DNA of 64,000 nt. It comes from Chloroflexota bacterium (GTDB lineage: Bacteria > Chloroflexota > UBA11872). The stretch is from positions 29,384-93,383 of the forward strand of contig JAPOXD010000045.1 of assembly GCA_026707285.1 (NCBI GenBank), in the 5' to 3' direction. How positions within the stretch are numbered: the first letter of the stretch is position 1; every line of letters begins with the position of its first letter. Below are positions 1 to 64,000 of this stretch, one piece after another. The notes under the pieces are model-generated. The model did not search any database. It saw only the letters and a program-made list of their open reading frames with translations, and was not told where the DNA came from. Position numbers and translations under genes: made by a program.

Positions 1-261
1 GGTGGCGTGCGCGTCGTCCGCGTAGTTGATGCGGATCAGATCATCCCGCCATACGTCGTCGACCATCTCCCAGTCGCCAAGCGGCAAGCGGTCCGACCGA
101 TAGGTGCTCTTGTTCTTGATTGGCGTGCCGGCGGCGAGGTAGAGGGCCGTGATTCGCTCGGTGTCGGCGATCACCGTCGTGGGCATGGCGATTTGGAATC
201 GCTCGCCCCACACGCTGCGCACGACGACCTGATCGCCGGGACGCCAAGGCTGGACGGTCAC
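1..261 (-). CDS. hypothetical protein, N-terminal part only (gene runs off the left edge)
   Basis: Not in the ORF track because there is no stop in the window. The minus-strand frame is open from GTG (261-259) to position 1, 87 codons: VTVQPWRPGDQVVVRSVWGERFQIAMPTTVIADTERITALYLAAGTPIKNKSTYRSDRLPLGDWEMVDDVWRDDLIRINYADDAHAT. An in-frame stop lies just upstream at 288-286. Codon position 3 is strongly G/C biased. There is only a weak DUF402-like impression, so no function is assigned. Confidence 0.5.
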   Translation of the reverse strand, partial: MTVQPWRPGDQVVVRSVWGERFQIAMPTTVIADTERITALYLAAGTPIKNKSTYRSDRLPLGDWEMVDDVWRDDLIRINYADDAHAT

Positions 262-325
262 CGCACGCTCGGCGTGGTCCCGAGGCTATTCACCCGCTCG
301 TCCCAGTCGCAGCAGCCGCCGGTCG

Positions 326-712
326 CTATCCGATGGGCTGATGGAAGTACCAGCAGAGCCCGTCCGGCGCGACGACAAAGAACACCTGGAACCTCTGCCC
401 GTCGCGTTCGTCCACCCGCCAGTTCGCGGTGGCGACGCCGTTGGCCTCCAGCTCCTGCCGGGCGCGGTGGATGTCGCTCACTAGGATGGCCGCACCGTCC
501 ATGCTGGCATCGCCGCCGTTCACGGCGAAGCCGAGCCGCACGCCGTCTCGCTGCATGAACACGGTGGGAACGGGGCTGTCCCGGCGCTCCGCCTCGGCGA
601 GGCCGAAGGATCTGGCGTACCACTCCGAGGCCTGATCGAGGTCCGTGACAGGCAGCGCGAGCACGTCGTCCTGGAAGGGGTAGGCCGCTTCGAACAGGGG
701 GGCGTCACTCAT
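326..712 (-). CDS. VOC (glyoxalase/bleomycin-resistance/dioxygenase) family protein
   Basis: ORF 326..754. Start moved to ATG 712 (MSDAPLFEAAYPF...), which overlaps the stop of the upstream gene by 8 nt (ATGAGTGA). The sequence pattern is typical of small VOC-fold proteins (LGFAVNGGD...AILVSDIHRARQELEANGV...DGQRFQVFFVVAPDGLCWYF). Confidence 0.65.
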   Translation of the reverse strand: MSDAPLFEAAYPFQDDVLALPVTDLDQASEWYARSFGLAEAERRDSPVPTVFMQRDGVRLGFAVNGGDASMDGAAILVSDIHRARQELEANGVATANWRVDERDGQRFQVFFVVAPDGLCWYFHQPIG

Positions 713-1283
713 CGGCGGATTCCCGCGGTTGAGGGGCCACTTGCAATGCCGCAAACGCCCACAGCAGGAAGACCAGGGCCCGCAGCGGATTGAGCGCTTC
801 CCAGAGAATGCCGTGGTTGATGAAGTAGGCGTTGATGAAGACCACGGTTCCGAGCGCGGCGAAGACCGCGGCGCCGATGCCGTCCCAAAAGCCGCCGCGA
901 CTCCAGAGTGCGACCACGGCCACGGTGGTGCATCCCAGGAACAGCGGGTTGATCATCTTCCAGACGTTGCCGAAGTGCGCGGAGGACAACACTTCCGTGT
1001 ACGTGTTGAGAAAGACGATTACGGCCAGAACGGTCAGGAGCAGGCTGCGGGTCCAGGTCACACTGCGAGTGCCGCGCCAGATCCACCAGACGCCGGGGAT
1101 GCCCATGAGCAGCGCGCCAATCTGCCAGAGCCGCCAGGTCCAGTTGTCGGTCGATGCGAGGCCCGGCCGACTGAACATGCCGGTCTGGTCGCCCCAGGCG
1201 AACAGCGCGACGCCGAGAATGGCCGCGGTGACGAGCGCTTCGGCGGCGCCCAGATCACGATGTCGATACAAGCTAGTCATCAC
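705..1283 (-). CDS. hypothetical integral membrane protein (~6 hydrophobic segments)
   Basis: ORF 705..1283, 192 aa, Trp-rich hydrophobic segments. Translationally coupled to the downstream VOC gene. No family recognised. Confidence 0.6.
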   Translation of the reverse strand: MMTSLYRHRDLGAAEALVTAAILGVALFAWGDQTGMFSRPGLASTDNWTWRLWQIGALLMGIPGVWWIWRGTRSVTWTRSLLLTVLAVIVFLNTYTEVLSSAHFGNVWKMINPLFLGCTTVAVVALWSRGGFWDGIGAAVFAALGTVVFINAYFINHGILWEALNPLRALVFLLWAFAALQVAPQPRESADE

Positions 1284-1516
1284 GTGCCTCGCAATTCACG
1301 CCTGCGGTGGTTATGGTCCCACGCTGCACGCAGCGCGTGCCACCGGGCAGGCGCATCACCGGAATGTCGGAAATGGTCGTGCAGCGGCCGGTTTCAAGCG
1401 CGCCCGTGCGAGGCAAGGCCGACTCGCCGCGCGGACGACGATGGACGGTTTGAGCGTCGTGTCCAAGACTAAGGGCGGGCCGGACGCTGGTCCGCCTACT
1501 GGCTAGGAATATCCAC

Positions 1517-2863
1517 ATGATTCGTCCGTTGCTCGAGCGACTGGAGGCGCGGGCGTCGGCGGGCCGACCCGTGACGGTGGCGCTGGCGGGCGCCGGTCGG
1601 TTTGGGACGAGCATCGCGGCGCAGATTGCGCAGATGGACGGCCTGCGGCTCGCGGCGGTGGCCGATCCAAACGCGCAAAACGGCGCGGAGGCCTTGCGCG
1701 CCGCCGGCTGGGCGGACGACCAGTTGCAGCGCTGCGAGAGCCCGGTCGCCGCGCAGGCGGCCGTTGAAGCGGGCAACGCCGCGCTGGCGCCCGACGCTGA
1801 CGCGTTGGCCTCCGCGCCCGTCGAGGTGTTCGTGGACGCGACCGGCATCCCGGAGGTGGCTGCCCACAACGCCTGGGCGGCGTTGCGCGGAGGCCGCCAC
1901 GTCGTCATGGTGACGGTCGAGGCCGATGTGAGCTGCGGCTGGGCCTTGGCGCGGGAGGCGCGGCGGCAGGGCGTGGTCTACACGCTTGCCGCCGGCGACC
2001 AGCCAATCGCCATCATGGAGCTGTTCGACTGGGCCGTCGCGTTGGGTCTGGAAACCGTGGCCGTGGGGCGCGGGACGCGGCTCTACCCGCACGACCGCCA
2101 CGGGGACGCCGACCAGGCCCTGGCGAGGCTCGGCTACGACGCGGAGACGGCGGGCCGTCTCCGACTGAACGCGCAGATGTACAACTCGTTCCGTGACGGC
2201 ACCAAGTCTCAGATCGAGATGTGCGCCGTGTCCAACATGACGGGTCTGCCGCCGGACCGCCGCGGCATGCACGAGCCGTCGGCCGGCCTCAACGAGCTGG
2301 CCGACCTGTTCGCGCCGCGCGACGCCGGCGGTCTGCTGCACCGGACGGGCGTGGTCGATCTGGCGAACGCCGTGGCGCCCGACGGTGCGTCCGAGATTCC
2401 GGAGCACATCGCCACCGGCGTGTGGGCCGTGGTCACGTGCGACGACGAGCGCGTGCGCGAGGACTTGCGCATTCACGGCACGCGCGTCTCGCGCGATGGC
2501 GATCGCACGCTGCTGTTTCGCGAGTACCACCTGTGCGGCGTGGAGACGCCGCTGAGCATTGCCCAGGCGGCGCTGCTGGGCGCGGCGTCGGGCGCGCCGC
2601 GCGAGACGCCGACCTCCGAGGTGCTGGCATATGCCAAGCGCGACCTCCAGCCGGGCGACACGCTGGACGGCTCCGGCGGGCGGCTGGTCTACGGCCTGAT
2701 CGACCGGGCGGAAGCGGTGAGCGGCGGCGTGCTGCCGCTGGGACTCGCCTACGGGGCCGTGGTGCGCGAGCCCGTGGCCGCGGATCAGCCAATTCCTGTG
2801 GATGCGGTACGCGTGGTCCAGGACTCATTCGTGGCACGGCTGCGCCAGGAGGCCGGCGCATAG
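1517..2863 (+). CDS. NAD(P)-binding oxidoreductase with C-terminal SAF domain (homoserine-dehydrogenase-like, COG4091-type)
   Basis: 448-aa ORF. N-terminal Rossmann motif (VALAGAGRFGTSIA). The overall pattern resembles predicted homoserine dehydrogenase / SAF-domain proteins (GDQP..IMEL..W...G, C-terminal LQPGDTLDGSGG). Family assignment is from memory of the family, not a search. Confidence 0.6.
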   Translation: MIRPLLERLEARASAGRPVTVALAGAGRFGTSIAAQIAQMDGLRLAAVADPNAQNGAEALRAAGWADDQLQRCESPVAAQAAVEAGNAALAPDADALASAPVEVFVDATGIPEVAAHNAWAALRGGRHVVMVTVEADVSCGWALAREARRQGVVYTLAAGDQPIAIMELFDWAVALGLETVAVGRGTRLYPHDRHGDADQALARLGYDAETAGRLRLNAQMYNSFRDGTKSQIEMCAVSNMTGLPPDRRGMHEPSAGLNELADLFAPRDAGGLLHRTGVVDLANAVAPDGASEIPEHIATGVWAVVTCDDERVREDLRIHGTRVSRDGDRTLLFREYHLCGVETPLSIAQAALLGAASGAPRETPTSEVLAYAKRDLQPGDTLDGSGGRLVYGLIDRAEAVSGGVLPLGLAYGAVVREPVAADQPIPVDAVRVVQDSFVARLRQEAGA

Positions 2864-5139
2864 ACCGCGATGTCGTCGTTGCGCCAGATTCGAGTCCACT
2901 CCGCGTTCGGCGCCCTCGGCGGCTCGACCGACGCCGGCAGGACCGCCAGATTGGGCGCCTGCTCGCCCGGCGGCTCCACCGTCCACGGCGTGGGCGCCTG
3001 CAGGTGTAAGAGTTGCGTGTCCACGGCGCCGGTCAGGTGCGTGTGGGACAGCACCGAGGCGACGCGTAGTCCGTCCAACCAGCCGAGCTCGGGGGCGAGA
3101 TGCACGATCGTTGACGACGGCGCCGCGCGCAGCGCTTCGTATGTCTCGGGATGAGGCTCGACATCGAGCGTCAGGAACGCCTGCCTGACGCGGTAGAGCG
3201 CTTCGGCGCCATCTCGCGCCAGGAGCTCGAACATCCCGGGATCGGCCAACCAGCGCTGCGCCTGCCGCGGCAGCGCAGCCGCCCAATCGTCCGTGGCGTG
3301 GACGTATTCGATGCCCAGCCTCCGGATGGCGTCGGGCTCCAGGTAGCCGACGGCGTCCAGGTACTCCGACCCAGTGAAGAAGATCAGGTGGGACAGATTT
3401 GAGAACCCTGCGCTACCGGGCCGGCCGGTTGCCAGGGACACCGCCCAATAGGGCCACTTGGGCGTCAGCACGCGGGCGTCCAACGGGATGTGGTCGCGGA
3501 TATAGCTCGCCAGCCGGTCCGACATCGCCGGCATTTGAAATCGCCGCATCGACGCCGCCGGGCGCTTGTATTCCAGGTGCTTCGCTGCCCATCCGGCATT
3601 GGCCAGCTGCACACCGCTTCCAACCGCCGTCGCGAGACTGCGCACCGGCCCCGCAATGGTCGGCCAGCCCACGAGGGAGACGATGAGGAGTGGGGCGGCA
3701 AGTCGCCATCGTGTTGACTCCAGGCTTGTTAGCCGGGCGGCCAGCGCGAGCAGCAGCGCCACGAGCGCCAGATTGCGCGCGTGCCCTGCCAGGCGACTGA
3801 GCACCCACGGCGCCGGCGGATAGCTGAGAATCAGCCAGGCCATCACCAGCAGTGCGGCCCCCGCGGCCAGTGCCACGACAAGACGATCGCGGCGCGCCAG
3901 GACAACGGCGACACCCGCCAAGACCGCGGGACCAACGCCCAGCACGCCGATACTCCCCGAACGCGCGTCGAACGCCCCAAGCGCCTGCCAACGCGTTCCA
4001 TTGAGATCCCACGACAGGCCGAGGCCGTTGGCAGGTCCACCGTCAAGGAGCCCGGTGAGGGCGCCCCCGCCGAGGAGCATTAGCGCTACCGCAACCCCGA
4101 GCCCAGCGCCCAGTCGCAGCACTTCGTCGCCCCCGGGCCGCTCTCGCACGATGTGGACGGCCGCCAGAGCGGCCCACAGGACAACCACGACGGGTGCGAG
4201 CGAAGTCACGAGGATGCCGAGGAAGCCGACGATCGCCCCGAGCGTCAGCACGCCGGCCCACGTCGCGCGCTCAGGTCGGGCGGCGTGCTCCAGCACCACG
4301 AAAGTGAGCGCGTATCCCAGGGTGAAGGCCGGCGTCCAGATGTCGTGCAGCGCTGCCGATTCCAACGGCCACGACGGCCCGAGCGACGGCCAGTAGACAT
4401 CGGCCAGTGCTTCCCAAGAGCCGGCCGCCGGGGCGCCAGTCGGCACTGGCAGCCGCAGAATGCCGCCGCCCAGGTTGGTCCACGTCCAGGCGCCGGCCGT
4501 GAGCAGCAGCGGAGCAACGACCAGCGCCACTCGCCACGACCCGCGCCGCAACAGCCCCGTCGCCACCACCAAGGCGAAGGATGTCCAGGCGTAGGCACCC
4601 AGCAGCTCTTGCACGAACGCCAGGTCGGGCCCGATCGGCGGCGTCAGCAGGCCGACCAGCAGGTCCGCGCCGTGGTGATAGCGCACGAGATACCCGGGAT
4701 TCCAGGGCAATTCGGGAGGAAATCCACCCGCCCGCATCCATGCGGCCAAGCCCAGGTGCAGCGTTGGGTCCGGGCTTTCGAGCAGCTGCCGGCTGGCGAG
4801 CGTCAGCCACAGCAGGGCTAGAACGACAGCGGTGAATCCCGCCGCCACCCACGGGCGCGGCCAGACGAAACGACCCGCGCGCCACGCAAGCACCGCGCCC
4901 AGAACCAGCGTGGCTCCCCAGCCGACGGCAGCGCCGGCGAGCCCCGGCAGGACGTAGAGGGCAAAGTTTGTGATCAATCCCCACAGCGCGAGGCCGACCA
5001 CCAGGCCCTGGGCAAGGGCCGCCCGCGCATCGGCCTGCCGCAGGGCCACGCGGACGACGACATAGCCCACCGCGGCCAGCGCCGCGAGCTCCGCCGCCAG
5101 GAGCAAGAGCCCCGGGATGACGGCCGGATCAACGATCAT
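2785..5139 (-). CDS. array paralog P1: polytopic membrane protein, C-terminally truncated copy (784 aa)
   Basis: ORF 2785..5160. Start moved to ATG 5139 (MIVDPAVIPG...) by alignment with the other copies. It has the full membrane core and the first part of the soluble region. Homology to the other copies stops at ...IWRNDDIAVYAP (about 2854-2862). The last 22 codons are unrelated read-through that overlaps the 3' end of the convergent gene 1517..2863. The terminal ~150-aa domain of the other copies is missing. Confidence 0.75.
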   Translation of the reverse strand: MIVDPAVIPGLLLLAAELAALAAVGYVVVRVALRQADARAALAQGLVVGLALWGLITNFALYVLPGLAGAAVGWGATLVLGAVLAWRAGRFVWPRPWVAAGFTAVVLALLWLTLASRQLLESPDPTLHLGLAAWMRAGGFPPELPWNPGYLVRYHHGADLLVGLLTPPIGPDLAFVQELLGAYAWTSFALVVATGLLRRGSWRVALVVAPLLLTAGAWTWTNLGGGILRLPVPTGAPAAGSWEALADVYWPSLGPSWPLESAALHDIWTPAFTLGYALTFVVLEHAARPERATWAGVLTLGAIVGFLGILVTSLAPVVVVLWAALAAVHIVRERPGGDEVLRLGAGLGVAVALMLLGGGALTGLLDGGPANGLGLSWDLNGTRWQALGAFDARSGSIGVLGVGPAVLAGVAVVLARRDRLVVALAAGAALLVMAWLILSYPPAPWVLSRLAGHARNLALVALLLALAARLTSLESTRWRLAAPLLIVSLVGWPTIAGPVRSLATAVGSGVQLANAGWAAKHLEYKRPAASMRRFQMPAMSDRLASYIRDHIPLDARVLTPKWPYWAVSLATGRPGSAGFSNLSHLIFFTGSEYLDAVGYLEPDAIRRLGIEYVHATDDWAAALPRQAQRWLADPGMFELLARDGAEALYRVRQAFLTLDVEPHPETYEALRAAPSSTIVHLAPELGWLDGLRVASVLSHTHLTGAVDTQLLHLQAPTPWTVEPPGEQAPNLAVLPASVEPPRAPNAEWTRIWRNDDIAVYAPASWRSRATNESWTTRTASTGIG

Positions 5140-5273
5140 TCGCCCACTCTCACGCGACACGCCGGCGCCTGCGGCAGGTCACATGGTGCTCCGCGATTGC
5201 GCCGGCGGCAGGTGGAACCGCCGCATGTGCGCCTTGCTAGTCCGATTCGACGCAGACACGGCGTGACGGAACG

Positions 5274-8114
5274 CTACGGCAGCGATTCGCCGCGGACGTT
5301 TTCGTGCACTGAGTAGGTGACCTGACCGTCCTCGGCGATTTCGATCCGCATCACCGGGATGAAGGCAGCCTCCCGCCATTGGTCGGGCCGCCACTCGTGC
5401 TGCAGGCGGAGCGCCAAGACCCAAGTCCCCGCACCCAAGCCGCCCTCCGATGTGTCGAGCGGTACCAAGGCCCCGCGGTCGTTCCGCACGGCCAGGGTGG
5501 CCGCCGCCGCATCGAATTCGTACGAGTGCGTGCTGGTGACCGAATTCGATGAAAGCAGCCCGGCAAACCACTTCGCGGTCGCCGGTCCGCGGCCGCGGTC
5601 GAGAATGGCGGTTGGAATCTCCCACGGCCAAGTGTCCACCCGCACCACCACCCAATCCTGCCCGGTCCATCGCTCCGGCGCTTGGTTGTCGAACGTGGCG
5701 GTAAAGGCGATGCGTCTGTTGCCAAGGTGGGCGTCGACAATCGCGACGGCTACCGGCGGCGTTTCGAGGGCCACGCGGGGCGGCGTTATCGGTGCAACAG
5801 CCCCGCCGGGCGCGTAGACGGCGACCGCCTCGTTGCGCCAGACGGGCTGCCGGGCGCTGGGGGGAAACGCCCACGTCCACAGCTCGACGGACGCCGGGAG
5901 GACGATGAGATCCGGCACGCCCTCGCCAGGCGGCGCCACCGTCCAGGGCACGGGCGTACGCGCGTGCAGCCGCAGCGTGTTGATGGCGCCCACGAGTTGG
6001 GCGTGAGGCAGGACCGACGCGACGCGAAGCCGGTCCAGCCAGTTGGCCTGCGGAGCCAGGTAGACCGTTGTCGATGGCGGCACCGACCGCAGCGCTTCAA
6101 ACGACTCGGGATGCGGCGCCACGTCGAGCTCGAGGAATGCCGGCTGAATGCGATAGAACGCCTCGTCGCCGTCGCGGTAGAGAAGCTCGAACAGGCTCGG
6201 ATCCGCCAGCCACTCGCGGGCCCGAGCCGGCAGCAAATCTACCCAGGAATCGGTGGCGTGAACGTATTCGAGGCCCAAGCGCCGGATGGCGGCCGGCTCC
6301 AGGTAGTGGCGGGCGTCCCAATACTCCGGGCCCGGGTGGTAGATCAGGTAGATCACATCGGCGAAGCCCGCGTTGTTCGGGCGGCCGGTGCCGAGGAACA
6401 CGTTCCAATAGGGCCACTCGGTGGCGAGCACGCGTGCATCCACAGCCGTGTGGTCCCGGATGTAGTCGGCCACGGGCCCCGTCAAGGCCCGCAACTGAAA
6501 CCGGCGCATGGGAACCGTCTCGCCTTGGTCGATCAGTTCGTGTTGCACCCACCGGGCATTGGCCAGTTGCACGCCATTGCCGATTGCCAGGCCCAGACTG
6601 CGCGCGGGCGTCACGACCGTGGGCCAGGTGATCAGCGCGACCAGCACCGCAGCGGCGGCGTAGCGCCAGCGTCCGACTGGGAGGCTGGAAAGGCGCGAAC
6701 TCATCGCGAGCACCAGCGCCACGAGCGAAAGGTTGCGGGCATGTCCCGCGATGCGGTAGGTATCCCAAGGCGCTGGCTGATAGGTGAGCGCGAGCGAAAG
6801 CAGCACCAGCAATCCGGCGCACGCCGCCAGCGTCACCACCAGCCGGTCGCGCCGCGCCAACACCACCGCCGCGCCACCAAGCGCCACCGGCCCCAAGCCC
6901 AGCCGGCCCAGGCCGCCGGGACGCACGTCGAACGAGCCCAGCGCCTGCCAGTGCACCGACTCAATGCCCTGCGCCAGCGTCAGGCCCAACTGTGGCGATC
7001 CGTCCAAGACTCCCGTGAAGGCGCCGCCGCCGCCGAGAACCAGCAGTCCACCCAGGATCGGACCGGCGCCCAGTCGGAGTGCCGCCGGCGCCGGCGGCTC
7101 GGTCCGGCGAGCTCGCAGGAAGTGCATCGCGGCCAGTCCGGCCCAAGCGATCAGGACCACCGGAACGAGGGAGGTCGAGAGGACACCCAGGAAGCCGACC
7201 AATCCCGCGAGCGTCAGCGTCTCTCCCCAGGACCAGCGTTCATGACGCGCCGCGAAGTTCAGCACCACGAAAGCCAGGGCGTATCCTAGCGGAAATCCGG
7301 GCTTCCAAATGTCGGCCAACACGTGTGAGAACGTCGCGCTCGCGGACAGCTCGACGTGCGGCCAATAGACGTCGGTCAGCGAGGCCCGAAGGCCGGCCTC
7401 AGGCAGTCCAGCTGGCAGGGGCAGCTGCAAAACCCCTGCGCCGACGCTGCTGAAGGTCCAGAGTCCGCTGCTCAGCATGAGCGGGGCCGTGACGATCACG
7501 CCGAAGAGCGATGCCCGCTGCAGCAGCGCGGTCGTCACGATCAGGACCAGGGTTGTCCAGGCATAGGCGCCCAAGAGCTCCGAGACGAACGCGAGGTCCG
7601 GTCCGAACGGCGGCGCCAGCAAACCCACGAGGAGATCGGTGCCGTGGTGATAGCGGATGAGCGTGCCCGGGTGCCACGGCAACTCCGGCGGGAATCCACC
7701 CGCGCGGATCGTGGCGGCTAGCCCCAAATGGATCGGCGGATCGGGAATCAGCATCAGCTGGCGGCTGGCGAGCGCCGCCCACATGAGCGCCAGGACCGCG
7801 ACGGCGAAGCCCGCGGCCACCCGCGGCCGCGGACGTAGTATGGCGCGAGGCGCCCGCCACGCCAGGGCGGCACCCAGGGTGAGCGTGACGCTCCAGCCGA
7901 CGGCCGACCCCGCGAGGCCGGGAACCACGTACATGACGAAGTTGGTCATCAGGCCCCAGAGGGCGAGCCCGACCACCAGACCTTGGGCGAGAGCAACGCG
8001 CTCATCGGGTTGCCGCAGCACCACTCGCACGACGACGTAGCCCACCGCCGCTAGGGCGATCAGCTCCGCCGCCAGCAGCAGAAGGCCCGGAATCACGGTC
8101 GGATCGACGGTCAT
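5274..8114 (-). CDS. array paralog P2: polytopic membrane protein with large C-terminal soluble domain (946 aa, A-type C-terminus)
   Basis: ORF 5274..8129. Start moved to ATG 8114 (MTVDPTVIPG...). ~13-14 hydrophobic segments in the first ~560 aa. Conserved motifs FPPE, RYHHG, GLLAPPFGPDLAF, GHARN, TGRPNNAGF, YLEPAAIRRLGLEYVHATD. Shares a 675-bp identical tract with P9. Confidence 0.85.
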   Translation of the reverse strand: MTVDPTVIPGLLLLAAELIALAAVGYVVVRVVLRQPDERVALAQGLVVGLALWGLMTNFVMYVVPGLAGSAVGWSVTLTLGAALAWRAPRAILRPRPRVAAGFAVAVLALMWAALASRQLMLIPDPPIHLGLAATIRAGGFPPELPWHPGTLIRYHHGTDLLVGLLAPPFGPDLAFVSELLGAYAWTTLVLIVTTALLQRASLFGVIVTAPLMLSSGLWTFSSVGAGVLQLPLPAGLPEAGLRASLTDVYWPHVELSASATFSHVLADIWKPGFPLGYALAFVVLNFAARHERWSWGETLTLAGLVGFLGVLSTSLVPVVLIAWAGLAAMHFLRARRTEPPAPAALRLGAGPILGGLLVLGGGGAFTGVLDGSPQLGLTLAQGIESVHWQALGSFDVRPGGLGRLGLGPVALGGAAVVLARRDRLVVTLAACAGLLVLLSLALTYQPAPWDTYRIAGHARNLSLVALVLAMSSRLSSLPVGRWRYAAAAVLVALITWPTVVTPARSLGLAIGNGVQLANARWVQHELIDQGETVPMRRFQLRALTGPVADYIRDHTAVDARVLATEWPYWNVFLGTGRPNNAGFADVIYLIYHPGPEYWDARHYLEPAAIRRLGLEYVHATDSWVDLLPARAREWLADPSLFELLYRDGDEAFYRIQPAFLELDVAPHPESFEALRSVPPSTTVYLAPQANWLDRLRVASVLPHAQLVGAINTLRLHARTPVPWTVAPPGEGVPDLIVLPASVELWTWAFPPSARQPVWRNEAVAVYAPGGAVAPITPPRVALETPPVAVAIVDAHLGNRRIAFTATFDNQAPERWTGQDWVVVRVDTWPWEIPTAILDRGRGPATAKWFAGLLSSNSVTSTHSYEFDAAAATLAVRNDRGALVPLDTSEGGLGAGTWVLALRLQHEWRPDQWREAAFIPVMRIEIAEDGQVTYSVHENVRGESLP

Positions 8115-8291
8115 GCCCGCGCGCTCCACGACACGTCGCGGTGTGGTCCTTCGGTCGCGCCGACTAGACCGCGCGTCGCGAGGCGTGGCATCGGTTTAGC
8201 GCGGGTGAGGCTGGGAGTTTCACCCATCGCGTGCACGCGGAAAGCCCTACGGACGTCCGTCGCTGGCATGTCGACATCTTGCCCGACCTGG

Positions 8292-11153
8292 CTAGGGCGC
8301 CGTCGTCCTTGGGAGCGACGCCCCACCGAGCGCATCTTCAGACGCGGCGTACGAGATATCGCCAGTATCCGAGACCGTGATCTCCAGCACCGGAACGACG
8401 GCGACATCCCGCCAAACGTTCGGCTGCCACTCGTGCCGCAGGCGCATGGCCAACACCCAAGTCCCCGCGCCCAAGCCGCCCTCCGATGTGTCGAGCGGCA
8501 CCAAGGCCCCAGCCTCATTGCGCACCGCGAGGCGCGCCGTCGGCACGTCGAATTCATAGGTGTGCGACTCACTCGCCGAAGCGGACGAGATCAGGCCGCC
8601 GAACCATTTGGCAATCTCGGGCCCACGGTCGCGGCTGTGGCCGCTAAATCCGACCGGAAGCGCCAGCGGCGTCGCGTCGACCTCCACAATCACCCAGTCC
8701 TGGCCCGTCCAACGCTCCGGCGCCCGATTGTCAAGGGTGGCCGCAAAGATAATTCGGCCAGCGTCGATACGTGCATCGGATACCTCGACGGACACCGGCG
8801 ACGCTTCGAGCACCCCCCGGGGCGGCGTGATCGGCGCCACGGCGCCGTTGGGCGCGTAGACGGCAACCTCCTCGTTTTGCCAAATGGGCTGCCGACCGCC
8901 GGGTGGAAACATCCACATCCACGGTTCGACGGACGCCGGGAGGACAACCAGGTCGGGGAAGTCCTCGCCCAGCGGTTCGACCGTCCACGGCTCCGACGTG
9001 CGCACGTGCAGCGGCAGTGCGTGGATGGCGCCGACCAGCCGCGTGTGCAGCAGCGTCGACGCGACACGGAGTCGGTCCACCCAAATGGTTTGCGGAGTCA
9101 GGTACACGGTGGTCGCCGGCGGCACCGAGCGAAGCGCTTCAAAAGTCTCGGGATGCGGCGCGACATCGAGTTCGAGAAACGCCGGCCGAATGCGATAGAG
9201 CGCCTCGTCGTCTTCGCGGATCAACAGCTCGAACATGCTGGGATCCTCCAGCCACGTCTTCGACCGCGTGGGTAGGCCCGCCGCCCAGATGTCCGTCGCA
9301 AGAACGTATTCGAGACCCAGTCGCCGGATGGCCGCCGGCTCGAGGTAGTGGCGGGCGTCCCAATACTCCGGTCCCTGGTGGTAGTTCAAGTGGATCACGT
9401 CGGCGAAACCTGCGTTGTTCGGCCGGCCGGTGCCGAGAAACACGTTCCAATAGGGCCACTCGGTGGCGAGCACGCGGGAATCCGCGGTCGTGTGGTCCCG
9501 GATATAGTCCGCCACGGGTCCCGTCAAGGCCCGCAGCTGAAACCGGCGCAAGGGCACGTCCACGCCCTGGTCTCGCAGCTCTGTTTGCACCCACCGGGCA
9601 TTGGCCAGCTGCACGCCGTGGCCGATTGCGAGGCCGAGATTGCGCGCGGGTGTCATCGCCGTTGGCCAGACGATGAGACCCACCAGCAGCGCGCCTATAC
9701 CGACGCGCCAACGTCCGGGCGGAAGGCCGGCGAGGCGGGATCCGAGCGCCAACAGCAGCGCCACGAGCGACAGGTTGCGGGCATGCCCCGCCAGACGGTT
9801 GAGATCCCAGGGCGCCGGCGGATACGTCACCGCGAGCCAGACCAGCACCAGCAGGCCGGCGCATGCTGCCAGCGTCACCACCAGCCGGTCGCGCCGCGCG
9901 AGCGCCACCGCCAGGCCCGAAAGCGCCACCGGCCCCAAGCCCAGCAGGCCCAGCCCGCCGGGACGCGCCTCGAACGATCCCAGCGCTCGCCAGTGCTCGG
10001 GTTCAAGGCTCTGCGCCAGGATCAAGGTTGACGGGCGCGAACCGTCCAAGATTCCGGTGAACGCGCCGCCGCCGCCGAGCAGCAACAGCCCGGCAAGCAC
10101 GGGACCCGCGCCCAAGCGCAGCGCCGCCCGCGCCGCTGGCTCGGTCCTGCGAGCACCGAAAACGTGCACCAGCGCCAGACTGGCCCACACAACCAGCACC
10201 ACCGGCGTGAGCGTGATGGACAGCAGGCCCAGGAAGCCGACCAAGCCGGCCTGCGTCAGCGCAGCTCGCCACGACCAGCGCTGACAGCTCGCTGCGTGCT
10301 GTAGCACCACGAATGCCACGGCGTATCCCAATGGATATGACGGTTTCCAGATGTCAGCCAATGCATTTGACCTATCCGTAATCGGGGGCAGCTCGACGTA
10401 CGGCCAATAGATGTCGCCGAGCGACGCCCGCAGTCCCGCTTCGGGCAGCCCGGCCGGAATGGGCAGCTGCAACACGCCGGGTCCAACGTTGGTGAGGGTC
10501 CAAAGACCGCTGCTGAGCATGAGCGGGACCGTGACAACGAGTCCGACGAGCGATGCCCGCTGCAACACCGCCGTAGCCACGATCAGGATCAGGCTTGTCC
10601 AGGCAAAGGCGCCCAGCAATTCGGAGACGAATGCGAGATCCGGTCCGAACGGCGGCGCCAGAAGGCCGACGAGAAGATCCCTCCCGTGGTGATAGCGAAC
10701 GAGGATGCCCGCGTTCCAGGGCGACTCGGGGGGAAAGCCGCCAGCTCTGATGGTGGCGGCCAGTCCGAGGTGAGTTTGCGGGTCGGCAATCACCATCAGT
10801 TGGCGGCTGGCAAGCGCGACCCACAGCAGCGCCAGCACGGCCACGGCGAATCCCGCGGCCACGCGCGGCCGCGGGCCTATGGGGCGAGGCGCGCGCCACG
10901 CCAGGACAGCGCCCAGGCCGACCGTGACGCCCCAGCCGATGAGGGCCCCCGCGAGGCCTGGAACCACGTACATGACAAAGTTGACGATCACGCCCCAGAG
11001 CGCGAGTCCGACTACGAGTCCCTGGGCTAAGGCCATCCGGTCGTCGTCTTGTCGCAAAACCACCCGCACGACGACGTAGCCGACCGCAGCGAGCGCAATG
11101 AACTCTGCCGCCAGGAGCAGCAAGCCCGGGATCACCGCCGGATCGAGGGTCAA
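8292..11153 (-). CDS. array paralog P3 (953 aa, A-type C-terminus)
   Basis: ORF 8292..11210. Likely start is TTG 11153 ((M)TLDPAVIPG...) by alignment with the other copies, with GGTGGAGG about 10 nt upstream. The start is uncertain within 11153-11210. Confidence 0.8.
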   Translation of the reverse strand: MTLDPAVIPGLLLLAAEFIALAAVGYVVVRVVLRQDDDRMALAQGLVVGLALWGVIVNFVMYVVPGLAGALIGWGVTVGLGAVLAWRAPRPIGPRPRVAAGFAVAVLALLWVALASRQLMVIADPQTHLGLAATIRAGGFPPESPWNAGILVRYHHGRDLLVGLLAPPFGPDLAFVSELLGAFAWTSLILIVATAVLQRASLVGLVVTVPLMLSSGLWTLTNVGPGVLQLPIPAGLPEAGLRASLGDIYWPYVELPPITDRSNALADIWKPSYPLGYAVAFVVLQHAASCQRWSWRAALTQAGLVGFLGLLSITLTPVVLVVWASLALVHVFGARRTEPAARAALRLGAGPVLAGLLLLGGGGAFTGILDGSRPSTLILAQSLEPEHWRALGSFEARPGGLGLLGLGPVALSGLAVALARRDRLVVTLAACAGLLVLVWLAVTYPPAPWDLNRLAGHARNLSLVALLLALGSRLAGLPPGRWRVGIGALLVGLIVWPTAMTPARNLGLAIGHGVQLANARWVQTELRDQGVDVPLRRFQLRALTGPVADYIRDHTTADSRVLATEWPYWNVFLGTGRPNNAGFADVIHLNYHQGPEYWDARHYLEPAAIRRLGLEYVLATDIWAAGLPTRSKTWLEDPSMFELLIREDDEALYRIRPAFLELDVAPHPETFEALRSVPPATTVYLTPQTIWVDRLRVASTLLHTRLVGAIHALPLHVRTSEPWTVEPLGEDFPDLVVLPASVEPWMWMFPPGGRQPIWQNEEVAVYAPNGAVAPITPPRGVLEASPVSVEVSDARIDAGRIIFAATLDNRAPERWTGQDWVIVEVDATPLALPVGFSGHSRDRGPEIAKWFGGLISSASASESHTYEFDVPTARLAVRNEAGALVPLDTSEGGLGAGTWVLAMRLRHEWQPNVWRDVAVVPVLEITVSDTGDISYAASEDALGGASLPRTTAP

Positions 11154-11331
11154 GTCCGCGGCCTCCACCTCGCGTCGACCGGGGACACTTGTGCCGCCGT
11201 AGCCGAGCAAGGCTCGGCCAACGGAAACGCACCATCAGCCACGGTGGCGGCCCTGATAGCCTCCCAAGCTCGCCCGCCGCCGATTGGAGTGTCGATCGTC
11301 CGAGGCATGGCGCTCATCTTGCCCGACTTGT

Positions 11332-14205
11332 CTACGGCGTGGCTGGAGTTCCGGGCTGCACCGTATCCGCGCGCACGTCGTCGAAGACCGCGAACACAAC
11401 CTCACCGGCTTCGGAGAGTGTGAATCGGAGCACTGGAATGAACGCCTCGTCACGCCAAGCGCCAGGCCGCCACTCGTGCCGCAGCCGGATCGCCAACACC
11501 CAAGAGCCCGCGCCCAGGTCGCCGTCGGATGCTGAGACCGGCACATAGGCCCCAGCGTCGTTGCGTACCGCCAAGCGCGCGGTCGGCACGTCGAATTCAT
11601 ACGTGTGCCGAGCGGTCGCCGAACCCGCCGAGAGCAAGCCGCCGATCCATTTGGCCACTTCGGGTCCGCGTCCACCGCCCATGAATCTGGCGGGCAGCGG
11701 CCACGGTCCATCGTCCAGCTCGACGATGACCCAGTCTTGGCCCGTCCAGCGGTCCGGCGCGTGCTCGGTGAACGCCGCATGGAAGATGAGGCGTCCGCGA
11801 TCGATGCGCGGCTCTGTCACTTGGACTGTCACGGGCGGCTCTCGCACCGGCGGTAGCGGCGCAATGGGCGCCCCGGCTCCATCCGGCGCATAGATCGAAA
11901 TCTCGTCGTTCGACCAGATTGGGCGTCGGCCAGCTGAGGGTAGAAACGCCTGGACCCACAAGTCGAAGGATGTGGGCAGTACGACGAGATCCGGCACGCG
12001 CTCCGCAAGGGGCAGCACCGCCCACGGGACGGGCGAGCGGGCGAACAGGAGCTCGGTGCGAACCGGGCCGAACAACTGCGCGTGCGACAGCGCCGAAGAG
12101 ACTCGGAGCCTGGTCATCCAGTGGACATGTGGGGTTAGATACACCGTGGTCGATGCGGGAACGGTTCGGAGCGCCTCGAACGATTCAGGATGCGGGGGAA
12201 CGTCGAGTTCGAAGAATGCCGGCCGCACAAGGTAAAGCGCCTCTACGCCGTCGCGCACCAAGAGTTGAAACAGGCCGGGATCGGCCAGCCAGCGTTGCGC
12301 CCGAGCGGGCAAGCCGGCCACCCAGTCATCCGTCGCATAGACGTAGTCGATCTCCAGCCGCCGGATCGCGGCCGGTTCGAGATAGCCGAGGGCATCGAAA
12401 TACTCCGGTCCCTGGTGATAGATCTGGTGGACGACGCCGGCGAATCCGGCGGCGTTGGGGCGGCCGGTGGCGAGGAATACGCGCCAATAGGGGGGCGGCT
12501 CACCGGCGAGCACGCGCGCGTGGGTGGCCGTGTGGTCCCGGATGTACGTAGCCACGCGGTCGGACAGGGCCGGCATCGGAGTGCGCCGCGCAAGCGTCTC
12601 GGGTTCGGCTTGGCGCGGATCCGGCGCGAGCGCCCCGGCATTGGCCAGTTCAATGCCGTTGCCGAGCGCGAGGCCGGCATGCCGCACGGGTTCCACCACC
12701 CTCGGCCAGGCGATGAGCCCCACAAGGAACACGCCCACCGCAAAGCGCCGGCGCCCAGACCACAACTGAGGCAGACGGGTGGCGAGCGCCAGCAACAGAC
12801 TCACCAGCGCAAAGTTTCGGGCGTGCCCAGCCAGGCGGTTCACGTCCCAGGGTGCGAGCGGATAGCTCACCAGCAGCCACCCCAGCGCCAGCAGTCCCAC
12901 GCCTACTGCCAGTGCCAGCACGAGCCCGTTGCGCCGGTCGAGCAGGACGGCGACGCCCGCCAGCGCCACTGGACCGATGCCGAGCAGGGCCACACCCCCG
13001 GGCAGAGGTTCGAACACTCCGAGCAGCAACCATCCCTCTGGATGGCCATGCCAACCAAGCAAGAGCTCGGGGGGCGACGAGGCATCTAGAAAACCGGTGA
13101 AAAGGCCGCCGCCAGCGAGGAGTAGCAGCACGGCCAGCGCCAGTCCTGCGACCGACCGCATGGCCGAACCCAATGCCGCGCGATCCCGCTGCGACCGCAC
13201 GAGCCGCAACGCCGCCGTGCCTCCCCACACGGCACCCACCGCCGGCACGAGCGTGGTAACCAGCAAGCCCAGGAATCCGACCAGCCCGCCGAGGGTGAGA
13301 ACGGCAGGCCACGACCGGTCTTCTGCGCGCGCCACACGCTCGAACACGACAAGCGCCAGCGCATAACCCAGGGTGAATTCGGGTTTCCAGATGTCGGGCA
13401 CGATCGGTGCGGGAAAGGTCGCGTCCAGCCCGACCAACGGCCAGTAGATCTCGCTCAGTGACGCGCGCAGACCCGCCGCCGGCAGCCCTGCTGGAACGGG
13501 TATCTGCAAAACTCCGCCACCCATTCCCTCCCACTCCCACTCGCCGGTGGTCCAGACGCCTATCGTCAGCAGGAGGGGGGCGAGGATTAGGGCGACCACC
13601 CACGATCCGCGCTGTGCGATGAGTGACACGGCCGCCAACACGTAGCTGACCCAGGCGTAGACACCCAGCAGTTCCGACACGAACGCCAAGTTTGGCCCGA
13701 AGGGCGGCATCAGCAGCCCGACCATCAGTGAGGGGCCGTGGTGATAGCGCAGCGGCGCCCCCGGGCTCCACGGCAGCTCCGGCGGAAAAACCCCGGCCCG
13801 AATCGCAGCCGCCAAGCCCAGGTGGATCGGCATGTCGGGAATCGGCAAGAGTTGTCGACTGGCGAGCCCAAGCAGGAAGAGCGCCAAAACGACGCCGACG
13901 AATGCCGCAACCGTGCGGGGTGGCAGAAGGATTTGCTCGCGCGCGCGCCAGGCCAAGACCGCGCCTAGCGTGAGGATGCCCCCCCACCCCACGGCCGCGC
14001 CCGCGAGCCCGGGCACGACGTATTGCACGACGTTGACCACCAAACCCCAGAGCACCAGGCCGACCACGAGACCCTGGGCCAGCGCCACGCGGTCGTCGTC
14101 CTGCCGCAGCGCGACCCGCGCCACCACGAAGCCCACGGCGGCAAGCGCGATGAACTCGGCCGCCAGGAGAAGCAGCCCGGGAATGACTGTTGGGTCAACC
14201 CTCAT
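11332..14205 (-). CDS. array paralog P4 (957 aa, A-type C-terminus)
   Basis: ORF 11332..14205, ATG start (MRVDPTVIPG...). Same motif set and architecture as P2. Confidence 0.85.
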   Translation of the reverse strand: MRVDPTVIPGLLLLAAEFIALAAVGFVVARVALRQDDDRVALAQGLVVGLVLWGLVVNVVQYVVPGLAGAAVGWGGILTLGAVLAWRAREQILLPPRTVAAFVGVVLALFLLGLASRQLLPIPDMPIHLGLAAAIRAGVFPPELPWSPGAPLRYHHGPSLMVGLLMPPFGPNLAFVSELLGVYAWVSYVLAAVSLIAQRGSWVVALILAPLLLTIGVWTTGEWEWEGMGGGVLQIPVPAGLPAAGLRASLSEIYWPLVGLDATFPAPIVPDIWKPEFTLGYALALVVFERVARAEDRSWPAVLTLGGLVGFLGLLVTTLVPAVGAVWGGTAALRLVRSQRDRAALGSAMRSVAGLALAVLLLLAGGGLFTGFLDASSPPELLLGWHGHPEGWLLLGVFEPLPGGVALLGIGPVALAGVAVLLDRRNGLVLALAVGVGLLALGWLLVSYPLAPWDVNRLAGHARNFALVSLLLALATRLPQLWSGRRRFAVGVFLVGLIAWPRVVEPVRHAGLALGNGIELANAGALAPDPRQAEPETLARRTPMPALSDRVATYIRDHTATHARVLAGEPPPYWRVFLATGRPNAAGFAGVVHQIYHQGPEYFDALGYLEPAAIRRLEIDYVYATDDWVAGLPARAQRWLADPGLFQLLVRDGVEALYLVRPAFFELDVPPHPESFEALRTVPASTTVYLTPHVHWMTRLRVSSALSHAQLFGPVRTELLFARSPVPWAVLPLAERVPDLVVLPTSFDLWVQAFLPSAGRRPIWSNDEISIYAPDGAGAPIAPLPPVREPPVTVQVTEPRIDRGRLIFHAAFTEHAPDRWTGQDWVIVELDDGPWPLPARFMGGGRGPEVAKWIGGLLSAGSATARHTYEFDVPTARLAVRNDAGAYVPVSASDGDLGAGSWVLAIRLRHEWRPGAWRDEAFIPVLRFTLSEAGEVVFAVFDDVRADTVQPGTPATP

Positions 14206-14240
14206 GAGCCAGGTCGCAATCGCAACCGCTGCCCCTTCAC

Positions 14241-17096
14241 CTAGGGCGACGCCGCTTGGCCACCGACGAGTTCGTCAAACGGCTCATACGTGATCGTTCC
14301 ATCCCCGGACACTCGCACGCGAAGCACTGGGATAACGGCGGCGTCGCGCCACTGGTTCGGCTGGAATTCGTGCCGCAGGCGAAGCGCCAGCGTGTAACCG
14401 CCCGGTCCCAGATTCGCTTCGGAGGATCCCAAGGGCGTGAAATCGCCGCCGTCATTGCGCACGGACAACTCGGGCGCCCGCGCGTCGAACCGATATGTGT
14501 GCGACGTCGCCACACCGGCCCGCGAAAGCAGCCCCTGAACCCACAGGGCGGTTCTTGGGTCGCGGCTGTGGCGAAAGACCTCGGTCGGAATGGCCCACGG
14601 CGATCGATCGCCGACAATGAGGATCCAATCTTGCCCTGTCCACGGCTGCGGGCCGCCCTCGTCAAATGCAGCCGTGAATTCGATGGCTCCTCCAGAAATC
14701 CGCACGCCGGTTACTTCTACACGAATAGGCGGTGGGTCGCCCGCCGCCGGATCGGTCGGGCTCGGGCCTTCCAAAATCCGCGGCACTGCGCCGGTGGGAG
14801 CGTAAACCGCAACGTCGTCGCGCCACCAGATCGGCGAGCGTGCCCTGGGCGGGAGCATCCAGGGATCCGCTCCGGTCGGCAAGACGACAAGGTCGGGAAG
14901 CTCGTCGGTCAGCGGCTCGACTTGCCACTTCGCGGGCGGAATGACATGCAGGAACAGCGGGTCGAGCTCTCCGACCAGCCGAGCATGCGACAGGGCGGCG
15001 GCGACGAGCAATGTGTCGTACTCCCGGGGCGGCGCCACCAGATAGACCGTGGCCGACGATGGCACGGCCTTCCTCAGAGCCTCGAAGGACGCCGGATGCG
15101 GTTCAACGTCGAGGCTCGTAAACGCTTGCCGCACTCGATAGAGCGCTTGGCGCTTTTCTTGGACCAGCGGCTCGAAAAACCGAGGGTTTTCCAGCCACGC
15201 CCGCGACCGCGGCGGCAGCGCCGCCACCCAATCATCCGTCGCGTGGATGTATTCGATGCCCATCCGCCGGATGGCGGCCGGCTCGAGGAAGTTGAGCGCA
15301 TCCAGATGCTCGGGGCCGGAATGGTGGGTGTGGTAGGCATGCCCGATAAAGCCTGAGGCATTCGGTCGGCCCGTGTGCACGCTCAGGTCCCAGGCATTCT
15401 CCAAAGACGTGAATACGCGTGCGTCGATTGGCGTGCGGTCGCGGACGTAGTCGGCCACCGCCGGGGCGACCTCGGGCATCGCGTACCGCAGGTCGTCGTT
15501 CTCCGTCGACCGCGAGGCGGCCGCTCCCGCAGTGCGCGCGGCGTTCGCGATGTCTACCCCGTTGGCTAGCGACATGCCGAGGATGCGGGCAGGCCGAGCG
15601 ATCGTGGGCCAGACCAGCGCTAGCATCAGCAGCGTCGCGGCGGCATAGCGCCAGCGGGGCTGCAGCTGCGCGAGACCACCGCCAATCGCCAGAACCAAGG
15701 CCACAAGCGCGAAGTAGCGGGCATGCCCGGCGATTCGGTTCATATTCCAGGGCGCTGGCGGATAGTCCAGCAGAATCCAAGCCAGCGTGAACATGCAGGC
15801 CCCGAGCGACAGCGCCAGGATCAGGCGATCGCGCCTTCCCAGCGCCGCCGCGACGCCGGCGACGACGAGCGGCCCGATCTCGGCGAACAGACCCGACCCG
15901 CTCTCTCCGCGGGACAGTCGGCCAAGGGAGACACCAATATCGTCAAGCGTGCGCGGCGCGAAGGCCACGCTCCCGGTCGATTGACCTTCGAGGACACCGG
16001 AAAGCCCGCCGCCACCGCCGATCAAAAGGACTGCGGCGAGCGCCAACGCCGTGCCCGATCGCAGCGCCGCGCTGCCCAGATCGGCGCGGGATCGTCGCAG
16101 CCGCACCAGGTGAGCAGCCTCGATGCCGGTCCATAGCACGAGCACCACCGGCACGACGCCCGTCTGTGCCAGCCCCAAGAAACCAACCAACGCCCCGATC
16201 GTTAGGCGTGGGATCCAGCCACTAGGGCAAGCGCAAATGGCTCGCTCGAGCACCACGAGCGACAGGGCGTAGGCGAAGGTAAACGTGGGGAGCCAAATGT
16301 CGGGCAGGGCGCCCGACGGCAAGCCCATATTTGGCGGCGGGGGCGGCCAATACGCTTCCCCAAGGGACGCCACGGCCGCGGAAGACAGTTCCGCGGGAAT
16401 TGGAGCCAGCACCGCCAGGACACTTCGCATGCCGACCCATGACCAGGCGCCGGCGGTGATGAGCAGCGGGGCGATAGCAACCACGGCCAACCAGCCGCCG
16501 CGACGTCGGAGCGAGGTAACCACGATCAAGGCGAGGCTGGTCCAGAAATACGCCCCGAGAAGCTCGGAAACAAATGCCAGGTCGGGGCCTTGGGGCGGCG
16601 CCAGCAGGCCGGTCATCATGTCCACGCCGTAGTGGTAGCGGAGGGGAATTCCCGGATTCCACGAGAGTTCCGGCGGGAACGCGCCGGACCTGATGGCGGC
16701 GCCGACTCCGAGGGCTTGATAGGGATCGACGATCGCCATCGTCTGGCGGCTGGCCATCGCCACCCAGAACATGGCCACGGCCGCAACGGCGAATCCCACG
16801 GCCACCCGGGGCCGGGGGCGAATGGGGCGCGGCGTGCGCCAGACGAGAACGGCGCCCAGGACAAGAACTACGCCCCAGCCGACGAGAGCTCCGCCAAGAC
16901 CCGGAACCACATGGAGGATGAAGCTGACGACCAGGCCCCACAGCGCCGGGCCAATCACCATGCCCTGCGCCAACGCCATCAGATCGTCCGTCTGCCGCAG
17001 CGCCACCCGAGCCACCACATAGCCCAGGGCGGCCAGCACGGCCAGTTCGGCCAGCAGCAGCAGCAAGCCTGGAACGACCGCTGGGTCGAGGGTCAT
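14241..17096 (-). CDS. array paralog P5 (951 aa, B-type C-terminus)
   Basis: ORF 14241..17096, ATG start (MTLDPAVVPG...). Same membrane core. The C-terminal ~330 aa are of the second subtype (AVPSSATVYLVAPP..., PIWW, IEFTAAFDE..., SHTYRFDARAPELSVRND). Confidence 0.85.
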   Translation of the reverse strand: MTLDPAVVPGLLLLLAELAVLAALGYVVARVALRQTDDLMALAQGMVIGPALWGLVVSFILHVVPGLGGALVGWGVVLVLGAVLVWRTPRPIRPRPRVAVGFAVAAVAMFWVAMASRQTMAIVDPYQALGVGAAIRSGAFPPELSWNPGIPLRYHYGVDMMTGLLAPPQGPDLAFVSELLGAYFWTSLALIVVTSLRRRGGWLAVVAIAPLLITAGAWSWVGMRSVLAVLAPIPAELSSAAVASLGEAYWPPPPPNMGLPSGALPDIWLPTFTFAYALSLVVLERAICACPSGWIPRLTIGALVGFLGLAQTGVVPVVLVLWTGIEAAHLVRLRRSRADLGSAALRSGTALALAAVLLIGGGGGLSGVLEGQSTGSVAFAPRTLDDIGVSLGRLSRGESGSGLFAEIGPLVVAGVAAALGRRDRLILALSLGACMFTLAWILLDYPPAPWNMNRIAGHARYFALVALVLAIGGGLAQLQPRWRYAAATLLMLALVWPTIARPARILGMSLANGVDIANAARTAGAAASRSTENDDLRYAMPEVAPAVADYVRDRTPIDARVFTSLENAWDLSVHTGRPNASGFIGHAYHTHHSGPEHLDALNFLEPAAIRRMGIEYIHATDDWVAALPPRSRAWLENPRFFEPLVQEKRQALYRVRQAFTSLDVEPHPASFEALRKAVPSSATVYLVAPPREYDTLLVAAALSHARLVGELDPLFLHVIPPAKWQVEPLTDELPDLVVLPTGADPWMLPPRARSPIWWRDDVAVYAPTGAVPRILEGPSPTDPAAGDPPPIRVEVTGVRISGGAIEFTAAFDEGGPQPWTGQDWILIVGDRSPWAIPTEVFRHSRDPRTALWVQGLLSRAGVATSHTYRFDARAPELSVRNDGGDFTPLGSSEANLGPGGYTLALRLRHEFQPNQWRDAAVIPVLRVRVSGDGTITYEPFDELVGGQAASP

Positions 17097-17219
17097 TTCC
17101 CGCCCTCACCCAATGTGTTCACCCCCGCCGTCCAAGCCACTCTCCCTGGGCGTTTGCGCGGTCAACTCCCACATCATCACATCGGGGCACCCGCGCCCCG
17201 AGCGGGACGTCCGGTCGGC

Positions 17220-20069
17220 CTATGGGGCTGGCCCACCCGGAACGTCCGCAAATGGCTCGAGGGTCACGCTGCCGCTCGAGGAAATCCTGATGCGCAGCAC
17301 GGGGATGACGGCGACGTCGCGCCACTGGTTCGGCTGGTGTTCATGCCGCAGACGCAGCGCGAGCGTATAGCCCCCCGGTGCAAGGTCCGCCGCCGACATT
17401 GGCAGCGGCGCAAAGGCGCCGCTGTCGTTGCGCACGGACAGTTCGGGTAGCCGTGCGTCGAATCGGTAGGTGTGCGACGAAGTTGCCTTGCCTGCCGAAA
17501 GCAAGCCTCCAAACCATTTCACGATCGTCGGATGCTGGCCCTCGCGAAAAACCTCGGTCGGAATGGCCCACGGTGACCGGTCACCCTTGAGAACCACCCA
17601 GTCCTGACCGGACCACGCCTGAGGCGTGCGCTCCTCGAATAATGCGACAAACTCGATGCGTCCGTTCGCTACCGCGACCTCGGAGACCTCCATCACGATG
17701 GGCGGTGGGTCTTCCGACGGCAGAGCTGCCGGAGCCGGCATGTCCAACACCCGCGCCACTGTGTCGCTGGGCGCGTAGACGGCGATGCCATCGCCCCACC
17801 AGATCGGCGATTTCGCCGCGGGCGGGAACATCCAGGGCGTCGCGTCGATCGGCAGGACCACGACATCGGGAATCTCGTCCTTTAGGGGCTCGATGTGCCA
17901 TCGCTCGGGGCCTATCAGGTGGAGAAGCCGCGGGTCCAACTGTCCGATGAGACGGGCGTGAGACAGCGTCGACGCGACGCGGAGCGTGTTGGGATGCGTG
18001 GGTGGGACCACGAGATAGACCGTTGCCGTCGGAGGGACGGCTTCCCGCAGGGCGGCAAACGACTCGGGCGTCGGCGGAACGTCGAGACTCAGAAACGCCT
18101 GCCGCACCCGAAACAGCCGCTCGTGGCCGTCTCGGACCAGGAGCTCGAACAACCGCGGATCGGCCAGCCGCGCCTGCGCCGGTGGCGGCAGGGTAGCCAC
18201 CCACGCGTCCGTCGCATGGACATAGCCAATGCCCAACCGTCGGACGGCGAAGGGCTCGAGATAGCGGACGGCGTCTAGATACTCCGGGCCGGGGTAGTAG
18301 TTGAGGTGCGTGAGGCCGGCAATCCCCGCGTTGTTGGGGCGACCGGTGGCGAAGAGCACGTGCCAGTGCGGGGGCTCGGGAGCAAGCACGCGCGCATCCA
18401 CCGGGGTGTGGTCCCGAATGTAGTCCGCCACGCGACCGGACATTGCCGGCAGCTGATATCGCCGCATGGAAACTGTCGCGCCCTGATCGATCAGTTCCGC
18501 TTGCACCCATCGGGCGTTGGCCAATTGGACCCCATGTCCAATCGCCAGGCCGAGACTGCGGACCGGCGCCACGACCGTGGGCCACGTGACGAGAATTGCG
18601 ACAAGAGCGACGGCGAAGCGTCGACGGGTGGGCTGGAGGTCCGTGAGACGGGACGTCATGGCGAGCAGCAGCGCCACGAGCGCCAGATTGCGCGCATGAC
18701 CCGCCAAGCGGTTGATGTCCCAGGGCGCCGGTGGATAGGTCAACGCCAGCCAGGCCAGCGCGAGCAGGCCGGCCCCCGCCGCCAACGCCAGCACGAGCCG
18801 GTCCCTTCGCGCCAATGCCACGGCGGCGCCGGCGACGGCCAACGGTCCGACCCCCAGCAGTCCCACGCCGCCGGGCCGCGCATCAACGGTGCCGAGGACT
18901 TGCCAGTGCTCCGATTGCAGGCTTCGCGCCAGCTCGAATCCGGACGGTGGGGCGCCGTCCAGAATCCCCGTGTACGCGCCGCCGCCAGCGAGAATCAGCA
19001 GACCCGCCAATGCCAGACCCACGCCGGCCCGAAAGGCCGCGCCGCGCATCGAGCCGGAACGCCGACCGCGCATGACGTGCACCACGGCCAGACCGGCCCA
19101 CACGACCACCACCACCGGCACGAGCGAGGTCATGAGCAGGCCCAAGAATCCGACCAGTCCCCCCAGCGTCAACGACGCACTCCACGACCAGCGCTCCGAC
19201 CTCGCCGCGTACTCGATCACCACGAATGTCAGGGCGTAGGCCAACGTGTAGGACGGAGTCGAGATATCGGCCAAGAGATCGGTCAGGCGCACGTTCGGCG
19301 ACAGTTCAACCAATGGCCAGTAGATGTCGCCGAGCGACGCGCGGAGACCCGCCGCCGGCAGCCCGGTCGGGAGCGGGGCGTGCACGATCGCCCCTTGCGC
19401 CGGCGTCGTCCACGTCCAGAGGCCGTTGGCGAGGAGGAGCGGGGCGGCCACCAGCACGGCCACCGGCGACGCGCGCCGCAGCAGCGCCGTGATCACGATC
19501 AGCACAAAGCTCGTCCAGGCAAAAGCGCACAGCAGCTCGTTGACGAACGCCAGATCCGGGCCCACCGGCGGCGCCAGCAGTCCGCCAAGCACGTCCGGAC
19601 CATGGTGAAAGCGCAGCGGTATTCCCGGACTCCATGCCAGCTCGGGTGGAAATCCGCCCGCCCGGATCCAGGCCGCCAGGCCCAGCCGGAGTTCGGGATG
19701 GGGCACGCCCATGAGCTGGCGACTGGCCAGCGCCGCCGCCACGAGCGCCAGGACGGCAACGGCGAACCCCGCCGCGACGCGCCACCGCGGGCGGATGCGT
19801 TGGGACGCGCGCCACGAAAGCCCGGCGCCAATCGCGATGGTGATCCCCCACCCGACGGCCGCGCCGGCTAGTCCAGGCACGACGTACAGGACGAAGTTGG
19901 TAATCACGCCCCAGAGGGCAGGGCCGACCGCCAGGCCTTGCGCCAAGGCCATGCAGTCATCGCTCTGACGCAGCGCCACCCGGACCACGACGTATCCAAC
20001 CGCCGCCAGCGCCGCAAACTCCGCCACCAGGAGCACCAGACCGGGAGCGAGCCCTGGATCAACCGTCAC
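17220..20069 (-). CDS. array paralog P6 (949 aa, B-type C-terminus)
   Basis: ORF 17220..20069, GTG start ((M)TVDPGLAPG...). B-type C-terminal region (AVPPTATVYLVVPP..., PIWW, IEFVALFEE...). Confidence 0.85.
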   Translation of the reverse strand: MTVDPGLAPGLVLLVAEFAALAAVGYVVVRVALRQSDDCMALAQGLAVGPALWGVITNFVLYVVPGLAGAAVGWGITIAIGAGLSWRASQRIRPRWRVAAGFAVAVLALVAAALASRQLMGVPHPELRLGLAAWIRAGGFPPELAWSPGIPLRFHHGPDVLGGLLAPPVGPDLAFVNELLCAFAWTSFVLIVITALLRRASPVAVLVAAPLLLANGLWTWTTPAQGAIVHAPLPTGLPAAGLRASLGDIYWPLVELSPNVRLTDLLADISTPSYTLAYALTFVVIEYAARSERWSWSASLTLGGLVGFLGLLMTSLVPVVVVVWAGLAVVHVMRGRRSGSMRGAAFRAGVGLALAGLLILAGGGAYTGILDGAPPSGFELARSLQSEHWQVLGTVDARPGGVGLLGVGPLAVAGAAVALARRDRLVLALAAGAGLLALAWLALTYPPAPWDINRLAGHARNLALVALLLAMTSRLTDLQPTRRRFAVALVAILVTWPTVVAPVRSLGLAIGHGVQLANARWVQAELIDQGATVSMRRYQLPAMSGRVADYIRDHTPVDARVLAPEPPHWHVLFATGRPNNAGIAGLTHLNYYPGPEYLDAVRYLEPFAVRRLGIGYVHATDAWVATLPPPAQARLADPRLFELLVRDGHERLFRVRQAFLSLDVPPTPESFAALREAVPPTATVYLVVPPTHPNTLRVASTLSHARLIGQLDPRLLHLIGPERWHIEPLKDEIPDVVVLPIDATPWMFPPAAKSPIWWGDGIAVYAPSDTVARVLDMPAPAALPSEDPPPIVMEVSEVAVANGRIEFVALFEERTPQAWSGQDWVVLKGDRSPWAIPTEVFREGQHPTIVKWFGGLLSAGKATSSHTYRFDARLPELSVRNDSGAFAPLPMSAADLAPGGYTLALRLRHEHQPNQWRDVAVIPVLRIRISSSGSVTLEPFADVPGGPAP

Positions 20070-20236
20070 TTAGGCAGGCGCCGAACGACCGCCGTCGCTC
20101 CTCGTCACGGGCTCAATCAATTGGGCCGAGCGTTCGATCCGTCACATCCTGTCAGGTGCTGGCAGGGCTGCCGCGCACATCGTCACGCGTGAGCATCGCG
20201 CCCGCGGGCACAACAGAAACGCGGCGACGCCGAAGC

Positions 20237-23083
20237 TCACCGCCGCGCACTTCCGTCGAGCACATCGTCGAAGACGTGAAACGACACTTCGCCAGCTTCG
20301 GACACCGTGATTCGCAGCACCGGAATATAGGCCGCATCCCGCCAAGACCCCGGCCGCCACTCGTGCCGGAGACGGAGTGCCAGCGCCCAGTCGCCCGCGC
20401 CCTGCACGCTTCCCGACGACGCCGCAGCGGTGTACACGCCGTCGCGGTTGCGAATGGCCAGTTGGGGTTCACGGATATCGAATTGGTAGGTATGCGTCGT
20501 GGTCGTCGTGCTTGGCCCCAGCCAGCCACCAAACCACGCGGCGGCCTCTGGGGTGCCTCGGCCGGAACCGAAGCGCCGCGGCAGATTCCACGGGGAGTCG
20601 TCCACGGCGATCACCACCCAGTCCTGGCCCGACCACCGATTGGGCGAGTGATTGTCGAACGTTGCGTCGAAGGTGATGCGTCCATCGACGGCGCGCACGT
20701 CGGACAGGCGCACGTCAACGACCGGGGGATCGGGTCGCGGGGGTGGCGGCATGATCGGGGCGATGGACCCGTCGGGCGAATAGACGGCAATCTCGTCGCT
20801 GTGCCAGACGGGCAACCGGCCGGCGGGCGCAAATCTCCACGGACGCATTGACGCCGGCAGGACCACGAGGCCGGGCGCCTGCTCGCCAAGCGGCTCCGCC
20901 GTCCACGGCACGGGGGTCAGCGCGATTAATCCCACATGCAGAGTGCCGAGCAGCCGGGCGTGCGGAAGAACCGACGCCACGCGGAGCCCCGCAGACCATT
21001 CGAGCTGTGGAGTCAAATACACCGTCGTCCCCGGCGGGATGGAGGACCGGAGGTGCGTGAACGATCCGGGCGTGGGTGGCACGTCGAGGCTGAGAAATGC
21101 CGGTCGCACGCGAAAGAGCGTCGCCCCACCGTCGCGCAGCAGGGGCTCGAACAGGGCGGGATCCGCCAACCAGCGCCGCGCCCTCGCCGGCAGCTCGGCC
21201 ATCGACGTATCCGGCAAATGGACATAGTCCAGACCGAGCCTCCGGAACGCGGCCGGCTCAAGGAATCGCCGCGCATCGATGTCGTCGGGACCGGAGTGAA
21301 GGCCTACATGGATGACACCGGGGAACCCCTGAGCGCTGGGACGGCCGGTGGCGAGTGACATCGCCAATGGGGTGGCCGACAGTATGCGCGCGTCCGTCGC
21401 CGTTTGATCGCGAATGTACGCGGCCATGGTCTCGGTGGCGAAGGGCTCGATCACGTAGCGATCCATGGGCACCACGTTGAACTTGCTCTGCCCCTTCGCG
21501 GCATTCGCGAGCTGCGTCCCCTGTCCAACCGCCAGGCCGATGTTGCGGGCCGGCCCTACGGCCGTCGGCCAGACGACGAGCCCCACGAGCAGCGCGCCGA
21601 CGGCTGTGCGCCAGCGCGGCCGCAGCTCGGCGAGGCGCATGCTGAGCGCGAGCAGCAACGCCAGCAGCGCGAAATTACGTGCGTGCCCGTCCAATCGGAC
21701 GACATCTCCTGAGTATGAGTAGCCATACTGCACCGTGAGCCCGGCGAGCAGGAACACCATGGCGCCCGCGGCCAGCGCCAGAACCGTCCGGTCACGCCGG
21801 GCCAGCAGCACGGCGGCGGCCGCCACGACGACGGGACCAAGGCCTAGCAGGCCAAGTCCGCCTGGCTGCTGGGAGAGTTCTCCGATGGGCCGACGGCTTC
21901 CCGGGTCGGCGTGCCACCCCAGCGAGACGCCGGACGCTGCCGTATCAGTCAGGGCATGTGTGATGACGCCGCCGCCGAGGGCAACTAGGAGCGCGGCGAG
22001 CGCCGGTCCCCCGATGGCGCGCAACGCCGCGCGAGCGTGTCCGCGGCCCGCCGGCTTGGCTGCCCAGAGTGCGTCCGCCTCCAAGACCACCCATAGCGCG
22101 AGCGCGATTGGGGCGATGGACTCGTCAAAGAGCGCCAGAGAGCCGAGCAGCAGCGCCAGGAGGGCGCCGCTGGGCCGCCGGCGACCCGTGCGGGAGGCGA
22201 CCCGCTCCAGCACCACGAGCGCCAGCGCGTACCCCCCCACGAAGGACGGCTTCCAGATGTTCGGTGGCGAGCCGGCCGACCAGGAGTCCCGCCCCCAGAT
22301 TTCCCAGCTCCATGGCAGCTGAACAGCGGGCCAGTAGACCTCGGCCAGCGACGTCCGAAGCCCGTCGGAAGGGACTCCGGCCGGGACGGGGATCCGCAAG
22401 ATTTCGGGCGGCGTTGCAAAGACTAACGTCCACGCGCCGACCGTCAGCAGGAGGGGCGTCAGCACCAGACCCACCTGCCACGAGCCGCGATGGATTAGGG
22501 TCGTCACCACGATGAGCACAAAGCTTGTCCAGATGTAGGTGCCTAACAACTCCGTGGTGAACGCCAGGTCGGGGCCAATCGGCGGCGCCAGCAGGCCAAC
22601 GAGCAGGTCGAACCCATAGTGGTAGCCCACCAGCAGCGACGGATTCCAGGGCAGTTCCGGCGGGAAGATGCCCGCGCGCATGGTGGCGGCCAAACCGATA
22701 TGCAGAGGCCCCTCGGGAATCGTCACGAGCTGCCGGCTCGTGAGTGCAATCCAAGAAAGCGCCAGGACGGCAATCGCGAATCCGGCGACCGTCCGCAGCT
22801 GTGGACGGACGCGGTCGGGGGAGCGCCACGCCGCGGCGGCGCCAATGGCCACCGTGAGGCCCCAGCCAACGGCCGCGCCGGCGAGCCCCGGCACGACGTA
22901 CAACACGAAGTTCGTGATGACGACCCAGAGGCCAAGGCCGACCACCAGGCCCTGCGCCAGAGCCATGCGCTCGTCGTCCTGCCGCAGCGCCACCCTTACC
23001 ACGACGTAGCCCACCGCGGCCAACGCGATGAGTTCGGCTGCCAGCAGCAGGAAACCCGGGAGGACCGCCGGATCAACAGTCAC
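20237..23083 (-). CDS. array paralog P7 (948 aa, A-type, most divergent copy)
   Basis: ORF 20237..23122. Likely start is GTG 23083 ((M)TVDPAVLPG...) by alignment, with GGAG about 11 nt upstream. The motif set is conserved, but GYHYG replaces RYHHG and the central loops differ. Confidence 0.8.
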   Translation of the reverse strand: MTVDPAVLPGFLLLAAELIALAAVGYVVVRVALRQDDERMALAQGLVVGLGLWVVITNFVLYVVPGLAGAAVGWGLTVAIGAAAAWRSPDRVRPQLRTVAGFAIAVLALSWIALTSRQLVTIPEGPLHIGLAATMRAGIFPPELPWNPSLLVGYHYGFDLLVGLLAPPIGPDLAFTTELLGTYIWTSFVLIVVTTLIHRGSWQVGLVLTPLLLTVGAWTLVFATPPEILRIPVPAGVPSDGLRTSLAEVYWPAVQLPWSWEIWGRDSWSAGSPPNIWKPSFVGGYALALVVLERVASRTGRRRPSGALLALLLGSLALFDESIAPIALALWVVLEADALWAAKPAGRGHARAALRAIGGPALAALLVALGGGVITHALTDTAASGVSLGWHADPGSRRPIGELSQQPGGLGLLGLGPVVVAAAAVLLARRDRTVLALAAGAMVFLLAGLTVQYGYSYSGDVVRLDGHARNFALLALLLALSMRLAELRPRWRTAVGALLVGLVVWPTAVGPARNIGLAVGQGTQLANAAKGQSKFNVVPMDRYVIEPFATETMAAYIRDQTATDARILSATPLAMSLATGRPSAQGFPGVIHVGLHSGPDDIDARRFLEPAAFRRLGLDYVHLPDTSMAELPARARRWLADPALFEPLLRDGGATLFRVRPAFLSLDVPPTPGSFTHLRSSIPPGTTVYLTPQLEWSAGLRVASVLPHARLLGTLHVGLIALTPVPWTAEPLGEQAPGLVVLPASMRPWRFAPAGRLPVWHSDEIAVYSPDGSIAPIMPPPPRPDPPVVDVRLSDVRAVDGRITFDATFDNHSPNRWSGQDWVVIAVDDSPWNLPRRFGSGRGTPEAAAWFGGWLGPSTTTTTHTYQFDIREPQLAIRNRDGVYTAAASSGSVQGAGDWALALRLRHEWRPGSWRDAAYIPVLRITVSEAGEVSFHVFDDVLDGSARR

Positions 23084-23285
23084 TGAGGCAAGCTCCGCAT
23101 GAACGCCAGAGGTTTGCGCCACAGGCTCATGTCAAATCGGGAGTATATCCATGCAGTCACTTCGCCCCGTGCATCCGCGCGGGTGACCGTCGCGTCCTGC
23201 ATGGCGCCAACGCAGCCGCTGGGCGCGTCCTCACACGCGAGCATCACGCCCGTTGCGCTCAATTTGATCACGGCGACGCCAGAGT

Positions 23286-26141
23286 CTACGGGAGCGGGCT
23301 CCCGCCCAGCACATCGTCAAACACCTTGAACGTCACGGCGCCACTCTCGGCAATCCTGATCCGCACCACCGGTATCACCGCGGTGTCGCGCCAATAGTTC
23401 GGTTGGTACTCCTCCCGCAGACGGAATGCCAGGGTGTAACCGCCCGGGCCAAGGTCCGCCGCCGACATCGGCAGCGGCGCAAACGCCCCGGCGTCGTTGC
23501 GCACCGACAGCTCGGCCGTCCGCACGTCAAACCGGTAGGTGTGGGTGGAGGTCGCGCTCCCCGCCGAGAGCAGACCCCCAAACCACTTCGCAATTGTCGG
23601 CTCGTCGCCCCGGCGGAACACCTCGGTCAGAATCGCCCACGGTGATCGGTCACCTTTGAGGACCACCCAATCTTGGCCCGTCCAACCCTCCGAGGCGCGC
23701 TCCTCGAACGATGCGACGAACTCGATGCGGTCGTCCGCCACCGCCACGTCCGTCACTTCCACGAGCAGCGGCAGCGGATCGCCGGACGGCGGAGTATCTG
23801 GCGGTGGAGTGTCCATCAACCGCGGCGTCCCGCCATTTGGCGCATACACCCCGACGCCCTCACGCCACCAGATCGGCGTCCGCGCCGAAAACTCGAACAT
23901 CCAGGCAACAGCGTTGGTTGGCAACACGACGAAGTCCGGTGTCTCATCGGTCAGTGCGTCGACGTGCCATTTCGCGGGCGGTACCAGGTGGAGCTGCTGG
24001 GGGTGCAGCTTGCCGACGAGCCGGGCGTGCGACAGCGCCGACGCAACGCGGATCATCTGAACATAGGTGTGCGGGACCACCAGATACACCGTTGCCGACG
24101 GCGGCACGGCCCGCCTGAGGGCCTCGAATGACGCGGGAGCGGGCGAGAAATCGAGACTCAAGAACGCCGGGCGCACCCGGTACAGCCGCTCGGAGCCGTC
24201 GCGGACGAGCACATCGAACAAGGCCGAATCGTCCAGCCAGGCCCGCGCACGTTGCGGCAGGGTCGCTGCCCAGGCATCCGTGGCGTGGACATACTCGATG
24301 CCGAGCTGCCGGAAAGCCGCCGGCTCGAGATAGGTCACGGCGTCCAGATACTCGGGACCGATTTGGTAATTCAGGTGAGTCAGCCCGGCAAACCCGGCGT
24401 TGTTGGGACGACCGGTGGCGAAGAACACGTTCCAGTAGCGCCCTTCGGTGCCCAGCACGCGCGCATCCAGGTGGAGGTGGTCCCGGATGTAGTTCACCAC
24501 GTCGGCGGACACGCGTGGCATCTGAAATCGCCGCATGGGTACCGCCTCGCTCCGCGGTGGCAGCTCTTCATTTATCCATCTGGCGTTGGCCAACTGCACG
24601 CCATTCCCGACTGCCAGGCCGAGACTGCGGGCTGGCGCCACGACCGTGGGCCACACGACCAGAATCGCTACAAGGATGGCGGCAACACGCTGGCGTGTGG
24701 ACCGGAGATCGGCCAGACGGCTCGTGAGCGCCAGCAGCAGCGCCGCCAGCGCCAGATTGCGCGCATGCCCGGCGAAACGATTTACATCCCAGGGCGCGGG
24801 CGGATAGGTCAGCGCCATCCAAGCGAGCGCCAGTAGGCCGGCGCTCGCCGCCAACGCCAGCACCAGCCGGTCGCGTCGCGCCAGGACGACGGCCACGCCG
24901 GCGACGGCCAATGGCCCGACGCCCAGCAGACCCAGGCCGCCGGGCCGCGCGGCAAATGTGCCGAGCGCCTGCCAGTGCTCCTCGTGGAAACTTGGCGCCA
25001 GCTCGAAACCGGACGACGGCGCGCCACCGAGGAGCCTCGCAAACGCGCCGCCGCCAGCGAGGACCAGCACCGCCGCCAGCGCCAGACCGGCGCCAGCTCG
25101 GAGCGCGTCGCTCACCGCCGAGCTAGATCGCCTGGCTCGCATGACCTGCCAGCCGGACAAGGCCGCCCACACGACCCCAGCCACTGGAACGATCGTAGGT
25201 GACACCAGGCTCAGGAAGCCGACCAGTCCCGCCAGCGTGATGGCGGCAGTCCATGCCGCGCGTTCCGAGCGAGCGGCGCGCTCCAACACGACAAACGTCA
25301 GCGCGTAGCCCAGCGGGAAGTGTGGCTTCCAGATATCCGGCAAGAGGTCGGTTACCGGCGGCGTCACGTTCGACGACAGCGCAACCGTCGGCCAGTAGAT
25401 GTCGCCGACTGCCGCCCGCAGTCCCGCCTCCGGCAGCCCGGACGGAACGGGCAGCAGCAACACGCCGGGCGAAGCGATAGTGAAGGTCCAAAGACCGCTG
25501 CTGAGCAGGAGCGGGGCGGCGACGAGCACGCTGACGAGCGACGCCCGCTGCAGCAACGCCGTCGTCACGATTAGCACGAGACTTGTCCAGCAGTAGGCGC
25601 CAAGAATCTCCGTCACAAATGCCGGATCAGGCCCAACCGGGGGCGTCAACAGTCCGACCAGGTGGGAAACACCGTGGTGGTAGGGCGATGGCGTCCCTGG
25701 ACCCCAGAACAGCTCTGGCGGATAGGCGCCCTCGCGGAGCGAGACCGCCACCCCCAATTGCGTCTGCGGATCCGGGATCCAATGGAGTTGGCGGCTGGCA
25801 AGCCCGGCCCATAGGAGCGCCACCACAGCCACCGCAAATCCCGCCGCCACGCGCGGCCGCGGCCCAACGAGTTTCGGCGCGCACCAGGCCAGCACCGCGC
25901 CCAGGGTCAGCACCACGCCCCAACCGACGGCCGCCCCCGCAAGGCCGGGAACGGCGTACATCACGAAGTTGGTGATCAGTCCCCAGAGCGCCGGGCCGAC
26001 CACCAAGCCCTGCGCCAAGGCCATGCGCTCGTCGTCCTGACGCAGGGCCACCCGCACGATGACGTAACCCACGGCGGCCAGCGCGGCCAGCTCCGCCGCC
26101 AGCAGCAGCAGGCCCGGAACTACTGCTGGGTCAAGGGTCAT
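23286..26141 (-). CDS. array paralog P8 (951 aa, B-type C-terminus)
   Basis: ORF 23286..26168. Start moved to ATG 26141 (MTLDPAVVPG...). B-type C-terminal region (AVPPSATVYLVVPH..., PIWW, IEFVASFEE...). Confidence 0.85.
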   Translation of the reverse strand: MTLDPAVVPGLLLLAAELAALAAVGYVIVRVALRQDDERMALAQGLVVGPALWGLITNFVMYAVPGLAGAAVGWGVVLTLGAVLAWCAPKLVGPRPRVAAGFAVAVVALLWAGLASRQLHWIPDPQTQLGVAVSLREGAYPPELFWGPGTPSPYHHGVSHLVGLLTPPVGPDPAFVTEILGAYCWTSLVLIVTTALLQRASLVSVLVAAPLLLSSGLWTFTIASPGVLLLPVPSGLPEAGLRAAVGDIYWPTVALSSNVTPPVTDLLPDIWKPHFPLGYALTFVVLERAARSERAAWTAAITLAGLVGFLSLVSPTIVPVAGVVWAALSGWQVMRARRSSSAVSDALRAGAGLALAAVLVLAGGGAFARLLGGAPSSGFELAPSFHEEHWQALGTFAARPGGLGLLGVGPLAVAGVAVVLARRDRLVLALAASAGLLALAWMALTYPPAPWDVNRFAGHARNLALAALLLALTSRLADLRSTRQRVAAILVAILVVWPTVVAPARSLGLAVGNGVQLANARWINEELPPRSEAVPMRRFQMPRVSADVVNYIRDHLHLDARVLGTEGRYWNVFFATGRPNNAGFAGLTHLNYQIGPEYLDAVTYLEPAAFRQLGIEYVHATDAWAATLPQRARAWLDDSALFDVLVRDGSERLYRVRPAFLSLDFSPAPASFEALRRAVPPSATVYLVVPHTYVQMIRVASALSHARLVGKLHPQQLHLVPPAKWHVDALTDETPDFVVLPTNAVAWMFEFSARTPIWWREGVGVYAPNGGTPRLMDTPPPDTPPSGDPLPLLVEVTDVAVADDRIEFVASFEERASEGWTGQDWVVLKGDRSPWAILTEVFRRGDEPTIAKWFGGLLSAGSATSTHTYRFDVRTAELSVRNDAGAFAPLPMSAADLGPGGYTLAFRLREEYQPNYWRDTAVIPVVRIRIAESGAVTFKVFDDVLGGSPLP

Positions 26142-26263
26142 CGGCCCAGCCTCGGCGCCACGGTCCAACCATTTCGAGCCTTAAGCTCTTCCCGGCGCGG
26201 TCGTTGTCACGCGGGAGCGTGGCGCCAATCTTGCCCGAGTCACACACGGACAGTTTTGCAGGC

Positions 26264-29104
26264 CTACGGGAGTACCCGCCCGAGCACGCCGCCAAAGACC
26301 GCATACGAGACTTCGGCAGCCTCGGAGACCTTAAATTGAATCACTGGAATGAGCGCTGCCTGGCGCCAGGAGTTTGGCTGCCATTCGTGTCGCAGACGCA
26401 GCGCCAACGTGTAGCTGCCCGGTGCAAGCTCCGCCGCCGACGTTGCCAGCGGCACGAATGCGCCAGCGTCGTTGCGCACGGACAATTCGGGCGCCCGCGC
26501 GTCGAATCGGTACGTGTGCGAGGACGTGGCCGACCCCGACGAGATCAGCCCGCCAAACCACCGCGCCACCTCCGGTCCGCGGCGGTCGTCAAGAAACCGG
26601 GCGGGAATCGCCCAGGGTTCATCATTGACCGGAATCACGACCCAGTCCTGCCCGGTCCAACGTTCCGGCGCGTGCTCGGTAAACGTCGCCATGAATTTCA
26701 GGCGCCCGTGTTCAAGCCGTGCATCCGTCACTCGAACCGTCACCGGCGGTGCCTCGAGTGCTGGCCCGGGCGGCGTGATCGACGCGAATCCCCCGTTGGG
26801 CGCATAGATGGCGACCTGACCGTTCTGCCACACGGGCTGCCGACTGGAGGCCGGAAACATCCGCGTCCACTGCCCGATTGACGGCGGCAGGACGACCAAG
26901 TCCGGCGCCTGCTCGCCCGGCGCATCCACCGTCCACGGCGCGGGTGTTCGCAAGTGCAGCCGGAGCTCGTCGACGGTGCCCAGCAGCCGGGCGTGACTCA
27001 GCACTGATGCGACGCGAAGTCTCTCCATCGGATCCGCTCGCGATGACAGATGCACGACGGTCGACGGCGGCACCGCACGCAGCGCCTCGTAGGACTGTGG
27101 ATGCGGCACGACGTCAAGCTGGAGGAAGGCGGATCGGATGCGGTACACGGTTTCGGCGCCATCGCGCACCAGCAGCTCGAACAACCGGGGGTCCGCCAGC
27201 CACTCCTGGGCCCGTGCGGGAAGCCCGGCTGCCCAGGCATCCGTCGCGTGGACATATTCGAGGCCCAACCGGCGGATGGCCGCCGGCTCAAGATAGTGGA
27301 CGGCGTCCAGGTATTCCGGTCCAATTTGGTAGAACTGATGGACGAGGTTGGCGAAGCCCGCGTTGTTCGGGCGGCCGGTGCCGAGGAATACGTTCCAATA
27401 TTGCCATTCGGTGGCGAGCACGCGCGCATCCACAGCGGTGTGGTCCCGGAGATAGTCGGCCACGGGTCCCGTCACGGCCCGCAGCTGAAACCGGCGCATG
27501 GGCACGTCCACGCCCTCGTCTCGCAGCTCCGTTTGCACCCACCGGGCATTGGCCAGCTGAAGGCCATTGCCGATTGCCAGGCCCAGACTGCGCGCGGGCG
27601 TCACGACCGTGGGCCAGGTGATCAGCGCGACCAGCACCGCAGCGGCGGCGTAGCGCCAGCGTCCGACTGGGAGGCTGGAAAGGCGCGAACTCATCGCGAG
27701 CACCAGCGCCACGAGCGAAAGGTTGCGGGCATGTCCCGCGATGCGGTAGGTATCCCAAGGCGCTGGCTGATAGGTGAGCGCGAGCGAAAGCAGCACCAGC
27801 AATCCGGCGCACGCCGCCAGCGTCACCACCAGCCGGTCGCGCCGCGCCAACACCACCGCCGCGCCACCAAGCGCCACCGGCCCCAAGCCCAGCCGGCCCA
27901 GGCCGCCGGGACGCACGTCGAACGAGCCCAGCGCCTGCCAGTGCACCGACTCAATGCCCTGCGCCAGCGTCAGGCCCAACTGTGGCGATCCGTCCAAGAC
28001 TCCCGTGAAGGCGCCGCCGCCGCCGAGAACCAGCAGTCCACCCAGGATCGGACCGGCGCCCAGTCGGAGTGCCGCCGGCGCCGGCGGCTCGGTCCGGCGA
28101 GCTCGCAGGAAGTGCATCGCGGCCAGTCCGGCCCAAGCGATCAGGACCACCGGAACGAGGGAGGTCGAGAGGACACCCAGGAAGCCGACCAATCCCGCGA
28201 GCGTCAGCGTCTCTCCCCAGGACCAGCGTTCATGACGTTCCGCGAAGCTCAGCACCACGAAAGCCAGGGCGTGTCCCAGCGGGAATCCGGGTTTCCAAAT
28301 GTCTGGCAGCACTTGTGAAAGCGTCGCGCCCGCGGACACATCGACGTGCGGCCAATAGACGTCGGTCAATGAGGCCCGAAGGCCGGCCTCAGGCAGTCCA
28401 GCTGGCAGGGGCAGCAGTAAAACCTCTCCGACGACGCTGCTGAAGGTCCAGAGTCCGCTGCTCAGCATGAGCGGGGCCGTGACGAGCACGCTGAATACCG
28501 ACGCCCGCTGGAGCAGCGCGGTGGCTACCACCAAAACATAGGCCGTCCAGGCGTAGGCCCCGAGCAGCTCGAAGGCGAACGGCAAGTCCGGGCGGCCAGT
28601 CGGCGGCGCCAGCAAACCCACGAGGAGAGGGGTGCCGTGGTGATAGCGGATGAGCGTGCCCGCGTTCCACGGTAACTCCGGGGGAAAGCCGCCGGCACGA
28701 ATGAAGGCCGCCAGCCCAAGATTGATGGACGTGTCGGGAAACGAAATCAACTGACGGCTAGCCAGCGCGACCCCGAAGAGGGCCAGGACCGCGACGACGA
28801 AACCGGCCGCCACTCGCGGTCGCGGGCCAATGGGATAAGGCGCGCGCCACGTCAGCACCGCGCCCAGGGCCAGCATGACGACCCAGCCGACGATGGCCCC
28901 TGCCAGACCTGGCACCAGGTGCAGCACGAAGTTGACCACCAGGCCCCAGAGCGCGAGCCCCACCACCAGTCCTTGGGCCAAGGCCATCCGCTCATCCGCT
29001 TGGCGCAGCACCACCCGCGCCACGACATAGCCGACCGCGGCGAGCGCCACGAACTCGGCGAAAATCAAGAGCAGGCCCGGAAGAGCCGCCGGATCAACAG
29101 TCAC
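26264..29104 (-). CDS. array paralog P9 (946 aa, mosaic copy; first gene of the array in transcription order)
   Basis: ORF 26264..29104, GTG start ((M)TVDPAALPG...) with GGAGGA 8-9 nt upstream. The central segment is identical to P2. The C-terminal domain begins A-type (P4-like) and ends B-type (P5/P6-like). Confidence 0.85.
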   Translation of the reverse strand: MTVDPAALPGLLLIFAEFVALAAVGYVVARVVLRQADERMALAQGLVVGLALWGLVVNFVLHLVPGLAGAIVGWVVMLALGAVLTWRAPYPIGPRPRVAAGFVVAVLALFGVALASRQLISFPDTSINLGLAAFIRAGGFPPELPWNAGTLIRYHHGTPLLVGLLAPPTGRPDLPFAFELLGAYAWTAYVLVVATALLQRASVFSVLVTAPLMLSSGLWTFSSVVGEVLLLPLPAGLPEAGLRASLTDVYWPHVDVSAGATLSQVLPDIWKPGFPLGHALAFVVLSFAERHERWSWGETLTLAGLVGFLGVLSTSLVPVVLIAWAGLAAMHFLRARRTEPPAPAALRLGAGPILGGLLVLGGGGAFTGVLDGSPQLGLTLAQGIESVHWQALGSFDVRPGGLGRLGLGPVALGGAAVVLARRDRLVVTLAACAGLLVLLSLALTYQPAPWDTYRIAGHARNLSLVALVLAMSSRLSSLPVGRWRYAAAAVLVALITWPTVVTPARSLGLAIGNGLQLANARWVQTELRDEGVDVPMRRFQLRAVTGPVADYLRDHTAVDARVLATEWQYWNVFLGTGRPNNAGFANLVHQFYQIGPEYLDAVHYLEPAAIRRLGLEYVHATDAWAAGLPARAQEWLADPRLFELLVRDGAETVYRIRSAFLQLDVVPHPQSYEALRAVPPSTVVHLSSRADPMERLRVASVLSHARLLGTVDELRLHLRTPAPWTVDAPGEQAPDLVVLPPSIGQWTRMFPASSRQPVWQNGQVAIYAPNGGFASITPPGPALEAPPVTVRVTDARLEHGRLKFMATFTEHAPERWTGQDWVVIPVNDEPWAIPARFLDDRRGPEVARWFGGLISSGSATSSHTYRFDARAPELSVRNDAGAFVPLATSAAELAPGSYTLALRLRHEWQPNSWRQAALIPVIQFKVSEAAEVSYAVFGGVLGRVLP

Positions 29105-29148
29105 TCAGGCATCCTCCGCCAGACCGACAGCGACCGGCGCCGCAAGGC

Positions 29149-30405
29149 TCAACCGATGAGGCCCAGCGTTCGGTCCGTCACGTCCTGGTAGGCGCTGACG
29201 CGGCCGCTGCGCACGTCGTCGAGCGTGACGATGGCGCCGACCTGGCTCGATTCGTGCACGGCGAGCACCAGCGCCACGGCGGCTTCACCGGCGTCGAGGT
29301 CGACCTCGACGGGCTTCCCGGAATCGATGGCTTCGGCCAGTTCGCCAATCTCGAGGGCAATCAGCTTGCGGTCGGCCTGGGGAAACTGAAAGTCATAGCG
29401 CGCCATGCGGTCGCCGCCGAAAAGGTCCGTCGTCAGCCGGTCCAACCTAAAGTCGGGCGCCAGGGCGAGCACCTCGGCGTCGTCGAGCGGCTCCGCGCCG
29501 CCCCGCCAGACTTTCAGCGGTCGGCCGCTGCGCACGCCGTACGTTTCGAGCCGGCCCTCCGAACCCAGCACCGCGCTCAGGCTCTCGCCGCCATCCGGGG
29601 CCGAGAGCTCCAGTCCCCAGGTGCCGGCGGCGCCCGAGGCGAACCCCAGCATGGCCTGCAGCGAGTCGGGCGCGGTGGCCTCGAAGGTGTCCGGCAGGTC
29701 CCCGCGGAATCGCGCGTACATGCCGCTGGGCGCTTCGTGGATGCGGCCGGTGGTGCGCACCGGCTCCAGCAGCCGCGTGATGCCGGCCACCCGATCCACG
29801 GGACCCATGAGGTACTGAATCATGTCGGCGTAGTGCACGCCCACGTCCATCAGCGGGCCGCCGTCCTCGCGGAAATGCCGCCAAGGGGTGATGAGCATGC
29901 CGTCGCTGCCGCCGGCCCGCAGCTCGACGATGGAGCGCGGCTCGCCGATGGCGCCCGCGTCAATCAGCGCTCGCGCGAGCCTGAGGATGGGATCGCGGCG
30001 GTAGTTTTCCGCCACCGAGACGAGGCGCCCCGAGCGCGAGGCCGCCGCGCGAATCCGGGCGCAGCCTCGCATGGTGACCGCCAGCGGCTTTTCGACGAGC
30101 ACGTGCAGCCCGGCGTCCAGCGCCTCGACGGCCGCGACGTGATGCGCGCCCGCGGTCGTGACGATGTCCGCCGCCGCGAGCTCGGGCCGCCGGGCCTTGG
30201 CCTCCGCGATGCTGGTGCAGGCGGCGGCGCGGTTCCCCAGGAGTTCTTCAACCTCTCCGGCCACGAATTCCGCCCGCTCGCGGTCCACGTCCACCACCGC
30301 GGCCATCTCCACGAGGCCCGGACGCACGCGCGCCAGCTCGACAAAGCCCCGCAGGTGGCGCCGACCCATGCCGCCGCACCCGACCAACGCGAATTCGTGC
30401 CCCAT
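29149..30405 (-). CDS. Gfo/Idh/MocA family oxidoreductase
   Basis: 418-aa ORF. N-terminal Rossmann motif (FALVGCGGMGRRH) and EKP motif (VLVEKPLA), typical of the family. It ends 44 nt upstream of the P9 start on the same strand. Confidence 0.8.
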   Translation of the reverse strand: MGHEFALVGCGGMGRRHLRGFVELARVRPGLVEMAAVVDVDRERAEFVAGEVEELLGNRAAACTSIAEAKARRPELAAADIVTTAGAHHVAAVEALDAGLHVLVEKPLAVTMRGCARIRAAASRSGRLVSVAENYRRDPILRLARALIDAGAIGEPRSIVELRAGGSDGMLITPWRHFREDGGPLMDVGVHYADMIQYLMGPVDRVAGITRLLEPVRTTGRIHEAPSGMYARFRGDLPDTFEATAPDSLQAMLGFASGAAGTWGLELSAPDGGESLSAVLGSEGRLETYGVRSGRPLKVWRGGAEPLDDAEVLALAPDFRLDRLTTDLFGGDRMARYDFQFPQADRKLIALEIGELAEAIDSGKPVEVDLDAGEAAVALVLAVHESSQVGAIVTLDDVRSGRVSAYQDVTDRTLGLIG

Positions 30406-30447
30406 GCCAACCCCCCGTGCTGACCCTCGGCCGATAATACGTAGGAC

Positions 30448-32037
30448 TCAGGTGACGGCGCGAAGTCGCAGCAGGCGGCCGGCGTCGTCGGTTATGTACA
30501 GCTCTCCCGCCTCATCCTCGCCAAACGAGGTGATGCGGGCGTCCACCTCACCCTGCAGCGCCATCTGCCATGCGCCCGCCGCGTCGCGCCGCAGCGTCCA
30601 CACGTTGCCGCTGCAGTAGTCGCCAAAGACGTACGCGCCCGCGAGCGCCGGGTGCGCCGAGCCGCGGTAGACGTAGCCGCCGGTGACCGAGCATCCGGCG
30701 TCCCGGCCATAGACTGCAATCGGATCGGTGAAGCGCAGCGAGTTGCACTGAGGACTGCCCTCGACGAAGCAACTGAAGCCCTCCATGAGCTTCCAGCCGT
30801 AGTTCTCCCCACCGGGCGACGAGGCCGGGGCGAAGTCGATCTCTTCGTAAAGGTTCTGGCCCACGTCGGCGATGTAGAGGTCGCCGGTCGCGCGATCGAA
30901 GGAGAAGCGCCAGGGATTGCGCAGGCCGTAGGCCCAGATCTCACCGCGCGCGTCGGCAACGCCCACGAACGGATTGTCGGACGGCACGCGGTAGACGCCG
31001 GGCTCGCTCACGTCCAGCCGCAGCAACGTCCCCAGCCAGGTATCGAGCCGTTGGCCGTGATTTTGCGGATCGCCCGCCGCGCCGCCGTCGCCCAGCGCCA
31101 CGTACAGCATCCCGTCCGGCCCGAACGCCAGCATCCCGCCGTTGTGGTTGGCGAACGGCTGCGCCTGCGTGAGCAGCACTCGCCCCGACTCGGGATCGGC
31201 CCGTTCGGGATCGGCCGAGACTCGGTACTCGGCGACCACCGTGGCGCCCCCTAGTTGCGTGTAGAAGACGAAGAAGCGGCCGTTGGCGGCGTAGTCCGGG
31301 TGAAACGCCGAACCCAGCAGCCCGCGCTCGTTGGCCCGGGAGCTGACGATGCCGGTGATGTCCAGGAACGGGTCCGGCGCGAGTTGCCCGTTGGCGACGA
31401 TGCGTATGCGGCCTTCCTTCTCAATCACGAACAGGCGACCCGACCCGTCGCCGGCGTGTCCGGCATAGACGGGACGAACGAGGCCGCCGACGACGACATC
31501 GGCCGTGAGGCCGCGGAGCGGAGGTGGTGCTGGGGTCGGCGTCGGCGAAGGCGTGGGCGTCGGGGACGGCGTGGGCGTGGGAGCCGGCGCTGCTGTGGGA
31601 GCCGGCGTCGGCGCGGGAGATGGGGTCGGTGTCGGCTCGGGTACCGGCGTTGGCGTGGGAGATGCCGACGGCGGGGTTGCCGGGGTGGGCGTGACGGCTG
31701 TGGTTGCCGTTGGGGAAGGCGCGGTCGCGGCGGTCGCCTGAGGCGCCGGGGTCGGCGTGGGAGAAGCCGTCGGCGAGGGCGTCGGATCGGTTACGGGCGG
31801 CCGTGTCGGCGTTGGGCTTGGCTCGGGCGTGGCGGTTGGCGCGGGCGGCGGCGACGGTTCGGGCCGCGCTGTCGGGCGTGGGATCACCGCCGCCACGGTC
31901 TCCGCGGCGACCGGAGCGATCACCGGCGCGGGCGTGGGGGACTCGGGGCCGACCACCGGCTCGCCGCCGGCGTCGCACGTGGCGCCGGCCATGAGGGCAA
32001 GCAGGATTGCGGCCAGCGCCAACCGGGCACGAATCAT
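30448..32037 (-). CDS. PQQ-dependent sugar dehydrogenase (soluble glucose/sorbosone dehydrogenase-like beta-propeller), probable lipoprotein with long Pro/Thr-rich linker
   Basis: ORF 30448..32337. Start moved to ATG 32037 (MIRARLALAAILLALMAGATCDAGG: signal peptide with a Cys, lipobox-like). The ~140-aa P/T/S/A-rich linker runs from aa ~31 to 173. The catalytic part has family-typical motifs (ERGLLG.AFHPDY, HNGG.LAFGPDG.LY...GDGG, LG..LR.D, YGLRNPWRFSFD). Confidence 0.75.
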   Translation of the reverse strand: MIRARLALAAILLALMAGATCDAGGEPVVGPESPTPAPVIAPVAAETVAAVIPRPTARPEPSPPPAPTATPEPSPTPTRPPVTDPTPSPTASPTPTPAPQATAATAPSPTATTAVTPTPATPPSASPTPTPVPEPTPTPSPAPTPAPTAAPAPTPTPSPTPTPSPTPTPAPPPLRGLTADVVVGGLVRPVYAGHAGDGSGRLFVIEKEGRIRIVANGQLAPDPFLDITGIVSSRANERGLLGSAFHPDYAANGRFFVFYTQLGGATVVAEYRVSADPERADPESGRVLLTQAQPFANHNGGMLAFGPDGMLYVALGDGGAAGDPQNHGQRLDTWLGTLLRLDVSEPGVYRVPSDNPFVGVADARGEIWAYGLRNPWRFSFDRATGDLYIADVGQNLYEEIDFAPASSPGGENYGWKLMEGFSCFVEGSPQCNSLRFTDPIAVYGRDAGCSVTGGYVYRGSAHPALAGAYVFGDYCSGNVWTLRRDAAGAWQMALQGEVDARITSFGEDEAGELYITDDAGRLLRLRAVT

Positions 32038-32143
32038 GCGGCGGCGCCTCCGGAAAACTGAACGAAGCGCGGGGTCACGAGTGAGAGAATATCCGCCGTG
32101 AGCCGGAGCCACGACGGCCGGCGACCCAATCTGGCGGAAGCAC

Positions 32144-32911
32144 ATGGGAAGACTCGAAGGAAAGGCCGCGCTGGTCACGGGAGGCGGCACCGGCATCGGG
32201 CGCGCCATTGCCCTGCGCTTCGCGGCAGAGGGCGCGCGCGTCGTCATCGCCCAGCGCAACGCCGAGGCCCTTGACGCGACGGTCGCCGACATCGAGGCGG
32301 ACGGCGGCTGGGCCAAAGCGGTGCCAACCGACATCACCCAGACCGACCAGGTGCTCGCGCTGGTCGATCAGGCGATCGAGGCGACCGGTCGGCTGGACAT
32401 TCTGGTCAACAACGCCGGACGCACGGGTCGCGCCGGAGCGTTTCTCGATGTCGAGCTCGACGTCTGGCGCGACTTCATCGAAACCAATCTCACCGGCCCG
32501 TTCGTCATCGCGCAGGCGGTGGCGCGGCACATGGTCGACGCTCGGACTCCGGGCCGCATCATCAACACCGGCTCGGTGGACTCGTTCGCCTCCGAGATGC
32601 AGGCCTCGCCCTACGCCGCCAGCAAGGGCGGCCTGCTGATGCTCACGCGCAGCATGGCCATCGAGCTGGGCGCGCACGGCATTGCAGTCAACCTGCTGGC
32701 GCCGGGTCCGATCCTGGTCGACAAGAACGCGCCGCGCTATCAAGACCCCGCGCTCGTGGCCAAGCGCACCGAGGCCATTCCCCTAGGCCCCTTCGGACGG
32801 GTCGAGGACGTGGCCGCCGCGGCGCTATTCCTCGCCAGCGACGAGTGTCAATACGTGACCGGCAGCGCCATCACCATCGACGGCGGCACCCTCGCCAAGG
32901 CGCACTTCTAA
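32144..32911 (+). CDS. SDR family oxidoreductase
   Basis: 255-aa ORF with TGGGTGIG cofactor motif, NNAG, and catalytic YAASKGG. Confidence 0.85.
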   Translation: MGRLEGKAALVTGGGTGIGRAIALRFAAEGARVVIAQRNAEALDATVADIEADGGWAKAVPTDITQTDQVLALVDQAIEATGRLDILVNNAGRTGRAGAFLDVELDVWRDFIETNLTGPFVIAQAVARHMVDARTPGRIINTGSVDSFASEMQASPYAASKGGLLMLTRSMAIELGAHGIAVNLLAPGPILVDKNAPRYQDPALVAKRTEAIPLGPFGRVEDVAAAALFLASDECQYVTGSAITIDGGTLAKAHF

Positions 32912-34383
32912 AGAGCGACCTCATCCAGCGGCCAGATCGGCCGCCGCAGCCGCGTGTAGCGGTGCTCCCGCGGGTCGAACCGGTGCTGCGCCGGGAACGC
33001 CACCCGATGCACGCTGCCGGCGATGGGCTCGTAGGCGCCGCGGAAGTGGTTGGCCGACTTGACGCCGATCCACGACAGGCGCTCGGGCTCGAAGCCGAGC
33101 ATGCGCGGCCCCTCCAGGTCGAACACCTGCATGCGAAGCGTCGTCACCGCCACGTGGACGCCGCCGATGCGCAGCAGCACCGAGGGACCGAAGTCCTGCA
33201 CCATGCCCGTATACATCGGACCCGAGATCGAAAAGCGAAGGTCCAACAACCGCTCCACCACTGCGGTGGCGCGCACGGGCGGCCCCTGGTCCGGGGCCGA
33301 CTTGCCGCCGATGTCCACGGTGATCTCCGCGCCCTCGCCGGCCTGCTGCGCGATGCCCACCACCTCCGGGTCGCACAGCGTGACGATGAGGGCGTTGGTT
33401 AGGCCCGCGTCCAGAAATGCCCGCAACATGCCCACCGAGTCGCCCGGCGCGCCGCCGCCCGGGTTGTCCTGCGGGTCGCCGAACACGGCCGGCCACCGGT
33501 TTACGGCGCGCGCCGTCCGCAGCGCCTCGTCCCAGGAGTCGAGATCGGGCAGAAACAGCTCGCGCTGAGCGTAGATCCAGCCGCCGAGCGCATCGGCCTC
33601 CCGCCGCGCGAGCGCCGCGTCGCGATCGGCGACCACGATTACGGACGCCCCGGCGTCGTGGATGTCGGCCCATGGGAAGCCGGGCGCCACCGACGCGGTG
33701 AGGATTCCGGGTTGCGCCTCGAGCGCGTGGGCGCGGGCGATGATCGAGTCGAAGGGCTCGCGCCCGGTGAACTGGCCGCCGGTCCACAGCATCGGCAGCT
33801 GCCGCCAGGCCATCACGGGCGACAGCTCACCGCGCAGCGTGCCGACGATCATCTCCGAGGCTTCGAGACCCCGCTCCAGGAAGTCGGTGTGGGGGTAGTT
33901 GTCGCAGGGAATAAGCGCAGTGGCGGCGTCGCACATGCGCTGGGTGATGTTGCCGTGCAGGTCCAGCGTCGAGATCACCGGCGGGCCGTCGCCGATCACC
34001 TCGCGGATGCCGCTGAGCAGGTCGCCCTCGCCGTCCTCGACGTCCTCGATCACCATCGCGCCGTGCAGGTCCAGCAGCACGCCGTCCACCGGACCCAGGC
34101 TGGCCAGGCGCTCCAGGAATTCGCCCTTCAGGCGTCGCCAGGCATCCGATTCGACCGGCGCCGACGGCTCGGCAAAGGTCCACAGCACGGGCGCCAGCTC
34201 GAAGTCGAACTCCTCGGCGCCCGCGATGAATCCGCCGGCGCCCGAGTTGACGCCGTGATGCACGTCGATGATCTCGTCGCCCCGCAACAACCCGCGTCCG
34301 GTCTCCGAAAACGCCTCATACGGCGTCGCGACGGGCGTGAACGAGCTGGACTCGTGCGCAATGGCGCCAATGGCGATCCGCAT
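32908..34383 (-). CDS. M81 family metallopeptidase (MlrC-like, DUF1485 N-terminus)
   Basis: ORF 32908..34443. Start moved to ATG 34383 (MRIAIGAIAHESSSFTP...), the characteristic N-terminus of MlrC-like proteins. Length is ~491 aa. Confidence 0.7.
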   Translation of the reverse strand: MRIAIGAIAHESSSFTPVATPYEAFSETGRGLLRGDEIIDVHHGVNSGAGGFIAGAEEFDFELAPVLWTFAEPSAPVESDAWRRLKGEFLERLASLGPVDGVLLDLHGAMVIEDVEDGEGDLLSGIREVIGDGPPVISTLDLHGNITQRMCDAATALIPCDNYPHTDFLERGLEASEMIVGTLRGELSPVMAWRQLPMLWTGGQFTGREPFDSIIARAHALEAQPGILTASVAPGFPWADIHDAGASVIVVADRDAALARREADALGGWIYAQRELFLPDLDSWDEALRTARAVNRWPAVFGDPQDNPGGGAPGDSVGMLRAFLDAGLTNALIVTLCDPEVVGIAQQAGEGAEITVDIGGKSAPDQGPPVRATAVVERLLDLRFSISGPMYTGMVQDFGPSVLLRIGGVHVAVTTLRMQVFDLEGPRMLGFEPERLSWIGVKSANHFRGAYEPIAGSVHRVAFPAQHRFDPREHRYTRLRRPIWPLDEVAL

Positions 34384-34549
34384 GGCCGAAGTCCCGCGCA
34401 AGCGTGCCACCGAACCGTGGCACGCCCCCACGCCCACCGTCAACGGGCGCGTGCCTGGTACTTGCGGCGTGTTGCGCCGCTACCGACCGGCTGCTGTTGG
34501 CGGGTCACCCGAGAGGAAATTGGTTCGACGTCATCTTCGGTCAGCGCGG

Positions 34550-34969
34550 TTATGGGTACTCCCACGGATTGACGACGTCGATGTCCATTCCCTCGAAGTC
34601 CCGGACATTGCGGGTGGCGATGGCCAGGTCGTGCGCCTTGGCCGTTCCGGCGATGAGCGCGTCACCGACGTCGACGGCCCGCCCCGCGTGTCGCGCCTGC
34701 GCGCGGAGCTCGGCTGCCCACCGGGCCCCGGATTGATCCAGGGAAAGCAACCGGTCGCCAAAGGCGGCGAGGATTTCCGAGTGCAAGGCGCGCAACGTTT
34801 CCAGACGCCGGCCCTGGGGACGTGTCGCTAGGCCATATTCCATCTCGAACACGACGACGGACGGCAGCCATAGGTCGTCTTGGTCGTCGAGAAACCGAAT
34901 CACCCGCGAATCGGGTTCGTCTCTGGTCAATTCGGAAACGACGTTGGTGTCCAGGAGAAAACCCGTCAA
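34550..34969 (-). CDS. vapC: type II toxin, PIN-domain ribonuclease (VapC/FitB-like)
   Basis: 139-aa ORF with LLDTNVVSE N-terminus. Conserved acidic positions are present (D in LLDTN, E in FEMEYG, D in GDALIAGTA, D in NVRDF). It overlaps the upstream antitoxin gene by 4 nt. Confidence 0.8.
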   Translation of the reverse strand: MTGFLLDTNVVSELTRDEPDSRVIRFLDDQDDLWLPSVVVFEMEYGLATRPQGRRLETLRALHSEILAAFGDRLLSLDQSGARWAAELRAQARHAGRAVDVGDALIAGTAKAHDLAIATRNVRDFEGMDIDVVNPWEYP

Positions 34970-35262
34970 CGTTCGTCTTCATCCGCATAGGGAATCGCTC
35001 GATTGGAACGCCGTTCACGGGGGATCTCCCAATTCAGGCCCCGCGGCACATTCTCGACCAGCCACCGGCCCATGTGCATCTCGGGAGGCAACTTCTCCCG
35101 CCACACGCGCTCGGGCACGACGACGAAGCGCCGCCGCAGGCCGATGCGCTGCGGACCCTCCTCCTCCGCCAGCCGCAGGACCTCCGACAGCTTGGCCTTG
35201 GCCTCGGCCACGGTCCAGATGCGGTCTGATGCGTCGGCGCTCAATGGCAAGCCCTCTGTCAA
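34966..35262 (-). CDS. type II antitoxin (Phd/YefM-like)
   Basis: 98-aa ORF immediately upstream of and overlapping vapC. The N-terminal W.V.EAKAKLSEVL.LAE.EGPQ.I pattern is typical of Phd/YefM-type antitoxins. Confidence 0.65.
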   Translation of the reverse strand: MTEGLPLSADASDRIWTVAEAKAKLSEVLRLAEEEGPQRIGLRRRFVVVPERVWREKLPPEMHMGRWLVENVPRGLNWEIPRERRSNRAIPYADEDER

Positions 35263-35323
35263 ATATGGACTAGTCTAGTCCATATTCACCCTCGATCCAG
35301 CCGGCCCGCGGGAAACCCGACCG

Positions 35324-35812
35324 TCAACGCGCAGCCGCGCGCTCCTGGCGGTGGCGCGCACGGCGCTTGCGGCCGGTGTAGGCGTGCGCGGCGACGGCGA
35401 GGGCGAATGCCATCCCAATCGCGACCGTGGGCCCGATCCAGGTTCCGGGCGTGATCCGCAGCCGGTGGGCGTAGGTGATCGACCCGGGGCCGCCGGTGAC
35501 ATCGACCTGGATGGTCCAGTCCACGTCCTCCGGCGCGCGCTCGATCATCTCGTAGACCGTGCCGGTGTAGATCGCGTCCCAAGGACCCCGCAGGCCGTCG
35601 GGCGTCAGGGCCATGATCGAGACCTCGGCGTCCGTCACCCGCTCGCCGCTACCCAGCTCACGCAGGTCGATGGAGTAGTCGAGCCAGCCCTCGTTGAGAA
35701 TGGCGAAGGCCCGGATCTGATAGGGCCCGCGGTCGCCGCTGAAGACCAGGCTGCCGCCGTGGGCGGCGGCGGCGGTGGGGAGCGCGAGCATGGCGAAGGC
35801 CGCAATGATCAA
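35324..35812 (-). CDS. secreted protein with C-terminal membrane anchor; mature N-terminus probably begins at His (possible metal-binding protein)
   Basis: C-terminal part of ORF 35324..36259. The upstream part of that ORF runs through REP elements and is not coding-like. Candidate starts are TTG 35812 or ATG 35791. The signal-like segment ends ...ALPTAAAAHGGSL. A C-terminal TM segment (IGPTVAIGMAFALAVAAHAY) is followed by a basic tail. The start is uncertain. Confidence 0.5.
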   Translation of the reverse strand: MIIAAFAMLALPTAAAAHGGSLVFSGDRGPYQIRAFAILNEGWLDYSIDLRELGSGERVTDAEVSIMALTPDGLRGPWDAIYTGTVYEMIERAPEDVDWTIQVDVTGGPGSITYAHRLRITPGTWIGPTVAIGMAFALAVAAHAYTGRKRRARHRQERAAAR

Positions 35813-35860
35813 GGCTGCGGTCCGACGCCTTGCCCAACGAACGCGCCTCGAGGTTGGACC

Positions 35861-35892
35861 GGACTGGATTCCGGCCTCCGCCGGAATGACGG
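35861..35892. repeat. REP-like hairpin, family B (ggactggattccggcctccgccggaatgacgg)
   Basis: Exact 32/32 reverse-complement match to 41920..41951. Contains the palindrome attccggc-ctc-cgccggaat. Translates as the artefactual ...VIPAEAGIQS... in ORF-track entries. Confidence 0.8.
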
Positions 35893-35943
35893 ATGGGGCA
35901 GGAACGACGGTCGGGCGATCTGCTGCTCTTGAGCATCGGATGA

Positions 35944-35987
35944 CCCTCACCCTAGCCCTCTCCCTTCCAGGGAGAGGGAATGAGAGG
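35944..35987. repeat. REP-like element, family C (ccctcaccct + hairpin ccctctccc/gggagaggg)
   Basis: Related copies lie at 61644..61676, 62638..62705 and 62817..62856. The stop codon and last ~14 codons of CDS 35947..36930 lie inside it. Confidence 0.7.
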
Positions 35988-36930
35988 CGGATCCCGAACT
36001 GCCCACCACGCGTTGCAGCGCGGCGTCGAGCTCCGCCGCTCCCACCATTCCCTCGAACCTCGCGCTTACCACTCCGGTGGCATCGATCACAAACGTCCAC
36101 GGCTCCGTCTGGAGACTCCAGGCTTGAAACGCCGGCGTGGGTACCAATCGCCCCTCGGAGCGCGCAATGCCAAGGTCGAAGGGCTCGAGATGGATGAAGC
36201 GCACGCGGTCGCCGTAGGTCTGGTGCAGCGCCGCCACCTCTTCGTAGACCGGCCCGCACATGTGGGCGACGCAGAACCGCGGCGTGCTGAACTGCACGAC
36301 GAGCGGGAGCCCTTCCGCCAGCGCTTCCGCCACGGTGACGGCATACATGTCCGGCACGGGGTCCACCGAGCTGGACAGCTGCTCGACGTCGGCGACGTCG
36401 TCCAGCGTGGGGTGGTCGATGGAGACTGCCGCCATGCCCACGCCCGGCGCCGAGGGCTGCGCATTGACGTTGAACGCGGCCTGCGCCCGGAACGCAGCGG
36501 CGTCCGGCGGATCGACTGTCAGCTCGGCGGACCAGATGCCGGGCGTGTCGAATTCGGCCCCTTCCACGACGTAGTAGCCCCGCCGGTCGAGGTGCATGTG
36601 GACGGAGCCATCCGCATGGATATGCGGGGTCGTGTTGCGAGTTTCATAGAAGGTCGCGGGCCGCGAGAACTTGAAGTGCGTCGCTGGACCGTCCAGCCAT
36701 GAGAAGCGGACGTCCACCGCCGCCTGGTCGATGCCGACGCCGTCGTTGGTGACCACGGTGAAGGGGAACCGGTTGGGGCCGACCACGAACTCCGTCGCCG
36801 TGGGAAAGACATTGACGTCGTCGCGCTCGGCGGGTTCGCCGCAGGCCCAGGTCGTCAGTCCCGCGACGACGATTCCCAGGCCCATGAGCACGCGTCGACG
36901 CGGAATGCCAACAGGTGTGGGGCCTCTCAC
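35947..36930 (-). CDS. secreted/lipoprotein with C-terminal thioredoxin-like (redoxin) fold, Cys-x4-Cys motif
   Basis: C-terminal part of ORF 35947..37977. The upstream 350 codons are antisense to the DtxR gene and are rejected. Candidate starts are GTG 36930, GTG 36891 and ATG 36885. The signal is ...RRRVLMGLGIVVAGLTTWACGEP. The C-terminal half (PLVVQFSTPRFCVAHMCGPVYEEV...WTFVIDATGVV.ARFEG) looks like a TlpA/Sco-type redoxin. The N-terminal half has a His-rich stretch (TPHIHADGSVHMHLD). Confidence 0.55.
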   Translation of the reverse strand: MRGPTPVGIPRRRVLMGLGIVVAGLTTWACGEPAERDDVNVFPTATEFVVGPNRFPFTVVTNDGVGIDQAAVDVRFSWLDGPATHFKFSRPATFYETRNTTPHIHADGSVHMHLDRRGYYVVEGAEFDTPGIWSAELTVDPPDAAAFRAQAAFNVNAQPSAPGVGMAAVSIDHPTLDDVADVEQLSSSVDPVPDMYAVTVAEALAEGLPLVVQFSTPRFCVAHMCGPVYEEVAALHQTYGDRVRFIHLEPFDLGIARSEGRLVPTPAFQAWSLQTEPWTFVIDATGVVSARFEGMVGAAELDAALQRVVGSSGSASHSLSLEGRGLG

Positions 36931-37014
36931 CGACGCCCACAGTCCGGCGACGGCAAGCTGATACCCTCGTGACTCATTACCGAGACGCCCTCGCACTATA
37001 GCGGGCAAGCCGAG

Positions 37015-37707
37015 TTGGCAGCCGCACCAAAACTGACCGAGAGCGACCAGGATCACCTCCGCGCCATCTACGACGCGGGGGGCGCTCGCGCGCAGATTGC
37101 GATGGGCCGCGTGGCCGAGGTGGCGGGCAACTCGCCGGCATCGGTCACCGTGGCGGTCAAGCGGCTGCATGCGCGCGGTCTGGTGGATTACGAGCGCTAC
37201 AAGGGCGTGCGCCTGACCCCCGACGGCGAGCGCATGGCGCTGGAGATGGTGCGGCACCACCGCCTGATCGAGCGGTTCCTGGTGGAGTTTCTCGGTTACG
37301 ACTGGAACGACGTGCACGAGGAGGCCGACCGCCTGGAGCACGCCATCTCCGAGGAACTGGAGCGCCGCATCGCGGCCCGGGTGTCGGACCCCACCACCGA
37401 TCCTCACGGCGACCGCATTCCCACCGAGGCCCTGGAAGCCGTGGACGACGAGGCCGTCTCGCTGACCTCCGCGGCCGCGGGGCAGCGCGTCGCCGTGGCC
37501 CGCGTGTCCGACCGCGACCGCGCGATCCTGGCCTACCTCACCGAGATCGGCCTGGTGCCGGGCGTGCGCGTCGACGTGCGGGAGCGCCTGCCGTTCGACG
37601 GTCCGCTCGAGATTCGCATTGGAGATCGAACCCATCACCTGGGTCGGTCGGTGTCCGACCGCGTGTTCGTGCTTCCGGACGAGTCGGATGGGAGCGGGAA
37701 TGTCTGA
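37015..37707 (+). CDS. DtxR family metal-dependent transcriptional regulator (IdeR/MntR-like) with C-terminal FeoA/SH3-like domain
   Basis: 230-aa ORF with TTG start. Motifs: LTESDQDHLRAIY..., SVT.AVKRL...GLV.YE.YKGV.LT..GE..A....R.HRL.E.FL...LG..W..VH.EA..LEH. Confidence 0.85.
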   Translation: MAAAPKLTESDQDHLRAIYDAGGARAQIAMGRVAEVAGNSPASVTVAVKRLHARGLVDYERYKGVRLTPDGERMALEMVRHHRLIERFLVEFLGYDWNDVHEEADRLEHAISEELERRIAARVSDPTTDPHGDRIPTEALEAVDDEAVSLTSAAAGQRVAVARVSDRDRAILAYLTEIGLVPGVRVDVRERLPFDGPLEIRIGDRTHHLGRSVSDRVFVLPDESDGSGNV

Positions 37708-37900
37708 ACGACGCAAGGTGTCTGATGCCGCGAAGGCGCGGTGGACGGATCCACCCTTCGTCAACCCTGATGTCTTGACCGACGAGCAGCTTGCGGCCCT
37801 CGAGGCGGCGAGGGAAGCCTGGGACGAGTGGCGCATGACCGGTTCGGTCAAGAAGCTCATCGAAATCGGACACCTGCCGAAGGACGCAGAGCCAGGCTGA
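37700..37900 (+). CDS. small hypothetical protein (66 aa)
   Basis: Inner ATG 37700 of ORF 37619..37900 overlaps the DtxR stop (ATGTCTGA). The sequence MSERRKVSDAAKARWTDPPFVNPDVLTDEQLAALEAAREAWDEW... is plausible coding but no family is recognised. Confidence 0.4.
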   Translation: MSERRKVSDAAKARWTDPPFVNPDVLTDEQLAALEAAREAWDEWRMTGSVKKLIEIGHLPKDAEPG

Positions 37901-37964
37901 CGCGCCGCGACCGGGTCGATCCTCGCTACATCGCGATCCGGCCGCCACAGACCCTGGCTCGATC

Positions 37965-38030
37965 CGGGCAGCCACAAGGGCTGCCCCTACACCGGCGTTT
38001 TCCCTGTAGGGGCGCCCCTTGTGGGCGCCC
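37965..38030. repeat. REP-like hairpin pair, family A (cgggcagccacaagggctgcccctac ... gtaggggcgccccttgtgggcgcccg)
   Basis: Two ~26-nt GC-rich hairpin units in inverted orientation (37965-37990 and 38005-38030). The same unit recurs at 43906..43962 and 61499..61562, with a variant at 41986..42011. Confidence 0.8.
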
Positions 38031-38093
38031 GTCCGATGGCGCAGCTCGCCAGAACAGCGAATCAACCGCTGTGGTTGCAACGCCTTGAACGAC

Positions 38094-38121
38094 CGAGGCC
38101 CCGCGCGATGGCGGGGCCTCG
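38094..38121 (-). terminator. GC-rich stem-loop downstream of groEL (candidate intrinsic terminator)
   Basis: cgaggccccgc-gcgatg-gcggggcctcg forms an 11-bp perfect stem with a 6-nt loop. It starts 19 nt after the groEL stop on the transcribed strand. The U-tract is weak (GTCGTTCAAGG), which is a caveat, though I believe weak U-tracts are not unusual in high-GC genomes. Confidence 0.45.
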
Positions 38122-38139
38122 AACGGTGGTCGGCGTGGA

Positions 38140-39813
<1,674 letters not shown>

Positions 39814-40022
39814 GCTGTCGTTCCTCCGACCAGCCCGTTATCGGTGCATGCGCGTCGGGGCCTCTAGCATTCTGCCGGCGAGGGCGCCCGACGCCACGGC
39901 AAGGGCTTTGGGGTGTCTTGGTGCGAATTACGCACTAGGTCCGTCCGCAAAATTGTAGGGAGCGCCCAAGTCGAGCGTCAAGCATGATTGACCGCCACCG
40001 TTGCGTTCGCCGATGACACGGC

Positions 40023-40535
40023 TCATGGGGCCTTCCGATCAATCAGCGTCTCCATGGGGTCGCCCAACCGCTCCAGCGTGACCGACCACGGATGATCGTC
40101 GATCGCGTTGGTGCGGATGCGGAATTCGCGCCCATTCAGCGTCCCCGGAGTGTCCCGGCTTGGTGGGCGGTAGCTGACGACGAAGACGGCGGAGCGCGAA
40201 TTGGAGATATCCCAGCCGATGGTATTTCGGCGCGGCCCGGCTACGGCAATCTGTGCCCAGTCAATCCCGACGTCGGCCGTTTCAACCGTCGCCCGCCAGG
40301 TGCCGGCGGCCAGCGTGAGGCGCGGTTCCTCGCGGCCCACGGCCTCGACGAGCACGACCTCGCGCACGACGAGGCCGTGAATGTCCACCTCAGCGCCAAA
40401 TGCCGCGTCGTCGGAGTCTGGTGCGAGTCCGAAGGTCCAGAATGTCAGCTCAATGCGCACGGTCAGCCATACGACGGCCACGGCGATGATGAGCAGCAGC
40501 GTCAGCCAGGCGATGCGCTCCCAATGACTTCTCAT
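40023..40535 (-). CDS. hypothetical single-pass membrane-anchored protein (170 aa)
   Basis: ORF with N-terminal TM segment (IAWLTLLLIIAVAVVWL) and a ~130-aa domain. Apparent distant paralog of 41417..41899. The start ATG lies 1 nt after the stop of small ORF 40537..40629. Confidence 0.6.
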   Translation of the reverse strand: MRSHWERIAWLTLLLIIAVAVVWLTVRIELTFWTFGLAPDSDDAAFGAEVDIHGLVVREVVLVEAVGREEPRLTLAAGTWRATVETADVGIDWAQIAVAGPRRNTIGWDISNSRSAVFVVSYRPPSRDTPGTLNGREFRIRTNAIDDHPWSVTLERLGDPMETLIDRKAP

Positions 40536-40536
40536 G

Positions 40537-40629
40537 TCAAGCCTGCCCTCGCCTCGATCGGGTTGCTCGAGGGTCGCCGGCGGTGGTCACCGCCAGCAGG
40601 CCGCGCTCGGTGCGACTGAGGTGTTTCAT
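40537..40629 (-). CDS. small ORF, 30 aa (MKHLSRTERGLLAVTTAGDPRATRSRRGQA)
   Basis: Inner ATG 40629 of ORF 40537..40779, preceded by AAAGGAGC 8 nt upstream. The stop TGA (40539-40537) abuts the next gene's ATG. Short, so tentative. Confidence 0.35.
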   Translation of the reverse strand: MKHLSRTERGLLAVTTAGDPRATRSRRGQA

Positions 40630-40709
40630 CGGGTTCGCTCCTTTCGTTAAATCAGGGAAGGGCGGGGACGCGGATCGTCCCCGCCCTTCGCGCCGCCAGT
40701 TCACCCATC

Positions 40710-40808
40710 TCACGGTGGCCGTGAGGACCTCGGCGCAACGAGGGCCGTCACGGCGAGAATCGGTGCGCCGAGCATCCATCCAGGCGCCGAGTCGAGACGC
40801 CGCGTCAT
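40710..40808 (-). CDS. small ORF, 32 aa with one hydrophobic segment (MTRRLDSAPGWMLGAPILAVTALVAPRSSRPP)
   Basis: Hand-translated and below the ORF-track size cut-off. ATG 40808 has GGGAGG about 12 nt upstream (a GTG lies 3 nt upstream). Tentative. Confidence 0.3.
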   Translation of the reverse strand: MTRRLDSAPGWMLGAPILAVTALVAPRSSRPP

Positions 40809-40882
40809 CACGGCGGACGCCTCCCGAGGTTCAGCACGGCCGGCAGGACAAATATCAATGGCCGGTCAATCGGGCCCACGGC

Positions 40883-40975
40883 TTACCCCGCGATGCCGGC
40901 GCTGGCGACGGCGGTCGCTGCCAGCCAGATCCCGACGACGATCAAGGCCATCGCTCCGAGAAGACGCCGTCTCAT
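40883..40975 (-). CDS. small membrane peptide ORF, 30 aa (MRRRLLGAMALIVVGIWLAATAVASAGIAG)
   Basis: Hand-translated and below the ORF-track size cut-off. ATG 40975 is preceded by a strong Shine-Dalgarno GAAGGAGA about 7-8 nt upstream. It has a basic N-terminus plus one TM segment and a TAA stop at 40885-40883. Confidence 0.45.
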   Translation of the reverse strand: MRRRLLGAMALIVVGIWLAATAVASAGIAG

Positions 40976-41054
40976 AGTCGGTCTCCTTCTCCGATCCGTC
41001 GCACCGGGCTAGCGGGACCGGCCACCCGCCGGCCCGGCGCGCCTCGGCTTCGAG

Positions 41055-41294
41055 TCACGTCGACCGATGGACTCGGAACATGCGCCACAGCGCCACGCCC
41101 CCCGCGATCACCAGAGGGACGCCGACCGCCACGGCGAGACGCTGAGCGGTCGTGACGGTGATCGGCAGACGGGAGCCGGACACGGGATTGGTCGGTGCTT
41201 GCGCGCCTAGCAGCGCGCCGAGACAGGCCAAGAGGAGCACCGCCAGGATTCCGCCGCCGACCACGGCCCGTGTGCGGGTGAGTACGTGAGGCAT
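41055..41294 (-). CDS. small membrane protein, 79 aa, two hydrophobic segments
   Basis: ORF 41055..41294. The ATG is preceded by GGAAGGAGG about 5-6 nt upstream. TM segments are GGGILAVLLLACLGALLG and VAVGVPLVIAGGVALW. Confidence 0.55.
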   Translation of the reverse strand: MPHVLTRTRAVVGGGILAVLLLACLGALLGAQAPTNPVSGSRLPITVTTAQRLAVAVGVPLVIAGGVALWRMFRVHRST

Positions 41295-41416
41295 TGCCGC
41301 CTCCTTCCTCTAGGCGATCGTCATTGACCACCCATCGGCACCGTAGCTCGCAAAAAACCACCTGACAACTCGATTATGAAAACCCTTACACAACCGACGG
41401 GTGCTATCGTCGCGCC

Positions 41417-41899
41417 ATGCTGTCGCGCGTTGAGCGGGCCGTGTATTTGGCCACGGCGCTCGTGGTCATCGCGGCGATCCTGTGGCCGCTGGTCCGCGAT
41501 GAGCTGGATCGCGCGCCGCTGGGGTCCCTGGCGGAACCGCTGGCCTTGGCGCCCACTGCCGAGATCAGCGGCGCGCCATTTCCATCCTTCGGCATCGACG
41601 ACGTTGACATCAACGGGGTCGGCCCCGGCTCACTGACGGTGGTCCTTGCTGCCGGCGTCTACGTGGCCTCGGTCTACGGCGACACGACGGATCTCGACGT
41701 GACCATGCGGACCCTGGACGGGCGCAGCACGTTGACATGGGGCCAAACGCCGTATGCCTCGTTTGCCGTGGGCGACCACGTCGAGGCCTCGCTTTATCCG
41801 GGATCAACGCGCATCGACGTCGTTCCACCGATGGACACCACCCGTTGGGGCATCCGCTTCGAGCGCTTCGCCTTTCCCGACCCGCCGGCTCGCCCTTAG
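41417..41899 (+). CDS. hypothetical single-pass membrane-anchored protein (160 aa), distant paralog of 40023..40535
   Basis: ORF with N-terminal TM segment (AVYLATALVVIAAILW). Its domain shares a pattern with 40023..40535 (LT..LAAG.....V......D......W.......F.V......PG.....R.......W.I.FERF). Confidence 0.6.
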   Translation: MLSRVERAVYLATALVVIAAILWPLVRDELDRAPLGSLAEPLALAPTAEISGAPFPSFGIDDVDINGVGPGSLTVVLAAGVYVASVYGDTTDLDVTMRTLDGRSTLTWGQTPYASFAVGDHVEASLYPGSTRIDVVPPMDTTRWGIRFERFAFPDPPARP

Positions 41900-41919
41900 G
41901 AGACGTTTGCCTAGTCCGT

Positions 41920-41951
41920 CCGTCATTCCGGCGGAGGCCGGAATCCAGTCC
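41920..41951. repeat. REP-like hairpin, family B (ccgtcattccggcggaggccggaatccagtcc)
   Basis: Exact reverse complement of 35861..35892. A partial half-copy (tgcgggaatgacg) lies near 42058-42070. Confidence 0.8.
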
Positions 41952-41985
41952 GGTCGAATCTGGAGGCGCGCTGAAGGCTACGCGT

Positions 41986-42011
41986 CGGGCGGGTCTGAGA
42001 CCCGCCCCTAC
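41986..42011. repeat. REP-like hairpin, family A variant (cgggcgggtctgagacccgcccctac)
   Basis: Same flanks (cggg...cccctac) and hairpin layout as family A units, but with a different stem sequence. Confidence 0.5.
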
Positions 42012-42157
42012 CCGATTCTGAAAAAGCCTCCCCCGTATCGCGAACGAGGCAGGCTCTCTGCGGGAATGACGACGTCGACCTGATCAACTCCCGGGCGTTG
42101 TGGCGGTTTCTCGGCGCGTGCCACACTGAAGCAACCCCTGCCGAGGCGGCTTGAGCC

Positions 42158-42595
42158 ATGCGCCTGTCCATGCGAAGCGACTACGGGGTCCGCGCCCTCA
42201 CGGACCTGGCGATGCACCACGGGCAGGGGCCGATCCAAAGCGCGGACGTGGCGCGGCGCATGTCCATCCCGCCCGTGTACCTGGACCAGGTGTTCAGCGC
42301 GCTGCGCAAGGCCGGGCTGGTGCGGAGCACGCGCGGTCCCCAGGGCGGCCACGAGCTGGCGCGCGGACCCGACGCCATCACCATGAGCGACATCGTCACC
42401 GTGCTCGAAGGCCCGCTGCCGATCCTCGATTGCCTGGAGGACGCCTCGGCCTGCGATTTGACCGACACCTGCTCGCAGCGGCCGGTGTGGGGGCGCGTGC
42501 GCACAGCCATCCTGACCTCGCTGGAAGAGGTGAGCCTGGCCGAGCTGGCCCTCGACATGCAGGAAGCCCGCGAGCGGCCCGCCTACAGCATCTAG
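42158..42595 (+). CDS. Rrf2 family transcriptional regulator (IscR-like, three-Cys cluster motif)
   Basis: 145-aa ORF with MRLSMRSDYGVRAL N-terminus typical of Rrf2 and an HTH region. The Cys motif is C-x6-C-x5-C (CLEDASACDLTDTC). Confidence 0.85.
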   Translation: MRLSMRSDYGVRALTDLAMHHGQGPIQSADVARRMSIPPVYLDQVFSALRKAGLVRSTRGPQGGHELARGPDAITMSDIVTVLEGPLPILDCLEDASACDLTDTCSQRPVWGRVRTAILTSLEEVSLAELALDMQEARERPAYSI

Positions 42596-42597
42596 CC

Positions 42598-43032
42598 ATG
42601 CCCTTGGAAGTCACCCGCCGCCAACTGGACGATATGGTGGCCCACGCCCGCGATGAAGCCCCCTTGGAGTGCTGCGGCATCATCGGCGGCACGGGCGACC
42701 GGGCGCTGGCGACCTTCCGCACCCGCAACATCGACCAGAGCCGGGTGCACTACACGATCCATCCCGAGGATCACTACCGCGTCACGCGTGAGATCGAGGA
42801 CGTGCACGAGTGGGACGTGCTCGGCTTCTACCACTCCCACCCCGCCAGCGAGGCGTTCCCGTCGTCCACGGACCTTCGCCACGCGCTGGAGTCGGGCTAC
42901 AGCGAGGTGTCGCGCTTCGTCATCGTCTCGCTGGCCGACCCGAGCGCTCCGGTGGCGCGCTCGTTTTGGCTCACCGGCGGGGAAGTCAATGAGGAGCCGC
43001 TGGTAATCGTCGCGGATGGGGACTCCGATTAG
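42598..43032 (+). CDS. JAMM/MPN+ family metalloprotease (Mov34/Mec+ type)
   Basis: Inner ATG 42598 of ORF 42151..43032, 3 nt after the Rrf2 stop. It has a conserved Glu (APLECCG) and a perfect JAMM motif H-x-H-x7-S-x2-D (HSHPASEAFPSSTD). Confidence 0.85.
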   Translation: MPLEVTRRQLDDMVAHARDEAPLECCGIIGGTGDRALATFRTRNIDQSRVHYTIHPEDHYRVTREIEDVHEWDVLGFYHSHPASEAFPSSTDLRHALESGYSEVSRFVIVSLADPSAPVARSFWLTGGEVNEEPLVIVADGDSD

Positions 43033-43909
43033 CACCGCGACGACCGCGCCCAGCTACGCGCCCACCACGGACGTCGACGCCCCGCTCGACGACAAGCTCG
43101 CCGCGCTGCGGGTCAACCTGCGGCGCATGGCGCGGGTGGTAGTGGCCTATTCCGGCGGCGTGGACAGCAGCCTGCTCGCCAAGGTCGCGCACGACGTGCT
43201 CGGCGACGAGGCGGTGGCCGTCACGGCGCTATCGGCCAGTCTGGCCGAATCCGAGCGCGCCGAGGCGGCGCGAGTGGCGGCGGAGATCGGCATTCGACAC
43301 GAGATGCTCGTGACCCACGAGCTCGAAAACGCCGACTATCGCCGCAACGACCGCATGCGCTGCTTTCACTGCAAGGCGGAGCTGTTCGACTGCCTGCAGC
43401 GCTACGCCGACGCGCACGGGATTCCCTATATGGTCTACGGCCCGGTGGTGGACGACCTGGGCGATTTCCGCCCGGGGATGGCCGCTAGCCGGCAGCGCGG
43501 CGCGCGCGCGCCGATGGTGGAAGCCGGGCTGCGCAAGGCCGACGTGCGCGAGCTGGCCCGCCGCTTCGACCTGCCCACCTGGGACAAGCCGGCCCAGGCC
43601 TGTCTCGCCTCGCGCGTGGCCTATGGAACGGAGGTGACCGTGGAGCGCCTGAGCCAGGTCGAGCGCGCCGAGGCGCTGCTGCGTGCGGAAGGGCTGCACG
43701 AGCTGCGCGTGCGCCACCACGACGCCATTGCTCGCATCGAGGTGCCCGCCGAGGCGCTGCCGCGCCTGGTCGATGACTCGGAGCGCCGCCGGCGCATCGT
43801 GGACGGCATCAAGGCGCTCGGCTTCGCCTTCGTCACGCTGGATCTGGAAGGATTTCGGTCCGGCTCGATGAACGAGGCGCTGCCGCTGGCCGACGAAGAC
43901 GCGCCGTAG
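43016..43909 (+). CDS. larE: LarE-type PP-loop ATP-dependent sulfur transferase (adenine nucleotide alpha-hydrolase superfamily)
   Basis: 297-aa ORF overlapping the JAMM gene by 17 nt. It has the PP-loop SGGVDSS, the family pattern RCFHCK, and ACLASR containing the LarE active-site Cys position. Confidence 0.75.
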   Translation: MGTPISTATTAPSYAPTTDVDAPLDDKLAALRVNLRRMARVVVAYSGGVDSSLLAKVAHDVLGDEAVAVTALSASLAESERAEAARVAAEIGIRHEMLVTHELENADYRRNDRMRCFHCKAELFDCLQRYADAHGIPYMVYGPVVDDLGDFRPGMAASRQRGARAPMVEAGLRKADVRELARRFDLPTWDKPAQACLASRVAYGTEVTVERLSQVERAEALLRAEGLHELRVRHHDAIARIEVPAEALPRLVDDSERRRRIVDGIKALGFAFVTLDLEGFRSGSMNEALPLADEDAP

Positions 43910-43962
43910 GGGCGGCCGTACCCGTCGCCCTTCGGCGTAGGGGCAGCCCTAGTGGCTGCCCG
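43906..43962. repeat. REP-like hairpins, family A (one degenerate plus one good unit, direct orientation)
   Basis: The degenerate unit gtaggggcggccgtacccgtcgccc (43906-43930) overlaps the larE stop. The good unit gtaggggcagccctagtggctgcccg lies at 43937-43962. Confidence 0.7.
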
Positions 43963-43977
43963 TCGAAGCTTGGCCGA

Positions 43978-45387
43978 TCAGCCCAATTCCGCGTCGCGAG
44001 CCGCGCGCTCCTCGGCGATCAGTACGGCGGCGGCTACGCCGAGGTCGGTGGTCGGACGCTGGCTGAACCGGTCGCTCATGTGGCCCGGCTCCCCGGGATC
44101 CCTGGGCAACTGCACCGCCATTTCGGTGTATTCGCCGGGCCGGGATTCCGGCACGATCTGCCCGCCGTGCTCGCGGACGATTTCGTGGGACAGCGTCAGT
44201 CCCAGCCCCGTGCTCCGGCTGCTCTCCTTGGTGGTGAAGAAGGGGCTGAAGATCTTGGCCGCGACCTCGGGCGTCATGCCAACGCCGTTATCGGCGATGG
44301 TCACCTCCACGCCCTCGGCCGTGCGCCGACTCCCGATGCGCAGCTCGGGCGCATAGTCGTCACCGTCAAGCCCGGCCCGCTCCGCCACGGCGTGGCAGGC
44401 GTTGGCGACCAGGTTGGTGAACACGCGGGCCAGGTCCTCCGGCACCGCGACGATCCGGCCCACATCCGGGTCCAACTGCTCGCGGAGCTTGGCCGAGAAT
44501 CCGGGCATTTGGGCCTGCGCGGCCTGGTAGGCCAGGCTGGCCTGCTTGGCCAGGAGCGGATTCAGGTCCACCGGCTCGAACGCCCCGTCGCCGCGACGTC
44601 CCATCACCAGCAAGTCCGCGATGATCCGGTCGGCGCGTTCGCTGTGCATCACGATGCGCCGCATGTTCTCCACCAGGTCCTCGGTCAACTCGTCCACCGT
44701 CTCGAGATCGCCGTCGTCGGGCTGCTCGGGCGCTTCCTTGATCTGGCCGGCAATGACCTCGGAGTTCGAGGCGAAGTTGCGGATGAACTGCAGCGGGTTG
44801 CGAATCTCGTGCGCGACGCCGGCGGACAGCTCGCCCAGCTCCGCCAGCTTCTGCTGGCTGATGATGCGGTCCTGGCTCTTCCGCAGCTCGTCCAGGGTCT
44901 CTTCCAGCGTGGCGTTCTTTTCCTGCAGCTCGTCGGACAGCTTCTGCACCAGGTCAAGCTGCATGGCCCGGATGGAGCTCTGCCGCAGCGTCTCCAGCGC
45001 CAGGCACGCCTTGGACACCTCGTCGTTGCCCCTGGGCTCGATGCGGTACTCGAAGTCGCCCATGCCCAAGCGGCGGATCCAGGCCTCCACGGCAATCGTT
45101 CGGATTCCCACGTGAAGGACCAGGGCGGCCTTGACCAGTGTTACGGCCAGCGTCGTGCCGGCAAGGACAATCAACACCACGTTGCCGTGCAGCACGGCGA
45201 GCACCGTCGTGGCCACCAGGAGTCCGATGACCACGAAGATCAGCAGGAAATGCTGAATCGAGTAGCGCCTGATCGAAAACTTCGACAGCCCGAACGGGTC
45301 GTTGCGTTCGAGGGGCTGGTCGGAGATCGGGTCCGGGCGGTTCATCGAGTCACTCTCTTCCGGGTCCTCGCGCATTGTGCCCGCCAT
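43978..45387 (-). CDS. sensor histidine kinase (2 TM, HAMP-like linker, HisKA, HATPase_c)
   Basis: 469-aa ORF with H-box AHEIRNPLQF, N-box NLVANACHA, G1 DNGVGM and G2 GLGLT. No response regulator gene is adjacent. Confidence 0.85.
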   Translation of the reverse strand: MAGTMREDPEESDSMNRPDPISDQPLERNDPFGLSKFSIRRYSIQHFLLIFVVIGLLVATTVLAVLHGNVVLIVLAGTTLAVTLVKAALVLHVGIRTIAVEAWIRRLGMGDFEYRIEPRGNDEVSKACLALETLRQSSIRAMQLDLVQKLSDELQEKNATLEETLDELRKSQDRIISQQKLAELGELSAGVAHEIRNPLQFIRNFASNSEVIAGQIKEAPEQPDDGDLETVDELTEDLVENMRRIVMHSERADRIIADLLVMGRRGDGAFEPVDLNPLLAKQASLAYQAAQAQMPGFSAKLREQLDPDVGRIVAVPEDLARVFTNLVANACHAVAERAGLDGDDYAPELRIGSRRTAEGVEVTIADNGVGMTPEVAAKIFSPFFTTKESSRSTGLGLTLSHEIVREHGGQIVPESRPGEYTEMAVQLPRDPGEPGHMSDRFSQRPTTDLGVAAAVLIAEERAARDAELG

Positions 45388-45455
45388 GCCTCGCTCGCAC
45401 GCGGGCCATGGTAGTTTCGCACCGGTTCGGTAAAACGGTGGGCGGGGGGTAAGCG

Positions 45456-45584
45456 ATGGACGACCCTTCGCCGGGCCCTGTCAACGACCCCTCCGGCTGC
45501 CTCGGCTGGGGCTGCCTGATCCTGGTGGTGGCCATTGCGGTGCCGGCGATCTTGAGCGCGACGGGCGTTTGCGCCGCTGCGTAG
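45456..45584 (+). CDS. small Cys-containing membrane peptide ORF, 42 aa (MDDPSPGPVNDPSGCLGWGCLILVVAIAVPAILSATGVCAAA)
   Basis: Hand-translated and below the ORF-track cut-off. Purine-rich GGGGGG lies upstream and there is one TM segment. Tentative. Confidence 0.25.
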   Translation: MDDPSPGPVNDPSGCLGWGCLILVVAIAVPAILSATGVCAAA

Positions 45585-45599
45585 CCGGGGTCTGGAAGC

Positions 45600-45628
45600 T
45601 TGCTGGACAATCTTCTCGCCAATAAATT
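45600..45628 (+). promoter_or_regulatory. candidate sigma70-type promoter of the phd-vapC operon
   Basis: TTGCTG (45600-45605), 17-nt spacer, TAAATT (45623-45628) in a locally AT-rich stretch. Downstream are tctaga...tctagc direct half-sites and AGGAGG (45648-45653) 5 nt before ATG 45659. Pattern match only. Confidence 0.35.
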
Positions 45629-45658
45629 CTAGACAAGTAATCTAGCCAGGAGGCTCAA

Positions 45659-45919
45659 ATGACCGAGTGGCCCCTGCACGACGCCAAGAATCGCTTCAGC
45701 GCACTGGTCGATGCCGCCCTTTCAGGCGATCCCCAGCAAGTCACCCGCCGCGGTAAGCCCGCGGTCGTCGTGCTGGCCGTCGATGAGTACCGGCGGCTTT
45801 GTCAGGCCGAGAAGGCCGGCGCGCCGACGTTCATCGACCATCTGCTCGCCATTCCCAAGGGCGGGCCGGATGACCTGTTCGATCAGGCCCCGATAAAGCT
45901 TCGCGCCGTGGAGTGGTGA
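45659..45919 (+). CDS. type II antitoxin, Phd/YefM family
   Basis: 86-aa ORF. The pattern W.LHDAKNRFSALVDAAL.G.PQ.VTRRGKPAVVVL..DEY is typical of the family. The stop overlaps the toxin ATG (TGATG). Confidence 0.8.
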   Translation: MTEWPLHDAKNRFSALVDAALSGDPQQVTRRGKPAVVVLAVDEYRRLCQAEKAGAPTFIDHLLAIPKGGPDDLFDQAPIKLRAVEW

Positions 45920-46347
45920 TGTATCTGCTGGACACCAACGTTGTGTCCGCCCTGCGCCGGCCCGACCGACACCCTGGGCCAATCGCGTGGCTTCAGGCCC
46001 AGCGGCCGTCCGACGTGTTTCTGAGCGTGGTGACCGTCGGCGAGATCGAACGCGTCATCGCCCGGCAGCGGCGCCGCGACCCATCGTTTGCGCGGGAGCT
46101 GTCCGTCTGGCTGGACCGGGTGCTCACCTGGTACGGCGACCGGGTGCTCGGCGTCGACGTGCCCACGGCACGGCGCTGGGGTCGCCTGTCCGGCCACCTT
46201 GGGAACGAATCCGCGGACCTGATCATCGCGGCCACGGCGCTGGAGCACGGCCTGACCGTGGTGAGCCGAAACACCAGGCACTTCGAGCCGGCAGGCGTCC
46301 GGGTGTTCAATCCGTTTGGCGAAAGCGCGAAGTCCGACGACGGCTGA
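45919..46347 (+). CDS. vapC: type II toxin, PIN-domain ribonuclease VapC
   Basis: ORF 45913..46347. ATG 45919 gives MYLLDTNVVSALRR... with conserved acidic residues (D in LLDTN, E in VGEIE, D in ADLIIAATA, N/R in SRNTRHF). Confidence 0.85.
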   Translation: MYLLDTNVVSALRRPDRHPGPIAWLQAQRPSDVFLSVVTVGEIERVIARQRRRDPSFARELSVWLDRVLTWYGDRVLGVDVPTARRWGRLSGHLGNESADLIIAATALEHGLTVVSRNTRHFEPAGVRVFNPFGESAKSDDG

Positions 46348-46614
46348 ACGCCGAGAGAACGCCTGAGGCTCTGTCAGATTTCAGACCACGGAGCACAACG
46401 AGGCGACATATCCAGTGCCCGACACCGGAGCGGAGGTGCGACTCTTGACGCGGCCGAAGCTGCCATGTCCGCGCGCGAGGCAGCCGAAGCACGACTTCCG
46501 GCTAAGCGCTGTGTCGGCCGCCTGCGACGACGCTTGCCTCCGCGACCTATGCGCCGGCGGAGTCGGCTTCGATACTCTGATGGCCCGCGTTTTCAGTCGC
46601 GAGCAGATCGAGTC

Positions 46615-47241
46615 ATGCGCATCACGCTCGTCCGGCACGCCGAGTCCGAGGCGAACTTCTCGAATAGGTACGGTGGGCACGATACCGGGCTGACCGACCG
46701 CGGCCGCAGGCAATGCGCCTTCCTGGCTCAGCACAAGGATCGATTCGACGGTGCGCGGATCATCGCCAGCGACCTCGCGCGCGCGACCGAAACGCTTCAT
46801 CTCGTCCTTGGGTCCGCCGTGGACGCGACCCTCGAGCAGGTCTGGCGCGAGCGCGATTTTGGCGGCGCCGACGGGATGCTGGCGGATGCGGCGCGCGCTC
46901 GCTATCCCGCAGTGTTCGATTTCGAGGGTGGCGGATGGTTCGCGGCCAAGACAGAGGACGGTGAGTCCCTCGCCGACGTGGATCGTCGCGTCCGCGTCGC
47001 GCTCGAGGAGATCGTGGCGCGCGACGACAGCCACGTCGCCGTCTTCACCCACGGCGGCCCCATACAGCTTTCGATTTGCGCAGTGCTCGGCCTGGACCCG
47101 CGCACGCACATGCGGCGATTCAACGTCGAGAACACCGCGATTGCGACATTTCAGAGTTCGCCGTGGGGTGTCGTCGTCACTGGGTGGAATGAGGTGTCGC
47201 ACCTGCCGTCCGAGGAGCGCACAGGCGTCTTCGAGGCCTAG
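46615..47241 (+). CDS. histidine phosphatase family protein (phosphoglycerate mutase-like)
   Basis: Inner ATG 46615 of ORF 46465..47241. MRITLVRHAESEAN contains the RH(A/G) catalytic motif, and a later FTHGG motif is present. Confidence 0.8.
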   Translation: MRITLVRHAESEANFSNRYGGHDTGLTDRGRRQCAFLAQHKDRFDGARIIASDLARATETLHLVLGSAVDATLEQVWRERDFGGADGMLADAARARYPAVFDFEGGGWFAAKTEDGESLADVDRRVRVALEEIVARDDSHVAVFTHGGPIQLSICAVLGLDPRTHMRRFNVENTAIATFQSSPWGVVVTGWNEVSHLPSEERTGVFEA

Positions 47242-47284
47242 GGAAGCTCTGAAGAAACCCCCAACTACGCGCCCTAAGCCGTTC

Positions 47285-47338
47285 GTGGTGAGCTTGTCGA
47301 ACCATGAACGGCCCTTCGACTTCGCTCAGGGCGAACGG
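47285..47338. repeat. REP-like element, family D (single copy in window)
   Basis: gtggtgagcttGTCGAAccatgaacggcccTTCGACttcgctcagggcgaacgg carries an internal inverted repeat. Its translation (...VVSLSNHERPFDFAQGER...) matches a repeat-derived pseudo-peptide that I believe occurs in intergenic regions of many bacterial genomes. Only one copy is present here, so repeat status is not demonstrable from this window. Confidence 0.35.
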
Positions 47339-47415
47339 ATCGGGGTCGAATCGATGGGCTTCTTCGGAGCATTCTTAGAAGTCCCACGCAATTCCTAGTT
47401 CCGGCCGTGATTAAT

Positions 47416-48411
47416 TCAGGCGCACCAGGGGGCGTCTGCACTCCAGCGGTTAAAACTGCGGATGGGCTGGCCGGCCAGCCGGGCGCGGGCGTCAAACCAG
47501 AGGTCGCGCCAGGCGTTGTGGTCGGCGAGGGCGGATTCCGGGTTGGAAGCGCTGCGGGCGACGAAGTCGGGAAAGTCGGCGCGGCCGTTGATCTGGCCAG
47601 TGGGCTGATAGCGCAGGTCCATGCTCCAGCGCACGCTGTCGCTGAGGTTGGGAAGAGCGCAGTGGGGCGTGAAGCGAGTCATCAGGAGGACCGAACCGGC
47701 GCGCATCGGGAGTGGCAAGAAGTCGTTTTCATCCAGTGCCTGTGGAGTTATCGCCAGGCCCTCGTTACCGGGGCAGTGATTGAGGATTCCGCCCCGGTGG
47801 CGCCGTGGCCAGACGCCAAGGCAACCCATCTCGGCGGAGACGTCGGTGATTGGCATCCAGACGGTGAGAACCTCGCTGGCGTCGGCATCGGCGGATTGCA
47901 CGCCGATATCCTGGTGGGCCGACGTGGTGAGGGTGTTTTCATCAGGGATGCCGTTCCATTGATTGTCAGTCCTGGCGAGTGAGAGAGGGGTTTTGACGCG
48001 GATGTGTTGGATTGGGCTGGAGGTTATCTCGGGTCCGATGATCGACTCGACAAGGTCGAGCAGGATCGGGTGTGTGAGGATGCTAAAGGCGCCGTTCCCG
48101 AGGTAAATCGGGGTGTCGGAGTCGATTGATCTCCTCTGTGGGAGAGAGATGTCGAATTCTTGGGCGGGAAAGGCGCCGGGGGCGCGGAGAACCTGTAGCA
48201 CACGCTGCCCGAAGGATTCCTCAGAGTCGTAGTGTTTGATGTCGCCGGCCTCAAGCAGGCGGCGAGCGATCCGGTCGAGAATGTTTCCGAGCTCTTCGTT
48301 GAGCAACTTGAAATCGCGGGCCGGGTCCAAGACATCATCGATGACGAGATACCCTTCGCGGTCAAAGAAGTCCCTTTGGCTCGTGCTGAGCCCCCGCGCG
48401 TTGGCGATCAT
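47416..48411 (-). CDS. phytanoyl-CoA dioxygenase (PhyH) family Fe(II)/2-oxoglutarate oxygenase
   Basis: ORF 47416..48456. Start moved to ATG 48411, preceded by GGAGGAAGGA. The family pattern is F..EGYLVIDDVL and an H.D iron-binding motif (SAHQDIG). Confidence 0.65.
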   Translation of the reverse strand: MIANARGLSTSQRDFFDREGYLVIDDVLDPARDFKLLNEELGNILDRIARRLLEAGDIKHYDSEESFGQRVLQVLRAPGAFPAQEFDISLPQRRSIDSDTPIYLGNGAFSILTHPILLDLVESIIGPEITSSPIQHIRVKTPLSLARTDNQWNGIPDENTLTTSAHQDIGVQSADADASEVLTVWMPITDVSAEMGCLGVWPRRHRGGILNHCPGNEGLAITPQALDENDFLPLPMRAGSVLLMTRFTPHCALPNLSDSVRWSMDLRYQPTGQINGRADFPDFVARSASNPESALADHNAWRDLWFDARARLAGQPIRSFNRWSADAPWCA

Positions 48412-48538
48412 CCGTCCTTCCTCCTGTGGCGCTTTGAGGGACCTGGTGACGGTCACAGCCTGAACTCCTCAAGGGATATCGGACGGCCGGGGTCTCCGCC
48501 GCAGGCCGACCGGCCTGCGGCGGAGATTGGTTCCTGCG

Positions 48539-50776
48539 TCAACCGCCGAAATCAAGCTCGACCGGCTCAGCGTCCTTGAAGAAAAACTGCTCGGGGCGCG
48601 CGGGGCCCGGGCTATAGGCCGCTTGCCCATACGGGAGAACCTCCGCCACATTCTCAAGCCGGTTGCTCCGAACGCGCACACCAATGAGCGCCGGCGACAG
48701 GCCGACCGTCCCGATGACCCACAGGTTGTCCACCATGATGCGGTGGATCTCCTTGCCGAGTTCCCGGGCTTCTTCGACCGAGACTCCCTTGGCTCGCTGG
48801 TGGAGTTCCTGCTGGCGCCGGATCTCACTGCCCGCGGGCGGCTCCAACCCTCTGGCACCGCCGGTCTCGTACCAGATCCCGTAGAGCGGGGCGGCAGAGG
48901 CCGCAGAGGCCATGAGAGAGGATCCCGGGTAGAGGAGCGGTGTGTCGTTTCCGTGCAGCGACCAAATCCAGATTTGCAACTCGCCATTTGCCCGTCGCAC
49001 GTTGAACAAGCTGCGCTCGAGCACCTGAAAGTTGACGCGGATGCCGAGGTTCCGCTGCCACATCTGACCCACGGACTCAGCGATGCCCGGAAAGTCCACA
49101 AAGGACGCCGCGACCGAGACAAGATCCAGAATCAACGTGCCTTCGCCATCGCTGCGCAATCGGAAACCGTCGGCATCGCGTTCTGCCAGGCCCAACTCGT
49201 CAAGGATCGCGTTGGCCTTCGCAGGATCGAAGTCGGCATACTTCGTGCGGTACTCGGGCTCAGGGGCGTACGGCGAGCCAGGGGCTGGCGAGGTCGTGCC
49301 GGGCGAACCCAGGCCCACCCAGTGAATCTCGTTTAATTCGTCGCGGTCGATGCCGTGCGACAACGCCCGCCGAAAGTCAAAGGTCTCGAGCCACTTCTTG
49401 ATCTCCGGGTCATCACCTTGCCACGCCTGGTTGAAGTGAAAGCCACCCTCGGTGCCGTGGTTCCCGTTATAGAAACTCACCGTGTAGCCGCCTCTGATTT
49501 CGTTGGCCTTCAAGACGGGTACGTTGCCGATGACGATGTGCCGGACCTGAAAGTCAAGTTCGCCAGCTACGGCCCTGAGGTTCAGTACCTCCAAGTCCTC
49601 GGCAAGATCGGTCCGGATTCGGTCGATGTAGGGCAGCTGATTGCCCTCGATATCCACAGCGTGATAGTAGGGATTTCGCTCCAGCAATACCTGCGGTGTG
49701 CTGTTAGCGGTTAGAGGCTTCCAGGCGGTTGTAACCGGACATCCCGGGTTGCGCACGGGGTGCGCGACCGTCTTCATGTGCTGGACCCAGTTCTCGTAGC
49801 CGGCGTCGCTGGCCAGCTTCGCGGCGTTGTCCTCACCCACGTAATTGGGGTGAAACTGGGATAGGTAGTGCTTGGGTGCCCAGATGCTATTTCCGAGGTG
49901 ACTCGAGGAGAACGCGCCGCCAGGCGGGTTCGAAGCCAGCTGCTCGACGAAAACGAAGTTGGGTGCGCCGAAGCGGACTCTGACCGTGTAGTCGTCCACC
50001 TTCTCCCACGTACCCTGTTCACCTTGGGAGTCGGCATTCCAGGTAGACCCGCCTGGGTGGTAGTCGTCGTTCAGATACAAGTCCTCGTACCAAAACATGA
50101 CGTCGTCAGCGGTAAGCGGCGTGCCGTCGGACCAGCGGTGCCCTTCGCGCATGAAGAAAGTAAAGGTGGTCCCGCCGTCACTGACCTCCCACCCCTTGGC
50201 GATATAAGGGACGACTTTCGTTAGCTGGCTGTTCCAGTACAAGAACGTGTCGTGGAGGATGCGGTCAAAGTTGGCGAGGTCGCCGGGACCAGTGAACGCC
50301 CGGCGCATCGTGCCGCCATAAATGCCAATTCGCCGCAGCGGCCGGTAGACCAACGGCTCCTTGGGCAGCCGCTCCGAGATAGGTGGCAGCCTCCCGGCCT
50401 GCACCAACGCGGTCCATTGCGGCGCCTCGGAGAACGTCTCCGGAATGAAGCCAGTCACGACGTCGACGTTCTCACCGCTGGCCGGCTGGAGGGCCGGTAT
50501 CACCCGCTCGGTCTCAATGACCTTTTCTACGACCTTCTCGACCGGAACTTCCTTGATCACGGTGGTCGCGACCGGCACTTCCACTTCCTTGGTGACGATC
50601 TTCTCCTGGATCACCACCCTCTCGACCGGGACCTCTTTGATCACGGTCGTCTCGATCGGCACTTCCTTGGTGGCGACCTCAGTCTCGCCACAGGCCATCA
50701 GGGCCTGCACGCCCGCTACTCCGACTGCGCCGCCCCCGATCAAACGAAGCAAATGTCGACGCGACAGGCGTTTCAT
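48539..50776 (-). CDS. ABC transporter substrate-binding protein, family 5 (peptide/nickel/opine type), Tat signal, repeat-containing N-terminal linker
   Basis: ORF 48539..50782. ATG 50776 is preceded by GGGGAGG. The twin-arginine signal is MKRLSRRHLLRLIGGGAVGVAGVQALMAC. Then comes a KEVPVE-type repeat linker, then a ~640-aa SBP_bac_5-like body. Confidence 0.8.
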   Translation of the reverse strand: MKRLSRRHLLRLIGGGAVGVAGVQALMACGETEVATKEVPIETTVIKEVPVERVVIQEKIVTKEVEVPVATTVIKEVPVEKVVEKVIETERVIPALQPASGENVDVVTGFIPETFSEAPQWTALVQAGRLPPISERLPKEPLVYRPLRRIGIYGGTMRRAFTGPGDLANFDRILHDTFLYWNSQLTKVVPYIAKGWEVSDGGTTFTFFMREGHRWSDGTPLTADDVMFWYEDLYLNDDYHPGGSTWNADSQGEQGTWEKVDDYTVRVRFGAPNFVFVEQLASNPPGGAFSSSHLGNSIWAPKHYLSQFHPNYVGEDNAAKLASDAGYENWVQHMKTVAHPVRNPGCPVTTAWKPLTANSTPQVLLERNPYYHAVDIEGNQLPYIDRIRTDLAEDLEVLNLRAVAGELDFQVRHIVIGNVPVLKANEIRGGYTVSFYNGNHGTEGGFHFNQAWQGDDPEIKKWLETFDFRRALSHGIDRDELNEIHWVGLGSPGTTSPAPGSPYAPEPEYRTKYADFDPAKANAILDELGLAERDADGFRLRSDGEGTLILDLVSVAASFVDFPGIAESVGQMWQRNLGIRVNFQVLERSLFNVRRANGELQIWIWSLHGNDTPLLYPGSSLMASAASAAPLYGIWYETGGARGLEPPAGSEIRRQQELHQRAKGVSVEEARELGKEIHRIMVDNLWVIGTVGLSPALIGVRVRSNRLENVAEVLPYGQAAYSPGPARPEQFFFKDAEPVELDFGG

Positions 50777-51196
50777 AACCAACCTCCCCGGTACCAGCCT
50801 CGGATGCGATACCCGCTTTGCTCAACAGTCACGCGTGCGCCGACCGGAGATGCCCGAAACCGGTGCGACGATCCCGATGACGATTCCGAAATCGTGCGCA
50901 TAGCGTAGGCGAGTACCATTGATGCGTCAACGCAGGCGATGCGTACGCTGCCACTTGTGAGGGCCGTTCAGGCTGCGTCTGCCGCTGAGGACGATTTGTT
51001 GTTGAACATCCCTCTCGTATACGATTTCCGGCAGGCGCCGCTGGTTCATCGGACGCGGCGCACCTGGGGTTCGTAAGCGCTCGGTGAGCGGGTGCAGCGT
51101 TCGCTGTTCAAGTGGCGACAGCCCATCATCGCCAGCATTCACACGAGACCATCGACCAAGTTTCTCAGTAGGCGCACGATACGGGGGGTTATAGAC

Positions 51197-52036
51197 GTGC
51201 CAAAGTTCGGCCTGGCCATCTCGTCGAAGTATTTCGTGGAAGATGAGAGTGCGGGGGGGTTGGAGCCGATTGTGCGCGGCCTGGCCGCAGCCGGAATCCG
51301 CGGCTGCGAGCTCGCTGGCAAGCACGTGGAGCCCCCTGTCGATGTCGCGGTGGTGCGATCGGTGCTCGATCGGCATGGCGTGCAGGCCCCAACCATCCAC
51401 CCACCAATCGGCGCAACGAATCTGGGCGCGCTGGACGAGGACCACCGCCAGGCTTCGGTAGCGGAGATCAGCGCGTGCTTCGAGCCGTACGCGGCGCTGG
51501 GCGGCGGCGCGGCGATCGTGCATCCCAGCGGCAGTGGGGTTCCACCCAACAGGTCACTCGAATGGGACGAAGGGAACCGCGCGGCGCACCTGGATGCCTT
51601 CCGTCGCTCGCTGGACGAGTTGTGGCGGATGGCCGAGACGCTCGGCATTCGCCTCGCCTGCGAAAACATGCCGTCACATGGCCGGCCCCGGCCGGGGGTC
51701 CTGATGGAAGAGGTGCTGGCCGTGATCGACGGCTACCCCCGTGAGGTGGGACTCTGCCTGGACACCGGGCACGCCTACATGAGCGGGCTCGATCCAGCGG
51801 CCGAAGCGCGCATCGCTGGCGAGCGCCTCATGGCGTTGCATCTGCAGGACACGGACGGCGTGGCGGACCGGCACTGGATGCCTGGCCAGGGAAGGGTGAA
51901 TTGGGCGGAGTTGTACGCGGCGTTGACCACCATGGGATTCGACGGTGCGTGGACGTTCGAAGTCCACATCGAACCCGCTGCGGCCGCGGCGGCCGCCCGG
52001 CGCGTCGCGGACGGCTGGGTGGCCGGGCGGTTCTAG
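51197..52036 (+). CDS. sugar phosphate isomerase/epimerase (xylose isomerase-like TIM barrel)
   Basis: ORF 51092..52036. Likely start is GTG 51197 ((M)PKFGLAIS...). Family motifs: HP, LACENM, DTGHA, H..D. The start is uncertain. Confidence 0.65.
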   Translation: MPKFGLAISSKYFVEDESAGGLEPIVRGLAAAGIRGCELAGKHVEPPVDVAVVRSVLDRHGVQAPTIHPPIGATNLGALDEDHRQASVAEISACFEPYAALGGGAAIVHPSGSGVPPNRSLEWDEGNRAAHLDAFRRSLDELWRMAETLGIRLACENMPSHGRPRPGVLMEEVLAVIDGYPREVGLCLDTGHAYMSGLDPAAEARIAGERLMALHLQDTDGVADRHWMPGQGRVNWAELYAALTTMGFDGAWTFEVHIEPAAAAAAARRVADGWVAGRF

Positions 52037-52078
52037 CTCGGCTGCGCCCAGGCCACGCTTGGCCGGCCGCCCGTGCTA

Positions 52079-52132
52079 GGGCTGAAATGATCCGATGGCA
52101 GGCTGGGGCTGAAATGATCCGATGGCAGGCTG
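52079..52132. repeat. perfect 27-bp tandem duplication (2 copies) spanning the permease start codon
   Basis: gggctgaaatgatccgatggcaggctg occurs at 52079-52105 and again at 52106-52132, base for base. Confidence 0.9.
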
Positions 52133-53117
52133 GCTGATCCGCCGAACGCTGTTTGCGTTCGCGACGTTGTGGGCGATTTCGATGCTGTCGTTCGTCGTCA
52201 TTCAAATCCCGCCGGGCGATTACGTGACCTCATACATCGCGCAGTTGCAGTCGCAGGGCACCATCTTCACCGACGTCGAAGCGCAGGCGCTGCGCGATCT
52301 CTACGGGCTCGATCAGCCGGTCATCTTGCAGTACTTCCGCTGGCTGGGCCTGATGGCGCAGGGGAATTTTGGGGTGTCTTTCGAGTTTAACCGGCCGGTT
52401 CTGGATGTGATCGGCGATCGCTTCCTGCTGACTATTGTGGTGTCGGTAGCGGCGCTGCTGCTCACGTGGATCGTGGCGCTGCCGATCGGCATCTACTCGG
52501 CCGTCAAGCAGTACTCCATCGGCGACTATGCGTTCACCTTCATCGGGTTTATTGGTCTGGCGATTCCGGGGTTCCTCTTGGCGCTGGTGCTGATGTATTT
52601 CGGATTTGTTCTGTTTGACGCCAACGTCGGTGGCCTCTTCTCGCCGGAGTACGCCCAGGCGGATTGGAGCTGGCACAAGTTTTGGGATCTGATGCAGCAC
52701 ATGCCAATACCCGCGCTGGCGCTGGGACTGGCGGGGACCGCGTTCCTGATACGCATCATGCGGGCGAACTTGCTGGATGAGCTGCGTAAGCCGTATTTGG
52801 TGACCGCGCGGGCGAAGGGCCTGACGAACAACCGGGCGGTGCTCAAGTACCCGGTGCGCGTGGCACTGAATCCGTTCGTGAGCATCGTACCTTTCGTGCT
52901 GCGAGACATCGTGGGAGGCAGCGTGATCGTATCGATCGTGCTGAGTTTGCCGACGCTCGGGCCGATTCTCCTCAAGTCGCTGATCGCGCAAGACTCCTTC
53001 CTGGCGGGGACGATCATTCTGTTATTGGGCGTCATCACGGTAGTCGGCACGCTGATTTCGGACATCTTGCTGGTGATTCTTGATCCGCGAATCAAGTTTG
53101 AGGCGCGCGGTGGCTGA
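52122..53117 (+). CDS. ABC transporter permease (DppB/OppB-like)
   Basis: 331-aa ORF with 6 TM segments and the family pattern LDELRKPYLVTARAKGL. Confidence 0.85.
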   Translation: MAGWLIRRTLFAFATLWAISMLSFVVIQIPPGDYVTSYIAQLQSQGTIFTDVEAQALRDLYGLDQPVILQYFRWLGLMAQGNFGVSFEFNRPVLDVIGDRFLLTIVVSVAALLLTWIVALPIGIYSAVKQYSIGDYAFTFIGFIGLAIPGFLLALVLMYFGFVLFDANVGGLFSPEYAQADWSWHKFWDLMQHMPIPALALGLAGTAFLIRIMRANLLDELRKPYLVTARAKGLTNNRAVLKYPVRVALNPFVSIVPFVLRDIVGGSVIVSIVLSLPTLGPILLKSLIAQDSFLAGTIILLLGVITVVGTLISDILLVILDPRIKFEARGG

Positions 53118-54273
53118 GGACCACACCACCCGAACGATTGAGAGCACAGTGGCCGTTGGCGGCGCGCGCGAGGAAGAGCGCATCTCGGTCGCCACACAGT
53201 GGCAACTCACCTGGTGGCGATTCCGCAAACACAAGGTCGCGAACATCGCGGCGATTGTGCTGATCACGTATTACGTGGTGGTGCTGTTTGCGGACTTCTT
53301 CGCCTACGCCGATCCGAACTTGCCGGCGGCCAAGCGCGGCCTATTGCCGCCGCAGCCGATTCACCTGTTCGATGACGACGGGTGGAACCCGCATGTGCTC
53401 GCATTCGAGGGAAGTCGCGATCCGGAAACCTTCGAACGCGTGTACGAGATTCTCGGCGATCAACCGATCTCGGTGCAGTTCTTTGCGCAGGGATTGGAGT
53501 ACGAGATCTTGGGCATCATTCCGTGGGACCGGCACCTGATCGGTGTGAGCGACGACGCGGGTGGCGCGCTGGCGCAGGAGCATGTGTCGCTGCTGGGCAC
53601 TGATATTCAAGGGCGCGACATGTGGTCGCGGATCGTTTTCGCGACCAGGATCTCGATGACGATCGGGCTGATCGCGGTGGCGATCAGTCAGATTCTGGGA
53701 ATCGTGATCGGCGGCGTGTCGGGGTACTTCGGCGGCCTGATCGACACCGTGATTCAACGCATCATCGAAATCGTGCGCTCGATCCCGCAGATTCCGCTGT
53801 TGATGGGAATTGCCGCAGCGGTGCCGAAGGACTGGACGATCGAGCAGATCTACTTCGCGATCACAATCCTGCTGGCGTTGATCTTGTGGACCGAACTGGC
53901 GCGCGTGGTGCGCGGCCGCTTTCTCTCGCTGCGGGAAGAGGACTTCGTGATGGCCGCCGAGCTGGCCGGGGCCAGCCGCATGCGCATCATCCTGCGACAC
54001 ATGGTGCCCTCGTTCCTGAGCCACATCATCGCGGCCACGACGCTGGCCATCCCCACAATCATCATCAGCGAGACCTCGCTGTCATTCCTGGGTCTAGGCT
54101 TGCGGCCGCCCGCCATCTCCTGGGGGGTGCTGCTGCAGCAGGCGCAGAACATCCAGACGTTGGCGCTGTCACCCTGGCTGCTGCTGCCGGCGCTGCCGGT
54201 GATCGTCGCGATTCTGGCGTTCAATTTCCTCGGGGACGGTCTGCGGGACGCCGCGGATCCGTACGGGACCTAG
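53110..54273 (+). CDS. ABC transporter permease (DppC/OppC-like)
   Basis: ORF 53080..54273. GTG 53110 overlaps the upstream stop (GTGGCTGA), but the start is uncertain. Family pattern: EDFVMAAELAGASRMRIILRHMVPS. Confidence 0.8.
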   Translation: MAEDHTTRTIESTVAVGGAREEERISVATQWQLTWWRFRKHKVANIAAIVLITYYVVVLFADFFAYADPNLPAAKRGLLPPQPIHLFDDDGWNPHVLAFEGSRDPETFERVYEILGDQPISVQFFAQGLEYEILGIIPWDRHLIGVSDDAGGALAQEHVSLLGTDIQGRDMWSRIVFATRISMTIGLIAVAISQILGIVIGGVSGYFGGLIDTVIQRIIEIVRSIPQIPLLMGIAAAVPKDWTIEQIYFAITILLALILWTELARVVRGRFLSLREEDFVMAAELAGASRMRIILRHMVPSFLSHIIAATTLAIPTIIISETSLSFLGLGLRPPAISWGVLLQQAQNIQTLALSPWLLLPALPVIVAILAFNFLGDGLRDAADPYGT

Positions 54274-54276
54274 CTG

Positions 54277-55329
54277 ATGGCGACCCTTGCCGCAGGGAAA
54301 CGGCGGCCACTGCTGCGCGTGCACAACCTCAAGACCTATTTCTTCCCAGATGAGGGCACGGTGCGCGCGGTGGACGGTGCGAGCTTCGAGGTGTGCGCCG
54401 GCCAGACCCTCGGGATCGTGGGCGAGAGCGGCTGCGGAAAGAGCGTGACCGCACGCTCGATATTGCGCATCGTCGAACATCCAGGCGAAATCGTGGAAGG
54501 CGAGATTCGTTATCTGCATCGAACCGACGGACGGGAGGTCGAACTCGATCTGGCGCAGATTTCGGCCGACGGCCCGGAGATGCGGCAGATTCGCGGCGGC
54601 GAGATCGCGATGATCTTTCAGGAACCCATGACCTCGTTCAGTCCGGTGCATCCGATCGGGAGCCAAATCGTCGAGGCCATCCGGCTGCACTCGCCGTTGG
54701 GCAAGCGCGAAGCCCGTGAACGTGCGGCCGACCTCTTGCGGCAAGTAGGCATCTCACGAGCCGAGGCGCGCCTTGACGAATACGCCTACCAGCTGAGCGG
54801 TGGTCTGCGGCAGCGCGCGATGATCGCCATGGCGCTGTCCGCCGAGCCGAGAGTCTTGATTGCCGACGAGCCCACGACGGCTCTGGACGTGACGACGCAG
54901 GCGCAGATTCTGGACCTGCTGCGGCAGCTTCAGACCGACCTCGGTATGGCGATCATCCTGATCACGCACAACCTGGGCGTGGTGGCCGAGATGTGCGACA
55001 CCGTAGTCGTGATGTATCTGGGACGGGTGGTTGAGGAGGGTTCCGTGGATGCGATCTTCCACAATCCCAAGCATCCCTACACACGCCTGCTGCTGCAGTC
55101 GATCCCGAGCCTGTATTCAGAGGCGCGTGTCCCGCTGCCCACCATCAGCGGCGCCATCCCGCATCCCTACAACCGGCCCGAGGGCTGCCCGTTCCACGAT
55201 CGCTGTCCACAATTCATGCCGGGAACGTGCGATCGGCACGTGCCCGAACTCCAGGCGCTCGATGAGCGAGAGTCAGATCAATTGGTGAGCTGCTTCCTGT
55301 ATCACGAACCCACGGACGAGCGGGCATGA
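54277..55329 (+). CDS. ABC transporter ATP-binding protein (DppD/OppD-like)
   Basis: 350-aa ORF with Walker A GESGCGKS, signature LSGGLRQR, Walker [12 protein letters not shown] and the C-terminal oligopeptide-type extension. Confidence 0.9.
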
Positions 55330-56459
55330 CCGTCGAAGGGCCGAACGGACACCCGCTCCTCGAGGTGAAACGCCTCAAGAAGTACTTTCCCATCCGAAAG
55401 GGCTTTATGCGCCGCGAGGTGGGCGCGGTGCGAGCCGTGGACGATGTGTCGTTCCACATCGACCGGGGCGAGACGCTGTCGCTGGTGGGTGAGAGCGGTT
55501 GCGGGAAGACGACCGCGGCCCGCTGCATCCTGCGCGCGAACGACCCGACGGATGGCCAGATTCTGTTCCGGCCGACCGAAGACCAGGTGTTCGATGTGGC
55601 GCAAAGCACGCGGCGCGAGCTGCGGCGGCTGCGTCGCGACATGCAACTGATCTTTCAGGACCCCTTCAGCTCGCTGAACCCACGGTTCACGTTGCTGGAG
55701 ATCGTCGGTGAGCCGCTGCTGGTGAACGGCATGCGCAGCGGCCGGGAACGGCAGGAGCGGGTGGAAGAGCTGCTGCGCTTGGTGGGTATGCGTCCTGAGT
55801 ACATGCGCCGATTCCCGCACGCCTTCAGCGGCGGGCAACGGCAGCGCATCGGAATCGCCCGGGCGCTGGCCCTGAACCCCAGGTTGGTCGTGGCCGACGA
55901 GCCGGTATCCGCGCTGGACGTTTCGGTGCAGGCGCAGATCCTGAATCTGCTGCTCGAGCTGCAGCAGAAACTCGGGCTCACCTATCTCTTCGTGGCGCAC
56001 GACCTGAGTGTGGTGAAGCACCTCAGCGACCGGGTGGCGGTGATGTACGTCGGCCGCCTGGTCGAGATGACCGATCGTGAGCGTCTGTTCAACAGCCCGA
56101 GGCATCCGTACACGGAGGCCCTGCTGTCGTCAGTGCCAGAGCCGGACCCGCGAAAGCGCTCGCAGCGCATCGTATTGGAGGGCGAGGTCGCGAATCCGGC
56201 GGCGCCACCGTCCGGGTGCTATTTCCACCCCCGCTGTCGCTATGCGCAGGACGTGTGCCGGACCGACACGCCCGTCTGGGAAGAGGTGGCGGAGGGTCAC
56301 TGGGTTGCGTGTCACCGCGTGAAGGAGCTGGAGCTGGCGGGTGTGCGCGACCGGCTACCCATGAACACGGCGGCGGGCACCAGCACAAATCCCGCGACGA
56401 ACGCCACGCCAGCGGCCGGCTCCGCGACCGACGGCGACGCCACAGCCAATTCCGAGTAG
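55326..56459 (+). CDS. ABC transporter ATP-binding protein (DppF/OppF-like) with low-complexity C-terminal tail
   Basis: 377-aa ORF with Walker A GESGCGKT, signature FSGGQRQR and Walker [12 protein letters not shown]. It overlaps the upstream gene by 4 nt. Confidence 0.9.
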
Positions 56460-56698
56460 GCCCCAGCGTCGCGCCTGCGCGGGGGAACGCGACTTGCGTC
56501 ACCCACCGGCGAGATGCGATATCGGCGCAATCGTCGGGTCGCTTCGCGACCGGCATGCTCGGACGCGCCGCGGCGTCGGGTTCGAACGCGCCTACCGAGT
56601 CCATGTGGGGCGAGCGACGAATGGCCTCGGCCTTGCCCCAGGCGTGATCGTGGCTGATGCCGATGAACGCGGCGCGCCGAGGAGATTCCGCCGGCTCC

Positions 56699-57742
56699 TC
56701 AGCCACGCTCACGAATGGCCTCGGGCGCGACATCCGCGACGTCAATCGCCTCCCCGGTCTCGGAACTGCGCAGCAGCGCCTGCAGCACGGCCATGGTGGC
56801 CAGATTGTTACGCCCGCTGCTGGCAGGCTCTTTGCCCAACCGGAAGGAGTCCCTGAAGAAGATGGCGAGGGTCTCCTCTAACCAGGCGTCGTCGTAGCTC
56901 GTATCGAGCGTCACCGATTGCTGGCTGCCGTCGAGCGCAATCTGGATCAGCTCGGCCGCGTCGTCACCGCGCCCCGGATGCGCGGCGCGGTGCACCAAGG
57001 ATGCGGCTTCGCAGTCGATCCGAAATCTATAGCCGGGCTGGTGCGATTCGGAGTTGGACAAGTATTGGACCACGGAACCGTCGTCGAATTCGAGCGTCGC
57101 CTGCAGCGAGCTGGCCGCCGCCGCATCGCTGAATCCTGGCGAAAAGAGGCGGCCGAAGACGCGCGTCGGACTCCCGGGCATCATCGCGATGAGCGAATCG
57201 ATGGTGTGGACGTCTGCCCGCCAGAGTCGCGAAGTCCCGTCGTCGGCGGCCGGCTCGCGTGCAGGCAGATCGTGCCGCAGGTATCCGAAGCCGACCCCGC
57301 CCAACGCGCCCTGCGCCAAGAGTTTCGCGATGGTGCGTTCCACCGCCGCGAGCCGGTACTGCTGGGCGACCACGATCGCCAGGCCCTTCGCCGCGGCGAT
57401 CTCCACGGCCTCGGCGGCATCGGCGTAGTTGGTGGTGAACGGCGTCTCGGTGAAGACGTGCGCCCCGGCCCCGACGGCCTCCAAGATGATGGCGGCGTGC
57501 GCCGACGCCGGCGCACAGACGAAGACGGCCGCAATCTCATGCGCCTGCAGCGCGGCGGCGAGCGAGGCGTGGCAAGCGACCTCGGGCAGCTCAGTGAACT
57601 CGCGGGCCTCGCCAAACCGCTCCGCGTCCGTGTCCACCAAAGCGACGGGCGTGAAGCCGCCGACCCAATGCGAGGCGCGGAGGTAGCGCATGCCGCGACC
57701 GCCCAGGCCGACGTAGGCCGTGGGAACCGGCTCAGGTTGCAT
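56699..57742 (-). CDS. Gfo/Idh/MocA family oxidoreductase
   Basis: 347-aa ORF with a Rossmann N-terminus (AYVGLGGRGMRY) and general family layout. The EKP motif is degenerate (VFTETPF). Confidence 0.65.
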   Translation of the reverse strand: MQPEPVPTAYVGLGGRGMRYLRASHWVGGFTPVALVDTDAERFGEAREFTELPEVACHASLAAALQAHEIAAVFVCAPASAHAAIILEAVGAGAHVFTETPFTTNYADAAEAVEIAAAKGLAIVVAQQYRLAAVERTIAKLLAQGALGGVGFGYLRHDLPAREPAADDGTSRLWRADVHTIDSLIAMMPGSPTRVFGRLFSPGFSDAAAASSLQATLEFDDGSVVQYLSNSESHQPGYRFRIDCEAASLVHRAAHPGRGDDAAELIQIALDGSQQSVTLDTSYDDAWLEETLAIFFRDSFRLGKEPASSGRNNLATMAVLQALLRSSETGEAIDVADVAPEAIRERG

Positions 57743-57787
57743 GACCGAGATCGAGATTCCAGAAGAGCCGCACGGGAATTGTAGTCG

Positions 57788-58102
57788 TTGCGTCAGAACT
57801 CAGAGCTCGCGTGGGTCGCGGATGCCCTGGGCAAGCCGCTGCAGGTGAGCACGGTCTACCGCTGGGTGCAGGCGGCGCTCGCACGGGCGGGGCTCCCGAG
57901 GCACACGCGGCTGCACGACGTTCGGCACACACACGCCACGCTGCTTTTGGCGCGCGGCCACGCGTTGCCGGTGGTGAGCGAGGTGCTCGGTCATCGGGAC
58001 AAGACCACGACCGTGAACCTCTACGCGCACGCGCTCCCGAACTCGCAGCGGGCGGCCGCGCGGGACCCGGACGCCTACATTTCCGGACATCGGGATGACC
58101 CA
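57788..58102 (+). pseudogene. tyrosine recombinase (phage-type integrase) remnant, C-terminal catalytic part only
   Basis: The first ~105 codons of ORF 57788..58807 carry box II of tyrosine recombinases: HDVRHTHATLLL (H-x-x-R), LGHRD, and the catalytic Tyr in VNLYAH. The N-terminal two-thirds, including the box I Arg, are absent. The fragment starts 45 nt from the neighbouring gene, and the frame has no proper stop and reads through the tRNA. The end coordinate is approximate. Confidence 0.65.
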
Positions 58103-58157
58103 GGGATGACCCGGACCCCCTCGGCAGGGGGCTCCCAACAGGTTTGGTACGGGTCGA

Positions 58158-58232
58158 TGGAGCGGAAGACGGGATTCGAACCCGTGACCCTCTCCTTGGC
58201 AAGGAGATGCTCTACCACTGAGCCACTTCCGC
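58158..58232 (-). tRNA. tRNA-Gly (anticodon GCC), CCA encoded
   Basis: The reverse complement is GCGGAAGTGGCTCAGTGGTAGAGCATCTCCTTGCCAAGGAGAGGGTCACGGGTTCGAATCCCGTCTTCCGCTCCA. It folds by hand into a cloverleaf with a 7-bp acceptor stem, D stem GCTC/GAGC, anticodon stem TCTCC/GGAGA with loop TTGCCAA, and T stem ACGGG/CCCGT with TTCGAAT. Confidence 0.93.
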
Positions 58233-58258
58233 CGGGCGGGACCGGCCCGCTCGATATT

Positions 58259-58780
58259 CTAACGCGGCATGCCGCCACCCGCGGGCGGAGCGTCCGGCGG
58301 CGACGCGTTCAATTCGGCTGCGCCGTCGGGGTCGTCGGCCAGCTCCTCGAGCAGCCGAGCCAGGAGCTCCGCGAGTGGCGCCCGATAGCCCGCCGGGATG
58401 CCTCGTTCGCCCAGAGCGTCGGCCAGCGCCGCGTCGGCGGCGCGGAAGCGCCAGGCGCGCACGGCGCGGTCGAGCGCCGGGCTGGCGGCGGACACCACGG
58501 GCGCTTCGCCGAGCAGCCAGGCCGTGCCGCCGCCCTCGGCCGCGAGTCCCGCCCGCTCGACGAGCCGACCCAGCTCACGCGCGGCGAACACGCTGGGCGC
58601 GCCTTGGCCGCGCGCCCAGCGATTGACCGTGCTGGGGCTCACGCTGACCCCCGCCGCCTGCAGCTCCGCCGCCACCTCGTCCAGCGTGCGGTCGGCATAT
58701 CCCATAAAGGCCCGCAGCCGCCGGGAAAGCTCGCCCCGCCCAGGTCGGGGATCGTCGCTGAGGTGCGAATCGAGGTTCAT
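58259..58780 (-). CDS. hypothetical DNA-binding protein (HTH-like segment)
   Basis: 173-aa ORF. The N-terminal segment LDEVAAELQAAGVSVSPSTVNRWARGQ resembles an XRE/Cro-type helix-turn-helix. The Ala-rich C-terminus is of unknown function. Confidence 0.5.
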   Translation of the reverse strand: MNLDSHLSDDPRPGRGELSRRLRAFMGYADRTLDEVAAELQAAGVSVSPSTVNRWARGQGAPSVFAARELGRLVERAGLAAEGGGTAWLLGEAPVVSAASPALDRAVRAWRFRAADAALADALGERGIPAGYRAPLAELLARLLEELADDPDGAAELNASPPDAPPAGGGMPR

Positions 58781-58789
58781 TCTGACCTG

Positions 58790-58801
58790 AATGATATCAT
58801 T
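58790..58801. promoter_or_regulatory. perfect 12-bp palindrome AATGATATCATT (candidate operator)
   Basis: It lies 10 nt upstream of the ATG (58780) of the HTH gene, inside the only strongly AT-rich stretch of this region. Its role is inferred. Confidence 0.3.
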
Positions 58802-58821
58802 TCCTAAGAATACCGTCTATT

Positions 58822-58850
58822 TTGGCAGAATCAACCATAAATGGTAGTAT
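58822..58850 (+). promoter_or_regulatory. candidate sigma70-type promoter for 58907..59194
   Basis: TTGGCA (58822-58827), 17-nt spacer, TAGTAT (58845-58850) in an AT-rich island. If it is functional, the ORF-track start 58841 cannot be used. Pattern match only. Confidence 0.35.
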
Positions 58851-58906
58851 CTCCCAAGCCGAGGGTGGTCACCAGATTCCCTATTCGATTCGCAAGGCGG
58901 TTCCGG

Positions 58907-59194
58907 ATGGCGCGTGCAGGACAGGCAGTGCGCACCCAAGCCCGTCCGGAAAGCGACGGTGACCCCAAGGCCGCACTCACCGCGCGCCTGGCACGGGAGC
59001 CCCAAATCGCCGCGTTGGAGGCGGTAGCGGATTGGGCCGAGACGCAGGGCGTGTCACCCACGTGCATCCACGGCATGCGCGACGTTTTCGCCGTGTTCGC
59101 CGCCGCGTCCGACGCCCCGAATCTCGACCTGGCCATGCGCGCGCGGCGGCGCCGGATCGTGCGCGAGTACCGCGAAACCGTCCGGCGCGGCTAG
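58907..59194 (+). CDS. small hypothetical protein (95 aa)
   Basis: Inner ATG 58907 of ORF 58841..59194 (MARAGQAVRTQARPE...), with AAGGCGG upstream. No family recognised. Confidence 0.4.
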   Translation: MARAGQAVRTQARPESDGDPKAALTARLAREPQIAALEAVADWAETQGVSPTCIHGMRDVFAVFAAASDAPNLDLAMRARRRRIVREYRETVRRG

Positions 59195-60753
59195 TCGATC
59201 GGATCGAAGAACGTCAGGTCCTGGCCAAAGTTGTCAATGGCCTCGACCGCGTCGCCGCGCAGTCTGACCCGAATGTCGCGCGTGCGGTGCCGCAGGACGA
59301 TCTCGCTGGTCGGTGGATCGAGCCTGAATGTGATGCGCCGGGCGTACGGCGGCTCAGGCACCATGAGATAGCGCCCCGTGCGCGGCGCGGTCGCGACCGC
59401 GCCCTCGGCCACGACGTCGTGCGGGTTCGCCCAGGCGGGCACCCGCACGAAGAGCGGCCCCCGACGCTTGATCGTGACGCCGAGCACCCCGCTGGGATAG
59501 GGCGACTCGACCTCGATGTCCTCGGTGCGGTGGTCGAATAGCAGGTTGACCCAGTGGCCCGCGGCGTCGAAGCGGGTAACGTCGCGGTAGGCCTCGCAGA
59601 GCGATGCCACGGCGCCGCCGACGATGTCCATGTTGAAGGAGATGCGGTCGGCCTCGACTGGCCGGTGCCCGTACGGCGCGGGGAAGCCGTAGGCGCCGAG
59701 GTGACGCCGGGCCACGTCGCGGCGACCATCGCCGCCCCCCGGATCGGACGGCTCGGCGATCCACGACACGTCGCGCAGCTGGCTGGGCAGCATGTGCCCG
59801 CGCAGGATGCGCTCGGCGTCGTCGAATGCCTCGGGATAGCCCCAGCGTCCCAGAATGAGCGCGGTTTCCAGGATGTCGCCGGTGTTGTTGACCTCCCCAA
59901 AGTCGGGCGCCGCGTCCGGCAGGCTGCTCTCGATGACCCAGCCAAGCTCGTCGCGGATCTCCCACAGCCCGCGGCTGTAGAACGTCCGCACGCGCTCCAT
60001 CAGCGGCGCGTCGTTGAGCAGGTCGGCCAGTTGCGCCAAGGAGGACATGACACACGTGGTGGAGTGCGTGTGCGAGCCGAAGCGCTCGGTGGAGTAGCTG
60101 CCGTCGGCGGTGAAATGGTCCGCCACGGCCTTGTCCTTGAGCCGGATGGCCAGCTCCAACGCCGGACCGTAGCCCGCCGCGCGGTAGTACTTGACCAGCG
60201 GGCCGATGGCGCGACCCAGTCCGCGGATGAAGGTGGGTTCGACTTTGACGTCAATGCCGTGGGCGCGGGCGACGCCTTCGTCATCCCAGTCTCGGTCGGG
60301 GTCCCAGAGTTCGTTGATCGCGGCGATACTCGCCGCGGCAACGTCGTGTGCCTGCGCGGAGTCCCGGAAGCGCGCCAGGGCGTAGAGCGCGTGGAAGCCC
60401 TCGCGCACGTTGTGCGTTGGAAAGTTCACCAGCGGACCGTCGATGCGCTCGCGGTTGAGCGGCAGCGGCAGCGGTCCGCTATATGAAAAGAACGCGGCCC
60501 GCGCGTGCTTATCGACCGCCGCTTCGTCGATGGGAAAGCCCAGGGACTCGGCCGTCAGCAGGGCGTTGAGATGCCGCCCCGGAACGTGGGCCTCGGAGTG
60601 CACCGGGCTGAAGGCTAGACGGGGGTCGGGCCACACCACGGATCCAAAGAAGGGGATATTGTCGTCGTCCGCGTTGAACACGCTCGCCATCGTCCGCGCG
60701 CCCGCTTCGATGGCGGCGGCGATGTCGGTGGTGTTGACGTTGCGCAGCTTCAT
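59191..60753 (-). CDS. hypothetical protein, 520 aa (possibly an alpha/alpha-barrel, six-hairpin-glycosidase-like enzyme; unassigned)
   Basis: ORF 59191..60882. Start moved to ATG 60753 (MKLRNVNTTDIAAAIEAG...). It has good coding statistics, no TM segments and no confident family call. Confidence 0.6.
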   Translation of the reverse strand: MKLRNVNTTDIAAAIEAGARTMASVFNADDDNIPFFGSVVWPDPRLAFSPVHSEAHVPGRHLNALLTAESLGFPIDEAAVDKHARAAFFSYSGPLPLPLNRERIDGPLVNFPTHNVREGFHALYALARFRDSAQAHDVAAASIAAINELWDPDRDWDDEGVARAHGIDVKVEPTFIRGLGRAIGPLVKYYRAAGYGPALELAIRLKDKAVADHFTADGSYSTERFGSHTHSTTCVMSSLAQLADLLNDAPLMERVRTFYSRGLWEIRDELGWVIESSLPDAAPDFGEVNNTGDILETALILGRWGYPEAFDDAERILRGHMLPSQLRDVSWIAEPSDPGGGDGRRDVARRHLGAYGFPAPYGHRPVEADRISFNMDIVGGAVASLCEAYRDVTRFDAAGHWVNLLFDHRTEDIEVESPYPSGVLGVTIKRRGPLFVRVPAWANPHDVVAEGAVATAPRTGRYLMVPEPPYARRITFRLDPPTSEIVLRHRTRDIRVRLRGDAVEAIDNFGQDLTFFDPID

Positions 60754-60804
60754 GGGAGACTCGCCGGCTTGCCGCTCGACCGAGCGGAGTATAGGCGCGC
60801 CAGC

Positions 60805-61437
60805 ATGTCCAGCGACGCTCACGCCACGACGGACGAGCACCGCAGGGCATTGGCACATCCACCGGCGACGCTGCGAGTGCACGACGTCACGCTACGCGGA
60901 CCGCGCCTGGCGCTGCGCCCGCTGACGGAAGACGACTGGGCGCCGCTGCTGGCCTGGAACAACGATCCCGAGGTTCTCGCATGGGCCGAGGGCGACGAGA
61001 TTGAGTCCCGCACGCTGGACGAAGTGCAGCGCATCTACCGCGCGATCTCGGTCAACGCGCACTGCTTTCTCATGGAGCTGGACGGCGAGCCCATCGGCGA
61101 GTGCTGGTTGCAGCACATGAACCTGGAGCGGCTGGTGGCGCGTCATCCGGGCGAGGGCGTGCGGCGCATCGACATCGCCATTGGCCTGCCGGCGCTGTGG
61201 GGACAGGGCTTGGGCCGCGAGGCGGTGGGGCTGCTGCTCGACTTCAGCTTCCGCCGCGAGGGCGTGGACGTGATCTACGCCTGCGTCGACGCGGGCAACG
61301 TGCGCAGCCGCCGGATGTTCGAGTCGCTGGGCTTCGCGGTCGGGCCGGGCATGGACGCAGCTGGGACCGAAAGCGACGCCGACCTCGACCTGATGCTCAA
61401 TCGGGCCGACTATGCCGCCGCTCGGCTCAACGGTTGA
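60805..61437 (+). CDS. GNAT family N-acetyltransferase (RimJ/RimL-like)
   Basis: Inner ATG 60805 of ORF 60769..61437. The pattern is LRPLTEDDW..L..W..DPEV with the acetyl-CoA motif WGQGLGREAV. Divergent from 59191..60753. Confidence 0.75.
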   Translation: MSSDAHATTDEHRRALAHPPATLRVHDVTLRGPRLALRPLTEDDWAPLLAWNNDPEVLAWAEGDEIESRTLDEVQRIYRAISVNAHCFLMELDGEPIGECWLQHMNLERLVARHPGEGVRRIDIAIGLPALWGQGLGREAVGLLLDFSFRREGVDVIYACVDAGNVRSRRMFESLGFAVGPGMDAAGTESDADLDLMLNRADYAAARLNG

Positions 61438-61498
61438 GCGGCACCAGGCATCCGGTTGCCGCTCCCCGGATGCGTGCTCGCCGTATCCGTCAATCCGT

Positions 61499-61562
61499 GT
61501 AGGGGCAGCCCTTGTGGCTGCCCGGATCCACCCGGACGGGCGCCCACAAGGGACGCCCCTAC
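61499..61562. repeat. REP-like hairpin pair, family A (inverted units)
   Basis: The units are gtaggggcagcccttgtggctgcccg (61499-61524) and cgggcgcccacaagggacgcccctac (61537-61562). Confidence 0.8.
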
Positions 61563-61643
61563 GGATTCGTGCACAGGTCCTGCTATCGAACCAGGCTGGA
61601 GCGGGAGCTGTACCGCGACACCGGGTGTGGGTGGCCATCCGGT

Positions 61644-61676
61644 CCCCTCTCCCCAGGGGAAAGGGCCAGGGTGAGG
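61644..61676. repeat. REP-like element, family C
   Basis: cccctctccccaggggaaagggccagggtgagg is a hairpin plus a gggtgagg arm, inverted relative to 35944..35987. Confidence 0.6.
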
Positions 61677-61692
61677 AGATTCCACGCACAAC

Positions 61693-62586
61693 TCAGACGT
61701 TGACCAGCACCAGCCCCGCCAGCGCCGCCGCGATGCCGAGCAGAGTCACCGGCCCGTGTCGTTCGCGCCAGACGATCCAGCCGGCCAGGGTTATCAGGAG
61801 CACCGTGCCCGCGCTGTGGACGGGAAAGGCCACTGCGCCGGGCACCTCTCGCAGCGCGGCGAGGAGCACCCACAGCTGCACTACGTTGCACAGGCCCAGG
61901 CCCACGCCCATGAGAATCGGCAGCGGCACCCACGCCAGCGCGCCGGTCCGACCGTTTTGACGCATCGACGGACCCGGACCTTCGCTCCAGCGTCGAATGG
62001 CGAGAGTCACGCTTGCCGTCACCGTTGCGCCGGCGAACGTCGCCAGCACGAACGCGTCGCGGTCGGCGGCGGGCGTGACTTCGCTGATGACCTTCCACGA
62101 GATCAGCGTGCCCGCGGTGAATCCCAGCAGACCGGCCACCGCCACCCAATAGAGGCCCACCCGCGCCGCGGGCAGCATGGGCATGCGGCGGTAGGCGATC
62201 AGAGGCGCCGCAACGACCAGCAGGGCGATGCCGACCAGCGTGACCGCCTCGGCGGGCTCCCCGAACACCACCAGCGACACCGAGATCGGCGCCAGCAGGG
62301 CCAACGAACCGAGCGCGAAGGTGACGCCCACCCCGCGCTGTCCGAACATGAAGTACTGCAAGACGAAGAGCACCGCGAAGCCGACGCCGTTGAGCGCGCC
62401 CACCCAGTAGGCCAGCGCCGACGCATCCCAGCCGCCGCGCGCCGCCACCCACACCAGCGCCAGCAGCGCGGCGACGGCGTAGTTGATGACCGACACGTAG
62501 AAGTAGTATTCGGGCCGGCGCTGCGCCGCGCGCTGAATCAGCCCAAACGACACCGCCAGCGCCACCGCTGCTGCGAGGTATCCCAT
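61693..62586 (-). CDS. DMT-superfamily (EamA-like) transporter, ~10 TM
   Basis: 297-aa very hydrophobic ORF with two similar 5-TM halves. The family call rests on architecture only. Confidence 0.55.
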   Translation of the reverse strand: MGYLAAAVALAVSFGLIQRAAQRRPEYYFYVSVINYAVAALLALVWVAARGGWDASALAYWVGALNGVGFAVLFVLQYFMFGQRGVGVTFALGSLALLAPISVSLVVFGEPAEAVTLVGIALLVVAAPLIAYRRMPMLPAARVGLYWVAVAGLLGFTAGTLISWKVISEVTPAADRDAFVLATFAGATVTASVTLAIRRWSEGPGPSMRQNGRTGALAWVPLPILMGVGLGLCNVVQLWVLLAALREVPGAVAFPVHSAGTVLLITLAGWIVWRERHGPVTLLGIAAALAGLVLVNV

Positions 62587-62637
62587 AACGGCGGATAGGC
62601 TCGCATACCCGGACGGTCACACCATTCTCGGCGTGTT

Positions 62638-62705
62638 CCCTCCCTCATCCCCGTGTCGCGGCACGGGGCAGGCTCTCACCTTCTCCCGCCAGGGGAGAAG
62701 GGACC
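62638..62705. repeat. REP-like element, family C (double hairpin)
   Basis: Built from ccctccctcatc, then ccccgtg-tcgcgg-cacgggg, then cttctcc-cgccagg-ggagaag. Confidence 0.6.
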
Positions 62706-62794
62706 GAACCCGGCTCCAGGGCACCGTGGGGATACGTCCGGTGGCCCGGGCTGCGTGCAGCCCGGGATTCGATCTCGCTAGGTGAGGTCGGGCC

Positions 62795-63436
62795 TCAATC
62801 GGGCGGGTCGTCCAGACTCCCTCTCCCCGCCGTGGGAGAGGGTTGGGATGAGGGGGATTCGCCTGCGAGATTGACTCGCACCACGTGCCGCCTCCGGCCC
62901 AGCGGTCCCAGTTCGCGCGCGCCCGCGGCCTGGAACATGGGCCGGAGCCCGCCAAAGCGGTAGCTCGGCGAGTCGGGATCGACCGGATAGGCCTCGACCG
63001 CTGCCGCGCCCTGCTCGCGGGCGTAGTCGAGCGCCTCCCGCAGCAGTCGCGAAGCAAGCCCGCAGCCGCGCAACCGCCGCGGCACGAAGAAACAGGTGAG
63101 CGACCAGACCGACGGATCGTCGGCGCGGGCCGCGCCGGGGACCGCCGACGTCTTGGGCCGTGGGAAGGTGGAGCGCGGGGCGATCGAGCACCAGCCGAGG
63201 GGCTCGACGCCGGCATAGGCCAGGATGCCCACCGGCACGCCCGCCATCACCCGCGCCCGCATGCCCTCCTTCCGCGTTACCCGGTCGAGGTTCCGCTTCT
63301 CCTCCGGCGTCGCCCGATACGGCATGCACCAGCAATACGACGGCCCGCCCCGCGACTCGAACAGCCGCTCGAAGTCCGCCCACGTCGCGGCCTCGACCGG
63401 CCGAATGGTCAAGTCCGCCGGCAGCCGATCAGTCAT
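62795..63436 (-). CDS. GNAT family N-acetyltransferase; C-terminal ~25 codons run into a REP element
   Basis: Inner ATG 63436 of ORF 62795..63490 (MTDRLPADLTIRPVEAATWADFERLFESRGGPSYCWCM...). The acetyl-CoA motif region is RRLRGCGLASRLL. The tail ...VNLAGESPSSQPSPTAGRGSLDDPPD is encoded by repeat 62817..62856. Confidence 0.7.
   Translation of the reverse strand: MTDRLPADLTIRPVEAATWADFERLFESRGGPSYCWCMPYRATPEEKRNLDRVTRKEGMRARVMAGVPVGILAYAGVEPLGWCSIAPRSTFPRPKTSAVPGAARADDPSVWSLTCFFVPRRLRGCGLASRLLREALDYAREQGAAAVEAYPVDPDSPSYRFGGLRPMFQAAGARELGPLGRRRHVVRVNLAGESPSSQPSPTAGRGSLDDPPD
62817..62856. repeat. REP-like element, family C
   Basis: ctccctctccccgccgtgggagagggttgggatgaggggg contains the hairpin ccctctccc/gggagaggg. 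It lies inside the 3' end of the annotated GNAT frame. Confidence 0.65.
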
Positions 63437-63605
63437 GCGGAAACCGTAGCCTCCCGTCGCTTCGAGCGCGAAGTTCGCATCGAATCCCAAAGCGGTGGCC
63501 CCGCGTACAGGCGGGCTATCCCGCGCGATGTCTGACGACGATCCGAGACAATCTCGAGTATCCGACCTGCATATGGTCTATATTTGGTCCGAAAGGAGGC
63601 GGTCC

Positions 63606-63881
63606 GTGCAGCTATCCGACCGGATCAAGCCGATCAGCTATGTCAAGGCCCACGCCGCCGAGATTGTGCGCACGCTGGCGGAGCGACCGGAGCCCCTCAT
63701 CATCACCCAAAACGGCGAAGCCAAGGCGGTCTTGCAGGACATCGCCAGCTACGAGCGAATGCAGGAGACGCTGGCGCTGCTCAAGATTCTGGCCCTGGGC
63801 GAACGCCAGATCGCGGCGGGTGAGGTGGAGCCTGTCGCTGAGGTCGTCGCGCGGCTGCGGGAGCGGCAACCGACGCGCTGA
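63606..63881 (+). CDS. type II antitoxin (Phd/YefM or RelB-like)
   Basis: Inner GTG 63606 of ORF 63495..63881, preceded by AAAGGAGG (63592-63599). The pattern ISYVKAHAAEIVRTLAE..EPLIITQNGEAKAVLQDI.SYE is typical. The stop overlaps the next ATG (TGATG). Confidence 0.75.
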   Translation: MQLSDRIKPISYVKAHAAEIVRTLAERPEPLIITQNGEAKAVLQDIASYERMQETLALLKILALGERQIAAGEVEPVAEVVARLRERQPTR

Positions 63882-64000
63882 TGCCCTTCAATGTCCAGCT
63901 GACCGCCGGCGCGGCGCTCGATCTGGAGGACATTCACGACGACATCAGCGAGCGCCACTCATCCGCCGAGGCGGACTATGTGCTGAAGCGGATTGAACGC
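63881..64000 (+). CDS. type II toxin, RelE/ParE family, N-terminal 40 codons only (runs off right edge)
   Basis: ATG 63881 overlaps the antitoxin stop. MPFNVQLTAGAALDLEDIHDDISERHSSAEADYVLKRIER matches the usual ParE-type N-terminus (A..DL..I..YI). Partial, so tentative. Confidence 0.5.
   Translation, partial: MPFNVQLTAGAALDLEDIHDDISERHSSAEADYVLKRIER

What the first reader, a model, noticed from the sequence alone, without database searches (positions are those of the whole stretch)
2785..29104. Nine tandem same-strand paralogs of an unrecognised ~950-aa polytopic membrane protein occupy 26.3 kb with nothing interleaved
Seen directly: nine consecutive minus-strand ORFs. After harmonising starts, all begin M-(T/R/I)-(V/L)-D-P using ATG, GTG or TTG, and eight are 946-957 aa while the terminal copy is 784 aa. 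Start-to-start spacing is 2891-3058 bp and spacers are 35-202 nt. Most copies have their own purine-rich SD-like stretch. No other gene interrupts the run. Each protein has ~13-14 hydrophobic segments in the first ~560 aa and then a ~390-aa soluble region. Arg/Lys-rich short loops (WRAPRPIGPRPR, RARRTEPP, ARRDR) alternate with long loops. By the positive-inside rule this places the long loops and the C-terminal region outside the cell. The first ~60 residues and several loop motifs are nearly invariant at protein level. They are encoded with many synonymous differences, for example LLLL as CTTCTGCTGCTG in P2 and TTGCTGCTCCTG in P3. The copies are therefore old and under purifying selection, not a fresh amplification. 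I cannot place the family. A many-TM core plus a large outward-facing C-terminal domain is the general layout of GT-C lipid-linked glycosyltransferases (PglB/AglB, ArnT, Emb, AftD). That is only an architectural analogy. The flanking genes are sugar-type oxidoreductases. A ninefold array of such large membrane proteins with diversified outer domains suggests two possibilities: a diversified set of envelope-modifying enzymes, or receptors with different specificities.
Basis: partly seen in the sequence, partly recalled or inferred. Interest (0 to 1): 0.92.

Follow-up and report, generated by a model that had tools for sequence, protein, structure and literature searches.

The report
Tandem array of novel GT-C glycosyltransferase-like genes
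Nine neighbouring genes in an uncultured Chloroflexota genome encode old, still-constrained copies of an unannotated ~950-residue membrane protein whose predicted fold is that of lipid-linked-sugar (GT-C) glycosyltransferases, so the block is most likely a toolkit for decorating the cell envelope.

Summary
Nine consecutive minus-strand genes span 2785-29104. Eight encode 946-957 aa and the terminal one 784 aa. Spacers are 35-202 nt and nothing is interleaved. Pairwise identity is 44-77%, dS is about 1, and dN/dS is 0.28-0.45.

No Pfam, NCBIfam or PDB sequence search places the family. An AlphaFold2 model (pLDDT 89) gives only GT-C glycosyltransferases as significant PDB matches: AftA, DPY19 and an oligosaccharyltransferase-complex chain. 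The soluble alpha/beta domain modelled alone again recalls DPY19, STT3, AglB and ArnT outer domains, but only marginally (best E 0.0099).

An Asp sits at the tip of a juxtamembrane-like helix, where GT-C_A enzymes carry their catalytic Asp. It is conserved in 112 of 129 homologs. The P4 orthogroup has His there.

Every named homolog comes from a Chloroflexota MAG, apart from one distant relative labelled Actinobacteria. The same genomic slot holds 3 to 12 or more copies in related genomes. In some relatives AftB-like GT-C genes sit inside or beside the array.

Best reading: a new GT-C family expanded into a birth-and-death array of outer-face glycosyltransferases. This is a new variant of a known kind. 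It is interesting but not categorically new.

The parts
26264..29104 (-). P1, 946 aa, GTG start, most upstream copy. The TM domain (res 1-512) is 27569-29104, the alpha/beta domain (res 546-780) is 26765-27469, and the beta-sandwich (res 781-940) is 26285-26764.
   Evidence: (AF2 pLDDT 89.3, pTM 0.86)
23286..26141 (-). P2, 951 aa, ATG start
20237..23083 (-). P3, 948 aa, GTG start. It is the second most divergent copy (44-53% identity to the others). The candidate catalytic position holds Glu (codon 22712-22714).
17220..20069 (-). P4, 949 aa, GTG start. The candidate catalytic Asp is replaced by His (codon 19698-19700), as in 15 of 129 homologs; 13 of the 129 have Glu two residues later.
14241..17096 (-). 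P5, 951 aa, ATG start. It is the most divergent copy (44-54% identity to the others).
11332..14205 (-). P6, 957 aa, ATG start. Only 35 nt separate it from the P5 stop.
8292..11153 (-). P7, 953 aa, TTG start
5274..8114 (-). P8, 946 aa, ATG start. This is the most widespread orthogroup (29 of 129 homologs at >=70% identity).
2785..5139 (-). P9, 784 aa. This short form lacks the C-terminal beta-sandwich. Homology to the other copies ends near 2854, and its last codons overlap the 3' end of the convergent DRL gene. The short form is conserved at this end of the array in relatives.
27563..28237 (-). 675-bp tract in P1 (res 290-514) identical to 6573-7247 in P8. It is a recent gene-conversion tract, and P1 carries P8-type sequence here.
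6573..7247 (-). Partner (probable donor) of the conversion tract, in P8
28733..28735 (-). Codon of D124 in P1, the candidate catalytic Asp at the N-cap of the first juxtamembrane-like helix (res 125-136). Equivalent codons: 25770-72, 22712-14 (Glu), 19698-700 (His), 16725-27, 13834-36, 10782-84, 7740-42 and 4768-70.
29149..30405 (-). GFO/IDH/MocA oxidoreductase, same strand, 44 nt upstream of P1. It forms the conserved upstream border of the array slot.
1517..2863 (+). DRL-type oxidoreductase with SAF domain, convergent with the array. It forms the conserved downstream border of the array slot.

Best explanation
The nine genes encode paralogs of a previously unannotated family with the GT-C (class A) glycosyltransferase fold.

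Each protein has 14 membrane helices. Three are extra N-terminal helices; the remaining 11 form a helix core like that of AftA and AftB. On the outer face sits a cap made of an alpha/beta domain and a beta-sandwich.

Inferred mechanism. Each enzyme takes a sugar from a polyprenyl-phosphate-linked donor in the outer leaflet and transfers it to a cell-envelope acceptor, either a polysaccharide or a glycoprotein. The Asp at the tip of the first juxtamembrane helix (D124) would act as catalytic base or nucleophile. A ring of invariant polar residues at the outer membrane boundary (R117, Q118, H155, E179, R454, H458, R460) would hold the donor phosphate and sugar. The outer loops and the cap would hold the acceptor.

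The paralogs are old, individually conserved across species and ordered. They most likely perform different steps, linkages or acceptor choices, as EmbA/B/C and the Aft enzymes do in mycobacteria. The array grows and shrinks by duplication, loss and gene conversion.

Shown: the array, its age and constraint, the topology, the fold similarity, the conserved Asp, the copy-number variation, and the association with AftB-like genes. Inferred: glycosyltransferase activity, the donor type, and distinct specificities.
For: Fold:
- The AF2 model of P1 has pLDDT 89.3 and pTM 0.86.
- In Foldseek against 350,542 PDB chains, the three hits with E<=0.001 are AftA 8if8_C (4.1e-5) and DPY19 7zlh and 7zli (4.3e-5, 7.8e-5). 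The fourth is 9n9j_I, a chain of a secretory-translocon entry that I take to be the STT3 subunit (1.7e-3). All four have probability 1.00.
- The alpha/beta domain modelled alone (pLDDT 90) has GT-C outer domains among its best hits: DPY19 E 0.0099, several OST/STT3 chains, the AglB C-terminal domain 3vu0_C with TMt 0.45, and ArnT.

Active-site layout:
- The long outer loop 118-173 contains two short helices, 125-136 and 157-165. GT-C_A enzymes have a JM1/JM2 pair in the same kind of loop and a catalytic Asp at the tip of JM1 (PMC12041299).
- D124 is Asp in 112 of 129 homologs, Glu in 2 and His in 15.
- R117, Q118, H155, E179, R454 and D600 are invariant down to 26% identity.

Topology: inner loops hold 26-32% K+R and outer loops 3-5%.

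Constraint: dN/dS between orthologs is 0.21-0.40 for all nine types, including the short P9.

Context:
- AftB-like GT-C genes lie in tandem inside or beside the arrays in three relatives. They match NF041481 at E 1.5e-8 and PDB AftB 9dlf at E 0.0027, with the DD motif aligned.
- NDP-sugar epimerase/dehydratase and GT2 genes recur among neighbours.

Sequence link: a weak but repeated link to the membrane family TIGR03662 Chlor_Arch_YYY, in 15 of 40 members with best E 4.9e-6.
Against: - No sequence method places the family in any GT family.
- Global TM-scores to GT-C structures are modest (TMq 0.24-0.30, TMt 0.30-0.44). I could not inspect superpositions, so the equivalence of D124 with the catalytic Asp rests on position in the secondary structure, not on a structural alignment.
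- The juxtamembrane loop follows the fourth helix, not the first. This requires three extra N-terminal helices and an outside N-terminus, which is unusual for GT-C.
- The P4 orthogroup lacks the Asp.
- Hits of the soluble domain are all above E 0.001.
- hhalign finds no relation to the neighbouring AftB-like family (probability 0.3%).
- No polyprenyl-phosphate sugar synthase or flippase gene was identified next to the array in the window.
- No activity, donor or acceptor is known for any member.
Confidence: 0.6

Rival explanations
1. The proteins are GT-C-fold protein glycosyltransferases, like the oligosaccharyltransferase STT3/AglB/PglB, the protein mannosyltransferases or DPY19. They would modify secreted or S-layer proteins rather than polysaccharides, each paralog recognising a different protein or sequon class.
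For: DPY19 and OST-complex chains are among the top full-length hits. The best matches of the isolated alpha/beta domain are DPY19, STT3 chains and AglB C-terminal globular domains.
Against: - The WWDYG motif of STT3/AglB/PglB is absent from all nine copies.
- There is no Pfam STT3, PMT or DPY19 hit even at E<=10.
- The top full-length hit is the polysaccharide enzyme AftA.
- The genes found inside related arrays are AftB-like polysaccharide transferases.
- The domain hits are marginal (E>=0.0099).
Confidence: 0.15
2. The GT-C scaffold has been co-opted for a non-catalytic role: variable surface receptors, sensors or adhesins, or decoys against phage. In that case the array is a repertoire of binding specificities rather than of enzymes.
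For: - dN/dS is higher than in flanking genes, 0.21-0.40 against 0.09-0.18.
- Copy number varies from 3 to 12 or more between species.
- Gene conversion occurs between copies.
- One orthogroup has lost the candidate catalytic Asp.
- The terminal beta-sandwich resembles generic Ig-like binding modules.
Against: - The most conserved residues are polar or charged residues at the outer membrane boundary (D124, E179, R117, Q118, H155, R454, R460). This is typical of an active site, not of a binding surface.
- There is no hypervariable region. Within-orthogroup conservation is 0.83-0.91 in every region, and there is no concentration of specificity-type sites in the outer domains.
- No dN/dS value approaches 1.
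Confidence: 0.1
3. The proteins are polysaccharide polymerases or ligases that use polyprenyl-diphosphate-linked oligosaccharides (Wzy, WaaL or SEDS-like), not single-sugar GT-C transferases.
For: They are large polytopic membrane proteins with big outer loops, and several conserved Arg and His residues at the outer face could bind a diphosphate. Such enzymes are also poorly covered by profile libraries (PMC10920833, listed).
Against: No WaaL, Wzy, RodA or FtsW structure appears among the 50 PDB hits listed. The significant ones are all GT-C. No Wzy_C or O-antigen ligase Pfam hit was found at E<=10.
Confidence: 0.05
4. The array is an assembly artefact, that is, fewer real copies inflated by mis-assembly of a metagenome bin.
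For: A 675-bp stretch is identical between two copies 21 kb apart. In a short-read assembly this could be a chimeric join.
Against: - All copies differ by 23-56% at protein level, with dS of 0.44-1.57.
- Each window copy except P9 has an ortholog elsewhere in the protein collection that is more similar to it (82-100%) than any window paralog is. P9's orthologs, at 71-83%, appear at the array ends of related loci.
- Arrays of 8, 9, 10 or more, and 12 copies in the same syntenic slot occur in independent assemblies, one of them on a 3.19-Mb contig.
Confidence: 0.02

Closest known systems
GT-C class A glycosyltransferases with a C-terminal periplasmic domain: mycobacterial AftA (PDB 8if8) and AftB (9dlf); also DPY19 (7zlh) and STT3/AglB
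   Same: - Polytopic membrane domain followed by an outward-facing soluble domain.
- An 11-helix core after the extra helices.
- An outer loop with two short helices and an Asp at the tip of the first.
- These structures are the only significant Foldseek matches.
   Different: - No detectable sequence relation to any of them.
- Three additional, highly conserved N-terminal helices and an outside N-terminus.
- No WWDYG or DD motif.
- A different cap (alpha/beta domain plus beta-sandwich).
- Modest global TM-scores.
aftA-embC-embA-embB cluster of Mycobacterium tuberculosis (from my own knowledge, not tested here)
   Same: Tandem same-strand paralogous GT-C enzymes of about 1,000 aa with periplasmic C-terminal domains. 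Each builds a different part of a cell-wall polysaccharide from a polyprenyl-phosphate sugar. This is the best precedent for how a GT-C array works.
   Different: - Three paralogs plus one unrelated GT-C there, against 9 here and 3 to 12 or more in relatives.
- A different sequence family.
- Chloroflexota rather than Corynebacteriales.
- Copy number varies between species, and gene conversion is seen here.
TIGR03662 Chlor_Arch_YYY domain proteins (NCBIfam; function unknown; Chloroflexi and Archaea)
   Same: This is the only recurrent sequence-level signal. Fifteen of 40 family members match it weakly (best E 4.9e-6) over the N-terminal helices and the first long outer loop, P1 residues 17-200 against profile positions 11-205.
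   Different: The score is 20.7 bits against a curated cut-off of 300 bits, so the proteins are not members. No Pfam family matched any member significantly. The function of Chlor_Arch_YYY is itself unknown, and I found no paper on it.
Multi-component extracytoplasmic glycosylation systems: polyprenyl-phosphate sugar synthase, flippase and GT-C (PMC11127046, PMC8035078, listed)
   Same: This is the likely mode of action: a GT-C enzyme decorating an envelope glycan on the outer face using a lipid-phosphate sugar.
   Different: The synthase and flippase partners were not found beside the array in the window. Here the GT-C component alone is multiplied ninefold.

Membership tests
GT-C fold glycosyltransferases, class A (superfamily level) | Membrane domain with the GT-C fold (conserved module of seven TM helices) | tested here: met
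   Foldseek of the AF2 model (pLDDT 89): the three hits at E<=0.001 are AftA and two DPY19 entries. The fourth hit (E 1.7e-3) is a chain of an OST-bearing translocon entry. All four have probability 1.00. TM-scores are modest (0.24-0.44), and the superposition itself could not be inspected.
GT-C fold glycosyltransferases, class A (superfamily level) | First extracytoplasmic loop of the module carries two juxtamembrane helices, JM1 and JM2 (PMC12041299) | tested here: inconclusive
   Outer loop 118-173 holds two short helices, 125-136 and 157-165. It lies outside by the positive-inside rule. However, it follows the fourth helix of the protein, and equivalence to JM1/JM2 was not checked by superposition.
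GT-C fold glycosyltransferases, class A (superfamily level) | Conserved catalytic Asp at the tip of JM1 (PMC12041299) | tested here: met
   D124 is the N-cap of helix 125-136. It is Asp in 112 of 129 homologs, Glu in 2 and His in 15. In the window it is met in 7 copies, is Glu in P3, and is not met in P4 (His).
GT-C fold glycosyltransferases, class A (superfamily level) | Transfer from a lipid-phosphate-linked sugar donor on the outer face | not testable with these tools
   This needs biochemistry. Only indirect support exists: invariant Arg, His and Glu residues at the outer membrane boundary.
Oligosaccharyltransferase STT3/AglB/PglB (GT66) | WWDYG motif in the C-terminal domain and a match to the STT3 profile | tested here: not met
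   No WWD in any of the nine copies. No Pfam STT3 hit at E<=10. There is only marginal fold similarity of the soluble domain.
AftB-type arabinofuranosyltransferase (NF041481) | DD motif after TM1 and sequence similarity to AftB | tested here: not met
   hhalign of the family profile against the AftB-like neighbours gives probability 0.3%. No NF041481 hit was found for family members. The neighbouring 752-783-aa genes do meet this feature weakly.
TIGR03662 Chlor_Arch_YYY | Score above the curated cut-off (300.25 bits) | tested here: not met
   The score is 20.7 bits for P1. Fifteen of 40 members give sub-threshold hits, best E 4.9e-6.
Any Pfam-A family (including PMT, PMT_2, STT3, Emb and Aft families, YfhO, DUF2298) | Match above the gathering score | tested here: not met
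   No family reaches its gathering score in 40 diverse members or in 11 further distant relatives. The best is DUF6798 at E 3.9e-4 in 8 of 40.

The most novel reading that the evidence does not exclude
The array is a combinatorial surface-glycan cassette. A new GT-C family carries a unique, highly conserved three-helix N-terminal module with a membrane-embedded Glu, which may dock or flip the lipid-linked donor. The family's copy number (3 to 12 or more) and mosaic copies, produced by duplication, loss and gene conversion, would give each symbiont lineage its own envelope glycan code. By MAG naming these Chloroflexota appear to live in sponges, so such a code could govern host recognition or phage evasion.
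Probability: 0.15. Interest if true: 0.8.

Novelty: new variant of a known kind. Interest (0 to 1): 0.55.

Why it matters
GT-C enzymes build or decorate the outermost glycans of cells. They are drug targets in mycobacteria and determine antigenic type in many bacteria.

Here a family invisible to Pfam, NCBIfam and PDB sequence searches takes up about 26 kb in genomes that, where related chromosomes are complete, are only 3-3.8 Mb. It recurs as arrays at several loci in nearly every genome that has it. If the proteins are active transferases, they define a new glycosyltransferase family. They would also point to an unusually elaborate, lineage-specific envelope polysaccharide or glycoprotein coat in uncultured Chloroflexota.

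Copy-number change in a fixed genomic slot, a conserved short terminal form and an orthogroup with Asp replaced by His offer natural experiments on how GT-C specificity evolves.

Tried and rejected
- Sequence placement failed throughout: Pfam and NCBIfam hmmscan of single copies, of 40 diverse members and of distant relatives; phmmer and hmmsearch against PDB sequences; a second word-indexed search from the most distant member P0209, which found only 8 unannotated proteins.
- Profile-profile comparison with the AftB-like neighbour family was negative.
- The viral structure library gave nothing.
- Promoter and terminator scans found no more sites than shuffled sequence. Transcription units therefore remain unknown.
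- Rfam and tRNA scans found no RNA element in the array.
- Literature searches for DUF2298/Chlor_Arch_YYY, DUF6798, GT-C in sponge Chloroflexi, and the MAG names or accession prefixes found nothing relevant. The sponge origin of the MAGs therefore rests only on my reading of the bin names.
- I rejected the idea that P9 is a fresh pseudogene. No remnant of the missing domain lies downstream, and the short form is conserved and constrained in relatives.
- My dN/dS control for the MlrC gene was invalid because of a frame offset and is not used.
- I could not obtain model coordinates, so no residue-level superposition was possible.

Full report
**Naming.** I call the copies P1 to P9 in the direction of transcription on the minus strand. 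P1 is 26264-29104 and P9 is 2785-5139.

**1.

- The ORF list shows nine consecutive minus-strand ORFs between 2785 and 29104.
- With starts harmonised to the shared M/V/L-x-x-D-P, the lengths are 946, 951, 948, 949, 951, 957, 953 and 946 aa, and 784 aa for the last copy.
- Start codons are GTG, ATG, GTG, GTG, ATG, ATG, TTG, ATG and ATG. Start-to-start spacing is 2891-3058 bp.
- Spacers are 35-202 nt.
- Seven of nine starts have a GGAG/GAGG-like stretch 8-13 nt upstream.
- Pairwise protein identity is 44-77%. Pairwise dS is 0.44-1.57 and dN/dS 0.28-0.45.
- In the nearly invariant first 60 codons, third positions agree at only 54% of identical residues.
- The window has about 68% G+C. The long plus-strand ORFs inside the array are the usual shadow ORFs of such DNA.
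- Rfam and tRNA scans find nothing in the array. Promoter and terminator scans find no more than in shuffled sequence.

**2. Topology**

- The AlphaFold2 model of P1 was built on 129 homologs and has pLDDT 89.3 and pTM 0.86. It shows 14 membrane helices up to residue 512, then an alpha/beta domain (about 546-780) and a beta-sandwich (about 781-940).
- I assigned sides by the positive-inside rule. The seven short loops on one side hold 26-32% Lys+Arg in all nine copies. The loops on the other side hold 3-5%.
- This puts the N-terminus (four residues, including the near-invariant D4) outside.

**3. Where the family occurs**

- A profile search of 5.8 billion proteins found 761 relatives. The best 120 are all about 945-aa proteins without Pfam domains. 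Where a source names them, they are 'hypothetical protein' of Chloroflexi/Chloroflexota MAGs.
- A full HMMER pass over 1.84 billion cluster representatives found only 495 clusters, most of them fragments. The family is therefore narrow.
- One distant relative is labelled Actinobacteria.
- In one genome per species of GTDB, all 65 loci recovered are Chloroflexota MAGs. Several are on complete chromosomes of 3.0-3.8 Mb.
- Many bin names (RHO, COS, Langseth) look like sponge-microbiome bins to me. I could not verify this.

**4. The array is old, ordered and dynamic**

- Each window copy except P9 has an ortholog elsewhere that is more similar to it (82-100%) than any window paralog is. P9's orthologs, at 71-83%, appear at the array ends of related loci.
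- The genomic slot MlrC peptidase, GSDH, GFO/IDH/MocA, [array], DRL oxidoreductase (convergent), small Acyl_transf_3-like gene is conserved in relatives.
- The slot holds a varying number of copies:

| Locus or assembly | Copies in the slot |
|---|---|
| L020 | 3 |
| L008, L009 | 4 |
| JAJECS | 8 |
| CBDEVI (3.19-Mb contig) | 9 |
| contig_44 of ERZ25069376 | at least 10 |
| JAJDUU | 12 |

- The DRL-proximal end is the most stable. A P8-type copy followed by a short copy of 784-830 aa without the beta-sandwich occurs in six relatives. dN/dS for the short form is 0.24-0.30. No remnant of the missing domain lies downstream in the window. P9 is therefore a conserved short form, not a recent wreck.
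- All nine types are under purifying selection between species (dN/dS 0.21-0.40). They are less constrained than the flanking genes (0.09-0.18).
- Gene conversion occurs. P1 27563-28237 is identical over 675 bp to P8 6573-7247. In this tract P1 is 83% identical to the P8 ortholog of another genome but only 59% identical to its own ortholog.
- Most genomes with the family have five or more copies at up to three loci. These are lower bounds, taken from the fetched loci.

**5. What the proteins are**

Sequence methods fail.
- There is no Pfam family in single copies, in 40 diverse members or in distant relatives. There is no PDB sequence match.
- The only recurrent signals are sub-threshold. TIGR03662 Chlor_Arch_YYY appears in 15 of 40 members (best E 4.9e-6, 20.7 bits for P1 against a cut-off of 300). 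The 61-residue DUF6798 appears in 8 of 40.

Structure is informative.
- Foldseek of the full model against the PDB gives three hits at E<=0.001: arabinosyltransferase AftA (8if8_C, 4.1e-5) and the C-mannosyltransferase DPY19 (7zlh and 7zli, 4.3e-5 and 7.8e-5).
- The fourth hit is chain I of the secretory-translocon entry 9n9j (1.7e-3). I take this chain to be the STT3 subunit. All four hits have probability 1.00.
- The alpha/beta domain modelled alone (pLDDT 90) has among its best matches the outer domains of DPY19 (E 0.0099), several OST/STT3 chains, AglB (3vu0_C, TMt 0.45) and ArnT. Unrelated methyltransferases also appear at low probability.
- These domain hits are individually marginal. 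They are nevertheless an independent pointer to the same enzyme class.

Active-site layout.
- GT-C_A enzymes are defined by a seven-helix module, two juxtamembrane helices in its first outer loop, and a catalytic Asp at the tip of the first (PMC12041299).
- In P1 the outer loop 118-173 carries two short helices, 125-136 and 157-165.
- D124 caps the first of them. It is Asp in 112 of 129 homologs and Glu in 2. It is His in 15; that set includes window P4, and 13 of the 129 have Glu two residues later.
- R117, Q118, H155, E179 and R454 are invariant down to 26% identity. By the topology above they lie at the outer membrane boundary, where GT-C active sites sit. H458 and R460 are invariant or nearly so and lie in the same place.
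- On this reading the helix 96-117 is the 'TM1' of the GT-C module. It is followed by ten more helices, as in the 11-helix enzyme AftB and, from my own knowledge, AftA.
- Helices 5-87 are an extra three-helix N-terminal module. This module is the most conserved part between paralogs: 52% of its columns have the same consensus residue in all orthogroups. It contains a membrane-embedded Glu (E17).

**6. Context**

- In the window nothing is interleaved. In relatives, other genes are.
- Three tandem genes of 752-756 aa sit inside the orthologous array of contig_44. Pairs of such genes sit beside or inside arrays of another genome (L015/L016), and a fragment is found in L013.
- These genes match terminal beta-(1->2)-arabinofuranosyltransferase AftB. 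The NF041481 match has E 1.5e-8. The PDB 9dlf match has E 0.0027, with the DD motif and the following RxxRNLLxGxGxVFNxGExVE stretch aligned.
- They are not detectably related to the family itself. Their presence places the arrays among GT-C enzymes that build polysaccharide from polyprenyl-phosphate pentofuranose.
- A 513-aa membrane ORF without any family hit is interleaved in four other genomes.
- Across 143 neighbour clusters the most recurrent Pfam families are GFO/IDH/MocA (5), NAD-dependent epimerase/dehydratase (3), GDP-mannose dehydratase-like (2), GT2 (2) and GSDH (2). This is compatible with sugar metabolism. It is not tested against a background.
- A second conserved slot in more distant genomes is NUDIX, [array], DUF3604/CehA-like hydrolase, acetyl-CoA synthetase, epimerase.

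**7. Most likely mechanism (confidence 0.6)**

- Each copy is an outer-face glycosyltransferase. It uses a polyprenyl-phosphate sugar, with D124 as base or nucleophile. The invariant outer-boundary residues bind the donor, and the loops and cap bind an envelope acceptor.
- The paralogs are old and each is conserved between species. They most likely carry out different steps or acceptor choices, as the Emb and Aft enzymes do in mycobacteria (my own knowledge).
- The array evolves by duplication, loss and conversion.
- Shown: the array, its age and constraint, topology, fold class, the conserved Asp, copy-number variation and the AftB-like association.
- Inferred: activity, donor, acceptor and division of labour.
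- Rivals are protein glycosylation (0.15), non-catalytic receptor use of the scaffold (0.10), polymerase or ligase (0.05) and an assembly artefact (0.02).

**8. Comparison and novelty**

- The proteins work like GT-C_A enzymes and pass the fold test and the catalytic-Asp test.
- They fail every family-level membership test tried: Pfam GT-C families, STT3 motifs, AftB and the TIGR03662 cut-off.
- They are best described as a new family within a known fold class. They have an unusual extra N-terminal module and an unusual scale of tandem expansion.
- I found no paper describing them.
- This is a new variant of a known kind, of moderate interest (0.55). It is not the categorically new system that the first score implied.

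Noticed in passing
window 27563-28237 and 6573-7247: There is a 675-bp exact identity between P1 and P8, which lie 21 kb apart. In this tract P1 carries P8-type sequence over residues 290-514. This is recent gene conversion, or less likely an assembly chimera.
   Followed up: yes
window 19698-19700 (P4) and 15 of 129 homologs: A set of 15 homologs that includes window P4 has His instead of the candidate catalytic Asp; 13 of the 129 have Glu two residues later. The change is conserved, which suggests a different chemistry or a non-catalytic member.
   Followed up: partly
L067 2896-9971 (= L001 99-4016); L015 2066-6769; L016 12901-17604: Tandem sets of two or three 752-783-aa AftB-like GT-C genes (DDAFISFRY motif) lie inside or beside the arrays in related genomes. 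They are absent from the window.
   Followed up: yes
L008 8260-9801, L009 5298-6830, L005 5211-6752, L007 170-1684: A 513-aa multi-pass membrane ORF with no Pfam or NCBIfam hit is interleaved in the arrays of four related genomes. It has no counterpart in the window.
   Followed up: partly
window residues 1-95 of every copy (e.g. 28820-29104 in P1): The extra three-helix N-terminal module is the most conserved part between paralogs. It contains near-invariant D4, membrane-embedded E17, and R30, R34, Q35, D37 and Q44. Its role is unknown.
   Followed up: partly
window 705-1283 (-): A 192-aa ORF shows a weak Acyl_transf_3 match covering only profile positions 91-256. It is conserved at 72-94% identity in eight relatives just beyond the DRL gene. 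It may be a truncated or unusual membrane acyltransferase.
   Followed up: partly
window 20219-20248 (-) and spacers P2->P3, P3->P4; spacers P1->P2, P6->P7, P7->P8: Spacers keep short shared motifs just after the stop codons: GGCGTCGCCG...GATGCTC(A/G)CG(C/T)GTGA in one set and TCGGGCAAGAT in the other. One forms an 11-pair hairpin followed by Ts at the P3 stop. They may be terminators or remnants of the duplication unit.
   Followed up: no
window 35947-37977 (-): A 676-aa ORF between the MlrC peptidase and GroEL genes has no Pfam or NCBIfam hit. I did not establish whether it is a real gene.
   Followed up: no
window 42151-43909 (+): A Prok-JAB/MPN domain protein is followed directly by a PP-loop ATPase-like protein (weak NAD_synthase and Asn_synthase matches). 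The pairing is reminiscent of prokaryotic ubiquitin-like or sulfur-carrier systems.
   Followed up: no
window 46000-56000: G+C falls to 61-65% from 67-72% in most of the rest of the window. The region holds a PhyH dioxygenase and an SBP_bac_5 solute-binding protein, followed by several plus-strand ORFs that I did not annotate.
   Followed up: no
L025, L027, L028, L030, L037: In a more distant lineage, a single family member or a small array lies a few kb upstream of a GroEL paralog that is 54-55% identical to the window GroEL at 38140-39813.
   Followed up: no
window 4001-30000: AT skew on the plus strand is strongly positive (0.12-0.29) across most of the array. The coding strand is therefore T-rich over A, as expected for genes dominated by hydrophobic codons. 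This is a simple compositional flag for such arrays.
   Followed up: no

Follow-up and report, generated by a model that had tools for sequence, protein, structure and literature searches.

Ectopic gene conversion is known between bacterial paralogs, as in the homogenisation of tufA and tufB in Salmonella and the transfer of sequence from pilS to pilE in Neisseria. A second process that can leave paralogs identical belongs to the assembler: in metaSPAdes, the bulges of a diverged repeat copy are projected, and the collapsed repeat is resolved by strain-paths (PMC5411777). In the present study, we analysed a window of 64,000 nucleotides from a Chloroflexota bacterium (assembly GCA_026707285.1, contig JAPOXD010000045.1, positions 29,384 to 93,383), in which two genes of a tandem array, P2 and P9, share a base-perfect tract of 675 bp. 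A first-pass annotation had read this tract as recent gene conversion.

The locus resembles both systems in part. As in ectopic conversion, synonymous divergence is low over a block of about 1.1 kb in genes otherwise 69-76% identical, and the phylogenetic position of this block, within which P9 falls among P2 orthologs, differs from that of the flanks. Unlike the bacterial conversion systems, the locus holds one old event, with 5-13% divergence accumulated since. There is no sign of programmed or high-frequency conversion, and the locus has no silent cassettes but nine full-length ORFs. The likeness to the consensus masking of metaSPAdes (PMC5411777, Fig. 5) is that diverged copies form bulges between shared k-mers which would be projected to one path, and that the collapsed repeat is still traversed, giving the same consensus at both places. 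In that paper the diverged copy comes from a rare strain, whereas here the copies are paralogs of one genome at equal coverage; the local anchors also fit k=55 exactly, and two samples give two consensus mosaics. We conclude, with a probability of roughly 85%, that the perfect identity is a consensus artefact of metagenome assembly in which two 95%-identical copies were merged. Because the assembler most likely merged the copies into one consensus, the tract is a poor argument for a recent conversion event.

Materials and Methods

Repeats were detected as exact k-mer diagonals in place of a BLAST self-comparison, which overlooks the tract when a percent-identity filter is set, as its alignments span whole genes and fall under the filter. 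A repeat search of the window reported the nine-copy family and not the 675-bp tract as such. The three assemblies compared belong to three ENA analyses, and the two metaSPAdes scaffolds among them come from different samples. The assembler of the third, MEGAHIT, is taken from its contig name alone (k141_19067). By default, metaSPAdes uses k of 21, 33 and 55, and MEGAHIT goes up to 141 (PMC9784204). A 246-aa tract peptide from the unmerged P2 (P2 as it stands in k141_19067) served as query in a protein search aimed at fragments from per-run (Logan) assemblies of the samples.

Results

The window carries a nine-gene array, in which the following features were compared.

2785..29104, minus strand: nine tandem paralogs, P1 to P9, with 48-77% amino-acid identity
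5274..8129, minus strand: P2, a 951-aa ORF (called product 946 aa, from 8114), a predicted GT-C-like membrane protein
26264..29104, minus strand: P9, 946 aa, the first array gene on the coding strand
6573..7247, minus strand: P2 copy of the perfect tract, P2 residues 290-514, about TM8-TM14
27563..28237, minus strand: P9 copy of the perfect tract, which matches P9 of the MEGAHIT-named contig at the protein level

In a comparison at a fixed offset of 20,990, P2 and P9 matched at 675 of 675 bases across the tract. The nearest mismatches below the tract were at 6572, 6570 and 6567, and those above it were at 7248, 7249 and 7258, so the base-perfect tract and the edges described for it in the first-pass annotation were reproduced. 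Its description of the surroundings was accurate as well: antisense ORFs of 153 aa each are present at 6784..7245 and 27774..28235, six paralogs (P3 to P8) sit between the partners, and the tract product runs from RHERWSWGETL to SLGLAIGNG, spanning helices at about residues 296-513 of the AlphaFold model. The runner-up exact match across the whole window is 54 bp, again between P2 and P9, and no other pair in the array goes beyond about 38 bp. Even given 95.3% identity, 675 consecutive matches have a chance probability of 6e-15. In a GENECONV-like permutation test with the P2 of the window, the run, which covers 511 polymorphic sites, reached p <= 0.0005; with the unmerged P2 the test likewise gave p <= 0.0005. 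The identity of the tract far exceeds chance. This holds for the sequence as it stands; the DNA of the organism is a separate matter.

Judging from a predicted structure, the array appears to encode membrane glycosyltransferases of the GT-C fold, from Chloroflexota and so far uncharacterised. When the AlphaFold model of P2 (pLDDT 72.6) was compared with the PDB by Foldseek, the best 15 matches were all GT-C enzymes (E 1.5e-6 to 8e-3), including AftA (8if8), DPY19 (7zlh), STT3 (8age, 6c26 and 6s7o) and AftD (6wby). The model shares with them a membrane module of many helices and, C-terminal to it, a soluble domain rich in beta structure, but its TM-scores are low (0.2-0.4). The Pfam search gave no family, and all Pfam and NCBIfam models stayed below threshold: the N-terminal match to TIGR03662 (Chlor_Arch_YYY domain) was weak, at 20.7 bits against a cut-off of 300, and DUF6798 was weakly matched by 6 of 33 members. 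A sequence-profile search of the PDB returned no matches. Residue D37, just past the first helix, is nearly invariant.

Independent assemblies of the locus were then available for comparison. The window is 100% identical to SHAF22-1_SAMEA7723697_METAG-scaffold_49, a record whose naming scheme is documented for metaSPAdes scaffolds (PMC9259500) and whose pipeline is given as "SPAdes v3.11-3.15 in metagenomic mode" (PMC11701688); for these reasons, the window is a metaSPAdes scaffold of the mOTUs-db/OMD pipeline. Contig k141_19067 (ERZ27276916) aligned without gaps to positions 1-18114 of the window with 33 mismatches. All but one of these (32/33) fall at 6636-7179, and at all 32 sites, which separate P2 from P9 in the MEGAHIT-named assembly, the P2 of the window has the P9 base. 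The remaining 17.4 kb hold a single mismatch, at position 2729. The contig, which also encodes a P9 identical to that of the window (compared as protein), represents the same population, and as an independent assembly at larger k it keeps the two copies distinct. Because of the protein-level match, 27563..28237 of the window can be regarded as the native P9 haplotype. The other metaSPAdes scaffold, ROBB21-1_SAMN13943207_scaffold_71, agreed with the window at every base of about 39 kb apart from five sites at 7129-7179 and their five P9 partners, where it has the k141-P2 allele in P2 and P9 alike. In this scaffold P2 equals P9 again over exactly 6573-7247, but as a different mosaic. The perfect tract was therefore not reproducible across assemblies, being absent in k141_19067 and of another consensus in ROBB21. 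Among 5.8 billion proteins, the search with the 246-aa peptide found only distant fragments of at most 78% identity. The scaffold-derived P2 protein, with 16 P9-type residues, is also present in NCBI and NCBI nr.

The arrangement of shared k-mers was examined in the unmerged locus. Over its 64 kb, repeated 55-mers are confined to four runs, of which the first begins at 6573 and the last stops at 7247. These anchors and the bulges between them, none of which has a strand, are as follows.

6573..6635: anchor 1, a 63-bp exact run in unmerged P2 and P9, the low-coordinate limit of the tract
6636..6796: bulge 1, where P2 of the MEGAHIT-named contig differs from P9 at 9 sites and both metaSPAdes scaffolds have the P9 allele
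6797..6860: anchor 2, a 64-bp run common to P2 and P9
6861..7040: bulge 2, where 18 sites differ and both metaSPAdes scaffolds have the P9 allele
7041..7128: anchor 3, an 88-bp run common to P2 and P9, the sole repeated 77-mer stretch
7129..7179: bulge 3, where 5 sites differ; both copies carry the P9 allele in the window and the P2 allele in ROBB21
7180..7247: anchor 4, a 68-bp run common to P2 and P9, the high-coordinate limit of the tract

The first two bulges are 161 and 180 bp long, with 6-10% divergence. The ROBB21 mosaic changes haplotype at anchor 3, and relative to the window bulge 3 is exchanged whole. Beyond anchor 4, the next shared run is of 54 bp (7442-7495), just below k=55, and at k >= 99 no k-mer is common to the unmerged P2 and P9. 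The limits of the tract are the outermost shared 55-mers, and 55 is the largest default k of metaSPAdes. This match of boundaries is suggestive and not decisive alone, because a real conversion over all 32 sites would also end at 6573 and 7247.

The divergence profile between the unmerged P2 and P9 points to an exchange wider than the perfect tract and much older. It was located together with a smaller patch.

About 6440..7560, minus strand (P2 coordinates; partner about 27430-28550): older P2-to-P9 exchange, from the identity profile with unmerged P2
6513..6542, minus strand: P6-like patch of 30 bp in P2, with HELIDQGETV in P2 resembling AELIDQGATV in P6

Identity is 95.3% in the core, 83-87% in the shoulders and 69-76% in the rest of the gene. 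With the independently assembled P2, P2 and P9 differ at synonymous sites by 0.00-0.22 over about 6500-7500 and by about 0.3-0.8 (mostly 0.4-0.7) elsewhere. In the same region, the remaining paralog pairs are mostly at 0.4-0.6, with P2-P3 and P3-P9 dipping to about 0.2 near 6950. Here P9 also clusters with the P2 orthologs found in other genomes. P9 is 92% identical to Q2, a P2 ortholog from a long-read genome, in the tract and 68-77% identical in the flanks, and the inferred tract topology is (Q2,(P9 tract,(R2,P2))). These comparisons show that P2 and P9 did exchange sequence, but only an old event can be demonstrated. Site patterns date this exchange (about 1.1 kb, P2 into P9) to before the divergence from a relative with 93% identity over the array. 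The patch at 6513..6542 lies near the low-coordinate edge of the tract; P9, P3 and Q2 read TELRDxGVDV there, unlike P2, and it may be a small, older P6-to-P2 conversion.

Among related Chloroflexota, the array is conserved yet varies in composition. A P9 ortholog was not found in the long-read relative GCA_965243625.1; in the long-read relative the array has nine genes, and its exact repeats do not exceed 44 bp. In six other related loci (each about 15-23 kb), paralogs of the family share at most 58 bp exactly. One locus (L011) has an exact repeat of 189 bp, but between an unrelated gene pair. A further contig (L005, ctg470647l), which was reached via a 180-aa member of the P9 protein cluster, proved to be a more distant, rearranged relative with 79-92% identity and was uninformative on this strain.

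Discussion

The claim of gene conversion in the first-pass annotation thus divides into two parts. Exchange between P2 and P9 is supported by the synonymous profile and by phylogenetic placement; its recency is not, as an independent assembly did not reproduce the perfect identity. Nor is the further statement borne out that the array is still exchanging sequence: the MEGAHIT-named contig has 32 differences in the tract. The same annotation had named assembly chimerism as a reason to abandon the conversion reading, and the comparison of assemblies points toward chimerism.

The merging of the two copies could have proceeded as follows. The organism itself would have P2 and P9 genes about 95% identical in their central parts, with 32 differences per 675 bp, a legacy of the older exchange in which about 1.1 kb of P9 was replaced by P2-lineage sequence. 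With k=55, the copies would meet in the de Bruijn graph at the four anchors, with three bulges between them. These bulges would be projected onto a single path by metaSPAdes, which is designed to do so, and the collapsed repeat would then be resolved with contigs built before masking, so that the scaffold traverses one consensus twice and P2 equals P9 from the first anchor to the last. The branch that survives in each bulge would differ by sample. We infer this stepwise behaviour of the assembler on the present reads, while the assembly differences, the anchors, the synonymous profile and the tract phylogeny were observed.

The merger presupposes that P2 of k141_19067 is the true P2, and the orthologs speak for this. 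At the 32 sites, Q2 has the k141-P2 allele at 17, the P9 allele at 15 and neither at 0, and a contig of the 93%-identical relative, with a name in long-read style, agrees with k141-P2 at 26. In related genomes, the eleven homologs closest to P2 keep the P2 residue at, e.g., L404, W440, P446 and N453, sites at which the P2 of the window has P9-specific residues. The k141 haplotype thus appears, from its relatives, to be genuine P2 sequence, and its origin as an error or from a foreign strain is rejected on this support. A related possibility is that the MEGAHIT-named contig is wrong in that its P2 tract is chimeric with the P2 of a related strain, the copies in the genome being truly identical. 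Related strains do occur in metagenomes, and the relative 93% identical over the array is known from another data set; but the k141 P2 tract is 4.6% off that relative and so is not its sequence, the flanks pass into the sequence of the window without any mismatch, and five of the k141 alleles recur in the ROBB21 scaffold. Moreover, a de Bruijn contig at k=141 cannot hold an exact 675-bp repeat twice, so truly identical copies would be expected to break it, and k141_19067 spans the tract. We regard such a chimera as very improbable. That strong purifying selection on a conserved transmembrane core produced the identity is hardly credible: the region is membrane-embedded and partly well conserved across the family, but its synonymous sites are perfectly identical too, other paralog pairs reach the synonymous differences given above, and P2-P3 and P3-P9 are just about 76% identical there. 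Low synonymous divergence within the block therefore excludes selection as its cause, and this explanation is refuted by the synonymous-site profile.

There is more to be said for a real and very recent ectopic conversion between P2 and P9, which we nevertheless consider unlikely. The tract is exact in the given sequence, the same pair has an older exchange across the same region, and 95% identity with runs up to 88 bp is a plausible substrate for homologous recombination, in which the identical runs of 63-88 bp could seed RecA-type events. As samples and ENA analyses differ, real population differences are also possible in principle. Under such conversion, P9 would have been copied over 544-675 bp of P2 in the SAMEA7723697 population; in the SAMN13943207 population P9 would have replaced P2 at 6636-7040 and P2 would have replaced P9 at the equivalents of 7129-7179; the k141_19067 population would be unconverted, and the array would exchange sequence far faster than point mutations arise. 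No fewer than three independent events, running in both directions, would then be needed in populations differing by 0-1 base per 18-39 kb, with each endpoint landing within one of the four shared runs of at least 55 bp. The events would also have to homogenise both copies fully in both metaSPAdes assemblies, and neither in the non-SPAdes assembly. A true 675-bp exact repeat would, in addition, presumably break a short-read scaffold in most cases, but both scaffolds cross both copies. It is decidedly unlikely that the three assemblies represent real population differences and that P2 and P9 repeatedly swap the TM8-TM14 segment in both directions at a rate much greater than that of point mutation. 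If true, this would be cassette-like shuffling of the membrane core of surface-glycan glycosyltransferases in an otherwise clonal population.

Conclusion

Merging by the assembler remains our preferred reading of the perfect tract, and it carries a caution: in a short-read metagenome-assembled genome, the assembler can create a base-perfect tract between paralogs. A statement of ongoing concerted evolution from such assemblies requires read-level or long-read support, and the k-mer anchor test offers a cheap screen, asking whether the limits of a tract equal the outermost shared k-mers at the k of the assembler. As biology the finding carries little weight, since tandem paralogs commonly show old gene conversions. 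The nine-gene array of unannotated GT-C-like membrane proteins may merit a study of its own.

Results

Nine tandem paralogous genes, P1 to P9, for membrane proteins of typically ~950 aa lie in the window, whose G+C content is 67.7%. Their products are 791-972 aa long, with pairwise identities of 44-77% for protein and 56-80% for DNA.

P1, 2785-5160, minus strand, ORF
P2, 5274-8129, minus strand, ORF
P3, 8292-11210, minus strand, ORF
P4, 11332-14205, minus strand, ORF
P5, 14241-17096, minus strand, ORF
P6, 17220-20069, minus strand, ORF
P7, 20237-23122, minus strand, ORF
P8, 23286-26168, minus strand, ORF
P9, 26264-29104, minus strand, ORF

P2 has its homologs in Chloroflexota metagenome-assembled genomes, where they are unnamed or labelled "hypothetical". 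No Pfam or NCBIfam model matched the family at threshold, the best family match being a weak N-terminal one to TIGR03662 (Chlor_Arch_YYY domain), which scored 20.7 bits where the cut-off is 300, and a PDB profile search found nothing. An AlphaFold2 model of P2, built on a 33-sequence alignment (pLDDT 72.6, pTM 0.61), has about 14 membrane helices to residue 513 and then a soluble alpha/beta and beta-sandwich region. When this model was compared with the PDB by Foldseek, all 15 top matches were GT-C glycosyltransferases (AftA, DPY19, STT3, AftD), with E-values of 1.5e-6 to 8e-3 and low TM-scores. The model suggests that P1-P9 may form an array of uncharacterised GT-C-like enzymes using lipid-linked sugar donors. 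P1 (791 aa) falls ~160 aa short of the other members in length; since the short form recurs in both other assemblies of the strain and in a long-read relative (784 and 797 aa), P1 is not obviously a pseudogene. Toxin-antitoxin-like small genes were seen upstream of the array (3861-4555 of L003/L004, about 34550-35244 of the window, and 3221-3954 of L013). In the window strain a PIN-domain gene is paired with one for a partner of 92 aa, and the long-read relative has DUF433, HicA and HicB genes in addition at the same place.

The perfect tract reported by the first-pass annotation is present in the given sequence. When the sequence is compared with itself at a constant offset of 20,990, 675/675 bases of 6573-7247 (P2) and 27563-28237 (P9) match. 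The nearest mismatches are 6572, 6570 and 6567 at the low-coordinate end and 7248, 7249 and 7258 at the high-coordinate end, and the cited antisense ORFs are found in the window. The tract encodes residues 290-514 of P2 and P9 (RHERWSWGETL to SLGLAIGNG), which in the P2 model make up the latter half of the membrane module; the extent proposed, TM8-TM14, is therefore about right. Chance is excluded, because the second-longest exact match within the window is 54 bp (again P2 against P9), 675 consecutive matches have a probability of 6e-15 even at 95% identity, and a GENECONV-like permutation test on the tract gave p <= 0.0005. For all other paralog pairs the longest exact match is ~38 bp.

By exact-sequence look-ups the strain was found in three assemblies. 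Assembly (a) is 100% identical to the window across the 22.8 kb compared and is therefore the window's own record. Below, haplotype a is the tract of P2 in (c) and haplotype b that of P9; they differ at 32 sites.

Table. Assemblies of the strain and haplotypes of the tract
(a) ENA ERZ23500222, SHAF22-1_SAMEA7723697_METAG-scaffold_49; 113,150 nt; P2 haplotype b; P9 haplotype b
(b) ENA ERZ23497053, ROBB21-1_SAMN13943207_METAG-scaffold_71; 132,465 nt; P2 b at 27 sites and a at 5; P9 the same mosaic as its P2
(c) ENA ERZ27276916, k141_19067; 125,849 nt; P2 haplotype a; P9 haplotype b (protein level only)

Assembly (c) aligns to 1-18114 of the window without gaps and with 33 mismatches, 32 of them at 6636-7179 and one at 2729; at 32/32 of the tract sites the window P2 has the P9 base. 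The P9 of (c), compared at the protein level only, is identical to that of the window. P2 and P9 of (c) are 95.3% identical over the tract, their longest common runs being 88, 68, 64 and 63 bp. Over ~39 kb, (b) differs from the window only at 7129, 7141, 7154, 7172 and 7179 and the five P9 equivalents, where both copies have the allele found in P2 of (c), and its P2 and P9 are identical over exactly 6573-7247. Thus, the three assemblies disagree inside the tract and otherwise only at 2729 within the compared stretches. This sole non-tract difference in 18 kb is G in the window and in (b), and A in (c). Either the sampled populations are nearly clonal or every assembly reports one dominant consensus.

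Haplotype a was compared with relatives. The long-read-style genome GCA_965243625.1, from a related species and with a contig of 3.19 Mb, carries a corresponding array, Q1-Q9. Its P2 ortholog Q2 (91% protein identity) has haplotype a at 17 of the 32 sites, b at 15 and neither at 0; therefore each difference arose by one change, in one or the other of two real lineages. Another relative, with 93% identity over the array, is represented by contig ctg491815l, whose name is of the long-read style; here 26/32 sites have the a allele. Eleven P2 homologs from related genomes, the best matches in the homolog search with P2, keep a residues, for example 404 L, 440 W, 446 P and 453 N, where the window P2 has the P9-specific R, S, Q and Y. 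Judged from these alignments, haplotype a, which the window lacks, is genuine P2 sequence. The P2 protein predicted from the window (P0123, from 5274-8114) is probably a P2/P9 chimera with 16 P9-type residues at positions 315-480, and a protein of identical sequence is on record in NCBI and in NCBI nr.

The locus was rebuilt with the P2 of (c), and all repeated k-mers in the 64 kb were listed. At k=55 repeats occur only in four runs and their P9 partners (6573-6635, 6797-6860, 7041-7128 and 7180-7247), at k=77 only 7041-7128 survives, and at k >= 99 no k-mer is shared within the rebuilt locus. The span from the first to the last of these anchors is exactly the 675-bp tract. The next P2/P9 run, 7442-7495, is 54 bp, 1 base below k=55. 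Relative to the window, one entire bulge (a stretch between anchors) is exchanged in the mosaic of (b), and the haplotype switch falls at the 88-bp anchor.

Table. DNA identity by region, with P2 unmerged
Tract, 6573-7247: P2-P9 95.3%; P9-Q2 92.0%; P9-P3 76%
5' shoulder, 7248-7560: P2-P9 87%; P9-Q2 84%; P9-P3 67%
Rest of gene: P2-P9 69-76%; P9-Q2 68-77%

Between the unmerged P2 and P9 the synonymous difference, as a proportion, is 0.00-0.22 at ~6500-7500, against ~0.3-0.8 (mostly 0.4-0.7) outside it. In the same interval the pairs P2-P3, P3-P9, P6-P8 and P2-P6 are mostly at 0.4-0.6, with a dip to ~0.2 near 6950 for P2-P3 and P3-P9. Because the identities of P9 to P2 and to Q2 peak in the tract, the centre of P9 is P2-lineage sequence, with P2 as donor and P9 as acceptor. 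The 32 sites comprise 16 that are P9-specific, 10 common to P2 and R2 (the P2 ortholog of the 93% relative), 5 P2-specific and 1 homoplasy, a pattern giving the topology (Q2,(P9 tract,(R2,P2))). The exchange is older than the split from the 93% relative.

Other possible signs of exchange were seen. A 30-bp patch of P2 (6513-6542) mismatches P9 at 14 bases. Its translation, HELIDQGETV, is close to AELIDQGATV of P6 and unlike the TELRDxGVDV of P9, P3, Q2 and Q3. The patch may stem from a small, old conversion of P2 by P6, and the pattern of identity suggests that R2 carries it as well. P1 (3746-3780) and P6 (18661-18695) share a 35-bp exact run, but the pair permutation p of ~0.004 is not significant once corrected for 36 pairs; for P4-P6 the permutation p is ~0.013. 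In a long-read-style MAG (L011, CBDBOH010000003.1), two adjacent genes of ~780 aa unrelated to the P family (2066-4408 and 4418-6769) have a 90-99% identical block at gene nucleotides 360-900, with a longest exact run of 189 bp, against 43-68% identity outside it. The block appears to be a true conversion tract, and the assembly in which it lies is less liable to collapse of k-mers.

Discussion

We consider the perfect tract to be a metagenome-assembly artefact, with a probability of about 0.85 judged from the assemblies and from documented assembler behaviour, and thus most likely absent from the genome itself. The "k141_" prefix of (c) matches the default contig naming of MEGAHIT, with a final k of 141. 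Names of the form "STUDY_SAMPLE_METAG-scaffold_N" denote metaSPAdes scaffolds of the Ocean Microbiomics and mOTUs-db pipeline (PMC9259500), which used "SPAdes v3.11-v3.15 in metagenomic mode" (PMC11701688). The default k values of metaSPAdes are 21, 33 and 55, and the default lists of both metaSPAdes and MEGAHIT have been given (PMC9784204). According to its authors, metaSPAdes masks such differences through bulge projection, for which its settings are more aggressive than those of isolate SPAdes, and a collapsed repeat is then resolved by use of the pre-masking contigs ("strain-paths"); Figure 5 of the metaSPAdes paper treats a diverged repeat copy in this way (PMC5411777). Since only four runs are shared at k=55, P2 and P9 would touch in the final graph at four anchors separated by three bulges of 9, 18 and 5 differing sites. 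Bulge projection would put one consensus into both copies, and strain-path resolution would let the scaffolds cross the 675-bp "repeat" twice, so that the documented behaviour could account for both features. With k=141 there would be no shared k-mer and the copies would stay separate. An artefact of this kind predicts the tract limits, the bulge-wise mosaic, the homogenised copies in the metaSPAdes assemblies and the unmerged third assembly.

The first-pass annotation had read the tract as recent P2/P9 gene conversion. That a conversion occurred is borne out by the synonymous drop and by the placement of the P9 tract with the P2 orthologs, but the event is old. A recent conversion, real in the sampled populations, is improbable, as it needs three or more events, running both ways, in populations differing at 0-1 base over 18-39 kb, with every endpoint inside a shared run of at least 55 bp and with full homogenisation confined to precisely the two metaSPAdes assemblies and missing from (c). 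The small remainder is left to other errors behind the perfect identity.

As the tract is probably artefactual, its interest is low. The array is conserved among related Chloroflexota MAGs, with variable membership. Q1-Q9 match P1, P2, P3, P4, P5, P6 and P8; none of them is orthologous to P7 or P9, in place of which that array has two other members. Therefore, the array gains and loses members over time.
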